Shown here one piece after another: positions 1 through 64,000 of a DNA stretch of 64,000 nucleotides; the first letter of the stretch is position 1, and every line of letters starts with the position of its first letter. The position numbers and the translations under genes are program-made. The notes beneath the pieces were generated by a model that searched no databases, was not told where the DNA came from, and was given only the letters and a program-made list of their open reading frames with translations. This stretch comes from a virus (Duplodnaviria; Heunggongvirae; Uroviricota; Caudoviricetes), in the IMG/VR virus record IMGVR_UViG_2724679237_000005, positions 1 to 64,000 of that record; one strand, written 5' to 3'.

Positions 1-31
1 AAGCAGGTCTTTAAATAAGCTCCCAGACCGA

Positions 32-298
32 TTACATCACCAGTAACTTCGCTTTGGCTCGACCTAAAGTGGTTAACCCAAGAGTTCGGCGGTGATAGCG
101 ATTGTCACTGCGTTGGCGCGTATGCCCTTTCTCCACCAGCCCCTTTTTTATCAGAGCGCGAATTGAGAACTGGATACTTTGCTTGGTTGTCTTGTACGGC
201 AAAACTTCAAGCAATTCGTCCAGATCAAGTAGATGACCTCGCTCATAACCGAGATTGAGCGTTTTGATGATGTCCTTTTGTTTATCGGTTAACGTCAT
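32..298 (-). CDS. small DNA-binding-like protein (winged-helix suspected), distal gene of the ParB-ABC-GNAT operon
   Basis: 88-aa ORF on the same strand, 9 nt after the GNAT-like ORF. The segment SIQFSIRALIKKGLVEKG looks like a wHTH recognition helix plus wing. No family recognised. Confidence 0.4.
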   Translation of the reverse strand: MTLTDKQKDIIKTLNLGYERGHLLDLDELLEVLPYKTTKQSIQFSIRALIKKGLVEKGHTRQRSDNRYHRRTLGLTTLGRAKAKLLVM

Positions 299-307
299 GG
301 CAAATCC

Positions 308-1198
308 TTATGCCGGTAAAGCAATTTCTAACGGTTTATCCAAAGGTTGTTTGTCGAATGCCAGCAGTGGCAGCGTGTCAGGCAGTCGACGACCAAAGTC
401 AGGGTTTCGGTACACACCATACAACGGAGACGTAAAGCTCAGGTTGTGAATGTCCTTGAGCAGCTTCACAATGCTGGCCTCGTCCACCAGACTGTCGGCA
501 ATGTCTTGAATTGTCGTGCCACGATTCCTCCCAGCTTTTGCCAGGGAACTGTTCTTGTGGTAGTCCGCCACCAGATCTCGCAGTGCACGGCGACGACGGG
601 ACTCGCTCATTGCGAACAACTCTTTGACGATCGCCTCGTTATCACCCGGGTCGGAACGGAAATGGCGCTGGAACACACGCAGTGCACTTTCATAGCTCTT
701 CGGTCGCTCAGGGCGGATGAACTTGAACCCTGCTTTCATGGCGAAGGGATTGTATTTGCTCATCGATGACTGGATCTCAATGATTGGCCGGTCATGCATC
801 CTGCTAACCAGGTTAATCATTCGATAAGAGACGCCTACGCCACGGTACTGGGTATCCACAACTGATCGACTGATCACCGCGAAGTTGTTATTCACGTACC
901 GACCCCAGTACTGGTTAGCCACGGTGGTATTAGTGGTTGGTTTCAACTTAGGAAACATGCGGTGGCGAGGTGCCAGCAGTAGTTTCGGGTAAGCCATAAC
1001 CACGACGCCCACCAGACGGTCATCAAGTTCGCAGCGATAGTAAGTTGGCGCGAAAGGTTTGCCGTCTGTTTTGTAGTGAAGCGACTTAAGAGCGTGCCAG
1101 TCCTCTACAGTTCCCCTTGTGACAGTCATTCGCTCCAGAAAGTCCAGATGACGCGGAAACTCTTCAGGGCGGTAGCGTTTAATGATGATGTCCGTCAT
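308..1198 (-). CDS. GNAT-like acetyltransferase-domain protein
   Basis: 296 aa. Its start overlaps the stop of the ATPase ORF (ATGA at 1195-1198). VVDTQYRGVGVSYRMINLV fits GNAT acetyl-CoA motif A (Q/R-x-x-G-x-G/A). The N-terminal ~90 aa are unassigned. Confidence 0.5.
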   Translation of the reverse strand: MTDIIIKRYRPEEFPRHLDFLERMTVTRGTVEDWHALKSLHYKTDGKPFAPTYYRCELDDRLVGVVVMAYPKLLLAPRHRMFPKLKPTTNTTVANQYWGRYVNNNFAVISRSVVDTQYRGVGVSYRMINLVSRMHDRPIIEIQSSMSKYNPFAMKAGFKFIRPERPKSYESALRVFQRHFRSDPGDNEAIVKELFAMSESRRRRALRDLVADYHKNSSLAKAGRNRGTTIQDIADSLVDEASIVKLLKDIHNLSFTSPLYGVYRNPDFGRRLPDTLPLLAFDKQPLDKPLEIALPA

Positions 1199-1860
1199 AA
1201 ATGAACCTCATCATGACTACCATTGTGATATTCCACCTTCACGCGTTCTTTGTAGTGCTTGGTGATCTGCATATCCGGGCGCAGCGCGTTCTTCAGGTCT
1301 TCGTGAGTCGTCGCCACCATTACCGTCGCACCAACCTTTCGAGCGGCACGCTGGAGGTTAGATGCCACAACCTGAGCGGTTACACGGTCTAGAACAGCAC
1401 CGAACTCGTCAGCAGCCCACACTTTAGCGCCTGACTCAATCAGTTTGGCAATCTTGAGACGATATTTCTGACCGTCTGACATTTCAGAAGGCTTGCGAAC
1501 AAACAGATATGCATCGTTCAGACCAGCCATAGATAACAACCCAAGCGCATCGCTGGTCGTTTTGCCCAACTGATCGATGACGTTAACCTCATTATCGAAG
1601 GTAAAATCATCGATGGAGGCTACAGACAGCCCTTCATCCTTCATCTGTCGTTGCAACTCGCGCAGCACAACGGATTTGCCGGAACCGGATTGGCCGGTGA
1701 TGTACACCACATCGCCCTGCTTCACTTCCAGCACCAGATTGTCGTAAAGCGTCCACTCTTTTTCGTCCAGGCCAAGCCCGAACGACTCAGCGATTTCCAA
1801 CGTGCGCGTGGTTTTATTTACGCGTGTCTGAAACGATACGTTGATGATGTATTTGCTCAT
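1195..1860 (-). CDS. soluble ABC-type ATPase
   Basis: 221 aa with Walker A GQSGSGKS, signature-like SDGQKYR, Walker B VWAADEF and H-loop TTHE. No TM partner. Overlaps both neighbours by 4 nt. Confidence 0.7.
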   Translation of the reverse strand: MSKYIINVSFQTRVNKTTRTLEIAESFGLGLDEKEWTLYDNLVLEVKQGDVVYITGQSGSGKSVVLRELQRQMKDEGLSVASIDDFTFDNEVNVIDQLGKTTSDALGLLSMAGLNDAYLFVRKPSEMSDGQKYRLKIAKLIESGAKVWAADEFGAVLDRVTAQVVASNLQRAARKVGATVMVATTHEDLKNALRPDMQITKHYKERVKVEYHNGSHDEVHL

Positions 1861-2525
1861 GCAGCCATCTCCCCGGAAGAGATCTTCTCCGCATATGCCA
1901 CAAATGCGTCTACCCCGCTTTCTCCCGTCATTTCTTCCATATGGGCAAGCAAATCACCAACAACAATGGCAGAGCCAGCAGGGAGCGTTTTAAAGCCCAA
2001 TACGTCGACAACACGTACTTCTTCCGCTGCAACTTCACGACTGATCTCGGTGTGTTCATCCTTCTGTCGTTTAGTTTCTTCGCCAAGATCGATAACTAGC
2101 GAGTCGGTGTCCATTTCTTCTGTCATACTGCCAACGAGAACATTCAACTCACGCTCTTCAAAGCCGAAAACCTCGATATCGTCCAGAACAAGCGACTCAA
2201 GCTCTTTCTGTAGCTTAATTGCATCGTAATCAATGCTGGCAAGTCGGTTATCTTCAAGGCGCTTCGCACGAACCTCGTCATCACTGAGATCATCGCGAAC
2301 AATAACCGGTACGCGCTCAAGTCCAGCAAAAATTGCAGCCTCACGGCGGCCATGACCAGTAATAATTACGTCGTTCTTATCGACCGTAATTGGCTGGTCA
2401 AATCCGCGCTTTTTAATGGCTGCGGCCAGATCTCTGATCTGCTGTTCATCATGCTTTTTGGCATTCATCTCATAGGGAATAAGATCTGCCGGGTCGCGAT
2501 ATACGATTTCAAACTTTTTGGTCAT
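1857..2525 (-). CDS. ParB/Srx-like nuclease-domain protein 1
   Basis: ATG at 2525 (MTKKFEIVYRDPADL) is preferred over the in-frame ATG at 2558. ParB-type motif ITGHGRREAAIFAGLERVPVIV. Acidic C-terminal half. Confidence 0.7.
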   Translation of the reverse strand: MTKKFEIVYRDPADLIPYEMNAKKHDEQQIRDLAAAIKKRGFDQPITVDKNDVIITGHGRREAAIFAGLERVPVIVRDDLSDDEVRAKRLEDNRLASIDYDAIKLQKELESLVLDDIEVFGFEERELNVLVGSMTEEMDTDSLVIDLGEETKRQKDEHTEISREVAAEEVRVVDVLGFKTLPAGSAIVVGDLLAHMEEMTGESGVDAFVAYAEKISSGEMAA

Positions 2526-3205
2526 TACATACGCTCCTTGTAGTAGTCGACCAGCCACACCAGAGCCTCACCAGCGTTCTCCATTTCATTACCGGTGTTA
2601 ATAGCCTGCTCTTTGATGATGTTTTTTATGGTTTCTGCAACACGATCTGACGCATCGAAGGTTACTTTGAAGCGCATGGTCTGATGTTCCGCACCGACAC
2701 GCTCGGTTTTCTCTCGTTTGTCGGTATCGACAGGCTCATCACTACCACGAGACAACGCCTCCAGTGCTTCAAGGTCGATTGCCGCCTCTTTTGCTAAAAC
2801 CATCGAGATTTCGTCGTCATACGGGGCGATTTCAGACAGTTGATAGTCAAGTTCTGACTGAATTTCTTCAATGAAGCGTTGCAATGCGATTTGGTCGTCT
2901 TCACCGTATCGCTCGTTGTCCACCAGTGACATCTGTTTTGCCACGACATCGCTAATTTTGCCCACAGAAAGCACTGGAACCGTTGAAATTCCTTGCTCAA
3001 TAGCGGCACGCCAGCGATGTTCGCCGCCGAGGATTTCAAAAAATCCATCTTCAAGTTCACGAGCCAAAATTGGCTTAAAAAAGCCCAATTTTTCGATAGA
3101 ACCTTTCAGTTTTTCAAAATTCTGCGCACCAACCGAATTGGTGTTCCAGGTATTCGGGCGAAGGTTGGCAACATCAACCTGCAAAATCGTGATTTTTACA
3201 TCCAT
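2525..3205 (-). CDS. ParB/Srx-like nuclease-domain protein 2
   Basis: ATG at 3205 (MDVKITILQVDV); a GTG at 3223 is also possible. Motif ILGGEHRWRAAIEQGISTVPVLSV. The stop shares nt 2525 with the next ORF's start. Confidence 0.7.
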   Translation of the reverse strand: MDVKITILQVDVANLRPNTWNTNSVGAQNFEKLKGSIEKLGFFKPILARELEDGFFEILGGEHRWRAAIEQGISTVPVLSVGKISDVVAKQMSLVDNERYGEDDQIALQRFIEEIQSELDYQLSEIAPYDDEISMVLAKEAAIDLEALEALSRGSDEPVDTDKREKTERVGAEHQTMRFKVTFDASDRVAETIKNIIKEQAINTGNEMENAGEALVWLVDYYKERM

Positions 3206-3223
3206 TTTATTGCTACAATACAC

Positions 3224-3241
3224 TAAGTAATCACTTACTTA
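3224..3241. promoter_or_regulatory. B-type palindromic operator-like motif
   Basis: taagtaatcacttactta lies in the 82-bp divergent region between the ParB operon and the helicase gene. It belongs to the dispersed ATAGGTAAG-N2-4-CTTACCTAT family. Confidence 0.55.
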
Positions 3242-3287
3242 TTATAATAGCCAAATAACATACAAAAGGCACTAAGGAAAGAGGTTT

Positions 3288-4847
3288 ATGACTGTTCGGA
3301 TTGTATCTAACGCAGTAAATGCGCTTATTTCTGGCGCAGATGACAAGGTAAAGCAACTGGTGCAGCAAATGTTGAGCTACGAAGTCGAGACTGGCGACTG
3401 GAAGGGCACAAGCACGATGTTCAACTGGAGTAAAAACTCGTTCCCTGCTGGCTTTGCCAAGCCTGTAGCGGCGAACTTGAACAAGTCGGGCATCAAATGT
3501 GTTCATATCCGCAAAGACAAAGCCCCGGCGCTTGGAAAGCCAAATCCGGCGGTTAACCCATTCCCATACAATCCTGATTATGCATATCAGGATCAGGCTG
3601 TGGAAACACTAGTTCGCGAGGGAATGATGATTGCCCAGATCGCTACTGGTGGTGGGAAATCTAACGTTGCCTGCAAAGCAGCTGCACGTATCGGTCGAAT
3701 GACATTATTTTTAACAACCCGCTCTGTTCTGATGTTTCAAATGGCCGAAAACTTCCAGAGGTCCATCGACTACCGCGCCGAAAATGGCGAACCGTGGTTA
3801 AAAGACCAAAAGGTTGGAGTCATTGGCTCGGGTGAGTTCCAGGTATCACGACATATCAACGTCGCTACAGTTCAAACTCTTGCAAGTTTCCTCGAAGAAC
3901 CACCACGCGATGCAACACCAGATAAGAAAAGCTACCACCTCAAACGTCGGGAGTTGGTGAAACGCTTCCTTTCAAGTGTCTCTCTTCTTATTCTGGAAGA
4001 GGCGCATGAGTCTTCAGGCTCAAATTTCTATGACATCGCCAGATTATGTGTGAACGCAGACTATCGTCTGGCGCTTACAGCCACGCCGTTCATGAAGGAT
4101 TCGACGGAAGCCAACATGCGCCTGATGGCGGTGGCCGGGCGAATTGAAATTAAAGTCACAGAAAAGTACCTGATTGATCGAGGCATTCTGGCAAAGCCGT
4201 ACTTCCTTTATCATAAAGTTGCCTACAAGCCAGACGAGGCCAGAATCAAGGCCGAACTTGCCAACAAACACCTCAATTTTAGAGTTGGTATGAGCACCGC
4301 CTACCAAAAGGCTTATCAGTTGGGGATCGTGTATAATTTGGGACGTAACGAGGCCATAGTGCGCGAGGCATTGCTTTATAAGCAACATTCACTCAACTGC
4401 ATGACTCTGGTTCGTCTTAAACGCCACGGGCAAATCCTGATGGAGATGATGAAGGAGTCAGGTCTTAGAGTTGATTTCATCTATGGGGAATCTAACCAGA
4501 CGACAAGGCAAGCAAAGCTGAACAGTTTAGCGTCTGGCGAAATAGATGTTTTAATAGGCTCGACTATTCTGGATGTCGGTGTTGATGTGCCAAGTGTGGG
4601 CGCGGTCATTCTTGCTGGTGGTGGGAAAGCAGAAGTTGAAATGAGACAGCGTGTCGGTCGTGGCTTACGAGCCAAGAAGAATCAGGCAAACGTGTGTTTT
4701 ATCACTGATTTCATTGACATTAGCAACAAATACCTGTTGTCTCACTCTTATGAGCGAAAACACATCATCGACACCACACCTGGCTTTGCAGAAGGTGTAT
4801 TGCCTATTGATGGAGCATTCGATTTTGGAGTTCTGAAACGAGATTAG
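3288..4847 (+). CDS. superfamily-2 DEAD/DEAH-like helicase
   Basis: 519 aa. Motif I ATGGGKS, motif II LILEEAHE, motif III LTATP, motif VI RQRVGRGLR. SD aggaaagagg lies upstream of the ATG. Confidence 0.8.
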   Translation: MTVRIVSNAVNALISGADDKVKQLVQQMLSYEVETGDWKGTSTMFNWSKNSFPAGFAKPVAANLNKSGIKCVHIRKDKAPALGKPNPAVNPFPYNPDYAYQDQAVETLVREGMMIAQIATGGGKSNVACKAAARIGRMTLFLTTRSVLMFQMAENFQRSIDYRAENGEPWLKDQKVGVIGSGEFQVSRHINVATVQTLASFLEEPPRDATPDKKSYHLKRRELVKRFLSSVSLLILEEAHESSGSNFYDIARLCVNADYRLALTATPFMKDSTEANMRLMAVAGRIEIKVTEKYLIDRGILAKPYFLYHKVAYKPDEARIKAELANKHLNFRVGMSTAYQKAYQLGIVYNLGRNEAIVREALLYKQHSLNCMTLVRLKRHGQILMEMMKESGLRVDFIYGESNQTTRQAKLNSLASGEIDVLIGSTILDVGVDVPSVGAVILAGGGKAEVEMRQRVGRGLRAKKNQANVCFITDFIDISNKYLLSHSYERKHIIDTTPGFAEGVLPIDGAFDFGVLKRD

Positions 4848-4849
4848 TT

Positions 4850-5128
4850 ATGAGCGAAAAGAAAACAACTTATTGCCAAGTGGCATTGTCTGATAAGGCC
4901 AATGAAAAACTTGGAAAATTTCAAATAAAACTCAAAGAGAAAAAAATCAAGATGTCTAAGGCTGAAGTTATCAATGCCATTCTGGAGACGATGACTATGG
5001 CTGAATTTGACAAAGTCACATCTGCCGTTGGGGTTTCCGCTAAGACGCGTGAGAAAATCATGCGCATCTATGAGAACTCCAATATGACAAAAAAAGATCT
5101 AGAGGAAATACTGAGCAGGTTGCCGTAA
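4850..5128 (+). CDS. hypothetical Lys-rich protein (possible ribbon-helix-helix)
   Basis: 92-aa ORF starting 2 nt after the helicase stop. The TYCQVALSDKANEKL pattern is a weak RHH-like hint only. Confidence 0.4.
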   Translation: MSEKKTTYCQVALSDKANEKLGKFQIKLKEKKIKMSKAEVINAILETMTMAEFDKVTSAVGVSAKTREKIMRIYENSNMTKKDLEEILSRLP

Positions 5129-5193
5129 CATTTCATATTTACCCCCTATCTACTAATTCTATGATGTGCTCACTTGTTAGAAAGGAGCACATC

Positions 5194-5760
5194 ATGAGTT
5201 GGTTAAAAGAATTATCATTTGTTGACACCACTGGCGCTAAGAAAAATCATTCTTTCTGGAAAGTCAGCGATCCTTCTGATTTTCTTGTTGGTGCTAATGC
5301 TGCTTTTGAATTGCTTAACTTTTATCAACGTTATCCTGAAATGAAACACAGTCCACTCCTGTACAGAATAACAAACGATATGAATAGGTCTGGTTTATTA
5401 TCAAGTGAGTCAGCGAAAGGCTTTTTTAGCAAAATTACGCCACACATATCATTCGATTCAGCAAACGAAATTGATTATCTACCCACGAAACCTCAAGAAC
5501 AATTATCTGTACCACCTGAGAAAAAAGAAAGACGAATTGCCAGCATTGAAAATATATCGAAAGAGCTTCGCACAACAACGTTGAGGCTGCTGAACTTTCT
5601 TACGCTACTTAATTGGATAGATGATCAAACATTGATTCCATCAACCGATGCGTTGGATAACAGAGTCCTTAGGCTGAACAAAAAATCGCAATTTGGTTTT
5701 GTGTTCACCAAAAAAGGTGAAGATTTAATCAAAAGAAAATATAGATTATTGAATGATTAA
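5194..5760 (+). CDS. hypothetical protein (AT-rich island)
   Basis: ATG at 5194 follows SD aaggag. The upstream in-frame ATGs at 5161/5164 lie inside an 11-bp hairpin arm. No recognisable motifs. Confidence 0.5.
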   Translation: MSWLKELSFVDTTGAKKNHSFWKVSDPSDFLVGANAAFELLNFYQRYPEMKHSPLLYRITNDMNRSGLLSSESAKGFFSKITPHISFDSANEIDYLPTKPQEQLSVPPEKKERRIASIENISKELRTTTLRLLNFLTLLNWIDDQTLIPSTDALDNRVLRLNKKSQFGFVFTKKGEDLIKRKYRLLND

Positions 5761-5766
5761 TAGTCT

Positions 5767-5796
5767 ACATGCAGGTGTATGAGAGCACCTGCATGT
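5767..5796 (+). terminator. hairpin after the 5194-5760 ORF
   Basis: acatgcaggtg / cacctgcatgt is an 11-bp perfect stem with an 8-nt loop. The T-run is displaced by ~14 nt, so intrinsic-terminator function is uncertain. Confidence 0.45.
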
Positions 5797-5905
5797 GACA
5801 TTCATCACATTTTTTGAAGTACACACCTCCGGCTGAAAAAATTTCTTGATTGGCTGAACGATATTTGTAGGCTTTTCAATTGATAACTAATGTCGGATAC
5901 TGTAG

Positions 5906-6394
5906 ATGAGTATTTCTATAAACAAAATAATTAACTCTTTACGACATAAAATATCACATGGAAAAGATGCTCTTTTTAAAGACAAATATTATCTATTCAA
6001 CTTAGAGCCGTACAAATGTACAAAATTTTATATCACTCGGAACCGTAAATATTCAGTTTCAATCACAAAAGACATGAAGAAAATCTCTTCAGAAGAGTAC
6101 TTCATATCACATATTTATATCTACCCATTTAAATTAGAACCATTAAATATAATTCTTCCAACAATAAAAGGGGTTGAACTTGAAGGTTATACTTTAAGCT
6201 CTAACTTTAATGATATGGGTGTACAAAAACCAGGGACAAGGTCATACTACGCCTACAAAGTAAAATGCAATAACTACAACGCACTTAACATGCTAATCAG
6301 CAAACTTGAAACGGAGATAGTCGAAGGAAATCTAAATGATGATCATGAAAAATTAGAACAAATAGAAAAACTTAGAAAGTGTGATGTTAAATAA
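5906..6394 (+). CDS. hypothetical protein (AT-rich island)
   Basis: 162-aa ORF, very AT-rich and Lys/Asn/Ile-rich. No motif recognised. Confidence 0.5.
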   Translation: MSISINKIINSLRHKISHGKDALFKDKYYLFNLEPYKCTKFYITRNRKYSVSITKDMKKISSEEYFISHIYIYPFKLEPLNIILPTIKGVELEGYTLSSNFNDMGVQKPGTRSYYAYKVKCNNYNALNMLISKLETEIVEGNLNDDHEKLEQIEKLRKCDVK

Positions 6395-6409
6395 TTGGAT
6401 TATCATGAT

Positions 6410-7009
6410 ATGAAAATGAAACTTTCGTTACTCCTTGCTTGTATATGCCTCCCGGCGTTTTCCGCCAACGCATTATCAGATTTCGTCTCTGACATGCAAA
6501 AAACGTACAGCATGTTTACCTCCGAAGACGTAGTAGAATACAAATCACGAGGTCTGAATCAGCCAGTTTGGTTCAGATTCTCAGACAACGCAGAAGAAAC
6601 AATACTTAATGGAGGAAAAGAAAGATTACGGTTGCAAATTAACGGGACCGCTGTACCAGAAAACGTTAATGTAAGCTCTGACGAAGCCATGAAGCCATCT
6701 GGAATTGTTTTAGAAGTTCAAGACGGCACACTTTACTGTGATGAAATGGCTACAACAGGTTGCCAAGTAAACATTAGGGTTGGCAATGAAGAGCCTATCG
6801 TTACTTACGCCAAGGCTGAAGGGAATACAAGTGGAAAGGTATTGTTTATCGATGAAAATATCTCAAAACGTATCGTTCGTGACATACAGAAAACAGCTAA
6901 CTCTAAATCCGTCGATAAAAAAATCTATGTTGAGGTTCCCTTCTTTGTCGTTGGTAACAAAGAATTTAAATTTGGGTTGCTGAAAACACCTCTAAGAGTA
7001 TCAGAATGA
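6410..7009 (+). CDS. exported protein (signal peptide; possible lipoprotein)
   Basis: ATG at 6410 gives MKMKLSLLLACICLPAFSANA. This reads as a signal peptide with either an LLAC lipobox or an ANA cleavage site. The stop overlaps the next ORF (ATGA). Confidence 0.6.
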   Translation: MKMKLSLLLACICLPAFSANALSDFVSDMQKTYSMFTSEDVVEYKSRGLNQPVWFRFSDNAEETILNGGKERLRLQINGTAVPENVNVSSDEAMKPSGIVLEVQDGTLYCDEMATTGCQVNIRVGNEEPIVTYAKAEGNTSGKVLFIDENISKRIVRDIQKTANSKSVDKKIYVEVPFFVVGNKEFKFGLLKTPLRVSE

Positions 7010-7530
7010 GAACATTGGACATCACCTACGGCATACCGGCTGAAGTCTGGCCGCGAGACTACGAACATGCTGAAAACATACTTATGTTCTGGCGGAAGAA
7101 CAACATTCCTGTAAGAGTCACGCTTGAAGACGGTCAGGTGTTTTGCATGTACGTTCAGGGGACAATGCCTTCCCGCAATAAGCTAGATTTATGCCCGCTT
7201 CCATATGATAAAGAAAATCGTATAAGACTCCCACTTGAGCGCATTAGCACAATTGAATCAGGTGTAATCGATGGCATTGCTCGCGAGTTCAAAGGTAGGC
7301 TAACAATACATCCAGACTATGTTGACAATCAGCCATCACGCCGTGACTTTTTTGCGATATGTCGCAAGGCTTATCAAAACGACCAATCTATAAGGGTCTA
7401 CATGGCAGACGGTCGTGAAATTGAAGGGGTGTCAAGAGGCGTTGATGCTTGCCAGGTCACTCTTAAGTTAGAAGACGGCAGAAAAATACTTGTTTTCTTC
7501 GATTGGGTCGAACGAATCCTTCCATTTTAA
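7006..7530 (+). CDS. protein with two Rof (Rho-binding antiterminator)-like repeats
   Basis: 174 aa. Two segments (DYEHAENILMFWRKNNIPVRVTLEDGQVF...IRLPLERISTIES and DFFAICRKAYQNDQSIRVYMADGREIEG...ILVFFDWVERI) resemble E. coli Rof as I remember it (DYDNLELAC..LTLELKDGEKLQ...LRLDKITSF). Confidence 0.45.
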   Translation: MRTLDITYGIPAEVWPRDYEHAENILMFWRKNNIPVRVTLEDGQVFCMYVQGTMPSRNKLDLCPLPYDKENRIRLPLERISTIESGVIDGIAREFKGRLTIHPDYVDNQPSRRDFFAICRKAYQNDQSIRVYMADGREIEGVSRGVDACQVTLKLEDGRKILVFFDWVERILPF

Positions 7531-7542
7531 ATCTATAAGGGT

Positions 7543-7572
7543 AATAACCGGCTAAGCCCGGTTATTATTTTA
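7543..7572 (+). terminator. rho-independent terminator
   Basis: aataaccgg-ctaagc-ccggttatt is a 9-bp stem followed by attttac. Confidence 0.8.
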
Positions 7573-7722
7573 CATGCCATTCATTTAAAACTCTTTCAAC
7601 GCCACTCTGTATAAATATATAAGGTTAAAGGCCCGAATTGATTATTTATTTAGGGAACACCTTCGACGATCTCGCTTTTATTTCTAGGACTTTCACCCCT
7701 GCAAGAAATTTAAAAAAAATAC

Positions 7723-7750
7723 TTGCAATCTTTTTTCACGTATCGATAAT
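7723..7750 (+). promoter_or_regulatory. sigma70-type promoter of the 7826-8978 operon
   Basis: TTGCAA, 16 nt, GATAAT, preceded by an A8 tract (UP-like). Confidence 0.6.
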
Positions 7751-7825
7751 TGAACTCGTCGAAAGCGAGCTAGCTAACGACAGTAAAAAATAAATTCATT
7801 TTAATTTTTCGTAAGGATGTCCATC

Positions 7826-8476
7826 ATGGCTAACATTATCATTTCTAAAAAGTCCATCATTGAAGCTGCATCTATTGTATCCGACGAGCTGCGCGAAAAA
7901 GCAGATCTGGCAACTCAAACATATAACGAACATTATAAAAATGGTACGCACACTAAAGCAGACAAAGCAAATATGCAAGCTGCGACCACTAAACTTGCTT
8001 ACTTCATCAACAACGTTGTAAACGCTGTAGAAGACGAAAAATTATGCTCTGTTTTCTACTATGCGATTAAAGCAAGCAAACAAGCGCCAGAAGTATTTTT
8101 CCGTGATGCAATGACTAATAGTTATTCTCTGGAAAAACTGGTTTATCTGGTTAAATCAATTAAATCTGGTAAATGCGTTTATTCCATCGCTGATATGTCA
8201 GGATCTCGTGTATTCGCTTTAATCGATATGATTAACGACGAGATCGACACGTTCACCAATGGCGCTGTTTTCGATTTAATGAATGAAGCTAAAAAAGCGT
8301 GCGAAATTAAATTGGACGCTGGCTATACTCAAGCTAACCAGCTAATCAATCTTTGCGAACGTCTCGGACTTGTTGAGAAAGTCAAAGGAATGGGAAGCGC
8401 CAAAGCTGGTACACAGCAATATCGCTTTATCAAGAATGATTTCTACAATTATCTAGCTGACGCTTTCAAAGCGTAA
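7826..8476 (+). CDS. hypothetical protein
   Basis: ATG at 7826 lies 9 nt after SD aagga. 216 aa, helical-looking, no motif recognised. Confidence 0.55.
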   Translation: MANIIISKKSIIEAASIVSDELREKADLATQTYNEHYKNGTHTKADKANMQAATTKLAYFINNVVNAVEDEKLCSVFYYAIKASKQAPEVFFRDAMTNSYSLEKLVYLVKSIKSGKCVYSIADMSGSRVFALIDMINDEIDTFTNGAVFDLMNEAKKACEIKLDAGYTQANQLINLCERLGLVEKVKGMGSAKAGTQQYRFIKNDFYNYLADAFKA

Positions 8477-8524
8477 TTAATGGAATTAAGCGCCCATAGT
8501 GGGCGCTTTAAAGGAGCTTTAAAG

Positions 8525-8728
8525 ATGGTCAGCTATGACAAGATCCGCGCGGAATATCGCGCAAAGTATCGCGCTTATAAACTGGAATTAATCGATGATT
8601 TGATCGCGCAACGCGACCAATTAAATTTTACGTTTTCTGATTTGCTTAACAGCAAGCGAGATTGCAAGCGTAAACGTGAATACTTACGTTTAAGCACATT
8701 AATCGGAAAACTTCAAAATTCTATTTAA
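8525..8728 (+). CDS. hypothetical small protein
   Basis: ATG at 8525 follows SD aaaggagc. The upstream part of the tracked ORF crosses a hairpin at 8489-8507. 67 aa. Confidence 0.5.
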   Translation: MVSYDKIRAEYRAKYRAYKLELIDDLIAQRDQLNFTFSDLLNSKRDCKRKREYLRLSTLIGKLQNSI

Positions 8729-8747
8729 TTTTTTAAGGAGCTTAATC

Positions 8748-8978
8748 ATGTTTGTTCTTATCGCTGGCGTTAACGTCCATAATGAATATTATGTTAATCG
8801 CATCGCTGGGATCGCTGGTTACGCTGGGCGCACAGTCGAGCTTATAGATGAAACGACGCGCAAAATTGACTTATTGAGCGACCAGGAGCGAAAAAAAGCA
8901 GACGTGAACGACGCTGATATATTTTTAATGTTAAAAGCGTTTGTAGAAATGGGATTTAAAATCAGTTTACACAAATAA
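8748..8978 (+). CDS. hypothetical small protein
   Basis: 76 aa. SD taaggagc lies 7 nt upstream. Confidence 0.5.
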   Translation: MFVLIAGVNVHNEYYVNRIAGIAGYAGRTVELIDETTRKIDLLSDQERKKADVNDADIFLMLKAFVEMGFKISLHK

Positions 8979-8983
8979 AATCG

Positions 8984-9008
8984 AGCGCCCACTATGGGCG
9001 CTTTTTTC
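8984..9008 (+). terminator. rho-independent terminator
   Basis: agcgccca-cta-tgggcgct followed by tttttt. It is the mirror copy of the hairpin at 8489-8507. Confidence 0.85.
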
Positions 9009-9028
9009 GTTTCCAATACTCCCACCAT

Positions 9029-9056
9029 AACGCGCCATCATTAGCGCGTTTTTTAT
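9029..9056 (+). terminator. second tandem terminator
   Basis: aacgcgc-catcatta-gcgcgtt followed by tttttt. Confidence 0.7.
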
Positions 9057-9468
9057 TGTCTTTAACTCACTCCAACAACATAAAAATAAGCGCCAAAATA
9101 ACGCCATAGACGCGCTTTTATATTATTGCCAGTACATACCCATTACTTAACACATTAACGCGCTTAAAACGCGTTATATTGCGCTATAGCGCATAGTTAA
9201 TCATTGGCTTTTAGTCTTGCTATGTGATCCGCGTTTAATTGTCGGCGCGGATCGGCATTTTGTTTTGTTCCGTATCCGCTCGCGTATTATGTGCGCGTGA
9301 TTTTTCACATAATCACACCACTTAATCACGTATATGATTACGCTACGAAAGAAATCTGGATGTCTCAGGCGACGAAAGTCAGCATAATTTTCCCCGCTCA
9401 CCTGTCCGACAACCGCTGGTTGGATTCCACCAGCTTCCCGATGTTTTTTCTACATAAAGGCGAATGCA

Positions 9469-9545
9469 GCCGTTTCCCGAAAAAATCCTGGCCGTTTCCC
9501 GTCGGCTCATGAATACGTTCCTCGCCGTCTCTGAAAATTTCCCTG
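9469..9545. repeat. 22-bp-periodic GCCGTTTCCC-type repeat array (minor copy)
   Basis: gccgtttcccg occurs at 9469 and 9491 (both perfect). Degenerate copies sit near 9513 (acgttcctcg) and 9535 (aatttccctg). All are in the same orientation as the array at 12600-12733. Confidence 0.5.
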
Positions 9546-9560
9546 CGGCAGCTGGTGGCT

Positions 9561-9586
9561 ATAGAGAAAGGGCCGTTTCTGGCCCT
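9561..9586 (-). terminator. rho-independent terminator of the 9595-10077 cassette
   Basis: On the minus strand, AGGGCC-agaaac-GGCCCT is followed by TTCTCTAT. Confidence 0.7.
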
Positions 9587-9594
9587 CTTCTCAG

Positions 9595-10077
9595 TTACAC
9601 GCCATCAAGGATGTGGATGCGGTTGCTTGCGTATACATTCAGCATAAAGTTAGCGCAAAACAGTTTCCATGTATCAACGCCAGCGGTATACGTAATGTTT
9701 TTGCATTTAATCGCATTGTTGGCGATCCGCATCCCCTGCGATACTGCTTCATCGTCGGAAAATTTGAACGACGATTGAGTTTTAATCCAGACAGAAATCT
9801 GCGTAGCGAACTCAATCAGCTTGGACTGGCAGAATCGCCCGGAGTGCACCGGAAAGACGAACGTTCCGAATCCAGAATTTACCACATACGCTTTCTCAAA
9901 TACCCGCGAGTAACGACGATTGCCAATGATGTCGCGTGCAATAATGCATTTTTCTTGTGCTGACAGTTCTACCGTCTCATTGTCGCGCCATGCACCAAGT
10001 ACTCGTTTTTCAATGTCAGAGAACGTTACAGCGATATTGCCATGTGCGGGTGCGTTTACAGTAGCGATAAAATTCAT
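9595..10077 (-). CDS. hypothetical protein
   Basis: 160-aa ORF with SD aaggaa and an A-type motif upstream. No motif recognised. Confidence 0.6.
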   Translation of the reverse strand: MNFIATVNAPAHGNIAVTFSDIEKRVLGAWRDNETVELSAQEKCIIARDIIGNRRYSRVFEKAYVVNSGFGTFVFPVHSGRFCQSKLIEFATQISVWIKTQSSFKFSDDEAVSQGMRIANNAIKCKNITYTAGVDTWKLFCANFMLNVYASNRIHILDGV

Positions 10078-10094
10078 GATTAATTCCTTATCGT

Positions 10095-10130
10095 AAATAA
10101 CAAATTGTTTTCTTGTTGGTGTTAATTATC
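10095..10130 (-). promoter_or_regulatory. A-type promoter/leader motif
   Basis: The plus strand reads aaataacaaattgttttcttgttggtgttaattatc. Palindromic core AACAAATTGTT. The minus strand carries a GATAAT -10-like hexamer. Confidence 0.55.
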
Positions 10131-10252
10131 GTTGTACGAATAAGGCGTCAAAGTGGAAAGTTGCGGTAGCCGGACGGGAACAGGTGGGTTTGTCGGTTGC
10201 CTGGAGGTAAGAGGTTGGTGTTTTTAGCCTGCGGGAAACAGGATGGTCATTT

Positions 10253-10276
10253 AAGGCCACCAATGCTGATGGCCTT
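10253..10276 (-). terminator. hairpin after the 10282-10425 ORF
   Basis: aaggcca-ccaatgctga-tggcctt. The U-tract is weak. Confidence 0.4.
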
Positions 10277-10281
10277 AATAA

Positions 10282-10425
10282 TTATCGACCGATTACGCTA
10301 AGGATCTTTTCCTCAACTGATTTGTTGTTGCGACTAAACTGCCTTGCGTATCTGATGACAGAAGAGGCGTTTTGCTTTCTGACCATCTCGGCTCTTTCCT
10401 TCAGGCGTTTCTTGAAATCGCCCAT
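10282..10425 (-). CDS. hypothetical 47-aa basic protein
   Basis: MGDFKKRLKERAEMVRKQNASSVIRYARQFSRNNKSVEEKILSVIGR. The start lies 2 nt after the upstream ORF's stop. It falls below the ORF-track cutoff. Confidence 0.35.
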   Translation of the reverse strand: MGDFKKRLKERAEMVRKQNASSVIRYARQFSRNNKSVEEKILSVIGR

Positions 10426-10427
10426 AT

Positions 10428-10802
10428 TTACCACCAGGCGCAGAAGGTCAGTCTGTTATTGTGAAAGTCGTGGTTCCTGATCAGGTCTTCCACAAGTTTT
10501 TTCAGCTTATCCACGTCATGCCAGTAACCTTCGTCGTACTCCTGACTGCCGAAGAAAAAACCTTCCCGAGTAGGCAAGTACTCTTCGCAATTGCTTTCGT
10601 TTATGTGCATCAAATGAGCTTTCAGAAGGCAAATGTCATTCATCGTTAATTCTAAAAGCTCACAATTTTCGACTTCACCTACGTTGCGCTCCATCCACCC
10701 AACGAGCGCATTGAACTTACGGAAGTAAGCAACCTGCTTTCTGGATGCCTCGTTATTCAGATCGTTTTTAGGCTGTGTCTCGATATAGATATCAAGTCCC
10801 AT
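10428..10802 (-). CDS. hypothetical protein
   Basis: ATG at 10802 (MGLDIYIETQ) follows the strong SD aaggaa. 124 aa. Confidence 0.6.
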   Translation of the reverse strand: MGLDIYIETQPKNDLNNEASRKQVAYFRKFNALVGWMERNVGEVENCELLELTMNDICLLKAHLMHINESNCEEYLPTREGFFFGSQEYDEGYWHDVDKLKKLVEDLIRNHDFHNNRLTFCAWW

Positions 10803-10857
10803 GATGGTTTCCTTATTAAGTTGCTTCAGTGAAATCATTTTCACAAATCAGATAAGG

Positions 10858-10888
10858 CAGAAAACAAATTGTTATCGGGCATAATAAA
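10858..10888 (-). promoter_or_regulatory. A-type promoter/leader motif
   Basis: cagaaaacaaattgttatcgggcataataaa. TATTAT on the minus strand. Confidence 0.5.
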
Positions 10889-10911
10889 ATGGCGCGGTTT
10901 GCGCGCCATTT
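10887..10911 (-). terminator. rho-independent terminator of the 10920-11315 cassette
   Basis: aaatggcgcg-gtttg-cgcgccattt is a 10-bp stem. Confidence 0.75.
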
Positions 10912-10919
10912 AAAGAGGA

Positions 10920-11315
10920 TTAAGCGAATACGCTTTCAGGGATTAAGGTGTCGGCAGGAATGCCAGAGGTAATGCGCAGACCGTACTGGCCAATCCAGGT
11001 GGTGCTGGTGTTCAGGCTGGAGGCGAATACGGTGTTAACCATATTCATCATGGTTTCAAACACCTCTTCATCAACCTGGCGGAAGTAGTTCTCGATTTTC
11101 AGCAGCAGCGGGTCAGTTGCATCGAGAATGGACTGGTATTGAGTCGCGTACTCGCCGCCGGAGGCATCACCTTTACGCACGATCGTACTGGCCTGGACTT
11201 CGGCACCAGTTTCGGTGTTGTACGTAACAACGGTGATTTTTGCCACATTCTTACCTTCGGCAGTTTCAGAGGCATAGTAAACATCAACTGTCAGTTTTTC
11301 GCGTTTAACGGTCAT
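10920..11315 (-). CDS. hypothetical protein
   Basis: ATG at 11315 (MTVKREKLTV) follows SD ggagag. 131 aa. Confidence 0.6.
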   Translation of the reverse strand: MTVKREKLTVDVYYASETAEGKNVAKITVVTYNTETGAEVQASTIVRKGDASGGEYATQYQSILDATDPLLLKIENYFRQVDEEVFETMMNMVNTVFASSLNTSTTWIGQYGLRITSGIPADTLIPESVFA

Positions 11316-11358
11316 TTCACTCTCCGTAGCGTATTGGTTATTTTTATATTCTATGATC

Positions 11359-11374
11359 GTAAGTATGTACTTAC
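11359..11374. promoter_or_regulatory. B-type operator inside a sigma70-like promoter
   Basis: gtaagtatgtacttac. The minus strand reads TTGTAA-17 nt-TAGAAT with the palindrome filling the spacer. Confidence 0.55.
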
Positions 11375-11383
11375 AATACAAAA

Positions 11384-11406
11384 AGCCCCGTAAGGATGGC
11401 GGGGCT
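11384..11406 (-). terminator. rho-independent terminator of the 11441-11752 cassette
   Basis: agccccg-taaggatgg-cggggct with TTTTGTATTG following on the minus strand. Confidence 0.75.
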
Positions 11407-11440
11407 GTCGTACTGTCGACTAATTACCACTTGCACATTA

Positions 11441-11752
11441 TCAGGCTATTGCCATCACTGATGCTCTCTGAATTTCTTGCTGGGCCACGCGGTTAACTTC
11501 CATCAAAGCCAGTTCGAGCTGATGTTCCGGCCACATTCTTTGAAATGCCACCCAGCCTTTTCCACGCTGGCGACGAACATTCATTACATAACGAGTAAAG
11601 GTGTTTTTATCGAAAGACACCGCTGTTTCACGGAACAGACGAATAGAGGTTCCATTGGCAACGATGTCCAGCAAAGTTAATTGAGCAACCAGTGCAGGCT
11701 TCTCTTTTCTCTTCTGGTCTTTGTCCAGACCAAGAACCAATGATTTTTTCAT
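11441..11752 (-). CDS. hypothetical protein
   Basis: ATG at 11752 (MKKSLVLGLD) follows SD ggag. 103 aa. Confidence 0.55.
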   Translation of the reverse strand: MKKSLVLGLDKDQKRKEKPALVAQLTLLDIVANGTSIRLFRETAVSFDKNTFTRYVMNVRRQRGKGWVAFQRMWPEHQLELALMEVNRVAQQEIQRASVMAIA

Positions 11753-11763
11753 CACAACTCCGT

Positions 11764-11797
11764 AAACAACTTGTTTTCTCAATGGCGTAAATAATAC
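11764..11797 (-). promoter_or_regulatory. A-type promoter/leader motif
   Basis: aaacaacttgttttctcaatggcgtaaataatacc. TATTAT on the minus strand. Confidence 0.5.
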
Positions 11798-11878
11798 CAG
11801 TAAGAAAACGGCTACAAAGCATATTGATCAGGTGCATAAGCGATACGCAGGTTCTTCCCTGCGGCTACAGATTAAGTT

Positions 11879-11898
11879 AAGCCAGCATTGCTGGCTTT
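11879..11898 (-). terminator. terminator of the 11906-12235 cassette
   Basis: aagccagc-att-gctggctt hairpin. Confidence 0.6.
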
Positions 11899-11905
11899 GA
11901 TTGGT

Positions 11906-12235
11906 TTACGCGAATACCTCAAGAAACTCCTGAACGTCCCAATGCTGGACAAGGTGAAGATAGACCTTAGAAATCACGTCATTCTCGCTATCGCATGTGA
12001 AGTAGTACTTCTGGCTGCGGTTGTATGTGTCCACACAAAATTCGCTCATATCCATAAAGTCAGCATCATCACCCAGGTCGCTAATCATCAAAGCAGGTGC
12101 ATCATCACGAGTCATCAGCTCCAGCACCCATCTTGAATTAATCAGAGTGGAAGACCAACCTTCCAGCTCATAAAACTGGTCAAACTCTTTTTGAGTCAAT
12201 TTCTTAATTTGGTTGATGTCGATATGTGCAAACAT
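11906..12235 (-). CDS. hypothetical acidic protein
   Basis: ATG at 12235 (MFAHIDINQ) follows SD aagga. 109 aa, Asp/Glu-rich (DLGDDADFMDMSEF). Confidence 0.55.
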   Translation of the reverse strand: MFAHIDINQIKKLTQKEFDQFYELEGWSSTLINSRWVLELMTRDDAPALMISDLGDDADFMDMSEFCVDTYNRSQKYYFTCDSENDVISKVYLHLVQHWDVQEFLEVFA

Positions 12236-12247
12236 AAAGCAATCCTT

Positions 12248-12280
12248 AAACAAGATGTTTTCTTAATGGTGTTATTATCG
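12248..12280 (-). promoter_or_regulatory. A-type promoter/leader motif
   Basis: aaacaagatgttttcttaatggtgttattatcg. GATAAT on the minus strand. Confidence 0.5.
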
Positions 12281-12599
12281 CAATAACGCACAGGCGAAAA
12301 AAGGATTTTATTCCGGTGAATGTGGTTTTGGCAGTGAGTTTTCAGGTTCAGTACAGAGTACACTTTTTACATTATTCTGATTTAGTGGCCGAAGATGGCT
12401 GGTGGGCAGAATAATCATCTCCCCGAAAACCTACTGAAATCGATTGTGACCCGTTGGCTGTCTGGCACAATTACGCTGTAACTGGGCATTCAGAGGGAAT
12501 CCAGCGGTAAGTAGGTTCGCCTTCACGTGAGCGCCTCTCTTCTTCCCGAACATTGCAGGTGGCCAGCCGCAACTCTCCCTCTCGCTATACCGGTACGCC

Positions 12600-12733
12600 G
12601 CCGTTCCTGAACCGGCATCGAGCCTTTTCCCGAAATCCACACAGGCAACTCGACCGTTTCCCTGAAAATCCCCAGCCGTTCCCCGAAGGCAACCCAGCCG
12701 TTTCTGTAGCGGGATGCAGCCTTTTCCCTGTAT
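12600..12733. repeat. iteron-like direct-repeat array, six copies of GCCGTTTCCC(t)GAA
   Basis: Copies start at 12600, 12622, 12653, 12675, 12698 and 12720, giving spacings of 22, 31, 22, 23 and 22 bp. All are in one orientation. The ORF-track ORFs crossing the array have no SD or start context. Confidence 0.65.
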
Positions 12734-12790
12734 GGACCGAAGGCTGACCGTAGGAGTGTTACGGGGGATAAAATCAGGAGTTGAATAAAT

Positions 12791-12817
12791 ACGAAAAAGG
12801 AGGCGACACCCCTCCTT
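12791..12817 (-). terminator. rho-independent terminator ending the C/A-rich transcript
   Basis: On the minus strand, aaGGAGG-ggtgtcg-CCTCCtt is followed by TTTTCGT. Confidence 0.65.
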
Positions 12818-13650
12818 CCCTCCCCACTTATACATACCTTGCTTCTTCGCTATACATGTTGTGTTTTCTTCGTGTTTTATCTGTCTCAACCTCTCTATAG
12901 GCGTTAATGCTTACTCCTTCCAGAAACTTCTATACGGCGACTATTTCTGTTGGTGAATTGGGTGTGTTGTTTTCTCTGTCGGTGTATGTGGTTTCGTTCG
13001 TTTTGCGGTGGTTCTTCTATGGGGTGTTCTCGTCGTTTTGGTGATTGTTCTTCTCCGTGTATGGAGTAATGGCAGGTGGGCGATTCCTTTCGTTATTGTG
13101 TTTGAGTTGTTTGTCTGGAGTGCGTGAAGGGCTTTTGTAGTTATTCGTGTATTGGGTAATGGCGTTTCCCGTGATTGTTATGTTTCGTGTCTTTTGGGAT
13201 TGAGAGAAACCTTGCGGTTACAGGCTTCGTTGGGGTTTCAGCGGTTCAGGTGTTTCTTCGCTGTTTGGGTAATGGCGTGTCGTGGGTATCGCGCGTATGA
13301 ATGTTTTCGGATTGCCTGTGAAAGTTAGGTTGGTTGTCCGGTAGCCTGGGGAGAAGAGGTGGGTCTTTTCGGTAGCCTGCCATAAAGAGGTTGGTTGTTT
13401 TGGGTAATGGCATATGTGTTATTTAGTTGTTTTGTTATGCCTGAAAATAAGTTGTTTATATGGTTGTGTAACGCAACGGGAGCGATTTTGAGCGTGTGTT
13501 TTTGTTGGTAGTGTGTTGAGTCGTCTGTAGTGAAAATTGGACGCTGTGGAGCTGTCTGCTGCGTAGGATTACGAGTATAAGAAGTGATGTGTGAAAACGT
13601 CAATTTTTTAGACCAAATCGGGTGAAGGCGTTGACGTTTCGTTGATCTGT
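12818..13650 (-). ncRNA. candidate ~0.85-kb non-coding transcript, C/A-rich and G/U-poor
   Basis: It is bounded by an A-type motif (13651-13683) and the terminator at 12791-12817. The only ORF (13325-13603) has a TTG start and a low-complexity Q/T/P/N product. The plus strand is strikingly G+T-rich. Confidence 0.3.
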
Positions 13651-13683
13651 TATTCAGTTGTTTTCTTATTGGTATAAATAACT
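13651..13683 (-). promoter_or_regulatory. A-type promoter/leader motif (half-palindrome) with no downstream ORF
   Basis: tattcagttgttttcttattggtataaataact. It keeps the CCAATAAGAAAAC leader, but the left half of the core is degenerate. Confidence 0.4.
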
Positions 13684-13795
13684 ATAACCTATTGATATTT
13701 AAGGATGTGATTGCGGGTATGGAGGGAGGGTAGTGGCGATCAACGGATTCTTATAGAAAAGAATCAAATTGTGACCGCCATTATCAACGGTTTGG

Positions 13796-13981
13796 TTAGA
13801 TGAGATGGTCTAATTCATCATCTATCATGGCTTTGACGCTGGAGTCATTCACTCCATATTTATTTATGAGCTGTTTCAGCTCTGGCGAAAACTGAAGGTA
13901 GATATCGTGAGCGTTTTTCACTGTAGGTTCAACGCCACGCATTTCAAGCGCCTTTAGTAGATATGAGTCTTCTTTAAGCAT
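13796..13981 (-). CDS. hypothetical small protein
   Basis: 61-aa ORF downstream of the 14018-14317 ORF. Confidence 0.45.
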   Translation of the reverse strand: MLKEDSYLLKALEMRGVEPTVKNAHDIYLQFSPELKQLINKYGVNDSSVKAMIDDELDHLI

Positions 13982-14017
13982 AAATTCTCCGTTATCTAGT
14001 ATGAAGCGATTGCCGGA

Positions 14018-14317
14018 TTACCATTGCCAGCACTCAAGCCCTTCAACGACCGGTGCGCCACAATCAAAATGTACAGAGTCAAAGCCTACATCAAGTACTT
14101 TCTGAATGTTCGCAATCGCGCCCTCGGATATACCATATCGACGCAACTCATCTTTCCAGTCATCGTCCTGTAACCCGGCGTGGACAATGCAACCGTACTC
14201 AATTTGTGAAACCCAATCCAGCTCATTGCTTGCGATCATGAATCGGCGAGCATCTTCCTCTGATGTATGAGATGAGCTGATCAATGCCACCTGGTAGGCT
14301 TGGGTAATGTTCAACAT
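14018..14317 (-). CDS. hypothetical protein
   Basis: ATG at 14317 (MLNITQAYQ) lies 8 nt after GGAG. 99 aa. Confidence 0.55.
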   Translation of the reverse strand: MLNITQAYQVALISSSHTSEEDARRFMIASNELDWVSQIEYGCIVHAGLQDDDWKDELRRYGISEGAIANIQKVLDVGFDSVHFDCGAPVVEGLECWQW

Positions 14318-14329
14318 TTCAACCACTCC

Positions 14330-14362
14330 AAAACAAGTTGTTTTCTTATGTGGTTTATTATC
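14330..14362 (-). promoter_or_regulatory. A-type promoter/leader motif
   Basis: aaaacaagttgttttcttatgtggtttattatc has a perfect 7-1-7 palindrome. GATAAT on the minus strand. Confidence 0.55.
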
Positions 14363-14379
14363 TCCATCAACAAAAGGCA

Positions 14380-14404
14380 GAAAACAAATTGTTTTAGGTA
14401 CTGT
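14380..14404 (-). promoter_or_regulatory. truncated A-type motif marking the left junction of the chromosomal-type insert
   Basis: aaggcagaaaacaaattgtt matches the copy at 10855-10875. The sequence then diverges and no -10 element follows. Confidence 0.45.
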
Positions 14405-14430
14405 GTAAATCAGAAGGGATTGTGTCTATA

Positions 14431-14459
14431 TGAAAATGCCCGGCGTGTTGCCGGGCATT
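14431..14459 (-). terminator. metG rho-independent terminator
   Basis: aatgcccggc-gtgtt-gccgggcatt with TTTTCA on the minus strand, 20 nt after the stop codon. Confidence 0.85.
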
Positions 14460-14478
14460 GCGAAGAGAGGTTGTTTAA

Positions 14479-16512
14479 TTACTTAACCTGGTGACCAGGT
14501 TTAGCACCAGCATCCGGGCTTAACAGGAAGATATCTTTCCCGCCGGGGCCAGCAGCCATCACCATGCCTTCAGAGATACCGAAGCGCATTTTACGCGGAG
14601 CCAGGTTAGCCACCATAATGGTGTGACGACCAATCAGTGCCTGTGGATCTGGATAAGCGGAACGGATGCCTGAGAAGACATTACGCTTTTCACCACCGAG
14701 ATCCAGCGTCAGGCGAAGCAGTTTGTCAGAACCTTCGACAAACTCCGCGTTTTCAATCAGCGCCACACGCAGGTCAACTTTGGCGAAGTCGTCAAAGGTG
14801 ATGGTTTCCTGAATCGGGTCGTCAGCCAGTGGGCCAGTTACCGGTGCAGCTGTGGCTTTCACTTCTTCTTTGGATGCTTCCACCAGTGCTTCCACCTGTT
14901 TCATATCGATACGGTTATACAGTGCCTTGAACGGATTCACTTTATGGCCCAGCAGCGGTTGCTGGATACCATCCCAGGTCAGTTCTGTATTCAGGAATGC
15001 TTCTGCACGTTCAGTCAGTTTCGGCAGTACCGGTTTCAGGTACGTCATCAGCACGCGGAACAGGTTAATGCCCATAGAGCAAATCGCCTGCAGATCGGCA
15101 TCGCGTCCTTCCTGCTTCGCCACCACCCACGGAGCCTGTTCATCGACATAGCGGTTAGCCAGATCAGCCAGCGCCATGATTTCACGAATCGCTTTACCAA
15201 ATTCGCGGCTTTCCCATGCTTCACCAATCACTTCAGCGGCATCAGTAAAGGTTTTGTACAGTTGCGGGTCAGCCAGTTCGCCTGCCAGCACACCGTCAAA
15301 ACGCTTATTGATAAAGCCCGCGTTACGGGACGCCAGATTCACCACTTTGTTCACGATATCGGCATTCACGCGCTGAACGAAATCCTCCAGGTTGAGATCG
15401 ATATCATCAATGCGCGAAGAGAGTTTCGCAGTGTAGTAGTAACGCAGGCTGTCAGCGTCAAAATGATTCAGCCAGGTGCTGGCTTTAATAAAGGTGCCGC
15501 GAGACTTGGACATCTTCGCACCGTTCACCGTCACATAGCCATGAACAAACAGGTTGGTCGGCTTGCGGAAGTTGCTGCCTTCCAGCATGGCAGGCCAGAA
15601 CAGGCTGTGGAAGTAAACGATATCTTTACCGATGAAGTGGTACAGCTCGGCGGTGGAATCTTTCTTCCAGTATTCATCGAAGCTTACGCTGTCGCCGCGC
15701 TTATCACACAGATTCTTGAAAGAGCCCATATAGCCAATCGGTGCGTCCAGCCAGACGTAGAAATATTTACCCGGCGCGTTCGGAATTTCAAAACCGAAGT
15801 AAGGTGCATCGCGGGAGATATCCCACTGTTGCAGACCAGATTCAAACCACTCCTGCATTTTGTTTGCCACCTGCTCCTGCAACGCACCGCTGCGGGTCCA
15901 TGCCTGCAACATTTCGCTGAAAGAGGGCAGATCAAAGAAGAAGTGTTCAGAATCACGCATTACCGGCGTAGCGCCAGAAACCACCGATTTCGGTTCGATC
16001 AATTCAGTCGGGCTATATGTTGCGCCGCAGACTTCACAGTTATCGCCATATTGATCAGGTGCTTTACATTTCGGGCAGGTGCCTTTCACAAAACGGTCCG
16101 GCAGGAACATGCCTTTTTCCGGGTCGTACAACTGAGAGATAGTGCGGTTTTTAATAAAACCGTTCTCTTTCAGGCGAGTATAGATAAGCTCAGACAACTG
16201 ACGGTTCTCTTCGCTGTGCGTCGAGTGATAGTTGTCATAGCTGATGTTAAAGCCTGCGAAATCAGTCTGGTGTTCCTGACTCATTTCGCCAATCATCTGC
16301 TCCGGTGTGATACCAAGTTGCTGTGCTTTCAGCATGATCGGCGTGCCGTGGGCATCGTCGGCACAGATGAAATTAACCTCGTGGCCGCGCATTCGTTGGT
16401 AACGAACCCAGACATCAGCCTGGATGTGCTCCAGCATATGGCCGAGGTGGATTGAGCCGTTAGCGTACGGCAGCGCGCACGTCACCAGAATTTTCTTCGC
16501 GACTTGGGTCAT
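14479..16512 (-). CDS. metG: methionine--tRNA ligase
   Basis: 677 aa from [25 protein letters not shown]. Carries the HLGH (HIGH-class) and KMSKS motifs, CPKC/CEVC zinc knuckles and a C-terminal Trbp111-like domain. It differs at only a handful of positions from E. coli MetG as I remember it. Confidence 0.97.
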
Positions 16513-16669
16513 AGTAGGCATTACTTCTTTGTAGTGAAAAGGGGCTTGATAGTAACAAAATGGCCTTATGTCTGCCATGTGATAACAGCATTTCTCATAA
16601 ATGATTAAATGTCGTAGCTGGAGTACACTACAAGGCGACAATTGCGCAAATTAAAATAAAGGAGACGGG

Positions 16670-26460: not shown

Positions 26461-26885
26461 TAGAGATAAGCATCCAGTGACAACTGAAGCGCCTGGGCGA
26501 TCTTTTTCAGTGCCTGCTCTTCTTGTTCACCAATGCCGTCCTGATCGGCAATATCAAGGCACAGACACAGAACATCGACCGCCTCTGGAGTACCCGCAAT
26601 ATCAGACAGCTCACGAATAGCCTGTGCATTAGCAGAACGAGGGGACGCTTCGTAACGAGCACGGATATTGGCGCTCATTTGGGCAATTTCACCAGCAAAC
26701 GGAGAAAACGCAGGCAGAGCTGCAATTGTCTTCTCAAGAATGGCAATTTCTTTTGCGTCACATGTGCCGTCGGCATAGGAGATCATGTACGCGCCCCACA
26801 CGGTGGCCTCAACCGCATCACGGTTCTCCATTTTTTTGACTTCGATAACAGCTTTACGAGTTTTCTTTTTGAAGAAACCTAACAT
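26460..26885 (-). CDS. TerB-like (tellurite-resistance TerB fold) protein
   Basis: 141 aa with paired acidic helices typical of TerB: ADGTCDAKEIAILEKTI and ADQDGIGEQEEQALKKIAQAL. Confidence 0.55.
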   Translation of the reverse strand: MLGFFKKKTRKAVIEVKKMENRDAVEATVWGAYMISYADGTCDAKEIAILEKTIAALPAFSPFAGEIAQMSANIRARYEASPRSANAQAIRELSDIAGTPEAVDVLCLCLDIADQDGIGEQEEQALKKIAQALQLSLDAYL

Positions 26886-26907
26886 GTGTTTTCCTTTTAT
26901 TATTTGT

Positions 26908-26940
26908 CAAAACAAGTTGTTTTCTAATTACATAAATTGC
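26908..26940 (-). promoter_or_regulatory. A-type promoter/leader motif
   Basis: caaaacaagttgttttctaattacataaattgc. Confidence 0.5.
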
Positions 26941-26978
26941 TTACGCAGAGATGGTCAATGCATATGCACTAACAGCCG

Positions 26979-27167
26979 TCAGAAATAACCAAGTACCGAA
27001 CCAACTGGAAAAACAAAAATCCCAACTACACGAGCCAAGGTCATGCCAGCCTGAAACTGGAGATCGCCAGAGCAAACAAGTTTTATAATGTTCGATACCC
27101 AACCGGCGGCCATGAGGGCCAGAATTGCCAGCCAAATTTTTCCAAAATGATTTGAAAACCAGTTCAT
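26979..27167 (-). CDS. 62-aa membrane protein
   Basis: Two hydrophobic segments (IWLAILALMAAGWV and VVGIFVFPVGSVLGYF). The start overlaps the stop of the 27164-27415 ORF (4 nt). Confidence 0.5.
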   Translation of the reverse strand: MNWFSNHFGKIWLAILALMAAGWVSNIIKLVCSGDLQFQAGMTLARVVGIFVFPVGSVLGYF

Positions 27168-27415
27168 ACAACCGCCTTAGTCACAGCATGATCCTGAGTA
27201 ACTGGATGAACTTGAGGTATCGCATCCACCGCCATCCCATCCAGAGTGACAGGACGCTCCACTGGAGTGGTGGTAATTGTCGTCGACGAAGGTGTGGTGA
27301 TGGATGAATCCGGCATCAAAAGGCTCTGACCGGCTGGAACGGCTACCGTCGCCAGTGAAACTATAATGAGAACGTAGGCCATTGGTTTCAGCCTCTTTCT
27401 TTGAAAATTTTCCAT
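27164..27415 (-). CDS. possible exported Thr/Pro-rich protein
   Basis: The internal ATG gives MAYVLIIVSLATVAVPAG, which is signal or TM-like. The stop is coupled to the next ORF. It overlaps the 27177-27671 ORF in another frame, so only one of the two may be real here. Confidence 0.35.
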   Translation of the reverse strand: MENFQRKRLKPMAYVLIIVSLATVAVPAGQSLLMPDSSITTPSSTTITTTPVERPVTLDGMAVDAIPQVHPVTQDHAVTKAVV

Positions 27416-27671
27416 CCGAACGGTCCTTGTTGTTTTTCTCCTTCACTAAAGGCCGTGCATTTTTCGCTTCACATGAAGAACTGGAGGTTACAATCGCCCC
27501 CACGTTCGCAACAACTGACGCTTGCTTATCTAAACGTGCCTTCAGCACCAGAACGGTAGTTTCCAATTCATCAAGACGTGACAGAAGGCGACCGCTAAAT
27601 AATTCGGCCAAAATTTGACGTAAAGAACGAGGGCGTTTAGTTGCAGGAGTTAAAAAAAATTGACGTGCCAT
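27177..27671 (-). CDS. hypothetical protein with a coiled-coil N-terminus and a Ser/Gly/Cys/His-rich tail
   Basis: 164 aa. The unique N-terminal part (27416-27671) has a good start context. The tail HHHTFVDDNYHHSSGASCHSGWDGGGCDTSSSSSYSGSCCD overlaps the alternative frame. Confidence 0.4.
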   Translation of the reverse strand: MARQFFLTPATKRPRSLRQILAELFSGRLLSRLDELETTVLVLKARLDKQASVVANVGAIVTSSSSCEAKNARPLVKEKNNKDRSDGKFSKKEAETNGLRSHYSFTGDGSRSSRSEPFDAGFIHHHTFVDDNYHHSSGASCHSGWDGGGCDTSSSSSYSGSCCD

Positions 27672-27800
27672 ATGGACTCCATCCAGTGTCAGAAAGAGTT
27701 GCGGCTGGCGATTGCCAGCCGCCTTTCTCGTTCCATCCTGGAACTGTGTCTTACCGACACATTGTCATCCTGACGCCGATAAGATACATGATTTAAAATG

Positions 27801-27820
27801 ATAGGTAAACACTTACTTAC
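27801..27820. promoter_or_regulatory. B-type palindromic operator-like motif
   Basis: ataggtaaacacttacttac. Confidence 0.5.
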
Positions 27821-28410
27821 TACTTGTTATAAACAAAACCAATATCTTTCTTGTGAGGCATATCTGCTGCGGAAAAAGCTGCGATCTTCGCGAGTCGATC
27901 ACATATTTCATTTTCACGATGCCCGGCGTGGCCTTTAACCCACTTCCAGCGAACATTATGTCGACTTGCGGCCTCATCCAGACGCTTCCACAGATCAACA
28001 TTCTTTACCGGTTTTTTGTCAGAAGTCATCCATCCATTGCGTTTCCACCATTTCATCCACAGTGTCATGCCGTTTTTCAGATACTGGCTATCAGAGTGCA
28101 AAATAACGTTGCATGGATATTTCAAACGCTCCAGCCCGATAAGTGCCCCCATCATCTCCATGCGGTTATTGGTGGTGCTATGAAAACCATCTGAGAACTC
28201 GCGTTCCTCTCCACGATACTGAAGAACGATACCGTAACCGCCCGGGCCACCCGGATTTTTAAGGCAAGAGCCATCACTGAAGATTTTCACGGTTTTAAGC
28301 TGGGGATTGAACTCTACGACAGGCGTTGTGGGATTGGTGCGGGGAGAATTTTTGTTTTTGGCTTTTTTGCGAGTTTTTGCTTGCGATCGGGCTGGTGTCT
28401 TCGTCGTCAT
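27820..28410 (-). CDS. ribonuclease HI with a basic N-terminal extension
   Basis: ATG at 28410 follows SD caggag. RNase H catalytic pattern is present: [34 protein letters not shown]. Confidence 0.85.
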
Positions 28411-28974
28411 ATAAACTCCTGAATCAAGCGCCGCGCCGATTTTTTCCTCGCGCGTGCGCACACGCGTGCGTGTTAATAATTATTAAAATAAACAAATTAC
28501 TTCCCAGAACAGGTTTTTATAAACCTGAACTGAACGAACGAAGTGAGTGAAGTTCACCTCGAACGAAGTGAGAGGTTGTCTTTTCAGGTAATACTCTCCC
28601 AGGGAGGTGAGTATAAAATTCCTCACCAACCTGGTCGTTTCATAACCTGAAAAGCTATGGTCTAAGTCTACTGCCAGCTTAGACTTGGGAAGTTATGGAT
28701 GACAGCACCCCAGAACCGAGATCTTCCCACACTTTATGAAGGGGAGTACTGGATTCAACCTCTCGAAACCCCCCAGACTCGACAATCATAAAGTGACCCT
28801 TGTCTCTGCTCACTTTGGTTCCCCCTTCCCCGACACCTAAACGGCACCAGTTCTACGCTGGTAGTGAGCTTTTTTAAACCTGACGCCAGTGACGCTTACC
28901 CCCACCCATCAGGTCGAGTCTCCAGTCTACGACTGGAAACTATCAGATCTTAGCACTTACAATTCATCTTATGA

Positions 28975-28993
28975 ATAGTTTGTACTTATCTAT
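28975..28993. promoter_or_regulatory. degenerate B-type motif upstream of the long non-coding leader
   Basis: atagtttgtacttatctat. Only the right half matches the consensus. Confidence 0.3.
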
Positions 28994-29223
28994 CATTGCG
29001 ATTGATTATTTTCTCGACCATGTAGTTGAACATTCAAGGCAAACACCTCGTTGATCAACTCACCTAAAAGCTGTTCAACAAGTTCGCGATGCTCCCCAAG
29101 ATGCAAGCACTTAATTGCCCATTCGTACAAGTTGAAAGCCTGCTCGCGATCTTTCATCATTTCACGGGCTTGGGCCAGAAAATCGCTCTCTACGAGCGCA
29201 ACGACATTAGTCGGGTATGACAT
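28993..29223 (-). CDS. hypothetical small protein
   Basis: 76-aa ORF, helical. Confidence 0.5.
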   Translation of the reverse strand: MSYPTNVVALVESDFLAQAREMMKDREQAFNLYEWAIKCLHLGEHRELVEQLLGELINEVFALNVQLHGRENNQSQ

Positions 29224-29329
29224 GTTAGTTTTCCTTAAAGTGGTTCATAAAATCGATTTTAAAGCGTCTGGGAAGGGGTTCTAGTGGATTCTGTAGTGAT
29301 GTTCAGGTCTGGAGTCTCTGATACAAAAC

Positions 29330-29388
29330 AGCCTGCTTCTGTATATTAATAATTAATATGTAGTTATTTATATATACAGAAGCAGGCT
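29330..29388 (-). terminator. long-stem terminator after the Dam-like gene
   Basis: agcctgcttctgtatat / atatacagaagcaggct is a 17-bp perfect stem with a 25-nt all-AT loop. GTTTTGTATC follows on the minus strand. Confidence 0.7.
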
Positions 29389-29409
29389 AATTACAGACGC
29401 CAGAACAAA

Positions 29410-30003
29410 CTAAGCAGCCTTCTTTGATGGTCTTTTTTTCCTGATCACATTCGCAGGATCATACCCTCCCAGACTTTTCATGACGTCCAAAGGGATCTTG
29501 CTTATAGAGTGCCCAGCGTCCTGACAGAATCCTCGAAAAACAACGAGCATACTGCCACCGGGGTTGATGTTTACTTCTACCTGACCCAAATTGACGTCAG
29601 GCTCGACAAACGCTACGCGGCCACCAGACAGAATAATCGTCTCATTCGCACACTCTGTTGCACGCTCATACCACTTTGTATCGAGGGATTGAGGAATTAG
29701 CATCACTGTTGTAACTCCGCGAGCCTGCTCACGTATAGCCGCATCAATCCAGGGGGAGATTTTGGAGTAGGGTGGATTGAGGAAGGCAATTGTACCTGGC
29801 TGTCCCCATTCAGATTTCAAAGCATCACGCTCAACGCCTATGAAATTAGGCAGCTTTGCATTGTCCTTGTTGCAGGCAACGTCAACATCAAATGTCACTC
29901 CAAGATAACGTTGAATGGCAGAAAACAGCCAGTCAGGTGTTCTCCAGAGGTCACGAAGAGAGTTGTCGCGCTTTCGCTGTTTGATTTTTTCGGCTGCAAT
30001 CAT
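29410..30003 (-). CDS. phage-type DNA N6-adenine methyltransferase (Dam-like)
   Basis: 197 aa. DLWRTPDWLF...FDVDVACNKDNAKL...AFLNPPYS matches the phage Dam family pattern. Confidence 0.8.
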   Translation of the reverse strand: MIAAEKIKQRKRDNSLRDLWRTPDWLFSAIQRYLGVTFDVDVACNKDNAKLPNFIGVERDALKSEWGQPGTIAFLNPPYSKISPWIDAAIREQARGVTTVMLIPQSLDTKWYERATECANETIILSGGRVAFVEPDVNLGQVEVNINPGGSMLVVFRGFCQDAGHSISKIPLDVMKSLGGYDPANVIRKKRPSKKAA

Positions 30004-30014
30004 CTTCTTTCTCG

Positions 30015-30034
30015 ATAGGTAAGTGATTACCTAT
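30015..30034. promoter_or_regulatory. B-type palindromic operator-like motif
   Basis: ataggtaagtgattacctat has perfect 8-bp arms and a 4-bp spacer, 12 nt upstream of the Dam-like start. Confidence 0.6.
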
Positions 30035-30186
30035 TTTTGCATTTGATTTTATGTCTGGCAATCAAATAAAACGCGCCAGAAATGCAAACGAGAAGCTCTC
30101 TGGCGCGTTTTTGTGGTGCTGGGTATGTGATTGGCTTACCCAGCACTATAAAGCTCTCTATGGGCTTTATTTTCAGTAGGGGAACG

Positions 30187-30996
30187 TCATCCAATAGTGT
30201 ACTCCGCGACAAACTTCTTAACGATCGGTGATTCTTCGTTCAATGTTAGATTTCCACCGTCTCTAACGGCAATTCCTGTCGCTGGAAATACAGCCATCAT
30301 TTGACCAGCCTGAGTTGACGCAGTGTTAAGCGGATACGGTTTTTCTGGATTGCTCATTAAAGCAATCTTAATACTATTACTTGTAGCCTTCTTTTCTGTG
30401 AGAAGGTGTCTCATGGAAATTACCGTGTAAACACTAATATCTGGACCTCCGCTAAACCAATTAAGAAGGTTTAATATCTTATCCTTCGCTTTGACAGGCG
30501 CGTTTTCGTAAGCGTCTAAGAAAGTATCTTTTTCTAAGCCTGCTTTATTGAAAAACGAATCATCTTTATCACTTAAAGTGAAACGAGGACCTCTTGCAGT
30601 ACGAGCTTTTTTATTTGTATTGCTATCATTTGACTGTTGAACTTTTAATTCTTCATTAACCTCAACACACCCTTCAACCTCAATAAATCCCAATTGTTCT
30701 GGCTCGTTTACGGCAGCTTCAACACTTTCAGCGTTAATTACGTTTATAGGCTCATGCGCTAACTCCAACTCATTTAAAGCAGAGCTGAAATCACCTGCTT
30801 TTTCTTCATTGAACAGTTCTTCGGCAACATCATCAGAACTCATGGCTACGCCAGCATCGAGGCCGAGCAGCAGATCGTCAATATCATCAGTATTTTCAAC
30901 CTGTGCAGCTTTTTTTACTGGTTCATCAAGTGATTGCAACATGGCTGTCAGCTCGTCCAGATCATCATTTGTCATTACAGTTTCAACCGAACTCAT
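30187..30996 (-). CDS. hypothetical protein with a highly acidic N-terminal half
   Basis: 269-aa ORF. The first ~110 aa are Asp/Glu-rich. Confidence 0.55.
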   Translation of the reverse strand: MSSVETVMTNDDLDELTAMLQSLDEPVKKAAQVENTDDIDDLLLGLDAGVAMSSDDVAEELFNEEKAGDFSSALNELELAHEPINVINAESVEAAVNEPEQLGFIEVEGCVEVNEELKVQQSNDSNTNKKARTARGPRFTLSDKDDSFFNKAGLEKDTFLDAYENAPVKAKDKILNLLNWFSGGPDISVYTVISMRHLLTEKKATSNSIKIALMSNPEKPYPLNTASTQAGQMMAVFPATGIAVRDGGNLTLNEESPIVKKFVAEYTIG

Positions 30997-31154
30997 GTAA
31001 GTCTCCTTCTGTTTGGTTACATTTGCGTTTCGATGGCTACATTTTGACTAAACCTATCAGGCGGAAAAGTATTAAATACAGGCAGGAAATGATTGAAAGG
31101 CGACTGTTCTTTAAAAGAAAGCCTACTTTAAACTTTTTAAAGTAGGCTTTTGTT

Positions 31155-31715
31155 TTACACAATTTCAGAGGGTAATTTAAAAAATCCGTACTTGTTACGT
31201 GCCTTAAAAAAGCATTGCATCATTAAGTTTGTGTCATATAAGGCACTATGTGCTTTGGCATGATCGTATATAAAGCCAAGAGAGAAGGCCAATTCTTCAA
31301 GGCGAGGACGTTTACCGTCTTCTGTGGCCCACAATCCCGATAACATAGTATCTATAACGGGAACGTCTGGCAGTCTTACTCCATACCCTGAAAACTCGTG
31401 TCTAATAAATGGTATATCAAACGCTTCGCCGTTATGAGCAACCCACGCACTACATGCCTCCATATAAGCGCCAATTTCGCTGGCATGATTTGACAACAAA
31501 GGTTCAGCTGCCAGCTGTTCTAATGAAATGCCATGAACGGCCTGAGCTTTCGGATCTATGTTTCTGCGAGGGTTAAAACGCATCTCCAGACTATCAATAT
31601 GTCTCTGTGTCTCCAGTTCATAGCGGGTAATTGCGATTTCAATAATTTTATGACCAGCAAGGAAATCCAGCCCCGTAGACTCGATATCGATGCCTGCAAC
31701 AATCGTTGTCATCAA
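31155..31715 (-). CDS. DnaQ-like 3'-5' exonuclease (DEDDh)
   Basis: Exo I GIDIESTG, Exo II HNGEAFDIPF, Exo III HSALYDTN. Confidence 0.75.
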   Translation of the reverse strand: MMTTIVAGIDIESTGLDFLAGHKIIEIAITRYELETQRHIDSLEMRFNPRRNIDPKAQAVHGISLEQLAAEPLLSNHASEIGAYMEACSAWVAHNGEAFDIPFIRHEFSGYGVRLPDVPVIDTMLSGLWATEDGKRPRLEELAFSLGFIYDHAKAHSALYDTNLMMQCFFKARNKYGFFKLPSEIV

Positions 31716-31721
31716 AACTCC

Positions 31722-32141
31722 TTACAACTTCTTAGCGCCCTTAAGTAGTGCGCTACGTACAAATTGAGCCGCTTTTTTCAAAGTTTCTTCACTGGTTTCA
31801 CATACAACCGGATCTTTCCACTTACCTGACGCCGTGTTGAGAATGTTGATTTGGTTGCTATCCAGACAAACAGAGACGTAAAGCACCGTGCCACCAGCCA
31901 GCATCAAATGCATAGGAAACAGAGGCTTTTTACTGCCTTCACTGAACTGAGACATGGCGATGTCAATGGCTTCACCTACTTGTGCGCCAACAAGCCCCTG
32001 CACAGTTTCGAATATGGCACGAATAGCCAGACGAGCCTCTCGATCGCTCATAAGCGACCGGGAATGTTCGTCCGCTACACGAATCAAAGCCTCTGTTGTT
32101 TTCCGATCCAGTTCATCTTCAAGCAACAGTTCACTAAACAT
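31722..32141 (-). CDS. hypothetical protein
   Basis: 139-aa ORF, 6 nt upstream of the exonuclease gene. Confidence 0.5.
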   Translation of the reverse strand: MFSELLLEDELDRKTTEALIRVADEHSRSLMSDREARLAIRAIFETVQGLVGAQVGEAIDIAMSQFSEGSKKPLFPMHLMLAGGTVLYVSVCLDSNQINILNTASGKWKDPVVCETSEETLKKAAQFVRSALLKGAKKL

Positions 32142-32202
32142 TTTTTATCCTTAACCCATTTTGAGAGTTTTATTGTCGCAATGTCGAAGAGGCGAACAAT
32201 TT

Positions 32203-32847
32203 CTAATGAACGGTTACTCGGCCACAGAAGCGGTTTTCTATCTTTTCTACCGCGTTATCGAGCATTCTCATCACTGATCTGGCTCTTGCTTCAACCGTGC
32301 GATATCGGTTGGAAACGACGAAGGTTTGCAGATCTCCCCTTTGCGGATGCAGGTGAATTTTTGTCAGTTCCCCGCACATCAACGCATCAATACGAGCGAC
32401 ATACAGACGGTCTAATGATGCTCGTTGTGATCGCAAGTAATCTCGCTCTGAGAGAGCGACTCCCGGGCGTAAGCCAGCAATGGCGTTAAAGTTTGAAATA
32501 GCAGTTTTGTGGCAAAACTTTTCGATATCGAGGGCTAACTCAATACACCGATCTTCATTTGTATGGCCGACCAAATCCAACGTGTAGGCCATAACATCAG
32601 CAGGTGTGCGATCGATAACAAAGCCTTCAACACCACGTGTAAGTAGCTCTATATGCTTTGCTATTTCCATTTGAATCTGAAGCCGCTCATATAGAGGCAT
32701 AGACTCACCTACTCGAACACCGAGGCGGCTCATCAAACTTCCGACACCAGCATCCACGTAAGGGATTCCGTAATGTTTGTCGATATATTTAGCCAGGGTT
32801 GTTTTCCCACTGCCCTGAGCACCAGTGATCCCAATCCGGTAATCCAT
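32203..32847 (-). CDS. P-loop nucleotide-kinase-like protein
   Basis: 214 aa. Walker A GAQGSGKTT at the N-terminus and DRTP as a Walker B/lid-like element. Sits among nucleotide-metabolism genes. Confidence 0.5.
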   Translation of the reverse strand: MDYRIGITGAQGSGKTTLAKYIDKHYGIPYVDAGVGSLMSRLGVRVGESMPLYERLQIQMEIAKHIELLTRGVEGFVIDRTPADVMAYTLDLVGHTNEDRCIELALDIEKFCHKTAISNFNAIAGLRPGVALSERDYLRSQRASLDRLYVARIDALMCGELTKIHLHPQRGDLQTFVVSNRYRTVEARARSVMRMLDNAVEKIENRFCGRVTVH

Positions 32848-33323
32848 TACGACCTTCTGTATACGATCTGCGAAAAGCCAGGCTCTTCCTCGCTGGCTCG
32901 TTGGGTATAAGCTGTTTCAACAGGCACAAAGCCTAAGTTACGCATCATGCTTGCCGGGAAGAATGCATCAGCGTTTGGTACATCAACGCCGATGTGGGAG
33001 AGCCAAATCTCTTCAACATGCGGCATGAATAGCGAGTAAATTTGTTCCCCGCCAATCACCCACACAGGCTCTGGTAATCGCAACACATCATCCACACCAG
33101 CAGGGTAGAATCCATTTGGTACAAAGCCATGAGAGCGCGTCAAAACGAGGTTATGACGCTCTGGAAGAGGGCGTTTGAGACTTTCCATCGTTTTACGCCC
33201 CATAACGACAGTGGCGTTTTTGGTGAGTCTCTTAAATAGCTTCAGATCGGTAGAACAGCGCCAGGGCAGTTCGTTCGCTATGCCGATCTCATAGTTACGG
33301 CCAACAGCAGCTATCATCTTCAT
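32847..33323 (-). CDS. folA: dihydrofolate reductase
   Basis: 158 aa. IGIANELPWR, VVMGRKTMESL and VWVIGGEQIY are typical DHFR motifs. Confidence 0.85.
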   Translation of the reverse strand: MKMIAAVGRNYEIGIANELPWRCSTDLKLFKRLTKNATVVMGRKTMESLKRPLPERHNLVLTRSHGFVPNGFYPAGVDDVLRLPEPVWVIGGEQIYSLFMPHVEEIWLSHIGVDVPNADAFFPASMMRNLGFVPVETAYTQRASEEEPGFSQIVYRRS

Positions 33324-33733
33324 TTGCTCACCTCATAGATGACCGGTCTATGATGAGAGTCAGCTAAAGCGGCACGGAGTCGAGGATCGTGCACCAGCGC
33401 AGCGATAAGCAGATCGCCTTTATGCTCCGCTAATGTGCGTTTAATATGCTTCTCATAACTGGTGCTATTCGGTACGAGATGAAGCCAGTCGTAATCAACG
33501 CCAAAATCTTTCAGCCATCGTTTAGTGGGCGCTTCAAGAGTTTCAGAGCGGCTACTGATAAGCACCACTTCAGCCCCTGAGCGAGCAAAACCACGCAACA
33601 TACGGCTGGTGGGGAAAATGAGTTCATCACCGGCAATGAGCTGGCCTGCATCCGCGTCAGATACAGATTTACGATGGCTGGTATTTGCCAGCACACCTTC
33701 AATTTCGCATAAGACATACATACCTCTTGCCAT
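33320..33733 (-). CDS. hypothetical protein (weak HAD-like pattern)
   Basis: ATG at 33733 (MARGMYVLCEIEGVL). The layout resembles HAD motif I, but the catalytic Asp residues are replaced by Glu. Confidence 0.4.
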   Translation of the reverse strand: MARGMYVLCEIEGVLANTSHRKSVSDADAGQLIAGDELIFPTSRMLRGFARSGAEVVLISSRSETLEAPTKRWLKDFGVDYDWLHLVPNSTSYEKHIKRTLAEHKGDLLIAALVHDPRLRAALADSHHRPVIYEVSK

Positions 33734-33734
33734 A

Positions 33735-34838
33735 TCACACCGCCACTGGAACCTTGATCCACGGTAGAGGGTCATAGCCAAGAATTAAAACCTCGTCCCA
33801 TTTGAAATCATCCAACTCTGACCATTCATGAGGGAAAATAACGACCGGATCTGAATGCTCTGGAGCCTGTCGTTTCATTAGCTCACACACACCTTCCATG
33901 TGGTTGTTGTACAAATGCACGTCAAAGCCAAAATGCACAAATGCACCGGCCATGTGACCCGTAATCTTCGCGAGAAAATGAGTGAGAATGCCATAGCCAG
34001 CAATATTGAATGGCATACCAACAAAAGTGTCTACGCTACGCTGTACGAGGCAGGAGTTGAGGATGCGTTTGGGGATTCCAAGTTCATCCAGTTCGGCTTC
34101 AGTAACACTGCCGTCCATCTCCAGATCGTATAGCATCTTGGTGTAGATAGACTCGTAACCGAGGCGACTGTGTTGAAGACCAATGTCAGTTGCCATCGTT
34201 AAACGGGTTTCAAAATCCAGCTCACGACTCCACAAAGAGAAGACAAAGTGGCAAGGTGGCAGCTTCATATCCTCAAGCTCGCCTACGTTCCATGCGTTAA
34301 GCATGATGCGACGATCGGTAGGGTTCGTGCGCAGTGTATCGACAATACGCTGTAGCTGATCGATTTCACGGGACAGCACTACGCGATCTTCACAGATACC
34401 CAGGTATCCCTCGACTTTGTACCCGCGTTCACGGAAAGTAGCGATCTTGCTCAGATATTCACTATGGCTCACGATGCGGGTATCTTCCCATCGACGCCAC
34501 TGCTTACCGTAAACCGGCCCCAAATCGCCATTCTCATCGGCCCATGCATCCCAAATCTTAACGCCGTTATCCTTGAGAAATTGGATGTTGCCCGTGCCTT
34601 TCAGATACCACTCAAGTTCGACAAGTAGTGGCTTAAGATTTACCGCCTTTCCAGAAATAAGCGGCACAGTCCCACCAGTAAGCATGTAGTAAGAGGGAAC
34701 GTAGCAGGTGCTTAAAGTACCAGTGCCTGTGCGATCATCAGCCTGCACGCCGCTTTTAAGCACCGTCTCAATAACTTTTGCATACGATGCGTTTGTTACC
34801 TGACCGTTCGTATGCTCACGATTCAAAAGGAGTGACAC
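33735..34838 (-). CDS. thyA: thymidylate synthase (ThyA family, with insertions)
   Basis: 367 aa with a GTG start. DRTGTGT, catalytic LPPCH, GMPFNIAGY (Asn = dUMP-type) and DVHLYNNH. About 100 aa longer than E. coli ThyA. Confidence 0.8.
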   Translation of the reverse strand: MSLLLNREHTNGQVTNASYAKVIETVLKSGVQADDRTGTGTLSTCYVPSYYMLTGGTVPLISGKAVNLKPLLVELEWYLKGTGNIQFLKDNGVKIWDAWADENGDLGPVYGKQWRRWEDTRIVSHSEYLSKIATFRERGYKVEGYLGICEDRVVLSREIDQLQRIVDTLRTNPTDRRIMLNAWNVGELEDMKLPPCHFVFSLWSRELDFETRLTMATDIGLQHSRLGYESIYTKMLYDLEMDGSVTEAELDELGIPKRILNSCLVQRSVDTFVGMPFNIAGYGILTHFLAKITGHMAGAFVHFGFDVHLYNNHMEGVCELMKRQAPEHSDPVVIFPHEWSELDDFKWDEVLILGYDPLPWIKVPVAV

Positions 34839-34853
34839 AATAACCTCACAAAG

Positions 34854-34869
34854 ATAAGTAATTACTTAT
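34854..34869. promoter_or_regulatory. B-type palindromic operator-like motif
   Basis: ataagtaattacttat is a perfect 16-bp palindrome ~15 nt upstream of the thyA start. Confidence 0.6.
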
Positions 34870-35009
34870 TCATTGCGTGAGTTTACATTTATTGAGGGGA
34901 CAAGGCCAGATAGATAAAAAAATGGTGGCCATAGGCCACCAAAAACGAATAGTTGTTTCAGGAATTTAACGCGCCAACACAATATACATAGATAGATAAC
35001 TACCTACAA

Positions 35010-35879
35010 TTATTTTTTGATCATTCCATACATTGCTGAGGATTTAGCTTGCTCAACAAAGGAGGATAAATCGACATCACTATAGGTTGGAGACTTCAGA
35101 ATCTTTCCATCGGAAATTCGAAAACCGATCATCTTATCGGTGCCATCAGCATGGCGGAATCCCAGATCTGAAGAGTCGTATTTGCAGTTGGCCACAGCCT
35201 GGCGACGTTCCTCGACATCAGCAGGCCATAATTTTGTCATGTTCGACCGATGAATTTCGCCAACCAGCTCGACTACATTGATACCGAGGAAATCAGCCAG
35301 TCGATAGGTCATCATGCACGCCACATAGATTTTGTTCATGACACGGCGCAGTTCCTGAATCAGTTCAGAATCCTTAACAGTCTTGTTCTCAAGTTTATCT
35401 GCCAGCTCTTCGAGCATACATGACGCCTCACGAGCTTCCTGAAATGGCATTGCCATATCATCGAAAACAGTGTTACCGGGCACAAAAATTGTCTGCATAA
35501 AGCGATCAATGCTCTGTTCCTGCGTGTAATAGGTCATGCCGGTAGAAATACCACCTTTGATGGCGACCATCGTACCAACACCAACGTATAAAAAGTCGGC
35601 CATTGCATCCAGCAGTTGCTCAATATCCCCATTCATTGCGGCTGGAATACCTTCCACTACAGCTTCTTCATGAATCAGGCTTGCACGGAGACGAAGCAGC
35701 TCTGGTGTCGGCATAACGCGTCTCGGATGCTGGAAGAGTTCATGAAACTGATCGACCATCTTGTAAATACTTTCAGTAGCTACACCATGACCTTCATGCA
35801 ACTCATATGGTTCTGGCTTAAATCCAATGAGACGATCGGTGGCAAGTTTCAGGTGGTCAGTCAGTTTGGTAAAGTTCAT
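35010..35879 (-). CDS. MazG-like nucleoside triphosphate pyrophosphohydrolase candidate
   Basis: ATG at 35879 (MNFTKLTDHL) follows SD aaggaa. LIHEEAVVE...LLDAMADFLYV fits the EExxE...D metal-binding pattern. The longer tracked ORF overlaps the nrdB 3' end. Confidence 0.45.
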   Translation of the reverse strand: MNFTKLTDHLKLATDRLIGFKPEPYELHEGHGVATESIYKMVDQFHELFQHPRRVMPTPELLRLRASLIHEEAVVEGIPAAMNGDIEQLLDAMADFLYVGVGTMVAIKGGISTGMTYYTQEQSIDRFMQTIFVPGNTVFDDMAMPFQEAREASCMLEELADKLENKTVKDSELIQELRRVMNKIYVACMMTYRLADFLGINVVELVGEIHRSNMTKLWPADVEERRQAVANCKYDSSDLGFRHADGTDKMIGFRISDGKILKSPTYSDVDLSSFVEQAKSSAMYGMIKK

Positions 35880-35956
35880 GCTAGTTTTGTTCCTTCTTAA
35901 TTCTTGTGATCCATTGTGGCCCAGCGTTGCCAGGCCACATAATGCTTTGTATCGGT

Positions 35957-37099
35957 TTACAGGTCTGCAAACTGGCTTAGAGAAGCCTTGTCCACGGTAG
36001 AATCGATCTGACCTACCAGATATGTGCTTTGCTCTGCCTCTTGTGGTGCAATTTGCAGTGTGTCGGTTAACAACCACTTGTTCATCCAGACCAGCGGATC
36101 TGTGGTAACTTCTGGAAATAAAGCCTTCAGGCCAAGACGATTCATAGCCAGATTGGTTCGGTATTTTACATAGGTCTTCAGAATATCCGCGTTTAAACCA
36201 ATCATCGAACCGTCTTTGAAGAGATAGTCTGCCCAGTTCATTTCTTGTTCGGCGACTGATTTCATGGTGTCGTAAATGACGTTTTCTTCATCAGCAGCAA
36301 TCTCTTTCCACAATAAACCTTCGCGACCGGTACGCATGAAGCGGATCATGCGTTCAGTTCCTTCGCAATGCAGAGCTTCATCACGGGCAATAAAGCGCAT
36401 AATTTTGGTGTTACCCTCAAGCAACTTCCGTTCGCCAAAGGCAAACGTACATGCAAAACTTACATAGAAACGGATCGCCTCAAGCGCATTAATGGACACC
36501 AACGTGCGGAAAAGCTGACGGTGCAAAGGGTATGGCTCCCAGCCATATTCATTTACGTACAGACGTTCAAACTCTTTCTCACCTAACGACTGGCGCTCGC
36601 AGGTCATCCCATAAAGCCTGTCATATTCAGCAGAGATACTGATCGCTCGGTTGATGATTTCTTCATCCGTAACAATACCGTCAAAAACAATGCTCGGATC
36701 GTCCACCATGCCACGAATAATGTGGGTGTAGCTGCGGCTATGGATAGTCTCAGAGAAAGACCATGTTTCAACCCACGTTTCCAGTTCAGGAATAGAGATA
36801 AGCGGCAGCAGCGTTGCATTTGGGCTACGTCCCTGAACTGAATCGAGTAACGTTTGATAACGGAGATTGCTCAGAAAAATGTGACGTTCGTGGTCCCGCA
36901 GCTTCGTGTTGAAGTCGATACGATCGCTCGAAATATCAACTTCTTCCGGCCGCCAGAAGAAAGACAATTGACGTTCAATCAACTTTTCAAAATCACGGTA
37001 TTTTTGCTGATCGTAACGTGCCACGTTGACAGATTGTCCGAGGAACATAGGTTCTTTGGTTGCATCATTAGCACCCAAACGGAACGTTGAATATGACAT
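35957..37099 (-). CDS. nrdB: ribonucleotide reductase class Ia beta subunit
   Basis: ATG at 37099. [55 protein letters not shown] parallels E. coli NrdB. ExxH iron ligands are present ([16 protein letters not shown]). Confidence 0.93.
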
Positions 37100-37127
37100 G
37101 TGTTTTTCCTTTTGTTTTTTGATGTGT

Positions 37128-37162
37128 TTAAACAAGTTGTTATCTTATTTGTTTAAACAAGG
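37128..37162 (-). promoter_or_regulatory. A-type promoter/leader motif
   Basis: taaacaagttgttatcttatttgtttaaacaagg, between nrdA and nrdB. Confidence 0.45.
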
Positions 37163-37180
37163 CTTACAAATCAAAGAGAA

Positions 37181-37199
37181 GGTGGGGATACACCCCACC
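37181..37199 (-). terminator. terminator after nrdA
   Basis: ggtgggg-ataca-ccccacc with TTCTCTTTGATTT on the minus strand. Confidence 0.7.
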
Positions 37200-37204
37200 A
37201 TATG

Positions 37205-39520
37205 TCAGATTTTGCAGGCTCCGTCGCACTCATCTTCTGGCTCGACGGCTACAGCTTGCGTCAGTGGATTCTGCGGTTCGTCGTCATCACGCTTTCCTGC
37301 CCCATCTCTGGTGTTGTGGTAGTAAAGCGTTTTAACTCCCATCTTGTAGGCGAGAAGCAAATCTGACAGTAGCGTCATCATTGGGACTTTATCGCCTTCA
37401 AAGCGAGAAGGGTCATAGTTGGTATTGGCTGAAATAGCCTGGTCAAAGAACTTCTGGATGATCGCCACCTTTGTCAGATAGCCGCGGTTGTCCGGCATAT
37501 CCCACAGGTATTCATACTGTTCCTTCAGTTTTTCAAACTCAGGCACGACCATCTTAACGATGCCGTCCTTAGAAGATTTCACCGACACCGGGCCACGAGG
37601 CGGTTCGATGCCGTTGGTGGAATTAGTGATCTGGCTGGAAGTCTCGCATGGCATTTGTGCCGTCAGTGTGGAGTTGCGAAGGCCGTATTTTGCAATACGT
37701 TCACGCAGTTCTTCCCACGGCATCTTTAACTCAAAGTTGGTTTCGCCACTTTCGTCTAATGAAGAACGGTAATGGTCGATCGGCAACTGACCAATTGCGT
37801 ACTTGGTCTGCTCAAACCAGTCACACTCACCTTTTGCTTCAGCAAGTCGGCAGCTGGCATCAAGAAGGTAATACTGGATAGCTTCGAACGTTTCATGCAC
37901 CAGTTTATTGCCAGCGGTATCAGAATAACGAACGCCATTCTTTGCCAGGTAATAAGCAAAGTTGGTTACACCAATTCCCAAGCTACGACGAGCTTTGGCA
38001 GGCACTTCGGCTGCCTCCATCGGATAGTCTTGATAATCCAGTAACGAATCCAGTGCAGCAACGGCATAGAACGCCACCTCTTTAAGAGACTCCAGTGAAC
38101 GGATAGCTCCGAGGTTAAAAGCGGATAAAGTGCATAGCGCGATCTCACCGTTCGGGTCGTCGGTAAATGCCAGTGGACGAGTGGGTAGAGTGATCTCCAT
38201 GCACAGGTTTGACTGGCGGACAGGTGCAAGAGCAGGAATGAAAGCGCCATGCTCATTAATATGATCTACGTTCGCAATATAAATTCGGCCCGTGGACGCT
38301 CGTTCCTGCATCAGAGATGAGAACAGCTCAATGGCAGGTACTGACTTCTTGCGAATTGAATCATCGGCTTCGTATTTATGGTACAGCTTTTCAAACAGCT
38401 CCTGGTCTGTGAAGAAGGCTTCGTACATATCAGGCACATCATGCGGGCTGAACAGAGTGATGTTCTCGCTTCTGACGAGTCGACGGTACATTAGACGGTT
38501 ACTCATGACGCCGTAATCAAGATGGCGAACGCGGTTTTCATCAATACCACGGTTATTTTTCACCACCAGCAGACTTTCAACTTCAAGATGCCATATCGGG
38601 TAAAACGCTGTTGCTGCGCCACCACGAACACCTCCTTGCGAGCAAGATTTAACAGCAGTCTGGAAATGCTTCAGGAATGGAATAACTCCGGTATGGGTGG
38701 CTTCACCATTGCGGATCTCGCTGCCCAGCGCACGGATACGGCCAAAACCAATACCAATTCCAGCACGACGTGAAACGTAGTCGATAATTGCGGCTGAAGC
38801 TGCACTAATCCCTTTCAGACTATCGCCAGACTCAATCAGCACACAACTGGAGAACTGACGGGTTGGAGTACGGACGCCGGCCATGATTGGTGTGGGCAGA
38901 GACAGTTTGAACGTACTTGTAACGTCATAGAAACCTTTGACCATCTCCATACGTGTTTTGCCAGCGCAGTCGTCTTCCCAATTCTGGAACAGACACATGC
39001 CCACCAGCATATAGATATGTTGCGGCCCCTCATGAATCTCACCAGTAACACGGTTTTGAACGAGGTATTTGCTTTGCAATTGCACCGTAGCCGCATAGCC
39101 AAAAAGATCGTCACGTTTAGGCTTAATGTAATTGCCGAGTTCTTCGATCTCTTCAAATGAATAATGTGTCAGCAAATCCTTGTCATAAACGCCCTTGTTA
39201 ACGTTCTTGATAATGTGTTGGTAGAAGTTCGGATAGTCGTAACGACCGAAGGCATCTTTGCGGATTTTAAAAATGTTCAGGCGGGCAGCCACCTGTGAGT
39301 AATTTGGTGCTTCTGGTGAGATCAAATCAGCGGCAGATTTAACCAAAGCCTCATGCAACTGGCTGGTGGTAATCCCATCAAAAATGCTGGCCGCAGCTCC
39401 CATTGCTACAGCGGATGCGCTTACACCACGAATGCCTTCTACGCCATACATTACGACGCGGTTGTATTTTTCTTCGGATAACGGCTCTGTTTGGCCGTTA
39501 CGTTTTACGATGCTTATCAT
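37205..39520 (-). CDS. nrdA: ribonucleotide reductase class Ia alpha subunit
   Basis: 771 aa. N-terminal ATP-cone (VKRNGQTEPLSEEK), active-site SNLCMEI and a C-terminal CDGAC redox tail. Confidence 0.95.
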   Translation of the reverse strand: MISIVKRNGQTEPLSEEKYNRVVMYGVEGIRGVSASAVAMGAAASIFDGITTSQLHEALVKSAADLISPEAPNYSQVAARLNIFKIRKDAFGRYDYPNFYQHIIKNVNKGVYDKDLLTHYSFEEIEELGNYIKPKRDDLFGYAATVQLQSKYLVQNRVTGEIHEGPQHIYMLVGMCLFQNWEDDCAGKTRMEMVKGFYDVTSTFKLSLPTPIMAGVRTPTRQFSSCVLIESGDSLKGISAASAAIIDYVSRRAGIGIGFGRIRALGSEIRNGEATHTGVIPFLKHFQTAVKSCSQGGVRGGAATAFYPIWHLEVESLLVVKNNRGIDENRVRHLDYGVMSNRLMYRRLVRSENITLFSPHDVPDMYEAFFTDQELFEKLYHKYEADDSIRKKSVPAIELFSSLMQERASTGRIYIANVDHINEHGAFIPALAPVRQSNLCMEITLPTRPLAFTDDPNGEIALCTLSAFNLGAIRSLESLKEVAFYAVAALDSLLDYQDYPMEAAEVPAKARRSLGIGVTNFAYYLAKNGVRYSDTAGNKLVHETFEAIQYYLLDASCRLAEAKGECDWFEQTKYAIGQLPIDHYRSSLDESGETNFELKMPWEELRERIAKYGLRNSTLTAQMPCETSSQITNSTNGIEPPRGPVSVKSSKDGIVKMVVPEFEKLKEQYEYLWDMPDNRGYLTKVAIIQKFFDQAISANTNYDPSRFEGDKVPMMTLLSDLLLAYKMGVKTLYYHNTRDGAGKRDDDEPQNPLTQAVAVEPEDECDGACKI

Positions 39521-39565
39521 GTATCACCAAATAAAGAGGGCCACTATATTTAGTGGCCCATGTTA

Positions 39566-39585
39566 ATAGATAAGCACTTACCTAT
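39566..39585. promoter_or_regulatory. B-type operator within a sigma70-like promoter upstream of nrdA
   Basis: atagataagcacttacctat. The minus strand reads TTGATA-17 nt-TAACAT with the operator filling the spacer. A GGGCCACTA/TAGTGGCCC hairpin follows. Confidence 0.55.
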
Positions 39586-39593
39586 CAATGAGA

Positions 39594-40163
39594 TCAAATG
39601 AGAGACTTGAGAACATCGCGCACCTGGCGAAACTGATCCGTTTGCATACCGGTATGGATGGCAGCCACCGCATCAGCCAAATGTTCGTTTTTGTTCACGA
39701 GAACATCCTGTCCAGATTGCTTACGACGCAGCCACGGTGCTTTAGGGTGTTTTTTCGTAGCCCACTGGATAATCTCTTCTTTCGATGTAGTAAGTTTATT
39801 GCCGACAAAATGCTTAATTTCGTTTGGAGTAACCTGGATCAATGGCTTATCCACACACGCAAGTACACCGATACAAATACCGTAAGACGTCTGCGAACGA
39901 GAGTTTTGGCTCCCAACCGGTAGCTCACAAAAAACCATATTCGCCTTATCAATGATTGGCTTCGCAACACGCCATATTTCACTGGCACGGCGCAGATCGT
40001 CACTGTTCACACGAACGGTCTTTTTGTTACTCCCCGCTTTAGTCTCAACAAGAGTAAGGCCGTGAATCTCAAGTTCGTCCGTTTCAAGGTCTAAAGTGCC
40101 CACAGCAAGCCCAAAGTTGCTCATCGAGGGATCAACACCAACTACGCTGATTTTTTTACTCAT
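39594..40163 (-). CDS. RuvC-like Holliday-junction resolvase
   Basis: 189 aa. VVGVDPS, VFCELP and NEHLADAVAAIH correspond to the RuvC acidic catalytic positions. Confidence 0.65.
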   Translation of the reverse strand: MSKKISVVGVDPSMSNFGLAVGTLDLETDELEIHGLTLVETKAGSNKKTVRVNSDDLRRASEIWRVAKPIIDKANMVFCELPVGSQNSRSQTSYGICIGVLACVDKPLIQVTPNEIKHFVGNKLTTSKEEIIQWATKKHPKAPWLRRKQSGQDVLVNKNEHLADAVAAIHTGMQTDQFRQVRDVLKSLI

Positions 40164-40172
40164 ATAGTCTCC

Positions 40173-40916
40173 TTACCATGTTCCCCATAGAGGGTTTTCC
40201 AATAATCTCGCCTCCAACGAATTGGCTACTATTGCCGTTTGCAACGTTGGTTGGGGATAGTTTGCAAAGTCTGAATACTCATTTTCCTGCGTGACACGTT
40301 TATCTACGGCATGTTTAACGCCACTTGCTATGAAATGACGCATGATGCCCAACAGCCTCCGACTGTCTGCACTATCGTTTGCTAAAACATGAGGGAGCTG
40401 AAGTTCGATTTCTACCATTTCTCCATACTTACCAACAAACTGTAGTTTGTCCGCACTGTACTTTTTATCCCTCCTTTGGATAAGGAAACCAGTAAAAGCA
40501 TCACCTGGCGATGCCAAACTATCCACCCGCTTATTGGCAAGTCGAATAAGGTTCGTGAAAGCCATACAGTGATGCGCACCCATTCCCCCAAAGAACCCTT
40601 CGCTATTAATGTTAAGATCTTCAGTTTCATGGGATGCAATAAACCCAGGCCCGACGTTGGGAAGATATCCCCCCTCAACAAAAGGATTAATCAGGATCGG
40701 CGCAATACATCCAGGTGGTAGTGATTTCAAACTTTGCATCAATGGCGTCTCGGATATTAGACCAAGCAACGCGGCGAATTGTACTCCGTCAATATTGTTG
40801 CTGCCCCACAGAATACGTGGAGCCGCACCATTGGAAGTATGCCCATTGATCAGTTTTATCGACTGCATCACTGCAAATACCTGCAAAAACTGCGAGCGGC
40901 TTAATTTAAACGACAT
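40173..40916 (-). CDS. hypothetical protein
   Basis: 247-aa ORF. Its start overlaps the SbcC-like 3' end. Confidence 0.55.
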   Translation of the reverse strand: MSFKLSRSQFLQVFAVMQSIKLINGHTSNGAAPRILWGSNNIDGVQFAALLGLISETPLMQSLKSLPPGCIAPILINPFVEGGYLPNVGPGFIASHETEDLNINSEGFFGGMGAHHCMAFTNLIRLANKRVDSLASPGDAFTGFLIQRRDKKYSADKLQFVGKYGEMVEIELQLPHVLANDSADSRRLLGIMRHFIASGVKHAVDKRVTQENEYSDFANYPQPTLQTAIVANSLEARLLENPLWGTW

Positions 40917-42822
40917 AGCTGCGCCCCTCTTTAACTTCCAGCGTAATAGTTTCCCGGAACCATGACTTCATCTCTTTATGGGAGATAATCAGCACAGTAC
41001 CTCGCTCGCGAGCTTTGGACTCCAGAATACCCATGAGGCGTTCAAGACCGGCTGTATCGAGTGCATCGTCAATTTCGTCGCCGATAAACAAATCGATGTT
41101 TTTACTCGCCCGGTTACTAACCAGATCCTGCAATGCCAAAGAACACGCAATGCGAACCTTCCGCTTCTCACCACCAGAGAGGGTCTGGAACGACTTACTT
41201 GAACCTTTCTTCTGCACACTAATGTTGAATTTGTCGCGATACTCACCTTTTTTAGTGACATCCATCGTCGACCACTCAGCAGTAATATTCCCGTCAGACA
41301 ACGTATTGAGATACTCGGCTGTGCGTGTATTCAGGAAAGGCGTAACAGACGTCAAAATATGAGAACGCACCCCGGCAGGAGAGTAGACCTGACGAGCTTT
41401 TTCCAATAGCAACGTTTGTTCCTGAATAGCCTTTAACTCGTCTTTTAAGGACTTGAAGGTAGACTTACTGGATGCCAGGTTATCTTCGTGTCTGGCGATA
41501 AGAGCAATAAACGGATTAATCTCTTTTGATATACGATCGACCTCAGTACGAGCACGAGTAACAAGAGACTCAATAGCAACAACCTCCTTCTCACGATGAC
41601 GCAAAGTTGAGAGTTGTTTAGTAAGCTCTTCAATCCGGGCAATGATAGCCGTTACATCAGGTGTCGTTTTAACAAGGGCAGACTCAATGCTTAACGCCTT
41701 CTCAAGATTCGTTTTGTGTTTAGCCATTGCCTCTGCAAGTGTCTTCGCCTGACCAATTTCCTGACGTGCTTGTTCAATGAAACTCTCCTTCACCGTTGAT
41801 AGATCTTCTTCGCAGTAGGCTTTGCCACAAGTAGGGCATGGTGATCCCACTTTAGTACCAACCTCTTCTGCTTTGGTCTTAAAATTACGCGCGCGGTTCA
41901 TTGCATCAGCCTGACTATTTTCTGTAGCTTTGATGCTTGCCCGAATATCAGTTATCGCACCACGCACTTTGAGCAACTTGGCATCATGTTCTTCTTTTGA
42001 GGCTAACTTTTTGCGCTCACTTTCGATTGCCTTCTCGGTATCACGGATCTGTTCGGGAAGAGTGCGGATCTCAAGTTCAACTTCCGTTAACTCAACTTCG
42101 GCACTTGCCAACCCAGCTAGGGCATCGTCATAACGTTTAGAACGCTCTTGCTCCCATGATTCAGAGGAGGCTTTCGCGGACTCAATTTCTGACTGTGTTG
42201 CCTCAATGGTCGAGATTGTCGACTCCAATTTGGTTTTAATCACGTCCATACGTGCGGCAGCTGCGTTAGCTCGTTCACGAGCAATAGCGTAGGCGCGTGT
42301 CAGTCTGTCAACGCCAGCGGCTTCTTCTACGATGGTTTTGAGATTTTTGTCGGACATTCCAGGTAGATCTGGCATAGCTTCTTGGCTTGCATAGATGGAA
42401 GCCATGAAAACTTCTTTAGATGCACCGATCAGACGCTCGACGAACTCCTGCGTCAGCGCATCTTTGCCTTTCGTCATATCGCCATCTTCACCACGAACGA
42501 TAAGACGATTTTTGAACTCTTTGTGTTTACGGTGACGAATGATCGCGTATCTCTTGCCTTCATCCTCGATGGTTACTGCAACACGACAGTTCTTTTCATG
42601 GTCGGTAGACAACACATCGTCACCCTTCACACCATGAGCTGTTTCGCCATAAAGACACCACATCAGGCTATTCATTAGCGTTGACTTTCCAGAGCCATTG
42701 CTTGATGCGGAACTATCATCACTATTAACGCCCTGAATTAGCACTAAACCACGCTGATCTAACTCGACCTCCGCGCTGGCGATAGCCATAAAATTCTCAA
42801 CCTGGAGTTTTAAAAACTTCAT
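40906..42822 (-). CDS. SbcC/Rad50-like ATPase
   Basis: 638 aa. Walker A NGSGKST, long coiled coil with a CPTC zinc hook, signature LSGGEKR and Walker B LFIGDEID. Confidence 0.85.
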   Translation of the reverse strand: MKFLKLQVENFMAIASAEVELDQRGLVLIQGVNSDDSSASSNGSGKSTLMNSLMWCLYGETAHGVKGDDVLSTDHEKNCRVAVTIEDEGKRYAIIRHRKHKEFKNRLIVRGEDGDMTKGKDALTQEFVERLIGASKEVFMASIYASQEAMPDLPGMSDKNLKTIVEEAAGVDRLTRAYAIARERANAAAARMDVIKTKLESTISTIEATQSEIESAKASSESWEQERSKRYDDALAGLASAEVELTEVELEIRTLPEQIRDTEKAIESERKKLASKEEHDAKLLKVRGAITDIRASIKATENSQADAMNRARNFKTKAEEVGTKVGSPCPTCGKAYCEEDLSTVKESFIEQARQEIGQAKTLAEAMAKHKTNLEKALSIESALVKTTPDVTAIIARIEELTKQLSTLRHREKEVVAIESLVTRARTEVDRISKEINPFIALIARHEDNLASSKSTFKSLKDELKAIQEQTLLLEKARQVYSPAGVRSHILTSVTPFLNTRTAEYLNTLSDGNITAEWSTMDVTKKGEYRDKFNISVQKKGSSKSFQTLSGGEKRKVRIACSLALQDLVSNRASKNIDLFIGDEIDDALDTAGLERLMGILESKARERGTVLIISHKEMKSWFRETITLEVKEGRSYVV

Positions 42823-43010
42823 ATAACACCTCTGATACCGTGTGTTAGCTTTTGGCCTTCTTTCAATCTGAACTCCGTATGCGCCGGGAAGGATCTACGC
42901 CTCAATACGCCTTTTTTGGTTAACCTTCCTAGATAAAACGCTACGGGATTTCCTTGTGGCGGGTAGGGCTTGTGAAACATCACCGTCTGGCCTCGTTCAA
43001 GTCTTTTCAT
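42819..43010 (-). CDS. possible small basic protein between the sbcD-like and sbcC-like genes
   Basis: 63 aa from ATG 43010. It fills the intergenic gap, and its stop overlaps the SbcC-like start (4 nt). No motif recognised. Confidence 0.35.
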   Translation of the reverse strand: MKRLERGQTVMFHKPYPPQGNPVAFYLGRLTKKGVLRRRSFPAHTEFRLKEGQKLTHGIRGVI

Positions 43011-43051
43011 CGTGATGGCAAAGTCTCGAAAGCTCCCATAACGACTTTGCC

Positions 43052-44137
43052 TCACACAGCCTCCGAACTCTCCGCTTCGGTGAGGATTTCCTGACACAAA
43101 ATATCCAACTTGCTCAGATCAAATCCGCCGTCAGTATCGTGAACAATCTTGCAATAAGCAGATACCGACTCTCCTAGGCTATCGATTTTGCTGGTTTCCG
43201 TTGTGCTTGCTGTCCCTTCCATCATTGATGACTTACGGATGAAGTTGCACACGACACCTTTTGCACCCATTGTTTTGAGGATGTTCTGGTACTTAATGCC
43301 TTCTTCATCGTTCTCAATTACGGCGCGGAAACGCACGTAGTTGCCGCGAATTTGGTCATCAGCAACATAATCTTCCAGGTTAATGAATTTAGGCGCACTG
43401 GTTTCGTAGTGACTGAAACTGCCGTCCGGGTTTACGATCATGTAACCAGCCAGAGATCCAACATCTCCCCAATTTTGATGGGTCAGTGCACCGACACTGA
43501 TAACTCCAGGAATGACCTCTTTGTGGTTGTGGTAATGCCCACTAAGCACGAGACGAAAGCCGATATCCTTTAACTCCTGCGCATCGATACCGACGTCAGG
43601 CATTGTTGGAATGGCTTTGTTAATGGATGTATGGATAACAACGTCATGATTATCACCTTCTACGCTCTTACGTAATGCTTTCAGATCGCTGATAAGCTCC
43701 GCATGATTGTTACGCCAGCTAATCAGGTGGACAGTCACATCACCAATTTTTATTGAGTGTGGGCGCTTGCCACATACGATTACCACGCCGATAGAACTCA
43801 GCGATGCTGCTGCGTTGGCGCTATATACTGAATCGTTGGTTTCAAGATCGTGATTACCGGCCAGCATTACTACTGTCAGATCAAGCTCGTTGATAATCCA
43901 CTTGTACGTTTCAGTTACGTAATGCAAAACAGAAGGGGACACAGTTCCTCGGACGTGAAATGTATCACCGGCAACCAACATGTACTTACAACCGGCCTTC
44001 TTCATGGCGATGGCTGCTTCTTTCGTTGCTTCCAACTGTATTTCAAGTCTGGAGTTAAGCCCCTCAGCGTTCGTCGTGGAGAACGCATCCCATTTGTGGT
44101 AGTGGCAGTCAGAAATGACGCCGTATGGCAAAGTCAT
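43052..44137 (-). CDS. SbcD/Mre11-like nuclease
   Basis: 361 aa. Calcineurin-type phosphoesterase motifs DCHYH, GDTFH, GNHD and GHYH. Confidence 0.85.
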   Translation of the reverse strand: MTLPYGVISDCHYHKWDAFSTTNAEGLNSRLEIQLEATKEAAIAMKKAGCKYMLVAGDTFHVRGTVSPSVLHYVTETYKWIINELDLTVVMLAGNHDLETNDSVYSANAAASLSSIGVVIVCGKRPHSIKIGDVTVHLISWRNNHAELISDLKALRKSVEGDNHDVVIHTSINKAIPTMPDVGIDAQELKDIGFRLVLSGHYHNHKEVIPGVISVGALTHQNWGDVGSLAGYMIVNPDGSFSHYETSAPKFINLEDYVADDQIRGNYVRFRAVIENDEEGIKYQNILKTMGAKGVVCNFIRKSSMMEGTASTTETSKIDSLGESVSAYCKIVHDTDGGFDLSKLDILCQEILTEAESSEAV

Positions 44138-44249
44138 GTGTTTTTCCTTTGTGGTTATTTTGATACAAATTTTAAGAGCAATGAGAAGGTAAACAACTAT
44201 GCATAACGGTATGTTAGGAATGAAACGAGCGTCTTAATATACAAAATTT

Positions 44250-44269
44250 ATAAGTAAGTATATACCTAT
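44250..44269. promoter_or_regulatory. B-type palindromic operator-like motif
   Basis: ataagtaagtatatacctat, upstream of the sbcD-like gene. Confidence 0.5.
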
Positions 44270-44391
44270 TTGTTGTGGCGCAACTTTGCTTGTCTGTATG
44301 ACTAAAAATAAGACAGGATCACTGTAGAACGCTATGAGAGCTATTTTGAGGGGGCGTAGATTCTATCTACGCCAATATACGATCTGGAGGG

Positions 44392-45036
44392 TTACAGCGC
44401 GTCAGTGGGCTTTTTACGCGCTGCGTTTATGCTTATGACGCCAGCTTTTGGACGTGGGTCAACAAGGTTAAGCTCTTCTTCGCTGTGGTATTCGAGGTCG
44501 AACTCACGTTTTACATGTCTGATGTAGATTGCGGTGAGCAGGCTATCTTTGGTCAGAAAGTGTCCGTAGGATTTGCGGATCACTTCTTCTACCTTCTCGA
44601 TTTTCTCACCACCCATACAGAGATGATTAAACCGGCTGTGTTTCCGCAACATTTCGTCTACTGGGCCTGAGTAAACCTTGTCTACTTTCCCAAAACGGAT
44701 GATTTTCCCTGTGTCTGCGGATACGAGGCAAATCAGCTTGTCTGGTGATAAACGATCTCGCCACGTCACACCTGAACGGAGTGTGTTGAAGTAGGGAGCA
44801 TCCAATCCGATGATCGGTTTACGAAATGCGAGTAATGGAACGTACCTGATGCAACTGTTTAAATGAAAATTCACACCAGCCTTATCAAGTTTAATTCTGG
44901 TTTCGTAGATCGGGCACTTCGCCGCTATACCGCAGATGTCACAAAGCAACTTCTGCTTATTCAGGTTGGAATTTGATTCGATAGTGTAGGAGCCGTCTTC
45001 AAGACGACGAACCCAGCGCGTGCGTTTTAGATCCAT
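44392..45036 (-). CDS. hypothetical protein
   Basis: 214-aa ORF with a Cys cluster CDICGIAAKC. No family recognised. Confidence 0.55.
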   Translation of the reverse strand: MDLKRTRWVRRLEDGSYTIESNSNLNKQKLLCDICGIAAKCPIYETRIKLDKAGVNFHLNSCIRYVPLLAFRKPIIGLDAPYFNTLRSGVTWRDRLSPDKLICLVSADTGKIIRFGKVDKVYSGPVDEMLRKHSRFNHLCMGGEKIEKVEEVIRKSYGHFLTKDSLLTAIYIRHVKREFDLEYHSEEELNLVDPRPKAGVISINAARKKPTDAL

Positions 45037-45114
45037 ATGTCATTTTTCTGTGATTGTTAGCCGAGGCAACGATAACCCACCAGGTGCGCCGAAGGTAGTA
45101 AATGCCTGTTTTAA

Positions 45115-45337
45115 TTATTCACATATCCACAGGATAGATCCTAATAAAGAGATCCATAGATAGATCCTTGTATAGATCAAATAAGATCCCCGATCGCTGT
45201 AAGCCGCTCCACGACTGGTCTGAAGCCATGTTCATGTATGCTGCCAGCGGTAATTGATAGTCTGTCAACGGTTCGCCGTATGCTGCCAACTGTTTTTGGT
45301 ATGCTGCCAGCGGCAAATCAAGTATGCTGTCAGCGGT
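45115..45337 (+). other. P1-oriR-like plasmid replication origin
   Basis: Tandem DnaA boxes ttattcaca (45115-45123) and atatccaca (45123-45131). Six GATC sites between 45137 and 45195, five of them in AGATC(C) repeats spaced 10-14 bp apart. Four iterons TATGCTGYCARCKGT at 45237, 45279, 45300 and 45323, just upstream of repA. Confidence 0.8.
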
Positions 45338-45357
45338 TGAATGACAAAGGTGTCCAC

Positions 45358-46452
45358 ATGTCCACAAAAAATAAAAAAGGTAAAAATAACAAAGAAGTAG
45401 AAGATAATCTCGACAACTTTGAAGAAGGTTCCCTTGAATTGTACACAGGGGAACTTGTCCCTAATAGCAACAATACAGTCCAACCAATTGCGTTGATGCG
45501 GCTGGGGTTGTTCGTGCCCACGCTCAAGGGGACAAAATACAGCAAGCGTAACAAGCCAAATGAGATCGATGCTTCAAAGGAGCTTGTTCAGCTCGAAGTA
45601 GCCCGTTCTGAAGGCTATTCCGATATCAAGATAACCGGTCCTCGTCTCGACATGGATCATGATTTCAAAACGTGGGTGGGCGTTGTGCGTTCGCTGGCAG
45701 AATACGGCGAACCTAACGGTCGTGTCGAGTTAAGCATCACGAAATTTGCGAAGTTTTGTGGCTATCCATCGTCACAGATCCGCAAAACACTCCGCGACCG
45801 GCTTACAAACAGTCTTTTGAAGATCATGCGTACAACTCTGTCTTTCCAGAGAACGTATGAAGAAAAGAACGTCGACGGCTCTAACAAGATCTCGCTTCTG
45901 ATGGTGCACCTCATCAATAGCGTGGACTACAACGAGCAGAAAGATACGGTGGTGTTCTATGCAGAACCGAAGCTGGCCGAACTATATCGCTTTGACCATA
46001 AGGTTCTTTTGCAGTTAAAGGTTATCAATAAGCTACCACGCAAAGAAACAGCACAGGCTCTGTACACCTTCATCGAAAGTCTTCCAACCAAGCCTGCGCC
46101 GGTATCGCTTGCTCGATTGCGTGCGCGACTCAATTTGAGTAGTAGGAATGTCAGCTCGCAGAATCAGACTATACGTAACGGCTTAAAAGCTCTCCAAGAT
46201 TTGGGCTATCTCGAATACAGCGAGATTAAGCGTGGGCGGTCGATCTATATCCAGATTCACAGCCGCAATCCAAAACTCAAAGTCGCACCGCCAAAACCTG
46301 AAGACATCGAACCCAAAAAACCAGATGAGAAAGCTGGGGAAATTGATGCCAAACAGAACATTATCAACAAGATAACCGAACTTTCGCAGAATTTGACGCC
46401 TGAAAATATCAAGATGATTGAGATCCTTTCCAATAGTCTCAAACTGCTTTGA
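45358..46452 (+). CDS. repA: iteron-binding replication initiator RepA (P1/RepFIB type)
   Basis: ATG at 45358. 364 aa. NNTVQPIALMRLGLFVPTLK, ITGPRLDMDHDFKTWVGV, LLQLKVINKLPRKETAQALYTFIESLP and LARLRARLNL match my memory of RepFIB/P1 RepA. The upstream part of the tracked ORF just reads through the iterons. Confidence 0.9.
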   Translation: MSTKNKKGKNNKEVEDNLDNFEEGSLELYTGELVPNSNNTVQPIALMRLGLFVPTLKGTKYSKRNKPNEIDASKELVQLEVARSEGYSDIKITGPRLDMDHDFKTWVGVVRSLAEYGEPNGRVELSITKFAKFCGYPSSQIRKTLRDRLTNSLLKIMRTTLSFQRTYEEKNVDGSNKISLLMVHLINSVDYNEQKDTVVFYAEPKLAELYRFDHKVLLQLKVINKLPRKETAQALYTFIESLPTKPAPVSLARLRARLNLSSRNVSSQNQTIRNGLKALQDLGYLEYSEIKRGRSIYIQIHSRNPKLKVAPPKPEDIEPKKPDEKAGEIDAKQNIINKITELSQNLTPENIKMIEILSNSLKLL

Positions 46453-46983
46453 TATGCTGTCAGCGGTGAAATGTATGCTATCAGCGGCTATTTTTCTGAA
46501 AAGTATGCTGTGAACGGTTAAAGATATGCTACCAGCGGTATAGTGAGATGAACGTATGCTGTGAGCGGTAAATCATCTATCACCACTCAATGCTCTGTCA
46601 TACCTCCCCAGTGGTTACTAACCTCGAAGAGTGCATTCCATATAGGTTTGCGCTCACTAACATTCTATTGCTATTGCGCTGATTGCTTGTAGTGAAAGGC
46701 ATTTATTGCCTGCTGCTCCTGATAGAACGTATGCTGTCAGAGGTGTTTTATTGAGGAATTTTTGTTTGGATATGCTATCAGCGGTAATTAATGGCATATG
46801 TCAGACCTTCGTATGCTGCCAGCGGTAATTTTGTTCTGGTTATACCCATACCGGTACATATTATTCATGCAATGTCTTAAGTATGCTGTCAGCGGTAAAA
46901 AATCGAGTAAAGTATGCTGTGAGCGGTGAGATAGACTCTCGATATGCTATCAGCGGCAGTTGATTGTGTATGCTGTCAGCGGT
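46453..46983 (+). repeat. incA-like downstream iteron array (12 copies)
   Basis: TATGCTNNNARNGGY copies (TATGCT and GG invariant) start at 46453, 46474, 46504, 46525, 46555, 46729, 46770, 46812, 46882, 46913, 46944 and 46969. All are in the same orientation as the four upstream copies. Confidence 0.85.
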
Positions 46984-47030
46984 GACGACTATGAAATATG
47001 ACTGCGGAACGAGCCGCAGTCAGTTTGCAT

Positions 47031-47243
47031 TTAGTGTATTTTCTTCAACAGACCCCAAAGTGTTCCGGCTTTTGTAGTCAGTTTTCCTGTTTCTGGATCG
47101 TACATACGCCATTCACGCCGCTGGTGGACGATATACCCATCTTCACGTTCCAGACGCTCAAGAACGCCAGGCTGCTTGAAACCCTTAGCACGCCAGTATC
47201 CGCTTGTTTTCTCGATTTCCAGACCTGCTAGTGTTAATGCCAT
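47031..47243 (-). CDS. hypothetical small protein
   Basis: 70-aa ORF whose start abuts the stop of the upstream ORF. Confidence 0.5.
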   Translation of the reverse strand: MALTLAGLEIEKTSGYWRAKGFKQPGVLERLEREDGYIVHQRREWRMYDPETGKLTTKAGTLWGLLKKIH

Positions 47244-47578
47244 TATCCAACCTCCTTGCAGTCATCGAAAAGGTAGCTTTGCTGAGAAGCGTGAACGCCA
47301 TAGAAGCCCTTGTATTTGTTGTATACGAAGTGATCTTCTCCGACGCCGGTTAATTTGCCATTACGGTTTGTGAGATATGGGGATGACAATACTCGATCGT
47401 CACGCACAACATAGAACTGGTCGCCGCTGTCTACGACCATCGCGCCATATGGTGCTTTTATGACGTCGGTAAGAGCGCCATTCTTAACGTCGGCTACAGA
47501 CATTTCACACTGATAAACAGTGGTGTCGGCCACAACGATCGAAGAAAGGAACAACAGCGCGAATGGGATGGCCTTCAT
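47243..47578 (-). CDS. secreted protein
   Basis: 111 aa. Signal peptide MKAIPFALLFLSSIVVADT. Confidence 0.6.
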   Translation of the reverse strand: MKAIPFALLFLSSIVVADTTVYQCEMSVADVKNGALTDVIKAPYGAMVVDSGDQFYVVRDDRVLSSPYLTNRNGKLTGVGEDHFVYNKYKGFYGVHASQQSYLFDDCKEVG

Positions 47579-47754
47579 GCTGCCACCTCTTTGATTACAT
47601 CAAATGCTGAATTAAATACGAGCACGATAGCCAAAGCGTTTATGACTACGTCGTTCACCGGGGAAAAGACTTTACGAATGACACCAGTGAAAATGCTGTC
47701 GATGACAAAAGCTATTGACACGATGAGTAACAAGTATTCAATAAAAATCTTCAT
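47575..47754 (-). CDS. 59-aa membrane protein
   Basis: MKIFIEYLLLIVSIAFVIDSIF...ALAIVLVFNSAF. The stop overlaps the next start (ATGA). It falls below the ORF-track cutoff. Confidence 0.45.
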   Translation of the reverse strand: MKIFIEYLLLIVSIAFVIDSIFTGVIRKVFSPVNDVVINALAIVLVFNSAFDVIKEVAA

Positions 47755-47755
47755 G

Positions 47756-47775
47756 ATAGGTAGATACTAACTTAT
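47756..47775. promoter_or_regulatory. B-type palindromic operator-like motif
   Basis: ataggtagatactaacttat. Confidence 0.45.
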
Positions 47776-47793
47776 ATAAATTTTACTGTAAAC

Positions 47794-48069
47794 TCACTCA
47801 AAAGTGCTGATGCTTAAAATACGCTCAAGATGTGCGGCATCTTCATCACTGATTTGTTGAGTCTCTTCTACGTACCAACAGTTGCCGTTATGCCAACAAA
47901 CACCATCATCATCAACCATCACTGAATCAGCGTCATGACCTGTATATTCAACGAGAATACGCTGGATCAGCGCGTCAGTTTCCTCGTCGTTAAGGCCATT
48001 GGCTTTGACCATAAAAAGCGGAAACACGTCATAGACAGTGCTGGTAACGATTCGAACTAAAACTCTCAT
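47794..48069 (-). CDS. hypothetical small acidic protein
   Basis: 91-aa ORF with the backbone start context catgtattttt. Confidence 0.55.
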   Translation of the reverse strand: MRVLVRIVTSTVYDVFPLFMVKANGLNDEETDALIQRILVEYTGHDADSVMVDDDGVCWHNGNCWYVEETQQISDEDAAHLERILSISTFE

Positions 48070-48124
48070 GTATTTTTCCTTTTGTGGTTAGTGTTTACTT
48101 ATTTTGTTAGTTATGAATAGGCGA

Positions 48125-48550
48125 TCAATCTTCTTGTTTAGGGAAAAACTGTTCAATAACTCTGTCAACGGCTGTGTCTATATGGAGTAGATGCCACACA
48201 ACCATATCTTTGCTCCCCATGCCTTGTGTGAATATCACGTCATACTTACGCCATGCGCAGTGGAACCAATATGCTGAGTCATCAATTGGTAAATCCTCTC
48301 CCGCCTCTTTGAAGTATTTCAGCAGCATTGCTTGCTCTGCCGTTGGCGTTGGGCCTATTTCCTGAGCGTACATACGGATAAATCGCTGCCAGTCTGTCTC
48401 GTCGGTGGTCGGATCTGGTGGATTCATTTCGGCGATAGCGTTTCGTAGCTGATGCGCCCAATCAGGTTCAGGAAAGCCTTTTGATACTTCATCATCAATA
48501 ACATCCAGAGCCGCGTTTGCGGCATCGTAGAGTTTCTTAATTGCTGCCAT
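48125..48550 (-). CDS. hypothetical protein
   Basis: 141-aa ORF. Confidence 0.55.
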   Translation of the reverse strand: MAAIKKLYDAANAALDVIDDEVSKGFPEPDWAHQLRNAIAEMNPPDPTTDETDWQRFIRMYAQEIGPTPTAEQAMLLKYFKEAGEDLPIDDSAYWFHCAWRKYDVIFTQGMGSKDMVVWHLLHIDTAVDRVIEQFFPKQED

Positions 48551-48613
48551 GTTTTACTTCTCCTTATAAATAGGAAAATAATCACCTTTGAAAAAAATAA
48601 AGCAAAGATATAT

Positions 48614-48880
48614 TCACTCCGATACAAGACGTTTATATGCTTCAATATCTCGCCGTGCTTCACCGAGCTTCCTCCTTAGATCCATATTTTCCAATTCAAG
48701 TTTCTCCATGTCTTTTTGGTATCGATCGCGGTGTTCTTTCCATGCTTTTCGATACGCCTTCATGTATGTCGTATTAGCTTTTCTCTTTGCCTGACGAACA
48801 GCATGGTGGTTTTCTATAAACCAGTCAGGGTCGTTAAATGCGACCAACGCCAACCACTTCACCAATCCCTTTGTCTTCAC
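48614..48880 (-). CDS. hypothetical coiled-coil protein (start uncertain)
   Basis: The tracked ORF begins at a GTG and overlaps the small lipoprotein ORF by 47 nt. The real start may lie further downstream. Confidence 0.4.
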   Translation of the reverse strand: MKTKGLVKWLALVAFNDPDWFIENHHAVRQAKRKANTTYMKAYRKAWKEHRDRYQKDMEKLELENMDLRRKLGEARRDIEAYKRLVSE

Positions 48881-48989
48881 CTAATTTGTTTACTTTGATG
48901 CCAACGTATCCAGGCTCCACGCGATCGCAGCCAGTAAGACCCATTGTGCAAATAGCCGCCAGAGCAACTGCAAGTAAACCTTTCTTCAT
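48834..48989 (-). CDS. 51-aa putative lipoprotein
   Basis: MKKGLLAVALAAICTMGLTGC has the lipobox LTGC. It starts 3 nt after the upstream ORF's stop and falls below the ORF-track cutoff. Confidence 0.4.
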   Translation of the reverse strand: MKKGLLAVALAAICTMGLTGCDRVEPGYVGIKVNKLGEDKGIGEVVGVGRI

Positions 48990-48992
48990 TAC

Positions 48993-49193
48993 TTATTTCC
49001 CCTTTGCTTTGATTAATGAGTTGATAAACTTACGACCAGCAATAAGACCGATTACAGGAGCACCAAAACCAACGATAACTCCAAACATGACGGCTAAATC
49101 ACTCTTGGTAGAAATCAGCGACGGAACCAGTAAACCGTAGATGAGAGCCACTGAAAGGCCTGTGGCTACTGCCAATAGATAGATTTTGATCAT
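48993..49193 (-). CDS. 66-aa membrane protein (two TM segments)
   Basis: IYLLAVATGLSVALIYGLLV and LAVMFGVIVGFGAPVIGLIA. Confidence 0.55.
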   Translation of the reverse strand: MIKIYLLAVATGLSVALIYGLLVPSLISTKSDLAVMFGVIVGFGAPVIGLIAGRKFINSLIKAKGK

Positions 49194-49225
49194 GTGTTTT
49201 CCTATGTGGTTGTTATGCGAAAATA

Positions 49226-49241
49226 ATAAGTAAGTACTTAT
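49226..49241. promoter_or_regulatory. B-type palindromic operator-like motif
   Basis: ataagtaagtacttat. Confidence 0.55.
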
Positions 49242-49285
49242 ATATTTTCAAGAGATAAAAAAGGCGTCCTGTGGACGCCTTGTGT

Positions 49286-50359
49286 TTACTCTTCTACTGA
49301 CTCGGTGGGGTTGTCTTTTGCTCTTCGGTCGTCGATTGCCTGCAAAGCCGCAATGATTTCAGCCAGTGGCTTCTCCCGATACATCTCGACGATCTGCGAT
49401 TTGGTGTATTTCTTGTCACCAATTTCAACTCGCCCGCTGGCGTTCTTTGGCAGGTATCCTTCTTCCAGCATGTACTCGACGAGCGATTCGATAACGTCGA
49501 GGCCACGAGTAGGATCGAAGTAGAATTTCCAGGTGCATTTGCCATACGGTGGTGCAACTTTGTTTTTGATGCATTCTGCGCCTACGTCCTGGCCGATCTT
49601 CTCTTTACCATCCTTCATCACCGATGCACCAAGACGGATACGTACAGAAGCGTAGAACTTCGGTGAATCCCCACCTGGCGACGTAGTAGGGTCGCCAAAC
49701 ATTACACCGATTTTTGTGCGAACCTGATTCAAGAAGATGATGCAGGCGTTGTATTTGCGTGCCCACAAAGCCAGAGTAGGGAAGTTCGCACTCGTCGCAC
49801 GAGCCAGTGCCGTATTGTCGTTCATGTTTAGCTGATCTTTGTCTTTGGCAGTGCCTTCAGCCATCTTTTCGAACTTCTCGGCTTTGGAGTTCGGAACCAT
49901 AGACGCAAGAGAGTCAGCCACGATACAGATTGGTGCTGATTCGGGGATAAGCTCTTCATCACGAACCAATTTAAGTATTGTGCCGATCAACTCTACAGAG
50001 TCTTCGAAGGTATCTGGCTGCTTGTATACCCACTGACCGTCATCCTCATCTGCGTTCAGGCCATTGGCGACAGCCAGGCCAACGTCAAAACTGTTTTCAT
50101 GATCGAGGAATACCGCCAGACCATCTTGTTTTTGAGCGGAGATCATCGCTGCTGTTGCAAGGAACGTTTTCCCTGCACTTGGAGGACCGAATACTTCGAC
50201 GATACGACCACATGGGAAGCCGCCATCGTAACGACCAGAAATAGCTTTGTTTAACGGTGGAAAGCCTGTATCAATCCAATGAGTTACTTTCTGAATTTCG
50301 TCGTTGCTACCGATTTTCTTTTTCAGAGCAAGTGCCAGTGCGGATTTTCCTTTTGCCAT
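49286..50359 (-). CDS. RecA-family recombinase
   Basis: 357 aa. PPLNKAISGRYDGGFPCGRIVEVFGPPSAGKT (Walker A), ICIVADS (Walker B) and a RecA-like layout. Confidence 0.8.
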   Translation of the reverse strand: MAKGKSALALALKKKIGSNDEIQKVTHWIDTGFPPLNKAISGRYDGGFPCGRIVEVFGPPSAGKTFLATAAMISAQKQDGLAVFLDHENSFDVGLAVANGLNADEDDGQWVYKQPDTFEDSVELIGTILKLVRDEELIPESAPICIVADSLASMVPNSKAEKFEKMAEGTAKDKDQLNMNDNTALARATSANFPTLALWARKYNACIIFLNQVRTKIGVMFGDPTTSPGGDSPKFYASVRIRLGASVMKDGKEKIGQDVGAECIKNKVAPPYGKCTWKFYFDPTRGLDVIESLVEYMLEEGYLPKNASGRVEIGDKKYTKSQIVEMYREKPLAEIIAALQAIDDRRAKDNPTESVEE

Positions 50360-50361
50360 GA

Positions 50362-50634
50362 TCAGGCTCCTTTTGTTTCGTTGATTCGTTTTAAAGCGGC
50401 GGATTCATCGAATACAATCGCATCGTGGTTAAGGAGTCTGGATACACGAGCGAGGATTTTTACGACCTGCTCGCTGACTAATCCAAACTCGCGATCTGTC
50501 GCTTTCATTCCGGCAGCGCCTAGAATTGACGGCAGTGCGATGACAGCGTACTCACCGTGATAAAAGACAATCTCTTTTGCCAGTTGGGCAGGGGTGGTTG
50601 TAGCGCCATTGATAATCGATTTAAGCATTAGCAA
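50362..50634 (-). CDS. hypothetical small protein
   Basis: 90-aa ORF tightly packed between the FEN and RecA-like genes. Confidence 0.5.
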   Translation of the reverse strand: MLMLKSIINGATTTPAQLAKEIVFYHGEYAVIALPSILGAAGMKATDREFGLVSEQVVKILARVSRLLNHDAIVFDESAALKRINETKGA

Positions 50635-51623
50635 TACCTTTCGAATGGAAGAACAAACACTTCAAGGTCTTCAAGGAACGAACGGAAATTCAGCTCGTAG
50701 CACAGTTGCTCGAATGCTTTCACGTCACGATTGCCTTTGATTGTTTCGATTTCGGTAGGCGGAAACTTCGTCTCAATCAGGTTCATTAGCGTGATGTTTC
50801 TCTTGAACGCTTCGAGCATTCGACAGCCTGTTTTCTCGTTGAAGGCATTCTTCGCTAGTTTGTTGAAGGCGGTCTTATGACGCCCTTTATTAACCACGAT
50901 TGAGCCGTCGTTGATGCCGCGTACCATCGTTGCGACACTTCCCCATTCATGCAGCAGCTCTTTCGCACCGCCAGCACCAATGCCACCAACACCGCTAATG
51001 TTGTCCGAGTTATCGCCTTGTAATGCTTTTGCTTCCAAAAATGCGCGAGGCGTGGCGAATCCTGTCAGCTCCGCAAATTGCTCAAAATTAACCTGCTTGT
51101 TTTTGGCGTCTTCACGCAGGCTTACCCAGCTTACGTTTTCACGAACTAACTGAAGCCAGTCGCTATCGCCTGTTAACAGATAGATGTGTTCAACGGTTGG
51201 CTGCGGTGCCATGCGGGATACCAGCAGCCCGGCCAGATCATCCGCTTCTGCATCTTTTGCAATGAGTTGGGTAACTCCAAGCGCGGTCATCATTTTGAGG
51301 ATGTATGGCTTCTGGATAGCAAAGCCTTCCTTCATCTTTTTCATATCAGGATCGTCGTCGCGATTTGCTTTGTAGTCCGGGTAAAAGTCGCGACGCTTGT
51401 CACTAAATCCATCCCAAAGAATCATAGGTCGGGCATGGAGGATGGAGGCATAACGACGGACGTTCTTAACAAAGCCGAAAGCAGCCTGTACTTCCATTTC
51501 GCCGTTGTGCAATTTGTCAGATTGTTGGTGGTAATAACCCAGGCTATTGCCATCTACGAAGAGATAATTCACCGGTACATTCCTTCCAAAAAGTAAGGCG
51601 TCCGTAGACGCCTTACTGGTCAC
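50628..51623 (-). CDS. 5'-3' exonuclease / flap endonuclease (T5 D15 / Pol I N-terminal type)
   Basis: 331 aa. LLTGDSDWLQLV and GDNSDNISGVGGIGAGGAKELL (H3TH). Confidence 0.85.
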   Translation of the reverse strand: MTSKASTDALLFGRNVPVNYLFVDGNSLGYYHQQSDKLHNGEMEVQAAFGFVKNVRRYASILHARPMILWDGFSDKRRDFYPDYKANRDDDPDMKKMKEGFAIQKPYILKMMTALGVTQLIAKDAEADDLAGLLVSRMAPQPTVEHIYLLTGDSDWLQLVRENVSWVSLREDAKNKQVNFEQFAELTGFATPRAFLEAKALQGDNSDNISGVGGIGAGGAKELLHEWGSVATMVRGINDGSIVVNKGRHKTAFNKLAKNAFNEKTGCRMLEAFKRNITLMNLIETKFPPTEIETIKGNRDVKAFEQLCYELNFRSFLEDLEVFVLPFERYC

Positions 51624-51632
51624 GTAATGGGA

Positions 51633-52661
51633 TTACAGAGAGTCCAGCTCTCTCAGTAGGTCATCCAGACCTTCATCTTCCGTCGCAGATGCGGTTGCTA
51701 CAGATGTCGCTGCGACTGCTTCAGACTCTTTGACTGATACGGCAACGGCAGCGGAACTTGCCTCTGGTTTAAATTCAGTTTCAACGGCACGGAGGATTTC
51801 TTCATCAACCAGACTGGTTGGTTCAGAAGCCGGTGTGTGCGCGGTTGCTACAGCCGTCGCTCCTTCTGTATGACCAGTGACAGAGCCAAATCCAGGTAGT
51901 GCCGCAGCCGATGTTTTCGCGGTTGAGGAAATTGCTGGTGCAGATGCTGCGGCAGTTGGTGCAGCGATGCCAATCAGACGACCCATAGTGCGAACTGTCG
52001 ACAGAAGACGAGTTTCATCAGCCTGATTTGCGTATGCGATCAGATCATGCTGGGTGTTCCAGAATTTATCTTCGATATCGCCTTTGTAGACTTTACGCTT
52101 AGGCGAGACGTCATATTTGGTATCGCGACCAGAGCCAGTACGTTTAATCAGGAATGCGTAGCCTTCCTCTTTGCTCAGTGGATTGCCGATATCATCAGCG
52201 ATGTCTTCGGTGATTGCTTTGCAGATATCATCGAATACAGTAGACGGCAGCTCGATTAACTGGCATTTCTCAGCATCTGCGAAATCCTCACGAGCAGAAA
52301 GAATGCCGTTGACCAGGTAGCGAGGAGTGGCACGCATTTGACCGATGCGTTCTTCCATTGCTTTGTTACCCTTGTGACGAGCGCGACCTTCCATCACCAT
52401 TTCGCATAGCTGACAAGCGCGACCGTGAGTATGTTGCTCACAAATATAAGCGTTGGTTGCTTCTTTACCTTCCTCGTTCTGATACTTAACGTAGTGCATA
52501 CCGAAAGTCTGGAAGAACTTACCGTTTGGGTCGTCTTTATTCGGGAAGATGCGGATATAGTTGACGCCGTCTTTTAAGCGAGTCAGATCAACGTTGTTAC
52601 CACGTTTGGCGGCAATGTCTTCACGAGTTTTGTTAAGCAAATCAAGTAATGTCTTAGACAT
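51633..52661 (-). CDS. single-stranded DNA-binding protein candidate (gp32-like)
   Basis: 342 aa. Zn-type cluster CEQHTHGRACQLC, an Ala/Ser/Thr-rich linker and an acidic tail EDEGLDDLLRELDSL. Sits among replication genes. Confidence 0.5.
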   Translation of the reverse strand: MSKTLLDLLNKTREDIAAKRGNNVDLTRLKDGVNYIRIFPNKDDPNGKFFQTFGMHYVKYQNEEGKEATNAYICEQHTHGRACQLCEMVMEGRARHKGNKAMEERIGQMRATPRYLVNGILSAREDFADAEKCQLIELPSTVFDDICKAITEDIADDIGNPLSKEEGYAFLIKRTGSGRDTKYDVSPKRKVYKGDIEDKFWNTQHDLIAYANQADETRLLSTVRTMGRLIGIAAPTAAASAPAISSTAKTSAAALPGFGSVTGHTEGATAVATAHTPASEPTSLVDEEILRAVETEFKPEASSAAVAVSVKESEAVAATSVATASATEDEGLDDLLRELDSL

Positions 52662-52745
52662 GTGTTTCTCCTTGTTGTGATTTGGCCGATGGCGCTATGC
52701 GCGTTGGGCTTTCGTTCATTCGTGGCTCTTTCGAGCTGTTAAATG

Positions 52746-52765
52746 ATAGATCAGTACTTACTTAT
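52746..52765. promoter_or_regulatory. B-type palindromic operator-like motif
   Basis: atagatcagtacttacttat. Confidence 0.45.
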
Positions 52766-52778
52766 TATCTATCAAAAA

Positions 52779-53234
52779 TCAACGGGGAGTAATAAAGCGT
52801 TCAGAGCCTAATCGCTCTAATTCAACGATGGCCATCTTTGACGCCTGAACGATCATGTCTCGGCGATGCGAAAAGGCGGCGACAGCATGTTTGTATATGT
52901 CTGCGATGTGCCGTGCTTCATCCAACTTCTGCCGTTTAGACAGATACTGTGGGTTTGTTTTAACCTTAGCGTCCAGTACAGATTCGTTGAACTTAATGCC
53001 GTTCATACTCAAGTTCTTACGCTCTGTGTCGTATAGCTTTGCTTCAACAGCTTCAAGGTTAAGTTTTGCTTCTGCGACACTTCTTTCTGCATGGGCGAGT
53101 TTTGAGCCATATTCCATCAACAGGCGGGGTTGTCTACGCCAGACTTCTTCCAGATTGTCTCGGTCAAACTCGAGATCAGACATTATTTTCTCGTAAATAT
53201 CGGCGATCATGCGCATTTCCTTATCACTTATCAT
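52779..53234 (-). CDS. hypothetical coiled-coil protein
   Basis: 151-aa ORF. Confidence 0.5.
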   Translation of the reverse strand: MISDKEMRMIADIYEKIMSDLEFDRDNLEEVWRRQPRLLMEYGSKLAHAERSVAEAKLNLEAVEAKLYDTERKNLSMNGIKFNESVLDAKVKTNPQYLSKRQKLDEARHIADIYKHAVAAFSHRRDMIVQASKMAIVELERLGSERFITPR

Positions 53235-53335
53235 TTTGTATTGATTATATCATTGTAATGATGAGGCAATGAGCTTGAAGATAGGGGGGGGAGGGGATAA
53301 GGGAAAACATGGCCTTTATGGCCATGTTTATTGGA

Positions 53336-54505
53336 TCACGTCTTAATAGTTTCTGCTACGTCGGCTAATATCGCTTCTAGTCGTTCTCCCTCTTCAGGTC
53401 TGAAGTAAAGAATGTTGGGGTTAAACCCGTAAAAGACAGTAACGTCAAGGTCTGGAAGATACTCCTTCCTGCCGACCAAATCGGATGGCTTGTTTTTGTT
53501 GTTAAACAATGCCGTTGCCCGGCTGCCACACGTCAGCACATAGGTCGGACGCACCAGATTGATCTCTTCACGTATAAAGTCGGTGAACTGGCCGATCTCG
53601 TCTTTGGTGTAGTCTTTTTCTTTGTCTTTAACCTTCTTGCAAACGCCTGTGACATAGAGATCGCCCATGCGTAAATCTCCAGCCGTCAATAGCTTGGCCT
53701 TAAAGTCGTCGTATCCGTTCTCCATAAAGTAACCGGTTCGAGCATCATTGCCGTTCGCATTGTCCAGAATGATCATGATTTTCGGCTTAATACCAATGCT
53801 GGGGCGGATTAGTTCATCACCTAAGCCCATTTCAGCCGCCATCCGCGTCATGAGTACGTTAATTTCAGCCGAACGTTTGGGGTTCATCTCAAACGAACGT
53901 GAGGCTTTAACTGCGTCTATGACAAGATTTCCCATCAATTCAGCCTGGTCGCGTAGGCGCTCTGGAGCAGTTGCTGGCAGACTACCTGGCTCGATGGATG
54001 CAAACGCCCCTACTTTTTGCAGCGATTCGCGCACTCGACTATTACAGGCACGTTTCTCGACAGCTTCTTCGAATTGCGCCAGTGACTCGAATTTGCCGCC
54101 AACTTTTTCTCGCGCTCTCATGATGGCTTGGCAGCCATTCTCAGAACACCCCTTCACAGCAGAGAATGGCGCATACAGCACCTGGCTGCCATCTTCAAGC
54201 GTGCGGATCTCGATTCGGTTAGATGACACGTTAACGTCTGGTGGCAATACGCGAATTCCATAGGTCAGCGCATCTTTAACCAGCCCTTGGTGTTTATCTT
54301 CGCCAAGAATAGTGAGAGCAGCAGCGAAAAACTCTGCGGGATAATGAGTTTTCAACCACATAGATTGATAACTGATTAAGGAGTAAGCAACAGAGTGTGA
54401 TTTGTTGAAGGCATACGCGCCGGATTTCTCAAACATATTCCAGATTTCTTCGGCTCGTTCGTGCGTCAGGCCATTGCTCTCTTCAACTACACTGGTAATT
54501 TTCAT
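53336..54505 (-). CDS. dnaE: DNA polymerase III alpha, C-terminal fragment, fused to a UDG-fold-like domain
   Basis: 389 aa. AYAFNKSHSVAYSLISYQSMWLKTHYPAEF is the DnaE finger/HhH region. The C-terminal ~150 aa (KIMIILDNANGND...LYVTGVCKK...TCGSRATALF...FNPN) follow a family-4 UDG-like pattern without the catalytic motifs. The start overlaps the HNH gene's stop. Confidence 0.8.
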   Translation of the reverse strand: MKITSVVEESNGLTHERAEEIWNMFEKSGAYAFNKSHSVAYSLISYQSMWLKTHYPAEFFAAALTILGEDKHQGLVKDALTYGIRVLPPDVNVSSNRIEIRTLEDGSQVLYAPFSAVKGCSENGCQAIMRAREKVGGKFESLAQFEEAVEKRACNSRVRESLQKVGAFASIEPGSLPATAPERLRDQAELMGNLVIDAVKASRSFEMNPKRSAEINVLMTRMAAEMGLGDELIRPSIGIKPKIMIILDNANGNDARTGYFMENGYDDFKAKLLTAGDLRMGDLYVTGVCKKVKDKEKDYTKDEIGQFTDFIREEINLVRPTYVLTCGSRATALFNNKNKPSDLVGRKEYLPDLDVTVFYGFNPNILYFRPEEGERLEAILADVAETIKT

Positions 54506-55236
54506 TCAGTCACCTCATCAATCTTCACGAACTCATACCCATTGGAGGCCAGCCAGTCCCGCTGGCGCTCCCAGCTCCATACCTTTTCACGCATTTCGCT
54601 ATGCAGGCGAATGTGGGCGTCTTCTGGAAGTGCCACCAGATTCCCAGGGGCGTTATCTACCGTATCGCGGTTAATATGGTGGACATGTTCATCGTCACGT
54701 AGCTCCCGACCGAGACGTTCTTTCGCTATCAACCGATGAACGTATTCGTATTGCGAAACGCCATTGTTACCAACCAGCTGCATCATGTAGCCGTTGGTTT
54801 TTACGATGATGCCATCTTTGTAGTTGTTCGCTTCTTCTCCGATCTTTCCGCGTTTGGCAGCCGCCAGCTTTTCCTTCGTCTCCGCGCGGATTGTTCTGCC
54901 GGTTAGCTTTTTCGAAACGGTGGCCACTCGCTCATCGATATCAGCACGCAGACCGGCATTCCACGAGGTTTTCCCATACATAGGGTTGCCAGTGCCAGTC
55001 CGGGCTTCGGAGAGTCGCTTCATACGTTCGTCATTATTTTTGTTTTTGCCACGATTCCAGGCTGGGGTAGCGGAGATCCGCGCGTTTCCGCGCCTGATCC
55101 CCCATTTGGCTAATAAGCGGTCAATATTTGCCTTGCTGCAACCAGCTTCGGCGGCAATGTCTTCTTTTCTCATCAGGTCAACCATGTAACGCTGACGTAA
55201 CCATTCTTCTGTGATTTTGTACTTCGTACTCGGCAT
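54502..55236 (-). mobile_element. free-standing HNH homing endonuclease gene inside dnaE
   Basis: 244 aa. NUMOD3-like repeats (WNRGKNKNNDERMKRLSEARTG, NPMYGKTSWNAGL, TKEKLAAAKRG) and an HNH core EYVHRLIAKE...HVHHINRDTVDNAPGNLVAL. It has its own A-type motif upstream. Confidence 0.8.
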
Positions 55237-55249
55237 TTCTAAGACTCAC

Positions 55250-55285
55250 TAAACAAATTGTTTTCTTATCTTATAAATTAATTCT
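55250..55285 (-). promoter_or_regulatory. A-type promoter/leader motif in front of the HNH gene
   Basis: taaacaaattgttttcttatcttataaattaattc. Confidence 0.5.
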
Positions 55286-57648
55286 CAAATATCGAAGCTC
55301 GTTATGTCGGCATTTATTGCCATTGCTTCGGCATAAGTGCGACGCTCACCATCAGCACAAAGTAGGCGTGCTGCTTTATGGATTTTTCTCGTAGAACCGT
55401 CATCCAGTGACACTGTCACCCAGCCTTCCTCCGCTCGCTTAATGAAGTCGCCGCCAATGGATTTCATTTTCTCCATATCTTTTTTCCCGATCGCTTTCCT
55501 GACCGAGTCTGCTTCCGCCATTGAGAACCCCGCCAAGATTCGCGTAGCAGCCATGATCTGTTCCTGATAAATCAGAACACCGTTTGTGTCGCGAGAGATG
55601 TCGTCCAGCATAGGGTGTAAGGAATGTGGAGCCATGAAGCCTTTGGCCACGGAGACATAGTCGTCCAACATGCCGGATTGAATCGGGCCTGGTCGGAAGA
55701 GTGCGGTCGTGGCGACAACGGTCTTGAAGCTCATTGGCTCGATGCCACCGCCCAGATCTTTAAGCAACTTACGCATGGGGCCGGACTCCAGCTGGAATAC
55801 GCCCTGCGTGTACCCTGCAGCGAACCCATCCAGAACCTTGCGATCGTCCAGTGGGATAGCGTCGAGATTGATATCTTCACCTGTGTTCTCTTTTATGTAG
55901 CGTTTTGCACTATCGAGCAAATCGAGAGTTGCCAGGCCAAGCACGTCCAGCTTAATTAGGCCCATAGCCTCGCAGTAACGCTTGTCAAATGCGATACAAC
56001 GCGCGTCACCACGTCGTTCAACCGGTGTACGTTCTGTCAGAGGAACACCTGCTACGATCATCCCTGCCGCATGTCTACCAAAGCCACGCATAAGGCTTTG
56101 TAACTTGCAGGCTGCATTGAATGCATCAGGATATTTTGTTGCGTATTTGTCGAGACTTGCCAGTTGTTCGCGCAGTTCTTCCAATGGAAGGCTATCATCC
56201 TCAGCGTTCTTCAGTTCTTTTGATACCGCCATATCTGCGGACTCCACACCATAAATACGAGCGGTGTCACGTAGTGCAGAGGCTGCGCCCAGGTAGGTGA
56301 AGTTCGGAATGCCTGCAACGTAATCTTCGCCGTAGCGTTCATTCAGATACTCGATCACCTCATGGCGACGTGCCTGGCTGAAGTCCAAATCCGCATCTGG
56401 CAAGTCGAGACGCTCAGGGTTGATGAAACGCTCAAACAGAAGACCGTGACGGATTGGGTCGACGTTGGTTATGCCTATGCACCACGCCACCAGAGAACCG
56501 GCAGAGGAACCACGACCAGGCCCAACGGGAATGCCAGTTTCACGACTATGATTCATCAGATCGCGCACCATCAGGAAGTAACCACAGAATCCCAGGCGAG
56601 TCAGCGTGTCCATTTCGTACTTTAGCCGCTCAACATAAACCCTGTTCTCAGAAGCAGGTGGTGTGTATCCAAACTCTTTTGTGGTAAGACGTTTACGCAG
56701 CCCTGCAACAGCCAGTTTCATCAGCGTTGCAGGTTCGTCGTCTGCCATCTTGGGCAGTGCTGGTGGCAATTCATGCCAGCGCCATGTGCAGGAATCGATA
56801 ATGGTATCCTGCGTTGTTGAGGCCATTGCAGCTGTTACAGGCACATCCATGCGAACGGAGAAGGCTTTAAGCGCCTCAAGGAGATGGCGGCGACCATTGA
56901 CGGCGTTATCTCGCTGGTGGGGGATACGCAGACGATGCGGCTGGTCGATTTTGATGTTGTTCGTAACCATGTGCGCAATGTCTTTAATGTCTGCATCGTC
57001 GATCGATTCGTAATAAGCGGGATAGAACGCCACTGGCTCTATTTTCAATGCGCTGGCGACTTTCATCGCCCGGACGTTAATCTGGTCGTAGAATGGGGTA
57101 GGGTGCGGATAAACCACACTATAGAAGTTGTCTTTTCCACCCGCTGTAATCAGTGTGCTTATGATTTTTGCAAAATCGTTGCGTTGGAACACGCTACCGA
57201 TGTCGGAAGTAAGCAGGATGATGTTGCCTTTGGCATATGTAGAAACCAACTGTTCGAGCGAGAGACGCGGTACAAAGTAGAACTGTTCTCGTGTGTTGGC
57301 CGCCGTCATTAGTTCGCAGATGTCGCGATATCCTTGCTCATTTTTAATTAGAGCGGTAAACGAGTAGTTACGTCCCCGCTCTAATGATTCCATACATCTC
57401 ATAGATTCTTTAGCAAGTTTAGCCCGGTGCTCGTATGTGGGATCATCAACAATGTTTAGTTTCACACCACAAATAACCGCCATGTCGTCACCAGCGGCAC
57501 GTTGTAGTGGAATAACGCTCGCAATATTCATGCTATCTGCTGAAATTACAGCGGTGTAGCCAGCTTCTCTGGCAATCTTCACCGCGTTTTCTGCTTTTAG
57601 AGCCGACTCCCCAAGTGAGAAGTCAGTTCGAACCATCAGTGCCTTCAT
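55285..57648 (-). CDS. dnaE: DNA polymerase III alpha, N-terminal fragment (PHP, palm, thumb, part of fingers)
   Basis: 787 aa. GSSAGSLVAWCIGITNVDP and the catalytic LPDADLDF are present. DnaE homology ends at FIKRAEEG and is followed by a 45-aa unrelated tail. Confidence 0.85.
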   Translation of the reverse strand: MKALMVRTDFSLGESALKAENAVKIAREAGYTAVISADSMNIASVIPLQRAAGDDMAVICGVKLNIVDDPTYEHRAKLAKESMRCMESLERGRNYSFTALIKNEQGYRDICELMTAANTREQFYFVPRLSLEQLVSTYAKGNIILLTSDIGSVFQRNDFAKIISTLITAGGKDNFYSVVYPHPTPFYDQINVRAMKVASALKIEPVAFYPAYYESIDDADIKDIAHMVTNNIKIDQPHRLRIPHQRDNAVNGRRHLLEALKAFSVRMDVPVTAAMASTTQDTIIDSCTWRWHELPPALPKMADDEPATLMKLAVAGLRKRLTTKEFGYTPPASENRVYVERLKYEMDTLTRLGFCGYFLMVRDLMNHSRETGIPVGPGRGSSAGSLVAWCIGITNVDPIRHGLLFERFINPERLDLPDADLDFSQARRHEVIEYLNERYGEDYVAGIPNFTYLGAASALRDTARIYGVESADMAVSKELKNAEDDSLPLEELREQLASLDKYATKYPDAFNAACKLQSLMRGFGRHAAGMIVAGVPLTERTPVERRGDARCIAFDKRYCEAMGLIKLDVLGLATLDLLDSAKRYIKENTGEDINLDAIPLDDRKVLDGFAAGYTQGVFQLESGPMRKLLKDLGGGIEPMSFKTVVATTALFRPGPIQSGMLDDYVSVAKGFMAPHSLHPMLDDISRDTNGVLIYQEQIMAATRILAGFSMAEADSVRKAIGKKDMEKMKSIGGDFIKRAEEGWVTVSLDDGSTRKIHKAARLLCADGERRTYAEAMAINADITSFDI

Positions 57649-57832
57649 GTGTTTTTACCTTTCTGGTTTTTTTGATTTTGTCATTGGGGAAGCCTACGAA
57701 CTTCCCATGCATCGAAATCGCAACTTCTTTTGCTGATTGGTGACAATCGGGCTTGTCTGGACACACCAGACAAGCCTTACCAGTTTCAGAAGCAGCGATA
57801 AGAGAGCCGAAACATCCTTTACGCACGATCAA
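57623..57832 (-). CDS. possible small Cys-rich protein
   Basis: 69-aa ORF with a TTG start overlapping the AAA+ gene's stop. Contains CLVCPDKPDC and overlaps the dnaE start by 26 nt. Confidence 0.25.
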   Translation of the reverse strand: MIVRKGCFGSLIAASETGKACLVCPDKPDCHQSAKEVAISMHGKFVGFPNDKIKKTRKVKTHEGTDGSN

Positions 57833-59064
57833 CCAAATATTTTTTGAACAACTTCACGAGCCGCTTGTGCAGAAGCTGAAGGGAGTTTGTTAATGAAAGA
57901 ACGCTCAATACCTGTCACAAAGTCGCCTCGCATCATTCCAATCTTGGCCGACAACAAAAGTTCACGAGGGCCAATTGGCTGACTGATAAGGTGTTCTTCG
58001 TATCCATCGCGAACGATACCGGCAAACTTAACCATCTTTTCTGCGTATTCATCCACGATACCGGCATTTATCAACATGTTGATCTCTGCCTCTTTGCTCA
58101 TGTATTTCACATTCGAAACGATGCCAAAACGCGAAAAGTTCGCGGCGTTCTGGATGTTTGTACCCTGGTACAAGCCGGTTTCATCACCAGATCCGTTCGT
58201 GTTGCCAGTGCCAATGAAAGCAAACCGTTCATGCGGAGTAATGCGACGCCATTCTGGAGTCGCCTCTTTGATGACCAACGCTTCACCTTCCAGCACTGGC
58301 TGATACACGCCAAGAATCTGTGGAAACGCAAAGTCGTATTCATCCGCGAGGTAAACCCAGCCATGCTTCATTGCGAGCGCAAGCAAGCCAGGTTCGAAAT
58401 ACGTAGAGCCATCACGCGCCAGAATTTGCCCCGTAACATGTGCCTCTTCCATTGATGCTGTATGTTGGGCACGGATCAACGGACGATTGAGCAAAGCACA
58501 TAGCTGTGTAGGCAATGACGATTTGCCTGTTCCTGCATGACCCCACAAATAGCCAGGTATGCCAAGTTCAAGCATCATGAAAATATCTTTGATCAGTTCG
58601 AAGTCGCCATATACGTAGCCTTTCTTCACTTCGGGAACGAACTCTGGAAACGGCGTATTGACGTTGACGCTAACCATGAGCGGCGTCCCACGTTTTGTTC
58701 CGAGTTCTTCCACCGTTACGTCTAGCAGTTCGTGAGCTGCGACCAGATCTGTCTTGTACTCAACTGTGCCTGTGTAGCCTGGGCTACTGGTCACGCCAGA
58801 TGATTTGGCCATTTCGCTTTTTTGCTCGGCACGTTTAGCTTGAATTGCATCAAGTGCCTTTTTCGATAGCGTTGGCTCATCTGGAAACTGTGTTGTGTAC
58901 ATTTTCAGTACGGTGTCAGGATCGGCATCTTTTACTGACTCAGGAATGCCCTCGCAATTACCATTGGCTACATGGGACTTAAAATAGTGAAATGATTTTC
59001 CGCACCACTTGCAAACAAGGTAATCAGAAGGATTTTTTTCATTTTGCAGTGCAGTAGTCGTCAT
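57829..59064 (-). CDS. AAA+ ATPase (CobS/MoxR-like)
   Basis: 411 aa. N-terminal Cys cluster CKWCGKSF, Walker A GHAGTGKSS and Walker B VYLADEYD. Confidence 0.7.
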   Translation of the reverse strand: MTTTALQNEKNPSDYLVCKWCGKSFHYFKSHVANGNCEGIPESVKDADPDTVLKMYTTQFPDEPTLSKKALDAIQAKRAEQKSEMAKSSGVTSSPGYTGTVEYKTDLVAAHELLDVTVEELGTKRGTPLMVSVNVNTPFPEFVPEVKKGYVYGDFELIKDIFMMLELGIPGYLWGHAGTGKSSLPTQLCALLNRPLIRAQHTASMEEAHVTGQILARDGSTYFEPGLLALAMKHGWVYLADEYDFAFPQILGVYQPVLEGEALVIKEATPEWRRITPHERFAFIGTGNTNGSGDETGLYQGTNIQNAANFSRFGIVSNVKYMSKEAEINMLINAGIVDEYAEKMVKFAGIVRDGYEEHLISQPIGPRELLLSAKIGMMRGDFVTGIERSFINKLPSASAQAAREVVQKIFG

Positions 59065-59122
59065 GCGTTTTTCCTTTGTTTTCTAATGAGCGTTCAACTT
59101 CTTATATAAATATATCATTAAC

Positions 59123-59142
59123 TATCGTAAGTGGTTACTTAT
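59123..59142. promoter_or_regulatory. B-type palindromic operator-like motif
   Basis: tatcgtaagtggttacttat. Confidence 0.45.
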
Positions 59143-59159
59143 CATTAAGGCTGTTTTGT

Positions 59160-61268
59160 TCACTTTAAAATGATACGAGATAGTTCAGTAACTACAGATG
59201 AACCAAGACTATCAACGCTCGTTACCAGGGCATGATTTGAGTAAAATCTCTCCGGTGCGTCAGTCATGATGCCAATTGCCATCAAATCAATGTCAGTCTG
59301 CGTTTCAATTTGTTTCGCAACCGAACGCAAATGAGCGTCAAAACCTCTCCCAACAGCCCACGGCGCGCCATCACTCAGAACAAGCATGATCTTCCTGTCC
59401 TCCATGCGACCGGAAAATAACGATGCAAGGCTGGCTATGCTTTCACCATCCACGTTATTAAGAAGTGGGAATGTGTAGCCTACGCACCCCATACGTGAGC
59501 GAACTTCGCGAGAATTTACCTTTTCATTCCAATTTTTGATGATAGGTAGCATTAAAGATTCAAAGCGAGAGAACTCATACTTGACAGCCTTAAGTTCTCC
59601 TGCCGCCATATGACTACCAAATGTAGTGAAGCCGGTGATAATGTTGGGAACATTTATTCGATCAAGGGCATCGGCGATGGTATATGCACTTGCAAGAGCC
59701 AATTGTATCGTTATACCACTCATTGAACCTGATAAATCAATCACTTGTTGAACACAGGCGTTAACGGCTTTAGATTCTTCTTTTTTACGAAACACGCGAT
59801 CATCATTCATTGCTAATCTGTAGATACTAGAACCATGAATGCGCCCCCGACGCTGGCCCGGTATAAACTGAACTCTGTTTCTGCTTGCTATTGCTCGCTC
59901 TAGGTCTTTTGCCAGCGTCGACGAAACACCTGACGAAAGATGCTTTTCAATATATTTGTCGAAGAGCTGGTTGCCTTCAGGAACGATGCGATAGCGGCTG
60001 ATTGGATATCCTCCCAAATCAATATCGGAGAATGTTTTAATAAGCCGTTTGATATGGGCTTCTGCCTGATCAATCGAGCCGATGAAGTCGTATGAGCGAT
60101 TGTATGGCCTGTATTCGCTTTTCGAGCTTTCTGTTAACTCGCTTTTAATCGTTTCGGATAGAGCATCTTCTGTCATGCCTCCGACTTCATCTTCTATGCT
60201 ATCCAGCTCCTCTAAAGCCTCTTCCAGACTCATTTTTGACGGAGTTGGAATATCTGAAGAGCCGTCTTCTGTCGTTTTTCTTTTTTCGTGGTCAGCGGTT
60301 AATGATTCTGACGCCGCGTTATCAGAAGCATCAGAATCTGATACCTCTTCATCATTTTCTGTATCATCGAATATTGTTTCTGATGATTCAGAATTATCTG
60401 AATCATCACTGTCGTTATTATCATGTTTGTGCTTACTGTGTGATTCTGGTTTGATAGATTTGTGATTATCTAACGCTGAGGGTGTCTCATAATCTTCGTT
60501 ATCTTCATTGTTTTCTCCAGAGGCATCCGTCTGGTCAGCGTCTGAAGGATCGGAAGTTTTTCCCGGAGCTGACTCCTTACCTTTGCTTTCACTTTCAGTG
60601 TCTTTGAGGATCTTAGCTATGGTCGCAGCCACCTTTACACAATCCTCGGTGCAAGACATGTTACGCACAGCCACATCGATACCATGTTCTTTTAATAATG
60701 AAATTGGTTTCTCAATGACAGGCCAGTATTCATCCATGAAATCTACGAACGGTGCTTGGCCATCCCAGGCTCTTACAACCGGACAGAGAAAGAAGTTTAG
60801 AAAAAGCGCGCGCTGATCTTTGCCACAATAAGCAATAGCCTCTGAAGCCTTTGGTTTAAAGACTTTTTCGATTATAAGGCGCTGAGTTGCCATCAGATTA
60901 CGTCTTGTTCCGTTAAAGACCTGCCCCATTTTTCGCTCGATGAACACGTCTTCTAAGGCATTCCATAGCGACCAGGAAGGAACGCGTCCTTTTTCTCTCA
61001 TTTTGTTGGACACACGAATATCGGTAAACAAAATGTGAGCAACCTCATGATCGAGAAATCCGCGCACAGCATTCATCAATGCCGGTGTTGCGTTATCCGG
61101 GATTGATGGGATGTTTACGAGAATTGGCTCTCCATCATCGTTATAGCGTACATAAGCGTCGTCCCCTCGTTCTGCAACAGGGATGTTTTTACCTGAAAGG
61201 AGAGCGACAACTCGTTTTACACTGTCACGGAAGTCCTGAACCTCTTTGATGGAACGTTTTTTAGACAT
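59160..61268 (-). CDS. VWA-domain protein (CobT-like)
   Basis: 702 aa. A central Asp/Ser/Glu-rich low-complexity region and a C-terminal VWA domain with MIDAS DLSGSMSG. Confidence 0.7.
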   Translation of the reverse strand: MSKKRSIKEVQDFRDSVKRVVALLSGKNIPVAERGDDAYVRYNDDGEPILVNIPSIPDNATPALMNAVRGFLDHEVAHILFTDIRVSNKMREKGRVPSWSLWNALEDVFIERKMGQVFNGTRRNLMATQRLIIEKVFKPKASEAIAYCGKDQRALFLNFFLCPVVRAWDGQAPFVDFMDEYWPVIEKPISLLKEHGIDVAVRNMSCTEDCVKVAATIAKILKDTESESKGKESAPGKTSDPSDADQTDASGENNEDNEDYETPSALDNHKSIKPESHSKHKHDNNDSDDSDNSESSETIFDDTENDEEVSDSDASDNAASESLTADHEKRKTTEDGSSDIPTPSKMSLEEALEELDSIEDEVGGMTEDALSETIKSELTESSKSEYRPYNRSYDFIGSIDQAEAHIKRLIKTFSDIDLGGYPISRYRIVPEGNQLFDKYIEKHLSSGVSSTLAKDLERAIASRNRVQFIPGQRRGRIHGSSIYRLAMNDDRVFRKKEESKAVNACVQQVIDLSGSMSGITIQLALASAYTIADALDRINVPNIITGFTTFGSHMAAGELKAVKYEFSRFESLMLPIIKNWNEKVNSREVRSRMGCVGYTFPLLNNVDGESIASLASLFSGRMEDRKIMLVLSDGAPWAVGRGFDAHLRSVAKQIETQTDIDLMAIGIMTDAPERFYSNHALVTSVDSLGSSVVTELSRIILK

Positions 61269-61284
61269 GGCTAATCCTTTGTTA

Positions 61285-61318
61285 TGAAAACAAATTATTT
61301 ACTAGTGTGTTTAATGTA
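61285..61318 (-). promoter_or_regulatory. A-type promoter/leader motif (degenerate)
   Basis: gaaaacaaattatttactagtgtgtttaatgtag. Confidence 0.35.
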
Positions 61319-61366
61319 GCACTGCGCGAACAGGGAACTAAGCCATTCGCGCAGGGAGAAGAGGGG

Positions 61367-61579
61367 TTAACAGATTCTGACGGCTAAAGACCCGGAGCCG
61401 GTATTGAGAAGCGTGAAGCGTTTGTTGTTAAGTTCGAATATAAAGCCAGTTGTGTCATTCACACCAACCTGAATCTGCTCATTCGGTAGATCGGTGAGGA
61501 TGTCAGCTACACACTCATCAGCTAATTTCTGTACGTGTCCGATCTCAAGAGCGATTAGGCTGGAAATAGTGGTTTTCAT
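61367..61579 (-). CDS. hypothetical small protein, divergent from the XRE gene
   Basis: 70-aa ORF. Confidence 0.45.
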   Translation of the reverse strand: MKTTISSLIALEIGHVQKLADECVADILTDLPNEQIQVGVNDTTGFIFELNNKRFTLLNTGSGSLAVRIC

Positions 61580-61782
61580 TCAATCAATCCATTCTAACTT
61601 ATACTATGGTAAGGAATACTACTAAAATTTGTATCAATACTGAATACATCTATATCAGATGCAAGTTAATTTTCTTACCTATTTTGGGCTGGTTTTTCTC
61701 CATGCATGGACCTTTGCTCGGTCTTACAAGTGCCTGCCGAAAAAAATGATAATAGCTTTACAACCCTAATCTTTGATGTAAT

Positions 61783-61802
61783 ATCGGTAAGCACTTACCA
61801 GA
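61783..61802. promoter_or_regulatory. B-type operator immediately upstream of the XRE repressor gene
   Basis: atcggtaagcacttaccaga. A further half-site, cttacctat, lies at 61673-61683. Confidence 0.5.
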
Positions 61803-61830
61803 GAGAATTAAACGCGCAAAGGTTGTAATA

Positions 61831-62217
61831 ATGTCTGACAACAAGATTGAATTTATAGAAAGTCGCTATGCTGCTTTTATCGCAGGGCTGATTGAATCCT
61901 CACCTATGAGTCAGGCCCAAATAGCCAGACTTATTGGTTATAAAAATGCCAACAACCTTTCTTTAATTAAAAGTGGCAAAATTCCTTTGCCTATCGATAA
62001 GGTTCGTCCGCTGGCGCTGGCGCTGGGTATTGAGCCAAGTCGTCTTATGATGATGGTGCTGGAAGAACGCCAACCTGAACTCGCAGCATTTTTATACAAA
62101 GAAGGCACCGCTCCTCTTAACGAGGACGAAAAACAGGTTCTTGCTGCATATAACGAGCGATTCGGTAAAGAGAAAGGCGCATCACAAAAGGTTGTTGAGG
62201 CCATAAAGTCTCTATGA
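61831..62217 (+). CDS. XRE/Cro-CI-family HTH regulator
   Basis: 128 aa. HTH segment MSQAQIARLIGYKNANNLSLIKSGK. Confidence 0.75.
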   Translation: MSDNKIEFIESRYAAFIAGLIESSPMSQAQIARLIGYKNANNLSLIKSGKIPLPIDKVRPLALALGIEPSRLMMMVLEERQPELAAFLYKEGTAPLNEDEKQVLAAYNERFGKEKGASQKVVEAIKSL

Positions 62218-63315
62218 AAAATTTACACGAATAAGCTCTGTTGATAGACGATCTCCCTTGAATTTGTGGTCAATTTCGTCTAAATCCGGTTGCTCTACGA
62301 TTGATGCGATGTACGTCGAGAAACTTTCTAAGGCGTCTCGCATCTCGTCCATATAATCGTGCCGGTCGTAGACCCGATCTATCCCCTCAAGACTGTGGTT
62401 CATGATTTTGCGTGATACCTCCTGGCTTATGCCTAATGCTGGGAAGTAACTACGCGCAGTACGGCGCAAATCTCGGGGTGTAAATGGCTCAAGCTCCATC
62501 AGTTCTGGTCGTTCCAGAATACGACGTAATGCCTGGGCTATTGCCACTTTAGACATAGGAAGGTCTTTCCCGATTTTTTTATTCGAAGGCACGAGCCACT
62601 GGCTATCTTTACCGTATTCGAACAACTCTTCAATGCATGTGCGCATTAATGTGCTTAAAGGCAGCGAATGCTCACGTGCTGACTTGTTTCTTTTGCCTTG
62701 ATTCCAAACCCCACGCTTAAGATTGAACTCACTTTTTTTAGCCCGCAGTACTTCGTCAGGTCGTCTTGCTGATACAAGACACAGCCTGGCCGCCCATTTT
62801 GTACCAGCGCACACATTGAAGTAGTCCCATATATTCCAGAACACCCATACCTCTGCGTCGGTCAGCTTCCGCTCGCGAGGTGTGGGCTTTGCGCCACCGG
62901 CAACTTTGTTTAGTGACATATCGTTTAACGGTGACACGTCTATCATTCCCTGGAAGGCGCACCAGCTAAGGAACTGCTTCATCAGAGAGAAAACGCGGCG
63001 GCCCATAACAATTTTGCCATCCAGTATTAGTGGGTTGACCAGTTGGTTCACCATGAACCTATTAATGTCACTTACTTTTACATCGGCAATGTGCGGCAAA
63101 ACATGTATCAAAATACAATGAACAGCGATCTCTGGCCGACGTCTTGTTATCAGCAGAGATAAGCGAGTGAATAACATGAATGCGTCCGAGAATCTCATGT
63201 CATTGCTGACCTGGGAGATCATAACGGCCTGCATTTGAGATGCTCTTTCGAGATACTCAATCGCCTCTTTTGAGGTGTTCTCCGCAGCGCGTGCTCTGTC
63301 AAAGCTATTTTTCAT
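62212..63315 (-). CDS. tyrosine site-specific recombinase
   Basis: 367 aa. Arg (ARRPDEV), LPL, TPRDLRRTARS and HSLEGIDRVYDRHDY cover the R-H-R-Y catalytic layout. Confidence 0.85.
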   Translation of the reverse strand: MKNSFDRARAAENTSKEAIEYLERASQMQAVMISQVSNDMRFSDAFMLFTRLSLLITRRRPEIAVHCILIHVLPHIADVKVSDINRFMVNQLVNPLILDGKIVMGRRVFSLMKQFLSWCAFQGMIDVSPLNDMSLNKVAGGAKPTPRERKLTDAEVWVFWNIWDYFNVCAGTKWAARLCLVSARRPDEVLRAKKSEFNLKRGVWNQGKRNKSAREHSLPLSTLMRTCIEELFEYGKDSQWLVPSNKKIGKDLPMSKVAIAQALRRILERPELMELEPFTPRDLRRTARSYFPALGISQEVSRKIMNHSLEGIDRVYDRHDYMDEMRDALESFSTYIASIVEQPDLDEIDHKFKGDRLSTELIRVNFS

Positions 63316-63341
63316 ATGACAATCACCGAGTTACGCCGATG

Positions 63342-63361
63342 TACTGTATAAGTAAACAGTA
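63342..63361. promoter_or_regulatory. LexA (SOS) box
   Basis: tactgtataagtaaacagta matches 17/20 positions of TACTGTATATATATACAGTA, with perfect CTGT-N8-ACAG spacing. Confidence 0.7.
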
Positions 63362-63389
63362 TATTAGGCATAGATTCTTATAGGATCAA
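63361..63389 (-). promoter_or_regulatory. sigma70-type promoter of the recombinase gene
   Basis: The minus strand reads TTGATC-17 nt-TAATAT. The LexA box starts at the last base of the -10 hexamer. Confidence 0.6.
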
Positions 63390-63403
63390 GAGTAAAAGTA
63401 ACT

Positions 63404-64000: not shown

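Follow-up and report, generated by a model that had tools for sequence, protein, structure and literature searches.

A ParB-ParB-ABC-GNAT operon heading the packaging genes of an SSU5-type phage-plasmid, and its possible role in DNA acyl modification

The stretch of DNA analyzed here (64,000 nt, hereafter the window) is an SSU5-type phage-plasmid whose packaging genes are headed by an operon for two ParB-fold proteins, an ABC-type ATPase, a GNAT-fold acyltransferase and a small wHTH-like protein (ParB1-ParB2-ABC-GNAT-wHTH). We tentatively propose, with a probability of about 0.4, that this operon specifies a lytic-cycle, ParB-assisted, ATP-dependent machine for acyl modification of the phage's own DNA. 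Among the functions suggested in the original prediction, ATP-driven acylation of DNA appears to be the one best supported by context. The operon is carried by hundreds of clinical enterobacterial plasmids.

Organization and conservation of the locus

The components of the locus are listed in Table 1. All five operon genes were called on the minus strand and the helicase gene alone on the plus strand. The ORFs had been described as chained by short overlaps, and both the ORF calls and direct reading of the junctions bear this out. ParB1 and ParB2 overlap by 1 nt (TAATG at 2527-2523), and ATGA joins ParB2 to the ABC gene (1860-1857) and the ABC gene to the GNAT gene (1198-1195), giving overlaps of 1-4 nt across the operon; a gap of 9 nt precedes the ATG of the wHTH gene. 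The true start of ParB1 is the ATG at 3205. That of ParB2 is the ATG at 2525 rather than the upstream GTG at 2558; the PHROG alignment begins at residue 12.

Table 1. Components of the operon and flanking sequence in the window
Feature	Position	Strand	Evidence or remark
Stretch 3′ of the operon	1-31	.	Bases 7-1 (minus) open a large inverted repeat running past the window edge
Small wHTH-like protein, 88 aa, last operon gene	32-298	-	PHROG 900, E 2e-45; weak wHTH matches
GNAT-fold acyltransferase, 296 aa	308-1198	-	Equivalent to the C-terminal half of fused ABC-GNAT proteins
Soluble ABC-type ATPase, 221 aa	1195-1860	-	ABC_tran, E 2e-12; PHROG 293, PHROG 11143
ParB2, ParB/Srx fold, 222 aa	1857-2525	-	ParB_N, E 1.5e-8; PHROG 930, E 1e-112
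ParB1, ParB/Srx fold, 226 aa	2525-3205	-	ParB_N, E 3e-13; PHROG 723, E 1.5e-79
Divergent control region, 82 bp	3206-3287	.	Sequence reading
SF2 (UvsW/XPB-like) helicase, 519 aa	3288-4847	+	ResIII, DEAD, Helicase_C; PHROG 16, E 1e-93

The control region that the operon was said to share with the SF2 helicase, palindrome included, is likewise evident on reading the sequence. The palindrome, TAAGTAATCACTTACTTA (18 bp, 3224-3241), is immediately adjoined by a -10-like TATAAT. With up to two mismatches allowed, its pattern occurs seven times in the window against 0.2 expected, a number reached in 0 of 100 shuffles; all seven copies are intergenic, and several lie ahead of operons. In alpha-, beta- and gammaproteobacterial loci this position is likewise occupied by a palindrome, of the form TAAGT[AC]A-N4-T[TG]ACTTA, although the remaining spacer sequence has diverged. 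Phage nickie keeps the operon, yet the spacer between its helicase and ParB1 genes shows no evident palindrome of the TAAGTAA type. The site could belong to the ParBs, the wHTH protein or a prophage repressor. The helicase is encoded head-to-head with ParB1 in all complete loci; its motif II reads EEAHE, and motifs I, II, III and VI are invariant in the orthologue alignment.

The inverted repeat that begins at the other end of the operon, CCTGCTTC...GAAGCAGG, contains an operator-like core in its interior and extends past the window's edge in the direction of the TerS-like and TerL genes. It is found at 19955-20003 of the sister plasmid L032 and is present in SSU5 too, there with 17-bp arms. 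The ends of the SSU5 record fall within this repeat.

The operon arrangement is maintained far beyond chance. In every complete locus examined, the helicase gene diverges from ParB-ParB-ABC-GNAT-wHTH, which is followed by TerS-like, TerL and portal genes; 29 of 29 complete genome loci, plus four additional phage records, show one identical gene order. The loci carrying the block are spread over Gamma-, Beta- and Alphaproteobacteria and the isolated phages nickie, RHEph10, ANB28 and JGB6. The genes co-occur outside this element; the notion of an element-specific module understated matters, since an entire siphovirus lineage shares the operon as a core synteny block, with the terminase genes directly after it. 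Phages that have not been described as plasmids, such as nickie, retain it, as do phage records that have long terminal repeats but give no indication of a plasmid phase, and the lineage includes phages not reported as temperate. Genes of known counter-defence type, Tad2-like (E 5e-23) and a PNKP-type phosphatase, are embedded in orthologous operons. Elsewhere in the window, a methionyl-tRNA synthetase gene (metG, 14479-16641) is variable cargo outside the conserved block.

Encoded proteins and the fused ABC-GNAT family

The presence of two ParB/Srx-fold proteins, as originally proposed, is confirmed by the ParB_N matches in Table 1. ParB2 is a paralogue of ParB1, with ~33% identity over the N-terminal domain. 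ParB1 has an N-terminal nucleotide-binding domain, to which matches with the Noc and parB_part models are confined, joined through an acidic helical linker to a C-terminal domain that is small and conserved and has no match in the PDB or in profiles; the AlphaFold model of ParB1 is poor (pLDDT 38.6). The GG-x-HR and DN-x-R boxes of ParB1 are invariant among 30 orthologues, as is the GHGR box of ParB2 in its own orthologue alignment, and a domain search detected no HTH or other sequence-specific DNA-binding domain in either protein. The second-best matches of ParB2 are the ParB domains of phage DNA methyltransferase fusions (PHROG 498, E 5e-32; PADLOC MTase_II, E 3e-17).

The ABC ATPase had been described as having an intact Walker A, signature and Walker B, and all of its catalytic motifs (Walker A, signature SDGQ, Walker B and H-loop) are indeed invariant among 31 orthologues. 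The domain resembles a transporter-type nucleotide-binding domain, with no obvious DNA-binding insert. The GNAT contains a conserved basic insert at residues about 70-108 (conserved basic residues R78, H79, K86, R111 and R119) and a helical C-terminal domain; its structural matches are non-discriminating, in that N-terminal protein acetyltransferases score equal to the phage Mu protein Mom. A small ORF does follow the GNAT gene as claimed, with orthologues at this position in at least 27 loci. Its wHTH identity is left tentative by the weak matches (LexA_DNA_bind, E 0.07; Sta1/Lrs14, E 0.003; a CARF-associated wHTH model, E 4.5e-5; and, for the RHEph10 orthologue, Penicillinase_R, E 0.005), and it is a candidate autoregulator of the operon.

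Sequence comparison indicates that the ABC and GNAT genes are a split version of one widespread virus protein of the COG2401 type. The ABC ATPase aligns over its full length to residues 1-200 of fused proteins of 450-500 aa, and the ABC and GNAT proteins together match these fused proteins from one end to the other, each covering one half. Many of the 891 profile matches are ABC-GNAT fusions of this size, and fused homologues with E below 1e-10 number 2095. They sit in virion-gene modules. The TerL gene lies directly upstream of the ABC-GNAT unit in 35 of 72 viral loci (gaps mostly -19 to 12 bp), in a Heliorestis prophage it is followed, after a few genes, by terminase and portal genes, and in three loci, within a replication module, ABC-GNAT and a family-B DNA polymerase (PolB) form a single ORF. 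The fused forms examined in other viruses have no ParB neighbor, which argues that ParB is not essential to the core function.

No system-level match for the operon was found in PADLOC, NCBIfam or Pfam, in keeping with its description as unassigned to any catalogued system, and the GNAT has no PADLOC match at all. The gene combination is less unfamiliar than was supposed: the COG2401 fusion family is known and widespread, Iyer et al. (2021; PMC7824862), with reference to Iyer et al. (2013), record an earlier prediction that an ABC ATPase-coupled GNAT acylates a DNA nucleobase, and PMC13229309 offers an experimental precedent for ParB-fold partners of phage enzymes that modify DNA bases. The COG2401 ABC-GNAT family is a predicted, not a proven, DNA-modifying kind.

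Proposed mechanism and alternative readings

The ABC ATPase and the GNAT would form the enzymatic core, most likely acting as a single enzyme, because they are one polypeptide in more than 2000 other viral proteins. We infer that the GNAT moves an acyl group from acyl-CoA onto a base of double-stranded phage DNA, with ATP binding and hydrolysis by the ABC domain powering DNA engagement. ParB1 and ParB2, with their intact nucleotide-binding boxes and no detected HTH, may serve as adaptors, switched by nucleotide, that keep the enzyme on DNA or activate it there, a role modeled on phage ParB-like proteins that accompany thymine dioxygenases. Post-replicative enzymes that modify DNA bases depend on such proteins, which lack a DNA-binding domain (PNAS 2026; PMC13229309), and ParB and terminase genes are among the commonest neighbors of base-modification genes (10.1101/2025.08.14.668559, the preprint of that study). 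The nucleotide-switch mechanism is uncertain, because mutating the nucleotide-binding residues of ParB left activation unimpaired (PMC13229309). The palindrome over the promoter would be the binding site of the wHTH protein or of a prophage repressor; under this control the operon, just upstream of the terminase genes, would be turned on in the lytic cycle together with the divergent helicase gene. Progeny DNA would therefore be marked ahead of packaging, and might thereby be shielded from restriction in the next host.

A DNA substrate is favored by the partners of the ABC-GNAT unit, every one of which handles DNA (terminase, PolB, the ParBs and the SF2 helicase), by the apparent kinship of ParB2 with methyltransferase-fused ParB domains as its nearest relatives, and by the counter-defence genes in orthologous operons. 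No modified base for SSU5-type phages was reported in the literature searched.

It is possible, if unlikely, that ABC-GNAT is instead a protein acetyltransferase for host takeover or counter-defence, the ParBs serving only to localize it on DNA; its target could lie on the host side (a defence protein, RNA polymerase or a nucleoid protein) or be one of the phage's own packaging or virion proteins. AcrVA5, which acetylates Cas12a, is one precedent. The phage GNAT Rac, which acetylates host proteins, is another (cited in PMC7824862), and the anti-defence and accessory genes inside orthologous operons and the virion genes adjoining the operon are compatible with such a role. However, the PolB fusion and the constant company of terminase, ParB and helicase genes point to DNA, not to a soluble protein, and the conserved basic insert of the GNAT would, as a weak indication, suit an acidic polymer.

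We regard as quite unlikely a KorB/KorA-type system of regulation or DNA organization, in which the ParBs would load at the palindromes and work jointly with the wHTH protein to silence transcription or set its timing, or would ready DNA for packaging, ABC-GNAT being an accessory passenger. The seven intergenic palindromes, several ahead of operons, the deep conservation of the site at the operon's own promoter, and the adjoining inverted repeat and terminase genes would fit this arrangement, as would KorB itself, a ParB-type clamp partnered with the small KorA (cited in PMC13229309). Yet neither ParB has a detectable HTH or sequence-specific DNA-binding domain, the palindrome could equally serve the wHTH protein or a prophage repressor, nickie dispenses with an evident site while retaining the operon, and the strict coupling and conservation of ABC and GNAT are left unexplained.

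An ATPase paired with a GNAT follows the logic of TmcA, in which the ATPase would deliver RNA to the GNAT in order to reprogram translation or to guard tRNA from host anticodon nucleases. That such a TmcA/NAT10-like RNA or tRNA acetyltransferase is encoded here seems very unlikely: the resemblance invoked in the original prediction is an analogy, none of the defining domains being present (RecD-type helicase, GNAT_acetyltr_2 and tRNA_bind_2 were all absent in a domain search), and the conserved partners are all DNA enzymes. The element's metG would suit an RNA role but for its status as variable cargo; the RNA-repair-associated PNKP-type phosphatase inside some orthologous operons and the ribosome-acting ATPases (ABC-F, ABCE1) among the weaker ABC matches also lean this way.

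Phage-plasmids often carry defence cargo. We give little credence to the idea that the operon is a prophage defence or exclusion system against phages or plasmids, with a ParB sensor or nuclease, an ABC switch and a GNAT effector. ABC ATPases and ParB folds do recur in defence (weak PADLOC matches to mad3, mad8 and PtuA; DndB and DpdB are ParB-like), but there is no PADLOC match at the level of the system or for the GNAT, the fused homologues lie inside virion-gene modules, and the operon is core rather than cargo, fixed ahead of the terminase genes across a lineage that includes phages not reported as temperate. Hardly credible is a second system for partitioning or maintaining the phage-plasmid, such as the source annotation ("chromosome partitioning protein ParB") and the two ParB copies listed under partition in related Acinetobacter (AB) phage-plasmids (Pfeifer et al., 2021) might suggest. 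No ParA is adjacent, the ParBs lack an HTH or canonical C-terminal domain, and the operon occurs in phage records that carry long terminal repeats and show no plasmid signs. In agreement with the original statement that no ParA/ParB pair is involved, the ATPase belongs to the ABC type, and the near-identical sister plasmid has a separate ParA-type ATPase and small partner gene about 30 kb away.

Comparison with known systems

TmcA/NAT10 shares with the operon the pairing of an NTPase and a GNAT thought to act on nucleic acid, but its NTPase is a RecD-like helicase rather than an ABC ATPase, and the operon lacks a tRNA-binding domain and any detected sequence relationship to it and is surrounded by DNA enzymes. 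RK2 KorB-KorA and ParABS resemble it in the ParB fold, in having a small DNA-binding protein and in a palindrome that recurs across promoter regions; they differ in that the operon has no ParA/IncC partner, no HTH was found in its ParBs, and ABC and GNAT are translationally coupled to these.

Mom, which acyl-modifies adenine in DNA, is a late-expressed anti-restriction enzyme encoded near a genome end. It shares the GNAT fold, and among the structural matches of the GNAT in the window it ranks first for viral proteins and high for the PDB; the two are only 11-12% identical, with no family-level sequence match, and Mom works alone, without an ATPase or ParB, whereas the window GNAT retains the canonical motif A for acyl-CoA binding and is extended by a further C-terminal domain of 130 residues. 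Prophage-enriched ParB-methyltransferase fusions, reported together with one ParB-acetyltransferase fusion (PMC12704722), have the ParB domains most similar to the N-terminal domain of ParB2, but here the ParBs are free-standing, without a methyltransferase domain, and the linked transferase is a GNAT.

The 5mYOX thymine dioxygenases and their ParB (PMC13229309) likewise place a short ParB-like protein beside a post-replicative DNA-modifying enzyme. That ParB has the same overall build as ParB1 and ParB2, with nucleotide-binding and C-terminal domains and no DNA-binding domain, and terminase genes are common neighbors in 5mYOX contigs. The enzyme there is an Fe/2-oxoglutarate dioxygenase rather than an ABC/GNAT pair and is accompanied by one ParB rather than two paralogues, and the operon lacks hypermodification genes (kinase, aa:DNA transferase, glycosyltransferase).

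The COG2401 (MK0520-like) ABC-coupled GNATs share all catalytic motifs with the proteins in the window, including a C-terminal Y-x-x-W/Y-x-NP motif, and the orthologue in phage Cyrano is annotated as [quoted passage not shown]. In the window, by contrast, the unit is two overlapping genes set among two ParBs, a wHTH protein and a diverging helicase. The operon appears to be a variant of the predicted ABC-GNAT DNA-acylation theme, with a ParB pair alongside, rather than an undescribed combination.

Operon anatomy and the surrounding element

The four overlapping genes of the operon and the small gene behind them lie where the original prediction had placed them, according to both the ORF list and a reading of the sequence. 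ParB1 and ParB2 are joined through TAATG (2527-2523), ParB2 and the ABC ATPase gene through ATGA (1860-1857), and the ABC and GNAT genes through a second ATGA (1198-1195); the wHTH gene starts after a gap of 9 nt. The spacer between ParB1 and the diverging helicase gene is exactly 82 bp. The ParB starts are set at ATG 3205 and ATG 2525 from PHROG alignments and the Cyrano annotation, the mechanical ORF list giving upstream GTGs. The predicted protein classes are borne out by matches to ParB_N in both ParBs, ABC_tran in the ATPase, and ResIII, DEAD and Helicase_C in the helicase, whose motifs I, II (EEAHE), III and VI are invariant among about 30 orthologues. Behind the helicase gene are two genes of function-unassigned families, the first of which (PHROG 1466) starts 3 bp past the helicase stop; it occupies this place in 7 of 9 enterobacterial loci and was not detected in more distant ones. 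The second belongs to PHROG 13473.

In ParB1 (226 aa) and ParB2 (222 aa), an acidic linker joins a ParB/Srx nucleotide-binding domain to a C-terminal domain that is small and conserved. The nucleotide-binding GxxR box, GGEHR (GG-x-HR) in ParB1 and GHGR in ParB2, is invariant among 30 orthologues of each protein. ParB_N is the sole Pfam match at E-values up to 0.1, with no HTH domain in either protein, and the TIGR00180 match is confined to the N-terminal part. The N-terminal domain of ParB2 is closest to ParB domains fused to phage DNA methyltransferases. Profiles of the C-terminal domains returned nothing significant against PDB sequences or each other. The AlphaFold model of ParB1, built from homologues that are all at least 85% identical, has a pLDDT of 38.6 and is unusable, which leaves a ribbon-helix-helix identity of the C-terminal domains unsupported.

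Over its first 5.2 kb the window shares 98% identity with Escherichia phage Cyrano and 83% with Salmonella phage SSU5, and this stretch also matches 783 PLSDB plasmids of Klebsiella, Escherichia, Enterobacter, Yersinia, Salmonella and other genera. These matches identify the window as part of an SSU5-type phage-plasmid. Several cargo genes lie farther into it (see table). A nucleotide-metabolism and replication cluster on the sister plasmid NZ_CP072690 has a counterpart in the window and includes NrdAB, a long thymidylate-synthase homologue, DHFR, a MazG-like NTP pyrophosphohydrolase, a phage N6-adenine methyltransferase, a DUF4942 protein, RNase HI and SbcCD-like genes. The sister plasmid annotation adds DnaE, a DnaB-like helicase, primase, ligase and a gp32-like protein, some of them outside the window (locus L204). 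The long ThyA homologue and the MazG-like enzyme might hint at a non-canonical pyrimidine metabolism.

The palindrome of the control region, proposed earlier as the element's operator, occurs in seven window copies where 0.2 would be expected (at up to two mismatches), every one of them intergenic, with other copies preceding other operons. A TATAAT box abuts it on the ParB1 side, and the copy at 34855 precedes the gene for a 367-aa thymidylate-synthase homologue by 17 bp. The form TAAGT[A/C]A-N4-T[T/G]ACTTA occupies the same position in loci of all three proteobacterial classes, the remaining spacer not being alignable; in nickie, no palindrome of the TAAGTAA type is evident. The palindrome looks like the putative operator of an element-wide global regulator, and it fits a dimeric one, with the prophage repressor and the wHTH protein of the operon as the two candidates. 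Over positions 1-5300, simple scans for sigma-70 promoters and terminators yielded nothing above background.

Between the wHTH and TerS-like genes, just past the former and about 130-150 bp short of the latter, is a large inverted repeat with arms of 8-17 bp, CCTGCTTC(C)GTATATAT / ATATATAC(G)GAAGCAGG, and an AT-rich interior that contains an operator-like TAAGT-N-ACTTA core. For SSU5 as for Cyrano, the linear record as deposited ends within this repeat, which may be a cos or pac site, or the ends may simply reflect a start chosen by the depositors. The idea that the operon occupies the first-injected end of virion DNA was dropped because these record ends are not assignable as real termini. 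Long terminal repeats have been reported for Nican01, a Nickievirus relative.

Coordinates of the features discussed, in the window and in the loci compared with it
Feature	Record	Position	Strand	Remark
wHTH gene	window	32-298	-	
GNAT gene	window	308-1198	-	
ABC ATPase gene	window	1195-1860	-	
ParB2 gene	window	1857-2525	-	
ParB1 gene	window	2525-3205	-	
Control region	window	3206-3287		
SF2 helicase gene	window	3288-4847	+	
PHROG 1466 gene	window	4850-5128	+	
PHROG 13473 gene	window	5161-5760	+	
FljA-like 'repressor of phase-1 flagellin'	window	7006-7530	+	cargo; E 5e-81
Full-length methionyl-tRNA synthetase with C-terminal tRNA-binding domain	window	14479-16641	-	cargo
ApbC/Mrp-type iron-sulfur carrier ATPase	window	16670-17770	+	cargo
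1211-aa invasin/intimin-type inverse autotransporter	window	18258-21893	-	cargo
Thymidylate-synthase homologue	window	33735-34838	-	
Palindrome TAAGTAA-N4-TTACTTA, 18 bp	window	3224-3241, 23751-23768, 27802-27819, 30016-30033, 34855-34872, 44251-44268, 49227-49244		
Nucleotide-metabolism and replication cluster	L193 (sister plasmid)	86000-110685		window about 23650-45360
Inverted repeat	L032 (sister plasmid)	19955-20003		window 1-7 is its first arm
Inverted repeat, SSU5 record ends	L206; L205	362-400; 1-18		
Insertion hotspot	L195 (RHEph10)	5893-6195		gp080
Insertion hotspot	L023; L012; L024	about 6370-6632; 7112-7573; 6703-7137		
Insertion hotspot	L018; L010	7327-7914; 7652-8002		
Zinc-ribbon gene (examples)	L013; L024	6070-6288; 4765-4956		
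Second small gene	L002; L194; L028; L023	7741-7995; 5646-5981; 6511-6933; 5663-6079		
ABC-GNAT-PolB ORF	L187; L116	4580-8362; 4448-8380		
ABC-GNAT-PolB ORF	L139			1300-aa ORF

The ABC and GNAT genes and their fused relatives

The ABC ATPase (ABC_tran, E 2e-12) retains a Walker A motif, the signature SDGQ, a Walker B motif and an H-loop, all invariant in 31 orthologues. In the adjoining GNAT, acyl-CoA-binding motif A is conserved by alignment, and structure comparison confirms the fold. When 1.8 billion representative proteins are searched with a profile of the GNAT family, 891 relatives are recovered, many of them 450-500 aa long. The fused proteins are retrieved at E-values of 1e-27 to 1e-15 through residues about 200-480, and Pfam finds ABC_tran in their first 200 residues as well as Acetyltransf. 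The window ABC protein aligns over its full length with their N-terminal half, and the two share an N-terminal segment that is conserved and unusual, SF-T...T-R...EAFGLG. JGI and the Cyrano authors use the name COG2401, 'ABC-type ATPase fused to a predicted acetyltransferase domain', for this family, whose members are single polypeptides, whereas the window has two genes with an ATGA overlap at 1195-1198. We read the window pair as a split orthologue of the COG2401-type family and not as a different family.

A profile of the fused form retrieves more than 2000 fused proteins, mostly archaeal (Bathyarchaeia, Nitrososphaerota) and some bacterial. Among viral contigs, the GNAT profile reached close SSU5-type relatives only, and the fused homologues were used to reach other virus groups. 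In 35 of 72 viral contigs the large terminase gene stands immediately before the fused gene, at a gap of -19 to 12 bp in 30 of these 35; in 19 of the 72, the fused gene stops no more than 300 bp from the contig end. A Heliorestis prophage has the order ABC-GNAT, amidoligase, small ORF, GGACT-family protein, large terminase and portal; in Nitrososphaerota proviruses the fused gene is the penultimate virus gene and adjoins an SNase-type nuclease. In three loci ABC-GNAT and a family-B DNA polymerase form one ORF of 1260-1310 aa, within a replication module containing a primase-helicase, RecA and an SbcC-like ATPase, and in other loci the polymerase is encoded by a neighboring gene. Every recurrent partner of the fused form is therefore a DNA replication or packaging protein. 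Searches with phmmer and a purpose-built ParB HMM found no ParB genes around fused ABC-GNAT genes, so ParB is not a universal partner; the ParB pair is an addition specific to the proteobacterial lineage. In one homologue (protein P0167) the ABC domain is interrupted by an intein that has a LAGLIDADG domain, as is typical of genes of the replication type.

Position ahead of the terminase genes and proposed mechanism

A conservation scan with one genome per species yielded 30 loci, most of them on contigs of 100-118 kb, from Yersinia pestis, Kluyvera, Xenorhabdus, Morganella, Photobacterium, Acinetobacter, Massilia, Paraburkholderia, Sphingomonas, Phyllobacterium, Paracoccus and Magnetospirillum, among other hosts. 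The helicase gene diverges from ParB1-ParB2-ABC-GNAT in identical order and orientation in all 28 undamaged complete loci; one further complete locus retains this order as frameshifted pseudogenes, and at least 27 loci have a wHTH orthologue behind the GNAT gene. The co-occurrence check that accompanied the original prediction thus finds the four genes together in 28 intact loci and in four isolated phages (Pseudomonas phage nickie, Rhizobium phage RHEph10, Stenotrophomonas phage ANB28 and Xanthomonas phage JGB6).

Downstream of the operon in all annotated records, a gap of about 130-260 bp leads on the same strand to genes for a TerS-like DNA-binding protein, the large terminase, portal and capsid. 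This terminase-side position across the lineage makes the operon the first transcription unit of the packaging/morphogenesis arm throughout this siphovirus lineage. The operon is not cargo. The best-supported mechanism, to which we assign a probability of roughly 0.4, is that a ParB-assisted, ATP-dependent GNAT would acylate phage DNA during the lytic cycle, ahead of packaging. More tentatively, and with some doubt, the product could be a chemically undescribed DNA base mark, an acyl or aminoacyl adduct made by the GNAT, powered by the ABC ATPase and guided by two ParB-fold nucleotide switches, with the same core enzyme marking the DNA of thousands of bacterial and archaeal tailed viruses. For the ABC-ATPase-coupled GNAT family, acylation of a DNA base is a predicted function, stated in PMC7824862.

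In orthologous operons, accessory genes are found at an insertion hotspot between the ParB2, ABC and GNAT genes, with none in the operon of the window. Examples are genes for a Tad2-like anti-Thoeris domain (E 5e-23), a PNKP-type HAD phosphatase (E 1e-26), thioredoxin, a BTLCP cysteine peptidase and an N4 gp49-family protein. Such embedded genes are consistent with a counter-defence neighborhood, and they suit equally well the alternative that the GNAT acetylates protein, a reading that we consider unlikely. Even with a protein as target, the strict coupling of two ParB paralogues to ABC and GNAT genes before the terminase would represent a new use of these folds.

Most versions of the operon outside Escherichia have two more small genes, both absent from the window. 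A CxxC...CxxC zinc-ribbon protein of 55-72 aa is encoded after ParB1 in 12 loci, and a second protein of 84-145 aa after ParB2 or ABC; members of the latter group were assembled by eye from a common G-E/x-hydrophobic-strand motif. Pfam matches neither protein. The ancestral operon may have consisted of seven genes.

Other roles and comparison with known systems

The gene combination had not been recognised as any described system. Its parts are known, and so is the general idea, as a prediction: according to Iyer et al. (PMC7824862), an ABC-coupled GNAT was predicted, in 2013, to acylate a DNA base. The operon is not a categorically new system. The literature searched contains no paper on a ParB-ParB-ABC-GNAT operon. 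Undescribed there are the split, doubly ParB-linked, helicase-paired and operator-controlled arrangement, its place before the terminase genes, and its distribution through a lineage that includes clinically common plasmids.

SSU5-type phage-plasmids include the pMT1 and pHCM2 groups (Pfeifer et al., 2021), as well as antibiotic-resistance-carrying Klebsiella phage-plasmid records found in our search. If the proposed activity is real, these medically relevant, widespread elements would carry a candidate DNA-modification enzyme and a new kind of epigenetic or anti-restriction mark, and the same core enzyme would be common to many environmental and archaeal viruses. Such a mark would bear on the crossing of restriction barriers, on the behavior of element DNA in sequencing and cloning, and on the roles of the ParB fold beyond chromosome segregation. 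Because the system is small (4-5 genes) and present in the cultivable phages SSU5, Cyrano, nickie and RHEph10, the 2013 prediction is now directly testable, and these phages offer a direct, cheap route to a test of a twelve-year-old proposal.

A KorB-like regulatory role of the ParBs seems to us improbable. Acetylation of RNA, which would follow the TmcA/NAT10 logic invoked in the original prediction, is very unlikely: none of the corresponding Pfam families (RecD-like helicase, GNAT_acetyltr_2, tRNA-binding domains) is matched. It is highly improbable that the operon is a prophage-encoded defence, since PADLOC 2.0 gives no system-level match and the operon is not cargo. Membership in a known anti-phage system is rejected, as the components match no single-system model set: the ABC ATPase is matched generically (mad3, mad8, PtuA), the helicase as a generic SF2 enzyme, and the ParBs by MTase_II models in their ParB part only, while the GNAT has no PADLOC 2.0 match. 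A toxin-antitoxin pair of the TacT/AtaT type, in which a GNAT of about 170 aa accompanies a DUF1778 or RHH antitoxin, is likewise rejected, the window GNAT having 296 aa and no antitoxin-like neighbor; the sister plasmid has a genuine DUF1778 and GNAT pair annotated at another place.

A partition role, implied for the ParBs by Pfeifer et al. (2021) and by database names, is scarcely credible, because the sister plasmid (98.6% identical over the first 5.9 kb) has a separate ParA-type ATPase (MipZ, AAA_31 and CbiA matches) with a small partner elsewhere, and because nickie-type phages carry the block. As had been argued from the start, the adjacent ATPase is ABC-type and not a deviant Walker A ParA. 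The window ParBs have in their N-terminal domains the nucleotide-binding GxxR box of ParABS ParBs, but match neither the central HTH nor the C-terminal dimerisation domain of the latter; with no adjacent ParA and no HTH match, membership in ParABS is rejected.

By sequence, the window GNAT does not belong to the Mom family; Mom is its top match among viral models and rank 9 among PDB chains, a structural likeness that is suggestive and non-discriminating. A 2025 PNAS survey (PMC12704722) found ParB-methyltransferase fusions enriched in prophages and reported a GTP-binding ParB-acetyltransferase fusion. One subclass of phage thymine dioxygenases has been shown experimentally to need a ParB-like protein without a DNA-binding domain (PMC13229309, PNAS 2026), and the preprint of that study lists ParB (27%) and terminase (19%) among the commonest neighbors of such DNA-modification genes. 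The partner in those 5mYOX-ParB systems is a TET/JBP-type Fe/2-oxoglutarate dioxygenase, whereas domain searches find none among the six proteins of the operon and its helicase. The predicted build of ParB1 and ParB2 is consistent with that of a ParB-like partner, in which a nucleotide-binding and a C-terminal domain, without a DNA-binding domain, are encoded beside the modifying enzyme.

Follow-up and report, generated by a model that had tools for sequence, protein, structure and literature searches.

The part of the DNA between positions 5161 and 7530 of the stretch analysed here (henceforth 'the window', 64,000 nucleotides of an SSU5-like phage-plasmid) carries four consecutive open reading frames (ORFs), which probably make up two units of different kinds. 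Taken jointly, we read them as a fixed backbone gene of SSU5-type phage-plasmids (7006-7530), which encodes a FljA-family protein with a tandem Sm/Hfq-like architecture, and, in front of it, a variable cargo slot (5161-7005), which in this lineage holds three AT-rich accessory genes, the last of them encoding a Sec-exported protein.

Gene layout and base composition

The four ORFs (5161-5760, 5906-6394, 6395-7009 and 7006-7530) lie in a region that matches ~110-kb plasmids from E. coli and E. fergusonii at 100% identity. All of them are encoded on the + strand, unlike most of the coding sequence of the window, which is on the - strand. The initial annotation had taken this switch of strand as a feature of an opposite-strand moron island; however, the four ORFs sit inside a wider rightward block of 5.7 kb (3288-8978, + strand) that begins with a conserved DEAD-box helicase gene, and so the switch is not a property of the island itself. 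The ATGA overlap of the last two ORFs, described at the same stage, can be read directly in the sequence at 7006-7009. The GC content of the region is indeed low overall, as had been noted for 5.16-7.53 kb (0.377, whereas the window averages 0.457, which places it among the lowest 4.3% of 2370-bp windows), but the low-GC zone actually runs from ~4.6 to 9.2 kb and is driven by ORF162 (GC 0.29), ORF199 (0.36) and ORF204 (0.40), whereas the gene for the 174-aa protein, at 0.45, is at the level of the backbone. Likewise, only 5161-7005 is variable cargo. The 174-aa gene is not part of a moron but belongs to the backbone: each of the 12 relatives compared has it in this very place.

The variable cargo slot

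The left anchor of the slot is a conserved 92-aa backbone ORF (phrog_1466; 4850..5128, + strand), which directly follows the helicase gene in 11 of the 12 relatives compared (36-100% identity) and went undetected in the most divergent one (L012). The right anchor of the locus is a conserved 219-aa ORF (7817-8476), which is likewise present in 11 of 12 relatives compared. Between the left anchor and the fljA-like gene the content varies. The accessory gene ORF199 (phrog_13473; 5161..5760, + strand; 199 aa, or 188 aa from the RefSeq start at 5194) occurs in some relatives only (Cyrano, 98% identity; L009, 43%) and is missing from SSU5, from Y. pestis and from the two Klebsiella loci that were compared for it (L012 and L013). 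Just past its stop codon lies a perfect 11-bp inverted repeat (ACATGCAGGTG / CACCTGCATGT, 8-nt loop; 5767..5796, + strand) with a T-run 15 nt beyond it. The repeat could act as a weak terminator or mark the edge of a cassette; homology with phage Cyrano breaks close by, at about 5875. The second accessory gene, ORF162 (phrog_25050; 5906..6394, + strand; 162 aa, of which RefSeq calls the last 106 aa only), is the most AT-rich gene of the stretch, and the only homologue among the relatives fetched is that of the identical plasmid L001. The whole four-gene arrangement was found in only 22 records, and a PADLOC search of six ORFs returned zero defence-system matches.

The third gene of the slot (phrog_18942, an orphan family; 6395..7009, + strand) likely starts at ATG 6410 or 6416, which gives a product of 199 or 197 aa. 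As had been proposed, its N-terminus, M(KM)KLSLLLACICLPAFSANA/LSD (the slash marks the cleavage site), is a Sec signal peptide, with cleavage predicted at A-N-A/LSD. The possible lipobox suggested alongside does not hold up: a candidate for the pattern [LVI][ASTVI][GAS]C, 'LLAC', places its Cys just 9-11 residues from the start, and this Cys is not conserved but replaced by Thr or Ile in homologues, where a signal-peptidase-I site, A-x-A/[LI]SD, is invariant instead, together with two Cys in the mature part. The protein is thus predicted from its sequence to be periplasmic or secreted, which supports the view that the phage-plasmid carries accessory cargo of the exported-protein type in this stretch. 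Its homologues form 15 clusters, and the full-length ones with long contigs are on contigs of phage-plasmid size (about 100-113 kb). Searches of Pfam, NCBIfam, PADLOC and the PDB gave no match, and the AF2 model is unreliable (pLDDT 47.8) and too poor for fold searching.

Family identity of the 174-aa protein

The product of the fljA-like gene (7006..7530, + strand; 174 aa; its ATG overlaps the upstream stop codon in the ATGA) matches the Pfam family PF03614 (Flag1_repress; FljA, 'repressor of phase-1 flagellin') over the entire profile (270.9 bits, cut-off 24; E 5.4e-81; positions 1-170 of 170), and each half of the protein matches its own half of the profile (1-88 and 90-170). Alignment with a canonical, hin-fljB-linked FljA from a Salmonella plasmid (L011:3992-4528, which carries the annotation fljA and follows hin and a gene for a FliC/FljB flagellin) covers residues 1-171 with 34% identity and 53% positives (E 2e-34). 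The protein also matches PHROG 1444 ('transcriptional repressor'), and when 1.84 billion proteins were searched with a profile, no more than 28 representatives of the family came back, each one read being FljA-like. On these matches, the 174-aa protein is classed as a full-length member of the FljA family, which Pfam, PHROGs and GenBank annotations already recognise. RefSeq labels the protein a 'transcriptional regulator', and some database copies carry the label 'repressor of phase-1 flagellin'. Neither phmmer nor a profile search against all PDB sequences returned anything relevant. Genome contigs were also scanned for fljA-like loci with exact patterns, which therefore recovered only 6 loci, chromosomal fljA not among them.

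Compared with FljA of Salmonella enterica, of E. coli and of the S. Typhi linear plasmid pBSSB1, the 174-aa protein is alike in its full-length PF03614 match, in its size (174 versus 179 aa) and in the motifs ITYG..E.WPRDY (N-terminus), PSRRD[FY]F.IC and FDWV.RI (C-terminus), and is presumably alike in kind, as a post-transcriptional repressor. It differs in that its sequence is highly diverged and its gene has no linked second flagellin gene or Hin/Pin invertase gene; the gene lies instead in a conserved SSU5-like phage-plasmid backbone, also in non-flagellated hosts.

Predicted fold and comparison with Rof

The AF2 model of the 174-aa protein (pLDDT 82) contains two units, each made of a helix and 5 strands, and a profile comparison of the N half with the C half gave P values of 1.2e-4 to 3.2e-4 over 62-68 columns. 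The two repeats reported by the initial annotation are thus confirmed, as is, in the model, their Sm-like nature: we predict two tandem Sm/Hfq-like domains at about residues 17-86 and 108-174, with the pTM of 0.52 leaving the inter-domain arrangement uncertain. When the model was searched with Foldseek, the top 50 matches were nearly all Hfq; in the model, the units have the Sm fold and the N-terminal helix alpha-1 that is also seen in Rof. A search of viral folds in BFVD gave weak single-domain matches only. The Pfam profiles for Hfq (PF17209; 18.8 bits, cut-off 27) and LSM (PF01423; 14.5-15.9 bits, cut-off 23.4) both align below threshold, on residues 123-165. The protein differs further from Hfq and bacterial Sm proteins in that one chain holds two Sm units, whereas Hfq has one unit and forms a homohexamer. 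In place of YKHAI, the Sm2 signature of Hfq, the 174-aa protein has F-D-W-V on direct reading of the alignments. Sm-like domains can also bind protein, as in Rof, or ssDNA or ligand, as in WYL proteins, and the fold alone therefore does not guarantee RNA binding. FljA-family proteins are predicted to have a tandem Sm/Hfq-like fold, which agrees with their known mRNA-binding activity; no solved structure and no relevant paper was found in the literature searched.

The initial annotation had likened the repeats of the protein to Rof/YaeO (PF07073). On that reading, the protein would be a double Rof that occupies Rho's primary RNA-binding site and prevents Rho-dependent termination, perhaps tied to a C-rich (- strand) untranslated region at 12.8-13.65 kb. 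We consider this extremely improbable. PF07073 matched neither the whole protein (E<=1) nor either half (E<=10), whereas E. coli Rof, run as a control, scored 99.8 bits; instead, PF03614 matches at full length. A PDB profile search with the 174-aa family gave no Rof match, nothing Rof-like was seen among those of the 28 family representatives that were read, and tblastn with Rof made no contact with the fljA-like gene. A BLASTP match to E. coli Rof (18 residues, E 0.007 in a single comparison) was discarded, its register being at odds with the structure. The only alignment with Rof, a weak one, is that of the N-terminal domain with a Rof profile (P 7e-4; P 3e-3 over 73 columns), in which Rof Y13, E17, K47 and N48 lie opposite Y19, E23, R57 and N58, residues that vary little or not at all within the close clade. 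However, the C-terminal domain showed no significant similarity to Rof, Hfq is the closer fold, and the Rho-contact positions are conserved nowhere in the wider family, canonical FljA included. The Rof profile is shallow, as the homologue search gave only close enterobacterial Rofs (>=85% identity), and the hhalign results are therefore weak. In the register of that alignment, D11, through which Rof makes a salt bridge with Rho, is opposite R17, an invariant Arg and thus of reversed charge, and D14 faces a position that varies between E, S, T and K. In Rof, D14A and Y13A each abolish Rho binding, and D14A also abolishes toxicity (PMC11018626). The Rho-contact set of Rof (C10, D11, Y13, D14 and E17; in the loop R46, K47, N48 and E50) is not conserved in the protein, and the chain is also not a single domain of ~84 aa as Rof is, but has two Sm-like units in 174 aa. 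Overproduced Rof is toxic to the cell (PMC11018626), which, depending on the expression level, fits poorly with a gene of a stable plasmid prophage.

Set against Rof itself (PDB 1SG5, 6JIE; Rho-Rof cryo-EM, PMC11018626, PMC11018607), the 174-aa protein thus has no profile-level sequence kinship, is tandem where Rof is single-domain, and does not conserve the equivalents of D11 and D14. The region at 12.9-13.7 kb is ORF-poor, and its - strand is C-rich and G-poor, as the Rho reading would have it, but nothing connects the fljA-like gene with the G/T-rich region at 12.8-13.65 kb to which it had been linked; the window has no second copy of the motif AAGGGTRAT, so that this motif offers no tie between the terminator region of the fljA-like gene and the 13-kb repeats. 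With P4 Psu and other phage Rho antagonists the likeness is one of concept only, that of a mobile-element gene possibly modulating host RNA metabolism: Psu is a capsid-decoration protein of unrelated fold that clamps Rho rings (PMC11718236), and the 174-aa protein has no sequence or structural similarity to it. Judged by its sequence, then, what the phage-plasmid carries here is not a Rho inhibitor of the Rof type in a new, duplicated form.

Backbone position, distribution and selection

The order helicase, 92-aa ORF, slot, fljA-like gene and 219-aa ORF was the same in every relative examined, including SSU5, Cyrano, Y. pestis pMT1-like plasmids, Kluyvera, Buttiauxella, four Klebsiella lineages and deep clades at 24-44% identity. 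The fljA-like gene occupies this one position in 12 of 12 relatives compared and in further lineages, and the ParB and helicase genes adjoin it. It is carried by 835 plasmid records, of which 797 are non-mobilizable and most measure 100-115 kb; the carriers include 345 records from Klebsiella and 62 from Yersinia (in the rows listed, Y. pestis), besides Salmonella, Enterobacter, Citrobacter and Cronobacter. The gene is under purifying selection, with dN/dS values of 0.07-0.36 overall, of about 0.1-0.26 for pairs with enough substitutions, and of 0.26 for a Klebsiella-Klebsiella pair. Klebsiella and Y. pestis are not known to make flagella, and the gene is full-length in the phage-plasmids of both; since phage-plasmids move between hosts, its presence there is not strict proof of selection in those hosts. 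The phage-plasmid copies account for most of the sequence diversity of the family; with 100/200 bootstraps, a neighbour-joining tree neither supports nor opposes a placement of canonical FljA inside the phage-plasmid clades.

Non-coding elements downstream of the gene

Behind the gene lies a hairpin (7538..7573, + strand; core TAATAACCGG / CCGGTTATTA, then a T-run) with perfect 10-bp arms that resembles an intrinsic terminator and, by its sequence, would close the fljA-like transcription unit. A simple scan missed it because the T-tail is interrupted. Its 14-pair consensus stem is kept in 10 of 10 relatives, and in the Klebsiella locus L012 it is reshaped yet still pairs. Between the terminator and the next promoter, three non-coding blocks (AATATATAAGG; ATTTATTTAGGSAACACCTTC; TTTnTTTCTAnGAnTTT; 7614..7693) are invariant in 10 relatives, including the most divergent. 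Here no covariation-supported fold was found, and the consensus fold of the intergenic region gave the terminator hairpin only; an Rfam search of positions 1-16000 gave no match. The blocks are probably a DNA-level regulatory element. They are followed by a Sigma-70-like promoter (TTGCAA-16-GATAAT; 7723..7750, + strand) that serves the 219-aa ORF and in which the -35 CTTG and the -10 TCGATAAT are invariant across the relatives aligned.

These elements would suit a regulator that senses DNA or a ligand through WYL-like Sm domains and controls the adjacent non-coding blocks as well as the promoter in front of the 219-aa gene, since both the invariant blocks and that conserved promoter follow directly downstream and RefSeq names the protein a 'transcriptional regulator'. 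We regard this as very unlikely. WYL proteins require a separate DNA-binding domain, and the 174 aa are fully occupied by two Sm-like units, with no helix-turn-helix or other DNA-binding domain. Moreover, the RefSeq name is generic, and the characterised homologue FljA acts on mRNA (PMC4122451).

Proposed function and target

We consider the 174-aa protein most likely to be an RNA-binding post-transcriptional repressor. According to secondary descriptions, the characterised PF03614 proteins bind fliC mRNA and block its translation, which is the sole characterised function of the family (PMC4122451, PMC2652032), and the plasmid-borne FljA(z66) acts post-transcriptionally (PMC2652032). RNA binding and translational repression by the 174-aa protein are inferred from its homology to FljA and its Hfq-like fold, on which grounds it would act after transcription, binding a specific region of an mRNA leader; such binding would block ribosome loading and leave the transcript open to degradation. 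The gene would, in this lineage, be translationally coupled to the upstream gene for the exported protein, with its own terminator behind. Two negative results speak against this reading: no operator was identified, the best match of the E. coli fliC leader in the window being 12 nt (E 0.3), which is at chance level, and no RNA covariation was seen in the conserved non-coding blocks beside the gene.

As for the target, one possibility is lysogenic conversion of motility, in which the phage-plasmid FljA homologue would bind the host fliC leader and shut off flagellin, resulting in less flagellation. We think this rather unlikely, although in E. coli and Salmonella it is a live possibility that the host's fliC is repressed. 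It accords with the one function characterised for PF03614 and with the 'repressor of phase-1 flagellin' label of some database copies. Furthermore, fljA genes work from plasmids and across species, as with FljA z66 on pBSSB1 (PMC1876496, PMC2652032), and the hosts of the element (E. coli, E. fergusonii) and many other carriers (Salmonella, Enterobacter, Citrobacter, Cronobacter) are flagellated. If true, it could mean protection from flagellotropic phages, less TLR5 stimulation or a saving of energy. However, the 64-kb window contains no flagellin and no Hin-like invertase (tblastn best E 0.82 and 0.29, respectively). The gene is not co-transcribed with a flagellin gene under an invertible promoter, its neighbours being the helicase, small ORFs and the exported protein; that arrangement defines the phase-variation system and not the protein family, and with no partner flagellin or invertase, the outcome of repression would be cells without flagella rather than a switch of phase.

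Also against a role in motility, 345 Klebsiella and 62 Yersinia are among the 835 carrier records, where the gene is full-length and under purifying selection, and in every lineage it has a fixed backbone position beside the genes for ParB and the helicase, as is typical where a gene serves the element itself. At just 34% identity to canonical FljA, the RNA specificity of the latter is not transferable. We therefore favour a post-transcriptional repressor whose target is probably not only fliC: as the gene is intact in Klebsiella and Y. pestis, the phage-plasmid's own RNA or a non-flagellar host RNA is somewhat more likely than fliC to be the primary target. No paper on phage-plasmid members of the FljA family was found in the literature searched.

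Implications

The fljA-like gene is universal in the SSU5-like backbone, including that of phage-plasmids from non-flagellated Klebsiella and Y. pestis, so that 'flagellin repressor' is probably a misleading name for the phage-plasmid copies. Since most of the diversity of the family is in phage-plasmids, there is a hint that the phase-variation repressor may have been recruited from such an element. Tentatively, and with some way to go before we would call it probable, the FljA family may be at heart a phage-plasmid family, a tandem-Sm RNA-binding core regulator of the element's own RNA or of non-flagellar host RNA, of which flagellar FljA is a domesticated offshoot. If this proposal is true, it would provide the first fold and a broader role for FljA, a textbook regulator, and would reveal a new layer of post-transcriptional control in a clinically widespread group of plasmid prophages, among them relatives of Y. 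pestis pMT1 and S. Typhi pHCM2.

Gene layout and identity of the element

The + strand at 5161-7530 carries four consecutive open reading frames (ORFs) in head-to-tail arrangement: ORF199 (5161-5760, 199 aa), ORF162 (5906-6394, 162 aa), ORF204 (6395-7009, 204 aa when counted from the first TTG) and the gene for a 174-aa protein (7006-7530), the last two coupled by an ATGA overlap at 7006-7009, as the initial annotation had described. An ATG at 6410 or 6416, giving 197-199 aa, is the more likely start of the 6395-7009 ORF. The view of this stretch as an AT-rich, opposite-strand island was only partly sustained: its GC content is low overall (0.377 compared to 0.457 for the window, in the lowest 4.3% of equal-length windows), but the low-GC zone is broader (~4.6-9.2 kb) and the individual genes have GC contents of 0.36, 0.29, 0.40 and 0.45, respectively, so that the 174-aa gene has the composition of the backbone. 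The lowest GC over 2.4 kb in the window (0.355) occurs elsewhere, at ~21250-23900. Similarly, the stretch does run against the - strand, which codes most large ORFs of the window, but the strand switch comprises a whole block (3288-8978) whose first gene is the helicase (3288), and the + orientation therefore belongs to this conserved 5.7-kb block as a whole rather than to any inserted island.

Several circular, non-mobilizable E. coli and E. fergusonii plasmids (~110 kb) match the 2.4-kb stretch with 100% identity, parts of it are 96-98% identical to Escherichia phages CMS-2020a and Cyrano, and its last gene has 78% DNA identity to Salmonella phage SSU5. Because of these matches, and because the matching plasmid has genes for a terminase, two ParB-like proteins and a DEAD-box helicase beside the region, the window is an SSU5-type phage-plasmid, in line with its initial assignment as a phage-plasmid. 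Typical enterobacterial SSU5-like sequence also occurs in loci labelled 'Bacillota bacterium MAG' (L009) and 'Candidatus Fimivivens MAG' (L010), the helicase of such MAG contigs being 82-92% identical, and in a protein labelled Gemella morbillorum (P0076); these records are probably mis-binned or contaminants.

A core gene beside variable cargo

When 12 related loci were searched by tblastn with nine proteins of the window, a fixed order of helicase, 92-aa ORF (4850-5128), variable slot, 174-aa gene and 219-aa ORF (7817-8476) emerged. It was seen in SSU5 and Cyrano, in a pMT1-type plasmid of Y. pestis, and in elements from Kluyvera, Buttiauxella and Klebsiella. Both the helicase and the 174-aa gene were detected in 12/12 loci and the 92-aa and 219-aa ORFs in 11/12 each. 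The three ORFs upstream of the 174-aa gene are sporadic among relatives; the slot is sometimes empty and can also be filled by different genes, many of them coding for lipoproteins or exported proteins (in SSU5, SSU5_122 'lipoprotein'; in Cyrano, a 'membrane lipoprotein' on the reverse strand). The four-gene stretch is present to at least 80% in just 22 plasmid records, and a relative of the 174-aa protein is found in 835, of which 797 are non-mobilizable. Even the deepest family branches (24-44% identity) share the synteny wherever the contig is long enough to show it, on contigs of 111 kb with portal, terminase and ParB genes, and a hairpin and T-run terminator 3' of the gene is kept in 10/10 relatives. 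Overall, the 174-aa gene belongs to the core of SSU5-like phage-plasmids, and the three genes before it are variable cargo of an ordinary kind.

Among this cargo, the product of 6395-7009 begins with M(KM)KLSLLLACICLPAFSANA↓LSD, confirming the signal peptide proposed for it as a typical Sec type. The lipobox proposed alongside did not hold up: since the cysteine that suggested it is replaced by Thr or Ile in aligned homologues, which all keep the A-x-A↓[LI]SD cleavage site and two mature-protein cysteines, the alignment points to a periplasmic or secreted, disulfide-bonded signal peptidase I substrate and not to a lipoprotein. The family is very small (15 clusters; full-length homologues with long contigs sit on contigs of ~100-113 kb), no relative was found in Pfam, NCBIfam, PADLOC or the PDB, and the AlphaFold2 model is too poor for use (pLDDT 47.8). 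ORF199 and ORF162 match only PHROGs of unknown function. RefSeq annotates only the last 106 codons of ORF162 (6074-6394; GC of the ORF 0.29), PHROG 25050 spans all 162 residues, and residues 6-28 have a sub-threshold Pfam match to YmgB/AriR (E 0.005). A perfect 11-bp inverted repeat at 5767-5796, just after the ORF199 stop codon, may be a cassette boundary, as homology with Cyrano ends nearby at ~5875.

Downstream, 7614-7693 holds three non-coding blocks that are invariant (AATATATAAGG; ATTTATTTAGGSAACACCTTC; TTTnTTTCTAnGAnTTT) and that follow the terminator of the 174-aa gene and precede the promoter (7723-7750) of the 219-aa gene. Their conservation extends to a Klebsiella element in which the flanking proteins have just 36-50% identity. 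As they show no Rfam match and no covariation, they are probably a protein-binding DNA element.

The 174-aa protein belongs to the FljA family and has a predicted tandem Sm fold

Pfam PF03614 (Flag1_repress, 'repressor of phase-1 flagellin') matches the 174-aa protein over its full profile (1-170/170; 270.9 bits, E 5.4e-81), and the protein also matches PHROG 1444 ('transcriptional repressor'). A canonical FljA from a Salmonella plasmid, where its gene is annotated as fljA and follows hin and a FliC/FljB flagellin gene, is 34% identical end to end (E 2e-34). Among 1.84 billion representative proteins, a profile search recovered no more than 28 representatives of the family, and all whose sequence was read were FljA-like; an HMMER profile search of all PDB sequences gave no match. 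The gene is thus a divergent representative of the established FljA family, and existing GenBank/RefSeq labels read 'putative repressor of phase 1 flagellin', 'transcriptional repressor' or 'transcriptional regulator'. Literature searches on FljA with phage-plasmids, prophages or PF03614 found no study of phage-plasmid homologues or of the FljA fold.

Most of the sequence features in the initial annotation proved real; its reading of the gene as a new, duplicated Rof-type inhibitor of Rho is not supported. AlphaFold2, supplied with a 29-sequence alignment, gave a confident model (pLDDT 82) of two consecutive units of a helix and five strands (H20-31/E36-85 and H112-124/E128-173), that is, a predicted Sm fold twice in tandem. 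The Foldseek top 50 were almost all Hfq, residues 123-165 have sub-threshold Hfq and LSM Pfam matches, and the two halves align with each other over 62-68 columns (P 1.2e-4 to 3.2e-4). The perceived 'two Rof-like repeats' therefore correspond to a real tandem Sm-like architecture; it has several Sm-like neighbours, of which Rof is just one and not the nearest. A shallow Rof profile aligned weakly with the N half (P 7e-4 and 3e-3) and not with the C half; PF07073 (ROF) matched neither the whole protein (E<=1) nor either half (E<=10; E. coli Rof, run alongside the halves, scored 99.8 bits); and tblastn of Rof on the window did not touch the gene. In the Rho-Rof structures, Rof touches Rho with N9, C10, D11, Y13, D14 and E17 from helix alpha-1 and with R46, K47, N48 and E50 from the beta3-beta4 loop; binding is lost on either the Y13A or the D14A change, and toxicity on E17K (PMC11018626, PMC11018607). 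In this weak alignment with the N domain, equivalents of Y13 (Y19), E17 (E23), K47 (R57) and N48 (N58) are kept in the close clade, but D11 lies opposite an invariant Arg, D14 opposite a variable position (E here; S, T or K in relatives), and no contact equivalent is conserved in deeper members or canonical FljA. A Rof-like grip on Rho is consequently unlikely, and Rho as the target is highly improbable. Nothing was found to connect the gene with the supposed 'rut-like' locus at 12900-13750, which is ORF-poor, has a strong excess of G+T on the + strand (of C+A on the - strand, the prevailing one), is unannotated in RefSeq relatives and contains five GGGTAATGGC copies (13064-13737) and other degenerate direct repeats.

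Plasmid-borne FljA(z66) acts post-transcriptionally (PMC2652032). Given the FljA homology, the Hfq-like tandem fold and the lack of a DNA-binding domain, the best-supported reading is that the 174-aa protein would bind RNA sequence-specifically and repress translation; these activities are assigned by homology, and the analyses themselves show which family the protein belongs to, its predicted fold, the synteny and distribution of its gene and the selection acting on it. A DNA- or ligand-sensing role is very unlikely, the lack of a DNA-binding domain counting against it.

Hosts, selection and origin

Unlike the phase-variation module, in which hin and flagellin adjoin canonical fljA, the 64-kb window contains neither a flagellin gene nor a Hin-type invertase. 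Klebsiella accounts for 345 and Yersinia for 62 of the 835 carrier plasmids; it is established that K. pneumoniae and Y. pestis make no flagella. Nevertheless, the gene is full-length in Klebsiella and Yersinia records, with pairwise dN/dS values of 0.07-0.36 (~0.1-0.26 where a pair has sufficient substitutions; two Klebsiella lineages gave 0.26) that are approximate because dS is saturated in many pairs. A full-length, constrained gene in flagella-less hosts, without flagellin or invertase in the window, casts doubt on fliC as the sole or main target of the phage-plasmid proteins. Host fliC, although possible, is considered somewhat less likely than RNA of the element itself or a non-flagellar host RNA, which is tentatively proposed. 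The E. coli fliC leader gave only chance matches to the window, and Rfam gave no match near the gene.

In metagenome contig L018 (1-2055) the FljA-like protein has 27% identity, and the helicase and the 219-aa protein have 69% and 57%, respectively. Such far faster change than in syntenic neighbours, also seen in a divergent Klebsiella locus (L012) and in locus L021, suggests either adaptation to a changing partner or relaxed constraint. A phage-plasmid-type copy on a 5.2-Mb E. coli chromosome contig (P0074; 48% identity), with many radical substitutions at otherwise invariant positions, may be a decaying copy derived from an integrated or degraded element. In a neighbour-joining tree, the three deepest clades, two of them confirmed as phage-plasmid-borne, are set apart from all others with 200/200 bootstrap support. 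Canonical FljA is one branch amid the clades of phage-plasmids, its position inside or outside them being weakly supported (100/200). The much greater diversity of phage-plasmid copies suggests that the phase-variation repressor may have been recruited from a phage-plasmid-type element. The modest interest that is left lies in the tandem Sm fold and in the unexplained conservation of the gene in non-flagellated hosts.

Follow-up and report, generated by a model that had tools for sequence, protein, structure and literature searches.

The window analyzed here, a stretch of 64,000 nucleotides (positions 1 to 64,000 of IMG/VR record IMGVR_UViG_2724679237_000005), is an E. coli phage-plasmid of the SSU5/pHCM2 type and shows 97% identity to phage Cyrano. 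It carries repeated copies of a short element, the A-type motif, at predicted sigma-70-type promoters which serve early, DNA-metabolism and accessory genes. The genes behind the element, as named in the first-pass annotation, were confirmed: cassette ORFs, a DUF4942 'methyltransferase', a TerB gene, nrdB, an HNH/NUMOD3 endonuclease gene and a CobT-VWA gene (Table 1).

Copies and structure of the A element

With at most one mismatch, the motif AAACAAnTTGTTT occurs 13 times in the window (0.46 expected), and none of 100 shuffled windows reached 13 matches to AAACAANTTGTTT at the same tolerance. The extended 9-mer AGAAAACAA was found 16 times, compared to 1.1 expected. All 13 palindromes are located outside of ORFs of at least 100 aa, the cut-off used to judge ORF-free location, by which measure ~22% of the window is non-coding (P ~2e-9). 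The A-type motif is real and non-random. Twelve of the 13 copies listed before were recovered by pattern; the one at 13651 was found by PWM and consists of the left arm only (13650-13671, CAATAAGAAAACAACTGAATAA). This is the truncated copy, whereas the one at 14380, previously described as truncated, is full. A weak palindrome-only copy at 13445 was found by pattern in addition. The unit at 59076, which is possibly a half copy, was also absent from the earlier list.

The orientation of the copies was assigned by the asymmetric extension AGA-AAACAA. The sense-strand bias is strong (13:3), but a single shared orientation, as first proposed, does not hold: ten full copies are in gene sense, and two (10854-10875 and 14374-14395) have the opposite orientation, with AAGGCAGAAAACAAATTGTT on the plus strand. 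The element is also more than a palindrome: it combines 8-bp (A/C)AAYAA units into a composite array in the order → → ←, for example [cCAATAAG][AAAACAAg][TTGTTTAa], and the 13-bp palindrome represents the last two units. Conservation in the IC profile peaks at the two palindrome arms and not at the -10 or -35. The B-type site is a separate palindrome (AAGTAA-N4-TTACTT), from which the A element had rightly been distinguished.

Table 1. Copies of the A element and the FljA-family gene in the window (D, downstream; U, upstream and inverted).
Feature	Position	Strand	PWM score or match	Context
D full copy CAACAAGAAAACAATTTGTTAT	10097..10118	-	29.3	20 nt 5' of ATG of 160-aa ORF (9595-10077); preceded by TTGACG-N15-GATAAT; orthologous copies at Cyrano 98417 and SSU5 94517
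U inverted copy AAGGCAGAAAACAAATTGTTAT	10854..10875	+		Gene-strand reading TAACAATTTGTTTTCTGCCTT; immediately after terminator hairpin; overlaps -35 of TGTGAAAAT (extended -10) promoter, which has no downstream copy; SD-preceded ATG 58 nt downstream; identical sequence at Cyrano 97189
D full copy CATTGAGAAAACAAGTTGTTTA	11763..11784	-	29.0	11 nt 5' of ATG of 103-aa ORF; extended -10 TGGTATTAT; counterparts at SSU5 92751 and Cyrano 96278
D full copy CATTAAGAAAACATCTTGTTTA	12247..12268	-	30.5	12 nt 5' of ATG of 109-aa ORF; extended -10 TGCGATAAT
Weak palindrome-only copy AAATAAGTTGTTT	13445..13457	.	10.9	Doubtful member; within ORF-free A/C-rich stretch
Half copy, left units only, CAATAAGAAAACAACTGAATAA	13650..13671	-	18.8	Head of ~780-nt ORF-free stretch; kept with following cAGATCAACGaAACGTCAAc in SSU5 (90525) and Klebsiella
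D full copy ACATAAGAAAACAACTTGTTTT	14330..14351	-	32.7	13 nt 5' of ATG of DUF5983 gene (14018-14317; Pfam DUF5983)
U inverted full copy AAGGCAGAAAACAAATTGTTTT	14374..14395	+		Exactly 51 bp from D copy at 14331; the -35/-10 of the DUF5983 promoter lies between the two
D full copy CAATAAGAAAACAAATTATTTA	25466..25487	-	29.9	12 nt 5' of ATG of 561-aa DUF4942 'methyltransferase' (Pfam DUF4942); extended -10 TGTGATAAT; SSU5 counterpart at 82460
D full copy CAATAAGAAAACAACTTGTTTA, best match	26180..26201	-	35.3	18 nt 5' of ATG of 188-aa ORF; counterparts at Cyrano 81270 and SSU5 81737
D full copy TAATTAGAAAACAACTTGTTTT	26909..26930	-	30.7	24 nt 5' of ATG of TerB/TciA-like gene (Pfam TerB); -10 poorly defined
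D full copy AAATAAGATAACAACTTGTTTA	37129..37150	-	31.9	30 nt 5' of nrdB ATG, directly past nrdA terminator hairpin; no clear -10; counterparts at SSU5 70211 and Cyrano 70318
D full copy AGATAAGAAAACAATTTGTTTA	55250..55271	-	31.5	14 nt 5' of ATG of HNH/NUMOD3 endonuclease gene (Pfam HNH_3 and NUMOD3)
Single unit AGAAAACAA	59076..59084	-	9-mer match	Fused to SD (AGAAAACAAAGGAAAAACGCATG) of cobS-like gene
D copy, weakest D, ACACTAGTAAATAATTTGTTTT	61287..61308	-	22.5	19 nt 5' of CobT-VWA ATG; stronger in SSU5 42721 (26.2) and pMT1 (28.7)
FljA-family gene, 174 aa, candidate reader	7006..7530	+	PF03614 full-length, E=5e-81

Placement at promoters and conservation among relatives

Two placements were observed, whose numbering rests on reading GATAAT as the -10 (-12..-7). 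In the D placement, the palindrome lies downstream of the -10 at ~+8..+20 (centre near +14), and the element ends 11-30 nt ahead of the ATG, closer than the 15-60 nt previously given to SD and ATG. In the U placement, the element is inverted and lies over the -35, with the palindrome at ~-44..-32 (centre near -38). A position always just downstream of the -10 therefore does not apply to the copies at 10854 and 14374, which are located upstream of the -35 instead. A GATAAT-type -10, which had been assigned to the copies in general, is clear at ~6-7 of 10; it is degenerate at 26909, 37129, 55250 and 61287, four copies without a convincing -10. A sigma-70 promoter scan of the window did not call the promoters at the A copies, because the spacing from TTGACG to GATAAT is 15 nt.

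The inverted copies follow terminators and lie upstream of the -35, outside of the downstream transcript, and at some promoters such a copy is the only one (10862 in the window; 22898, 24031 and 24562 in Klebsiella). All five full U/D pairs are inverted and 51 bp apart, which corresponds to ~five helical turns, and bracket the promoter of two non-orthologous genes. The pair at the DUF5983 promoter recurs in Cyrano and SSU5, and two Klebsiella plasmids have a pair with the same spacing at another gene, DUF4942. Between clades, upstream and downstream placements replace each other.

The element is kept at the orthologous promoters of parA, helicase, cobT, nrdB, DUF4942, TerB and the small-ORF cassettes in Salmonella and three Klebsiella clades (Klebsiella sequences CP067502, NZ_CP084809, NZ_CP027864 and LR890700). 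It is nearly invariant in SSU5, Cyrano, the three divergent Klebsiella clades, pMT1 and one chromosomal copy, and the DNA flanking conserved elements is only about 67-80% identical. Half copies abut SD sequences, and LR890700 contains tandem direct repeats of the unit with an 8-bp period; TTGTTTTCT arrays are present as well. The copies at parA, the DnaB-like helicase gene and CYRAN_58, seen in relatives and beyond the window, were not part of the first-pass annotation. In the Pectobacterium plasmid the palindrome is absent across all 108 kb, and the left part of the element (-10 ... CAATAAGAAAA) persists there alone. Judged from this distribution, the left part arose before the palindrome.

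The A element as a probable operator and alternative readings

Comparison of the sequences suggests that the A element is probably a DNA operator, which would define a regulon conserved across the SSU5/pHCM2 phage-plasmid family. A plasmid-encoded protein would bind the units as cooperating dimers, so that the -35, the polymerase's channel for downstream DNA or both would be occluded and the promoters held shut during replication as a plasmid prophage. Promoter activity and repression at the elements are both predictions. In RNA-seq of a Cyrano lysogen, nine out of the 12 genes that follow an A element show only background levels (5-13 vs a median of 9.8), and parA reads 50 (PMC9928086). These data are correlative and stem from a relative with 97% identity to the window, and the silence could equally reflect a missing activator. 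The earlier proposal of a co-regulated set with the operator in a repressor position is upheld by conservation, by independently varying arms, by the 51-bp pairs and by the lysogen background, but not in its uniformity of position and orientation. A pure DNA-operator model does not require the 13:3 sense bias, the SD-fused half copies or the tight RBS coupling.

The palindrome could form an A-U stem of 5-6 bp and is located in the 5' UTR, where it might act as an RNA hairpin (attenuator, processing or stability element). This reading is barely credible and was rejected. Among 47 variants, 64 deviations comprise 55 broken pairs, 9 G-U pairs and no compensated pair, so that the arms vary independently; leader folding gave z-scores near 0 with an MFE indistinguishable from shuffles, a search of Rfam matched no family, and inverted copies lie upstream of promoters. 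The lack of compensatory changes, the flat leader folding and the missing Rfam match therefore argue for sequence-specific recognition instead of RNA pairing. It is also improbable that the block is a shared core of strong early promoters with an A-rich translational leader, spread by duplication and recombination and having no dedicated reader. Such a core would fit the left part that predates the palindrome, the modules, each flanked by a terminator hairpin and a small ORFan cassette, and two generic features of efficient expression, a CA where transcription is predicted to start and an A-rich leader. However, the palindrome arms are the best conserved part, the palindrome also occurs inverted upstream of promoters with fixed phasing, and the lysogen shows no expression of genes behind promoters that look good. 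The -35 and the spacer are poorly conserved among copies, and the conserved repeats (~22-45 nt) are therefore too short to be good recombination substrates.

Binding of an enterobacterial host factor would explain why the palindrome core does not differ between plasmid clades, among whose proteins identity has dropped to 26-54%, and the palindrome is absent in the plasmid of a different host family, Pectobacteriaceae. We nevertheless regard it as very improbable, since the enrichment is specific to the SSU5-type replicon family; Yersinia pMT1 keeps the sites, although this plasmid is too recent a derivative to inform. We know of no E. coli regulator with the consensus of the A element. The nearest one, the KdgR-type AAACA-N-TGTTT, differs in half-site spacing.

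Candidate readers and related systems

The first-pass annotation could name no cognate factor for the element; the search is now narrowed to two candidates, with the rest of our belief on some other protein. The most likely reader, at a little under an even chance, would be a small basic protein encoded outside of the window, directly after a 222-aa type-Ib ParA (CYRAN_29/SSU5_034). It is present in 797 plasmids, in 735 of them with ≥95% identity, and in clades where its identity falls to 54%, 36% and 34% the segments RPQGRPTRGK..I[KR]SRT[MIV]S[LIM]E[DE]E[YF] and [ST]RSD are kept. The parA promoter carries an A site in every Enterobacteriaceae clade compared, and AATAAGAAAACAA was found even upstream of the Pectobacterium parA. 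In the Cyrano lysogen the gene of this protein is expressed (89; PMC9928086). A ribbon-helix-helix fold is only a reading of its sequence: no match was found in Pfam, NCBIfam or PDB, the PHROG it falls into has no assigned function, and an hhalign comparison with ribbon-helix-helix proteins gave 0.1% probability. Against this candidate, the Pectobacterium plasmid has the protein with a nearly identical putative reading strand, yet no palindrome, and pMT1 retains the A sites without the protein, though as the recent derivative mentioned above.

The FljA-like protein of the window is the second candidate, a less likely one. It has a tandem Hfq/Sm-like fold of two domains without HTH, matches PF03614 over its full length and shares 35% identity and invariant residues with the fliC-repressor type of pBSSB1-like plasmids. 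Its gene belongs to the family core (835 plasmids) and lies within an oppositely oriented operon expressed in the lysogen. FljA-type repressors were reported to block translation of the fliC mRNA, with a sense target between promoter and SD (PMC2652032). By analogy, the D copies could be RNA operators, at which the protein would bind the A-rich/U-rich leader near the SD and block translation and/or destabilise the mRNA, a reading that we consider unlikely. The D copies are always sense and close to the ATG, half copies abut the SD, and the palindrome is absent in Pectobacterium, whose FljA-like protein has diverged beyond recognition. The Salmonella/Citrobacter fliC leader (CCCAATAACATCAAGTTGTAAT...AAGGAAAAGATCATG) resembles the element in local alignment (p=0.003 from shuffles) and has CCAATAA and CAAGTTGT in common with it; for E. 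coli fliC p is 0.07, and for fljB-type and Pantoea-type leaders p>0.6. However, this likeness is moderate, requires a 2-nt gap and scores poorly by ungapped PWM. FljA has one known target, on mRNA, whereas at least 13 sites are found here, some of them untranscribed and inverted and the sole copy at their promoter. A reader of single-stranded RNA gives no reason for an exact dyad, and the hairpin is rejected. Motif and protein do not change together, as the palindrome core stays constant while the FljA-like protein drops from 100% to 26% identity, and the A element is absent from the pBSSB1-like plasmid that carries a bona fide FljA gene.

For the DNA operator, several known systems offer comparisons. 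Omega of pSM19035 and ParG of TP228 are ribbon-helix-helix partners of type-Ib ParA ATPases with a flexible basic N-terminal tail, both autoregulate their par operon, and omega also controls several other promoters. Their sites are contiguous 7-8-bp units, direct and inverted, in promoter regions, as in the A system, and the candidate gene likewise follows a small Walker-type ParA directly, encodes a basic N-terminal tail and has its site in the parA promoter. Like them, the ParA-adjacent protein would autoregulate parA, possibly act as centromere partner and repress globally. The unit sequence differs, and omega heptad pairs are not enriched at A sites. The A regulon is far larger, with at least 15-20 promoters on a phage-plasmid, including those of phage replication and nucleotide-metabolism genes, and its sites are mostly a single → → ← triplet, many of them downstream of the -10, instead of arrays of 7-10 units. 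In the IncP plasmid RK2, KorB and KorA act at 13-bp palindromic operators at about a dozen promoters, with a reader tied to partition. One RK2 operator class near -39/-40 over the -35 resembles the U copies at ~-38, but RK2 is not known to have a +14 placement next to the RBS. KorB is a ParB-type HTH protein, and the ParB-like genes of the present system give no expression in the lysogen. Matches to the OB and OA consensuses in the window are at chance level, none at A sites.

T4-type phages contain PeSL (promoter-early stem-loop) cassettes, in which a terminator hairpin and an early promoter are repeated among small ORFan genes, as in the plastic region at 9.5-14.4 kb of the window. Here the conserved ~22-45 nt peak on the dyad rather than on promoter hexamers, and the element also fronts the core genes nrdB, parA, helicase and cobT beyond that region. 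The phage-plasmid P1 silences scattered early and accessory promoters in its plasmid prophage by C1 acting through one operator, which is similarly copied genome-wide. The C1 operator is 17-bp long, asymmetric and unrelated in sequence to the dyad, arrayed A element; with as many as 3 mismatches allowed, it still matched nowhere in the window, and no C1 homolog was noticed. If the operator reading is true, about a dozen genes would be kept quiet during the plasmid life of the phage.

The A element and its conservation in the SSU5 family

The window belongs to the SSU5 family of phage-plasmids, as seen by megablast and blastn. Escherichia phage Cyrano (pLF82), CMS-2020a and PhiR41_1 match it at 96-98% identity. 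The identity is ~69-83% to Salmonella phage SSU5 and ~71-79% to Klebsiella phage-plasmids. Gene names were taken from the annotations of Cyrano and SSU5.

The A element, a repeated promoter-proximal motif whose two arms form a 13-bp palindrome, is over-represented in the window, in line with the 13 copies listed in the first-pass annotation. With up to one mismatch, AAACAANTTGTTT was found 13 times compared to 0.46 expected matches, and no shuffled sequence reached this number. All 13 palindromes are located outside of ORFs of at least 100 aa. The asymmetric 9-mer AGAAAACAA occurs 16 times (1.1 expected), 13 of these on the gene strand. Both palindrome arms carry ~1.2-1.8 bits per position, and a scan with a 22 nt wide weight matrix, built from ten well-aligned copies, recovered ten strong copies in gene sense (scores 22-35). 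Enrichment of palindrome and 9-mer, recovery by the weight matrix and the location outside of ORFs demonstrate that the motif is real. The site at 4855 (+) is not conserved in SSU5 and was discarded as a coding coincidence. An IMG/VR exact-match scan for AAGAAAACAANTTGTTT returned predominantly chance singletons and was uninformative. Almost all genes behind an A element in the window are encoded on the minus strand, and the Cyrano annotations and Pfam give the same gene set that had been listed initially.

The orientation and anatomy of the copies had to be corrected. It was stated before that all copies share one orientation, but 10854 and 14374 score better on the opposite strand. The truncated copy is not the one at 14380 but that at 13650 (formerly 13651), which consists of the left arm only (score 18.8). 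The distance from the end of the D copies, which are in gene sense and downstream of the putative -10, to the start codon is 11-30 nt instead of the 15-60 nt given earlier. With these corrections, the A motif is biologically meaningful.

The gene-strand consensus of 36 distinct copies reads taaT.a.ac.aataAGAAAACAA.TTGTTTa, and information content is highest in the two arms. In the D copies, the palindrome is located just downstream of the putative -10. The copies at 10862 and 14382 are U copies, which are inverted and located upstream over the -35. This second placement is found in the Klebsiella clades as a full inverted copy, cCTTAAACAAnTTGTTTTCTGCCTT, directly after the terminator of the upstream gene, and these promoters have only a half copy or none downstream of the -10. 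Where two full copies occur at one promoter (5 cases, 2 non-orthologous genes), they are always inverted and exactly 51 bp apart. The distance from the GATAAT-like hexamer to AGAAAACAA is constant (11-13 nt), and a TGn extended -10 at 11764, 12248, 25467 and 10862 supports GATAAT as the -10. If GATAAT is read as -12 to -7, the palindrome would be located at about +8 to +20 or about -44 to -32, both of them repressive positions. A sigma-70 consensus scan called no promoter at the A elements, since the -35/-10 spacing is 15 nt, and four copies have no good -10.

In LR890700, which represents the most divergent Klebsiella clade, tandem direct repeats of the arm with an 8-bp period make up the 5' extension (GAAACAAG·GAAACAAG·ATGTTTA). 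A second array of this clade reads AAACAAG·AAAACAAC·ATGTTTA, and arrays of TTGTTTTCT are present in Klebsiella. When read in this 8-bp register, the E. coli element consists of three (A/C)AAYAA units in → → ← order, [cCAATAAG][AAAACAAg][TTGTTTAa].

In Cyrano and SSU5, the element is found at the promoters of orthologous genes, including parA, a DnaB-like helicase gene and one further gene, all of which are located outside the window. Four Klebsiella plasmids of divergent clades, Y. pestis pMT1 and a chromosomal SSU5-like remnant carry it as well. As it is kept although the flanks are only ~67-80% identical, it represents a strong phylogenetic footprint. In the SSU5-like plasmid of Pectobacterium, no palindrome was detected in 108 kb. 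Left units after the -10 persist there at orthologous promoters, like GAAATAATtacatCAATAAGAAAA, or AATAAGAAAACAA before parA. Therefore, the left units are the older layer, and the third, inverted unit is a gain of the Enterobacteriaceae clades. Upstream of the terminase small-subunit gene, two weaker A copies were observed as a tandem direct pair with a distance of 25 bp.

Coordinates of the A and B sites, candidate genes and neighboring features (window positions unless a record is named)
Feature	Location	Remark
parA-promoter A sites	Cyrano 29251; SSU5 30441; CP067502; H161; LR890700	score 29.8 (CP067502), 27.8 (LR890700)
Weaker A pair	L123:48-95 (SSU5); L142:14018-14064 (pMT1); L139:2970-3016	equivalent site just beyond window start
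A-regulon (genes behind A elements)		parA, replicative helicase, nrdB, cobT/cobS, large DUF4942 methyltransferase-like gene, TerB, HNH endonuclease, small accessory cassettes
ParA-adjacent gene	L002:19975-20334 (Cyrano CYRAN_29); L123:31231-31521 (SSU5_034)	outside window
FljA-like gene	7006-7530	
Single-domain Hfq gene	L146:23234-23455	Pectobacterium NZ_KP942676
Diverged FljA-like gene	record 10473-10994	Pectobacterium NZ_KP942676
B-type site	3225-3250; also 23752, 27803, 49223, 52756	
92-aa RHH-like protein	4850-5128	
Putative repressor	61831-62217	CYRAN_45
UmuD-like gene	17808-18102 (-)	CYRAN_98
ORF-free stretch	12890-13670 (-)	~780 nt
1211-aa ORF	18258-21893 (-)	
Iterons	45236-46985	
repA	45238-46452	

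Probable recognition as DNA and expression in the lysogen

An RNA hairpin was excluded, as the 47 distinct 13-mers contain 55 broken pairs, 9 G-U pairs and no compensatory changes. The folding energies of the leaders are the same as those of shuffled sequences (z-scores near 0), and Rfam has no match to the A element. The exact dyad argues that a multimeric protein recognises the element as double-stranded DNA. Recognition of double-stranded DNA is further indicated by the upstream copies, which are outside the regulated transcript and sometimes the sole copy, by the swap of U and D placements between clades and by the 51-bp phasing. The best-supported interpretation of these sequence features is that the A element probably functions as a repressor operator.

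Per-gene expression values in the lysogen were available for Cyrano from the published LF82 transcriptome (PMC9928086, S1 Table). In this relative, which is 97% identical to the window, 9 of 12 genes behind an A element show values of 5.7-13, compared to a median of 9.8. Exceptions are parA (50), the helicase gene (21) and CYRAN_111 (25). The low expression fits promoters which are held off in the plasmid state, a correlative observation.

Functionally, the A element is similar to the dispersed operators of P1 C1, RK2 KorA/KorB and pSM19035 ω, but it matches the consensus of none of them. The P1 C1 operator had no match at up to 3 mismatches, and the RK2 OB and OA consensuses gave chance matches only, none of them at A sites. 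In the literature searched, no description of the A motif or of regulation in the SSU5 family was found.

Candidate proteins for recognition of the A element

The A element might be read by the ParA-adjacent protein, an assignment to which we give a little less than an even chance. Its gene codes for 96-125 aa and is located immediately 3' of parA in all clades compared. The neighboring parA product is a 222-aa Walker-type ParA (Pfam AAA_31, MipZ, CbiA and ParA; PHROG label 'ParA-like'). The ParA-adjacent gene is annotated as 'RelE/ParE' putative toxin in Cyrano and as hypothetical in SSU5. More likely, this putative toxin after parA is a partition partner or regulator of type-Ib ParA. By eye, the sequence GRPTRGKEKIKSRTMSLEDEYFELLEMMKFIPRFEKFTRSDVIRAAIFHLAEKS reads to us as a putative basic tail followed by a ribbon-helix-helix (SRTMSL strand, RSDVIRAAI helix), the architecture of ParG and ω, which are partners of type-Ib ParA. 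The protein has no match in Pfam or PDB, and hhalign for this fold gave a probability of 0.1%. In clades with 54%, 36% and 34% identity, two parts are kept while the remainder has diverged, namely the tail/strand segment and the beginning of the helix ([ST]RSD). A strong A site is located in the parA promoter of every Enterobacteriaceae clade examined, and such autoregulation is expected of ParG/ω-type proteins. Proteins of the ω type recognise short units that are arrayed in direct and inverted orientation, and the A element, like an ω/ParG-type array, is composed of contiguous short units of both kinds. The protein is encoded on 797 plasmids, and it is ≥95% identical in 735 of these, which come from six genera. 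It is expressed in the Cyrano lysogen with a value of 89 (PMC9928086). An argument against this reader is that Pectobacterium encodes the protein but has no palindrome, which would be compatible with this assignment only if the → → units remaining there are what the protein reads. The plasmid pMT1 is without the gene, yet it keeps the A sites. As a natural knockout it is uninformative, because it is too recent and its flanks are identical to SSU5.

The FljA-like protein is encoded on the same replicon as the A elements, shows a full-length match to PF03614 (E=5.4e-81) and is found in 835 plasmids. It was shown here to have a tandem Hfq-like fold. Ten D copies are in sense orientation in the leader beside the SD, as would be favorable for this protein as the reader, but the inverted U copies, which at some promoters are the only ones present, are not in a sense leader. 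A reader of RNA leaves both the dyad and the untranscribed copies unexplained. The fliC leader of Salmonella and Citrobacter, CCCAATAACATCAAGTTGTAAT..AAGGAAAAGATCATG, resembles the A element (p=0.003 vs shuffles) but has a poor ungapped PWM score. For the E. coli fliC leader, the resemblance gave p=0.07, and for fljB-type and Pantoea-type controls p>0.6; the fliC leaders compared were real retrieved sequences. Furthermore, the palindrome core stays constant while the identity of the FljA-like protein falls to 43, 36, 33 and 26%, and the A element is absent from a bona fide fljB-fljA plasmid. The palindrome is lost only where the FljA-like protein is unrecognisable (Pectobacterium). In sum, it is unlikely that the FljA-like protein reads the A element. 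Similarly doubtful is the joint scenario in which the FljA-family protein globally controls ~15-20 phage-plasmid leaders at the post-transcriptional level (or as both DNA and RNA), Salmonella FljA is a domesticated copy of it, the fliC leader CCCAATAAcatCAAGTTGT mimics the phage operator and phage-plasmids of the SSU5 type, like pHCM2, might silence host flagellin.

The Pectobacterium plasmid NZ_KP942676 carries a single-domain Hfq gene just upstream of the DnaB-like helicase gene and, in addition, an extremely diverged syntenic FljA-like gene.

The third possibility is a reader other than these two proteins, but several further candidates were rejected. CYRAN_45, the 'putative repressor' of Cyrano, is unlikely, since the integrase/repressor module is not seen beside cobT in SSU5, yet SSU5 keeps all sites. 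The 'LexA-like S24' protein CYRAN_98 resembles UmuD, and its gene carries a frameshift in the window; in Cyrano, this 'LexA-like S24 peptidase' is strongly expressed. The 92-aa protein is RHH-like by eye (AF2 model pLDDT 57), but is more probably part of the B system, because its putative reading strand varies among clades and its gene is located behind a non-conserved B-type palindrome. The ParB-like genes, considered as KorB analogue, are silent in the lysogen. Subtraction of the Pectobacterium proteome from those of the clades with palindromes left no clean candidate; CYRAN_37 emerges from it, but is silent in the lysogen.

Neighboring features and meaning of the proposed A-regulon

The B-type site is distinct from the A element, in agreement with the first-pass annotation. 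It is a different palindrome, AAGTAA-N4-TTACTT, which overlaps a TATTATAAT -10 and is located in the 64 bp that separate the ParB-like genes from the divergent helicase-to-FljA-like operon. A search of Cyrano for the exact pattern gave no match, suggesting an immunity-specific operator. Its reader may be the 92-aa RHH-like protein.

The ORF-free stretch is A/C-rich and G-poor, begins with a half A element and contains GCCATTACCCAA three times as well as 28-31-nt direct repeats. SSU5 and divergent Klebsiella plasmids retain its head, cAGATCAACGaAACGTCAAc, and Rfam has no match for the stretch. The stretch may encode a long non-coding RNA or serve as an array for protein binding. The repA gene is flanked by at least 12 iterons, GTATGCTG[T/C/A]CAGCGG. 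The 1211-aa ORF has no counterpart in Cyrano, which carries Ea22/Eaa-like genes at this position.

Phage-plasmids of the SSU5/pHCM2/pMT1 type are widespread in clinical Enterobacteriaceae, and ~800 PLSDB plasmids carry both candidate regulators. The A element maps one regulon with two named candidate regulators. The pair on the terminase side would tie the late/packaging operon to the A signal. With the ParA-adjacent protein as reader, a single protein would link plasmid segregation to the silencing of phage early genes. If the reader is the FljA-like protein, this would reveal a role of the FljA family outside flagellar phase variation and the origin of FljA. With either reader, the A site could predict cargo genes that are silent in lysogens and promoters that fire on induction.

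Follow-up and report, generated by a model that had tools for sequence, protein, structure and literature searches.

Conserved, phased direct-repeat arrays in an SSU5/pHCM2-like phage-plasmid: candidate protein-binding sites with a possible role in lytic-phase replication

Two arrays of a short direct repeat lie in non-coding DNA of the 64-kb window analysed here (the whole stretch of DNA under study), which belongs to an SSU5/pHCM2-like phage-plasmid. They are very probably phased arrays of protein-binding sites. The role that we favour for them, as a lytic-phase pair of the ori/crr kind, is put forward tentatively, and the same caution applies to the statement as a whole, in which protein binding and the origin role are combined. 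The reader of the arrays would be a protein that the element presumably encodes.

Phage-plasmids of the SSU5/pHCM2 type are among the most frequent ones in Klebsiella, E. coli, Enterobacter and Salmonella Typhi; they are related to Yersinia pestis pMT1, and resistance genes are found on them. How their plasmid replicon works is understood from its analogy to known replicons. Our literature search found nothing on the lytic replication start, the choice of packaging site or the silencing of early lytic genes in this group, and no description of these arrays or of SSU5-like virion ends. The two arrays and the adjoining 1.1 kb of conserved non-coding DNA are the clearest candidate for a cis-acting control region of the family. 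Finding the reader would give a function to at least one conserved protein of unknown function, and the arrays are short enough for direct testing.

Results

Organization of the two arrays

12600..12740, plus strand: array 1, six same-orientation units of the motif nCCKTTyCCC
12600-12609, 12622-12631, 12653-12662, 12675-12684, 12697-12706 and 12719-12728, plus strand: the 10-bp cores of array 1, at spacings of 22, 31, 22, 22 and 22 bp
9469..9545, plus strand: array 2 (the sister array), with exact GCCGTTTCCC at 9469 and 9491, and degenerate GCCGTCTCTG at 9524 and AAAATTTCCC at about 9534

Array 1 is made up of GCCGTTCCTG at 12600, GCCTTTTCCC at 12622, ACCGTTTCCC at 12653, GCCGTTCCCC at 12675, GCCGTTTCTG at 12697 and GCCTTTTCCC again at 12719. 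The six copies in one orientation described in an earlier sequence-only reading are all present, but the last two start at 12697 and 12719, one base before the positions first given (12698 and 12720). The 22-bp periodicity claimed there holds for four steps and is broken once, by the 31-bp step from copy 2 to copy 3. The likeness to iteron geometry stands, as the same-orientation copies lie two or three helical turns apart.

The motif is concentrated at the arrays. Allowing at most one mismatch, GCCGTTTCCC has eight matches on the plus strand of the window, seven of them at 9469-9500 or 12622-13170; four fall inside 150 bp, which none of 300 dinucleotide shuffles reproduced. Array 1 has a G+C content of 60%, against 39-47% in its flanks. 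The smaller array of the same motif, 3.1 kb from array 1, was also seen as described, with its two exact copies at 9469 and 9491 and spacings of 22, 33 and 10. A supposed additional copy at 13161 is present (GGCGTTTCCC), but it is a member of another repeat family, GGGTAATGGCG. A motif scan of the whole plasmid, including the neighbourhood of its ParA-type cassette, gave no further array.

The plasmid replicon has iterons of its own (TATGCTGYCAGCGGT, at 45.2-47.0 kb), which are real and, as previously noted, unrelated in sequence to the array motif. They resemble the arrays in being tandem and of one orientation, with a short core, variable spacers and more than one cluster per element, and two-turn spacing with three-turn steps is found in both (21/30 bp in the RepA iterons, 22/31 bp in the arrays). 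Tandem same-orientation repeats in more than one cluster are likewise a feature of other Rep_3/RepA-type replicons (P1 oriR/incA, F, R6K). However, the arrays have no adjacent rep gene, the only Rep_3 gene lying 33 kb away, at about 45-46 kb, with its own iterons, and their cores are 9-10 bp long as compared with 17-22 bp in classical iterons. Reading of the sequence and the alignment gave neither an AT-rich unwinding element nor a conserved DnaA box beside the arrays; one DnaA-box-like sequence (7/9) in a spacer of array 1 is not conserved. Copy control or handcuffing had been suggested; for the RepA replicon, such a role is unlikely given the difference in motif and the distance of 33 kb to the array.

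Conservation across relatives

It had been allowed that the arrays might be absent from close relatives; instead, both are conserved across the family, with position, orientation and register kept in relatives from E. coli, Klebsiella, Enterobacter, Salmonella and Citrobacter. The 22/31/22/22/22 register of array 1 is identical in six of them (L005, L006, L007, which is pHCM2, L009, L010 and L011), even though the gap around array 1 is merely 65-74% identical in relatives with that register. All SSU5-like relatives keep the exact pair of array 2, 22 bp apart, as does Yersinia pestis pMT1, which has lost array 1 and the adjacent region. In a distant pCAV-type plasmid the motif is kept but the register is not: the copies there are separated by 34 and 37 bp, and strict phasing at 22 bp thus does not hold throughout.

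Natural indels comprise losses of 22 nt (L019), 23 nt (L031) and 9 nt (the Klebsiella group, in which the 31-bp step becomes 22), and helical phase is therefore preserved. Conservation is 0.80 in the cores and 0.68 in the spacers. The consensus at positions 2-10 is CCKTTyCCC, and across all units and sequences, core positions 2, 3, 5, 6 and 8 reach an invariance of at least 87%. Taken together, the conserved position, orientation and register and the phase-preserving indels argue strongly for a function. In one relative with neighbouring proteins of only 30-50% identity, the motif has not changed, an observation equally compatible with a host factor as the reader.

Among viral contigs, the motif pair of array 2 is specific to the SSU5/pHCM2-type phage-plasmid family: 61 of the 62 contigs that carry it are SSU5-like and map to the place of array 2, and the one match outside these elements is at chance level. 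A scan of the genome collection gave 86 matches, mostly in unrelated taxa, where rough arithmetic predicts about 9; they include relatives from Kluyvera and Y. pestis.

Coding potential and RNA structure

The claim that the array lies in a non-coding region is supported. In the closest plasmid and in most relatives, PGAP has no annotation at 12254-13795. Column variability by codon position is 0.647, 0.650 and 0.671 bits, and thus without 3-nt periodicity, whereas periodicity at 22 nt is strong, from which we conclude that the stretch is non-coding. The long stop-free minus-strand frames over array 1 are a composition effect. A coding reading (ORF 12431-12889 on the minus strand; CYRAN_104 in phage Cyrano) was rejected given the lack of codon periodicity and the frame-breaking indels in relatives.

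We also considered an element acting at the RNA level, in which the minus-strand GGGAAA(C/A)GGC repeats would bind an RNA-binding protein such as CsrA (A(N)GGA sites) or an FljA-like protein. The minus strand carries about 8 GGA motifs in 135 nt, a leftward promoter is predicted upstream, at 13603, and the gene of an FljA-family protein (PF03614, E = 5e-81) lies 2 kb from array 2. The GGA motifs are shared with sponge RNAs of the CsrB/RsmZ type, but the conserved hairpin loops that present GGA in those RNAs were not found here: the covariation term of RNAalifold is about 0 on both strands, the only conserved fold is one terminator-like hairpin, and no Rfam family was matched. Furthermore, both arrays lie downstream of terminator-like hairpins, the 9-10 conserved bases extend well past GGA, and the phase-preserving indels of 22, 23 and 9 nt constrain DNA and not RNA. 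We regard an RNA-level function as extremely unlikely.

Genomic surroundings

9595..12253, minus strand: island of five small early genes (160, 138, 131, 103 and 109 aa), bracketed by arrays 1 and 2
12741..12836, no strand assigned: conserved right flank of array 1, with CCGAAGGCTGACCG, GTTACGGGGGAT, CTTGAATnnnTACG and CCCACTTATAC, from alignments
12794-12820, minus strand: terminator-like hairpin in the right flank, from a terminator scan
12840..13795, no strand assigned: rest of the 1.55-kb conserved gene-free region, adjoining array 1, with an extremely G+T-rich plus strand
Within 12840..13795: other repeats, namely the GGGTAATGGCG family and 30-31-nt CGGTAGCCTG..GAGGTGGGT repeats at 13327-13400
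13603->13574: predicted leftward promoter, TTGACG-18-TATACT (10/12), from a promoter scan
8983-9003, 9029-9050, 9225-9254 and 9281-9297 (within 8983..9297), plus strand: terminator-like hairpins, from the terminator scan

Array 1 borders on the largest conserved stretch without genes in the window. Among 838 plasmids that match this region, most of them lacking an annotated gene there, diverged relatives show 65-74% identity; the region is also found in the pCAV-type plasmid L078. The helix of the hairpin at 12794-12820 is kept in 16 sequences, with G-U/G-C changes on one side, and its U-tail is weak in some relatives. On the far side of the island, the hairpins at 8983..9297 end a rightward operon with helicase and FljA-like genes ahead of array 2, and the first two of them are conserved in relatives. 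A possible hairpin on the other side of array 2, at about 9563-9590 on the minus strand, was read by eye and not called by the scan.

The island genes fall into PHROG families that are all of unknown function, and Pfam and NCBIfam likewise give nothing beyond that. Four of the five have a promoter-like or operator-like element, AACAAnTTGTTTTC, just upstream (10099, 10863, 11765 and 12249); the operator-like motif has 26 matches, as compared with 3.8 expected.

These surroundings raise the alternative that an array-bound protein is a polar roadblock or insulator placed after terminators, which would shield early lytic genes from leftward read-through out of the cargo genes and the non-coding region. 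In a variant, the arrays would control the island from a distance, as an operator or enhancer. Following leftward transcription, array 1 comes just after a terminator-like hairpin, as does array 2 (there, the eye-read hairpin uncalled by the scan), and both have the same polarity relative to that transcription. An untranslated RNA of about 800 nt from the DNA on the right of array 1 would be C-rich and G-poor, ideal for the loading of Rho, which uses C-rich, G-poor rut sites. The cargo beyond it is variable (metG/apbC, DUF4145 and restriction-modification genes) and partly expressed in the Cyrano lysogen, in which CYRAN_99 and CYRAN_102 are among the genes listed as lysogen-expressed (PMC9928086). 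However, a boundary role leaves the need for 4-6 phased sites unexplained. As an operator, array 1 would be far from the next promoter (about 265 bp), and the island promoters already carry a dispersed operator of different sequence. We know of no bacterial precedent for multi-site roadblock arrays of this kind. We consider the boundary role, including its variant, decidedly improbable.

Discussion

In the scenario that we favour, each array would serve as a cis-acting row of 4-6 sites (core CCKTTTCCC) in one orientation. With the sites two or three helical turns apart, all of them would lie on one face of the helix, and a sequence-specific DNA-binding protein may bind them cooperatively and build a higher-order complex. 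The array pair would then be the recognition region of the phage-type DNA machinery of the lytic phase, that is, a second origin or an origin-enhancer pair separate from the RepA plasmid replicon, comparable to ori/crr of P4. The adjacent 1.1 kb of repeat-rich, strand-skewed non-coding DNA, together with its promoter, could form the remainder of the origin region.

The element encodes a phage replisome (DnaE, a DnaB-like helicase, primase, ligase and RNase H) and has no annotated lytic origin, which we count in favour of an origin role. The persistence of pMT1 as a plasmid without array 1 fits a lytic role, and fits dispensability equally well. No initiator-like gene was seen beside either array, and the cumulative GC skew, taken over the entire plasmid, runs monotonically, without an origin signal. 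An origin of the R-loop type was considered and is unsupported, since the G-rich strand would be the non-template strand only for rightward transcription and no rightward promoter was found. Among 30 neighbouring proteins searched against Pfam, PHROGs and NCBIfam, there was no Rep-like assignment and no reader was identified. AlphaFold2 models of ParB-N protein 1 (pLDDT 52) and of the 219-aa protein (pLDDT 62, with the C-terminal half below 50) are both of low confidence, and Foldseek gave no match in the PDB below E = 1.

In P4, the ori and crr clusters lie 4.5 kb apart, are bound by one protein and are both needed in cis for replication. As in the arrays described here, there are two clusters of one short direct repeat, a few kilobases apart (3.1 kb here). 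However, the P4 repeat, TGTTCACC, and its spacing differ from those of the arrays. In P4 the sites are read by the alpha primase-helicase, whose gene lies between them, and no homologue or equivalent of this protein was identified here.

Phased direct repeats are also known from centromeres. In R1 parC/ParR, pB171 parC1/parC2 and pSK41 they organise a protein filament or superhelix, and in pB171 the two arrays flank a block of genes, as the arrays do here. Such centromeres, which are of the ribbon-helix-helix type, have units of 6-20 bp and are located at the promoter of the par operon to which they belong, whereas neither a par operon nor a promoter is present within our arrays, and the DNA between and beside them holds no par genes.

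A related possibility is that the arrays are a loading, centromere-like or silencing site for the ParB-N (CTPase-fold) proteins of the element, with the repeats as half-sites. The resulting assembly would partition or position the DNA, or silence the island between the arrays in a KorB-like way. The element has genes for two ParB_N proteins (Pfam E = 3e-13 and 1.5e-8, with PDB matches to Spo0J/ParB/Noc), which are 64-66% identical in the pCAV-type plasmid, in which the motif is unchanged. The core GTTTCCC resembles the parS half-site, GTTTCAC, and that of Noc, ATTTCCC, and three units contain partial palindromes of the form TTTC-N2/3-GAAA. Both arrays are near terminator-like sites, where transcription is likely low, and centromeres usually sit where transcription is low. 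By eye, the C-terminus of ParB-N protein 1 shows a beta-alpha-alpha sequence pattern, compatible with a ribbon-helix-helix domain, a type of domain that reads direct repeats.

A centromere was one of the roles first suggested, but a classical ParB centromere is unlikely. The window has no palindromic parS-type site (TTTC-N4-GAAA, with a gap of 4); parS, NBS and OB sites are palindromes of 13-16 bp, single or dispersed, unlike the 22-bp direct repeats of the arrays. No par operon adjoins the arrays, and the small ParA-type ATPase cassette of the plasmid lies elsewhere and is free of the motif. In the ParB-N proteins, an HTH is not recognisable, the GERR motif reads GEHR, and the C-terminal part has no Pfam or PDB match and is modelled by AlphaFold2 with pLDDT below 50. 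The two parB-N genes and that of an ABC-type ATPase are 6-10 kb from the arrays, in the late operon, where the parB-N genes stand at the head, next to the terminase. ParB-N genes are absent from the Cyrano genes listed as lysogen-expressed (PMC9928086). A 63.8-kb derivative from E. albertii lacks the ParB-N, terminase and structural genes and yet keeps both arrays at about 97% identity, although this carries no information if the deletion is recent. Overall, a ParB-N site, whether for partition or for silencing, is unlikely.

The other candidate readers are encoded beside the large terminase. In this case the arrays would be terminase or packaging recognition sites, read by a TerS-like HTH protein or by the 88-aa wHTH protein; in a stronger version, they would bound a direct terminal repeat of about 3.1 kb that carries early "host-takeover" genes, as in T5 and SPO1. 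Part of the attraction comes from lambda. The earlier statement that CGTTTCC is the core of the lambda cosB R sites is correct, as it occurs in lambda at 53 (plus), 114 (minus) and 155 (plus), where R3, R2 and R1 lie, and the array core is identical to these three sites. However, a 7-base match to one known motif, found post hoc, is weak evidence. The small DNA-binding proteins that adjoin TerL are a 210-aa protein (phrog_867, "DNA binding domain"; no Pfam family) and the 88-aa wHTH-like protein (32-298, minus strand; weak LexA_DNA_bind, E = 0.07), and the helix regions of both have hardly changed in the pCAV-type plasmid. Over 91% of its length, TerL shares about 25% identity with T5-like TerL proteins, but it is equally related to TerL of Jersey-like and other siphoviruses. 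A direct-orientation pair of arrays around promoter-equipped small genes is what we would expect at the boundaries of a terminal repeat.

In both lambda cosB and the arrays, multiple sites serve, or are presumed to serve, a small DNA-binding protein, but the arrangement differs. Lambda has three R sites of mixed orientation, spaced 61 and 41 bp and next to cosN and nu1; the arrays have 4-6 sites in one orientation, 22 bp apart. Similarity to Nu1 is lacking in the neighbouring proteins (blastp E > 9 for the TerS-like 210-aa protein and E = 3.9 for the 88-aa wHTH protein). Pac and cos sites generally lie within terS or next to it, whereas the arrays are about 9 and 12 kb from the terminase genes, which lie just past the left end of the window. 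These differences make a role like that of lambda cosB, which the sequence-only reading had entertained, unlikely. Packaging sites in the broader sense, with or without a terminal repeat, we judge distinctly unlikely as well.

That the arrays are the end-defining signals of a long direct terminal repeat of the T5/SPO1 style, in a temperate phage-plasmid, is very unlikely, but it would have clear consequences. Both ends of the virion DNA would carry the island of about 3.1 kb, which would be the first part to enter and to be expressed. The injection-stop region of T5 would have its counterpart in the neighbouring 1.1-kb block of repeat-rich, strand-skewed non-coding DNA, and the readers would come from the head of the late operon (the wHTH, TerS-like or ParB-N proteins).

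The evidence singles out no one role for the arrays; the lytic origin is the one that we favour, with ParB-type, terminase and insulator roles as less likely alternatives. Chi sites, which are frequent throughout (13, as compared with 1.3 expected) and follow a different orientation logic at the two arrays, were ruled out as part of the element; those at 9427 (minus strand) and 9551 (plus strand) flank array 2, and one at 12398 (plus strand) is near array 1.

A phased repeat array in non-coding DNA

The surroundings of the array show 94-97% identity to E. coli plasmids, among them pEC881_2 (NZ_CP019027.1), and to the phage Cyrano from strain LF82; Salmonella phage SSU5 matches only part of the region around the array, at 72% identity. 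In pEC881_2 the annotation includes a siphovirus structural module with terminase, many genes for replication and nucleotide metabolism, a Rep_3 plasmid initiator and a small ParA-type cassette. Given these identities and this gene content, the window is, judged by sequence, an SSU5/pHCM2-type phage-plasmid. Array 1 comprises six direct repeats, and the same motif recurs in a sister array (array 2; 9469-9545).

Repeat copies of the two arrays
12600, +, array 1 copy 1, GCCGTTCCTG
12622, +, array 1 copy 2, GCCTTTTCCC
12653, +, array 1 copy 3, ACCGTTTCCC
12675, +, array 1 copy 4, GCCGTTCCCC
12697, +, array 1 copy 5, GCCGTTTCTG
12719, +, array 1 copy 6, GCCTTTTCCC
9469 and 9491, +, array 2, exact copies in the sequence
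9524 and about 9534, +, array 2, degenerate copies in the sequence

The sequence-only reading had placed array 1 correctly to within one base, with the last two starts now at 12697 and 12719. Its 22-bp period holds for four of the five steps (22, 31, 22, 22, 22 bp), the exception being a single three-turn step of 31 bp. With at most one mismatch, GCCGTTTCCC has eight matches on the + strand of the 64 kb, seven of them in two short stretches. Four fall inside 150 bp, which was reached by none of 300 dinucleotide-preserving shuffles.

Array 1 sits in a 1.55-kb gap (12254-13795) where PGAP annotates no gene in pEC881_2 and most relatives. A 152-codon minus-strand ORF and a Cyrano 'hypothetical protein' both overlap it. 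We rejected a coding role: the minus strand is poor in T, so stop-free frames are long in several frames at once. In a set of 13 non-redundant relatives, column entropy hardly changes from one codon position to the next (0.647, 0.650 and 0.671), and the phase-mean difference is 1.07 bits at period 22 versus 0.15 at period 3. Indels of 22, 23, 9 and 31 nt occur across the array region in relatives. The empty gap, the periodicities and the indels bear out the earlier claim that array 1 is non-coding.

Conservation across relatives

Array 1 is a genuine non-coding feature, both conserved and phased. In distant mode, a search with the gap matched 838 plasmids from Klebsiella, Escherichia, Enterobacter, Salmonella, Citrobacter and Cronobacter; diverged relatives among the matches listed are 65-74% identical over the gap, almost always without an annotated gene. 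Copy positions (0, 22, 53, 75, (97) and 119) are identical in representatives from E. coli, Citrobacter, Enterobacter and Salmonella Typhi (pHCM2). Pooled over every unit and sequence, the core consensus at positions 2-10 is C C K T T y C C C, with positions 2, 3, 5, 6 and 8 being 87-99% invariant, while spacers vary (conservation score 0.80 in cores versus 0.68 in spacers).

Natural length variants of array 1 stay in helical phase. In one E. coli-type contig precisely one 22-nt unit is missing, a second lineage lacks 23 nt, the Klebsiella lineage is missing 9 nt, turning the 31-bp step into 22, and a further lineage has lost units 1-2 and kept four near-perfect units at 22-bp spacing. Array 2 is as well conserved as array 1 and is present also in Yersinia pestis pMT1, where an IS1541 rearrangement removed array 1 and the adjoining non-coding DNA.

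In a pCAV-type plasmid, a distant relative from Klebsiella, neighbouring proteins are just 30-50% identical, yet it retains the 1.5-kb gap, the same core motif in both locations, the G+T-rich block and the 30-nt repeats. Because its motif copies stand 34 and 37 bp apart, the strict 22-bp register is, on the sequences compared, a property of the SSU5 group proper. Scanning a viral contig collection for two motif copies spaced 22 bp gave 62 contigs, of which 61 are SSU5-like and one is a chance-level match.

A DNA element and its candidate readers

RNAalifold consensus folds of 16 diverse sequences are weak on either strand (-18 and -9 kcal/mol over 285 columns), and the covariation term is zero on both. 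The only helix preserved throughout the 16 is a hairpin at 12794-12820, terminator-like on the minus strand and just upstream of array 1. No Rfam family matched the window. The weak folds, zero covariation, lack of an Rfam match and phase-preserving indels favour what would be a DNA-level element read by a protein. Read on the minus strand, array 1 has about eight GGA motifs, as might suit a protein-binding RNA; that the array acts as one is very unlikely, and nothing speaks positively for it.

Array 1 is very probably a platform for cooperative binding by a sequence-specific protein. The element's own RepA iterons (TATGCTGYCAGCGGT) form clusters of five, five and seven copies around the Rep_3 gene (45237-45337, 46453-46569 and 46730-46983), an origin plus inc arrangement like that of P1. 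With steps of 21 and 30 bp they share the geometry of the array, but their sequence is completely different, and therefore a different protein must read the array, as had been proposed. Since the pCAV-type plasmid carries the core motif unaltered, good conservation is to be expected of the reader; a host factor could also serve.

Candidate readers, with identity to the pCAV-type plasmid
Two ParB_N proteins, 64-66%
SF2 helicase, 72%
32-298, -, 88-aa wHTH-like protein, 78%, helix region unchanged
TerS-like 210-aa HTH protein, 59%
219-aa protein, 48%

The 88-aa protein has a MarR/LexA-like winged-helix sequence pattern, with a Pfam LexA_DNA_bind match of only E = 0.07; its gene lies between a 296-aa late-operon gene (308-1198) and a small-terminase-like gene beyond the window's left end. 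The model of the 219-aa protein is confident solely in an N-terminal helical bundle, and a search found no structural neighbour for it.

A loading or silencing site for the ParB_N proteins is a less than likely role. These two proteins and a 221-aa ABC-type ATPase (1195-3223, -) are encoded at the start of the late operon, which continues into the terminase genes; all three keep 64-86% identity even in the pCAV-type plasmid. The ParB_N proteins have a CTPase-fold N-domain, with GGEHRWRAA in place of GERRxRA, and no recognisable HTH. At the C-terminus the sequence follows a beta-alpha-alpha pattern that may be a ribbon-helix-helix domain, with no Pfam or PDB match and an AF2 pLDDT below 50. Both arrays persist at about 97% identity in a degraded E. 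albertii plasmid that has no ParB_N, terminase or structural genes; the deletion is probably too recent to be informative on the reader.

We consider a terminase or terminal-repeat boundary signal improbable. The lambda cosB core, CGTTTCC, does occur three times at the lambda left end (53+, 114- and 155+), where R3, R2 and R1 are known to lie. The match is genuine, though it spans just 7 bases and was noticed post hoc. Against a lambda-like cosB, neither the putative small terminase nor the wHTH protein shows Nu1 similarity, the sites here have a single orientation and lie 22 bp apart, and 9-12 kb separate the arrays from the terminase genes. TerL shares about 25% identity with T5-like TerL proteins and likewise with those of Jersey-like and other siphoviruses, relationships that would not settle the packaging mode. 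The literature searched contains no published virion-end data for the SSU5-like family.

No known family can claim the array: for each, a defining feature was looked for and is lacking, be it a cognate gene alongside, a palindromic site or a small terminase of Nu1 type. The element is undescribed in the literature searched. We tentatively favour, as a possible role, a lytic-phase origin or origin-enhancer pair analogous to P4 ori and crr, because the element has a complete phage replisome without a known lytic origin, the array borders the largest conserved stretch of non-coding DNA, and its geometry is that of iterons.

Genomic surroundings

Both arrays lie in gene-free DNA close to terminator-like sites, and either might mark a transcriptional boundary, a role we also think unlikely. 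Array 2 is in a convergent gap between leftward genes and a rightward helicase/FljA-like operon, which ends in four terminator-like hairpins (8983-9297). Reading leftward, array 1 comes after the 12794-12820 hairpin and before the promoter that serves the next leftward gene. TAATCAC occurs twice within 9310-9340, between those four hairpins and array 2, with a perfect palindrome, TAATCA-CGTATA-TGATTA, at 9323-9340.

The five small genes between the arrays have no functional assignment. A sigma-70-like promoter lies ahead of four of them, together with a palindromic operator-like motif, AACAAnTTGTT (GAAAACAAnTTGTTTTC), which is found in at least 14 places in the window (26 matches versus 3.8 expected).

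Sites of GAAAACAAnTTGTTTTC
4861, 7484, 10099, 10863, 11765, 12249, 13443, 14332, 14383, 25468, 26182, 26911, 37131, 55252, 61286

Most copies are just downstream of sigma-70-like promoters of small genes, and one is upstream of the ParA-type gene beyond the window. The motif looks like the dispersed operator of a master repressor, by analogy with P1.

Further repeat families lie right of array 1 in the gene-free 12254-13795. The + strand there is extremely G+T-rich for about 850 bp (12900-13750; GC skew reaches +0.59 and AT skew -0.82), and no other strand asymmetry in the window comes near it. A good leftward promoter is predicted at 13603->13574; its transcript would be a C-rich, G-poor, unstructured, untranslated RNA, ideal for Rho loading. 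The left arm of an inverted repeat conserved family-wide, GAAAACGTCAA-N27-TTGACGTTTC (13593-13640), overlaps the -35 hexamer of this promoter. Inside the G+T-rich block, GGGTAATGGCG occurs at 13068, 13155, 13268 and 13403 (+) with irregular spacing (90, 113 and 135 bp), and in inverse orientation near 9140; with at most one mismatch it has 11 matches in the window versus 2.7 expected, and up to six copies in relatives.

A second family, CGGTAGCCTG-N9-GAGGTGGGT, with a 30-31-nt period, has two to three copies each at 13327-13400 and 10161-10252 and is kept in relatives including the pCAV type (TGCCTG..GGTGT). Each locus is about 600-700 bp right of a GCCGTTTCCC array, and the array 1 and array 2 loci therefore look like paralogous modules.

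Chi (GCTGGTGG) is in ten-fold excess, with 13 sites in the window versus 1.3 expected. Those at 9427(-) and 9551(+) form an inward-facing pair around array 2, and one at 12398(+) is 200 bp left of array 1. The orientation logic differs between the arrays; all three sites are non-coding and kept in relatives. Of interest alongside this density, a 61-aa protein (13796-13981, -) matches the T7 gp5.9 family of RecBCD inhibitors below threshold (PF25708, E = 0.006, 17 bits; cut-off 24.5).

Directly right of the non-coding region is a cargo hot-spot, holding metG and an ApbC/MinD-like gene in the window (14479-17770). At the homologous place, the compared relatives (L005-L011) carry DUF4145, a DUF262 gene with a type I restriction-modification system, ydfZ or LprI. 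FljA is the phase-1 flagellin repressor in Salmonella and acts on fliC mRNA. The gene at 7006-7530 (+), annotated 'transcriptional regulator', encodes a full-length FljA homologue (PF03614, E = 5e-81) with a weak Hfq-like signal at its C-terminus, and is conserved in pMT1 and pHCM2.
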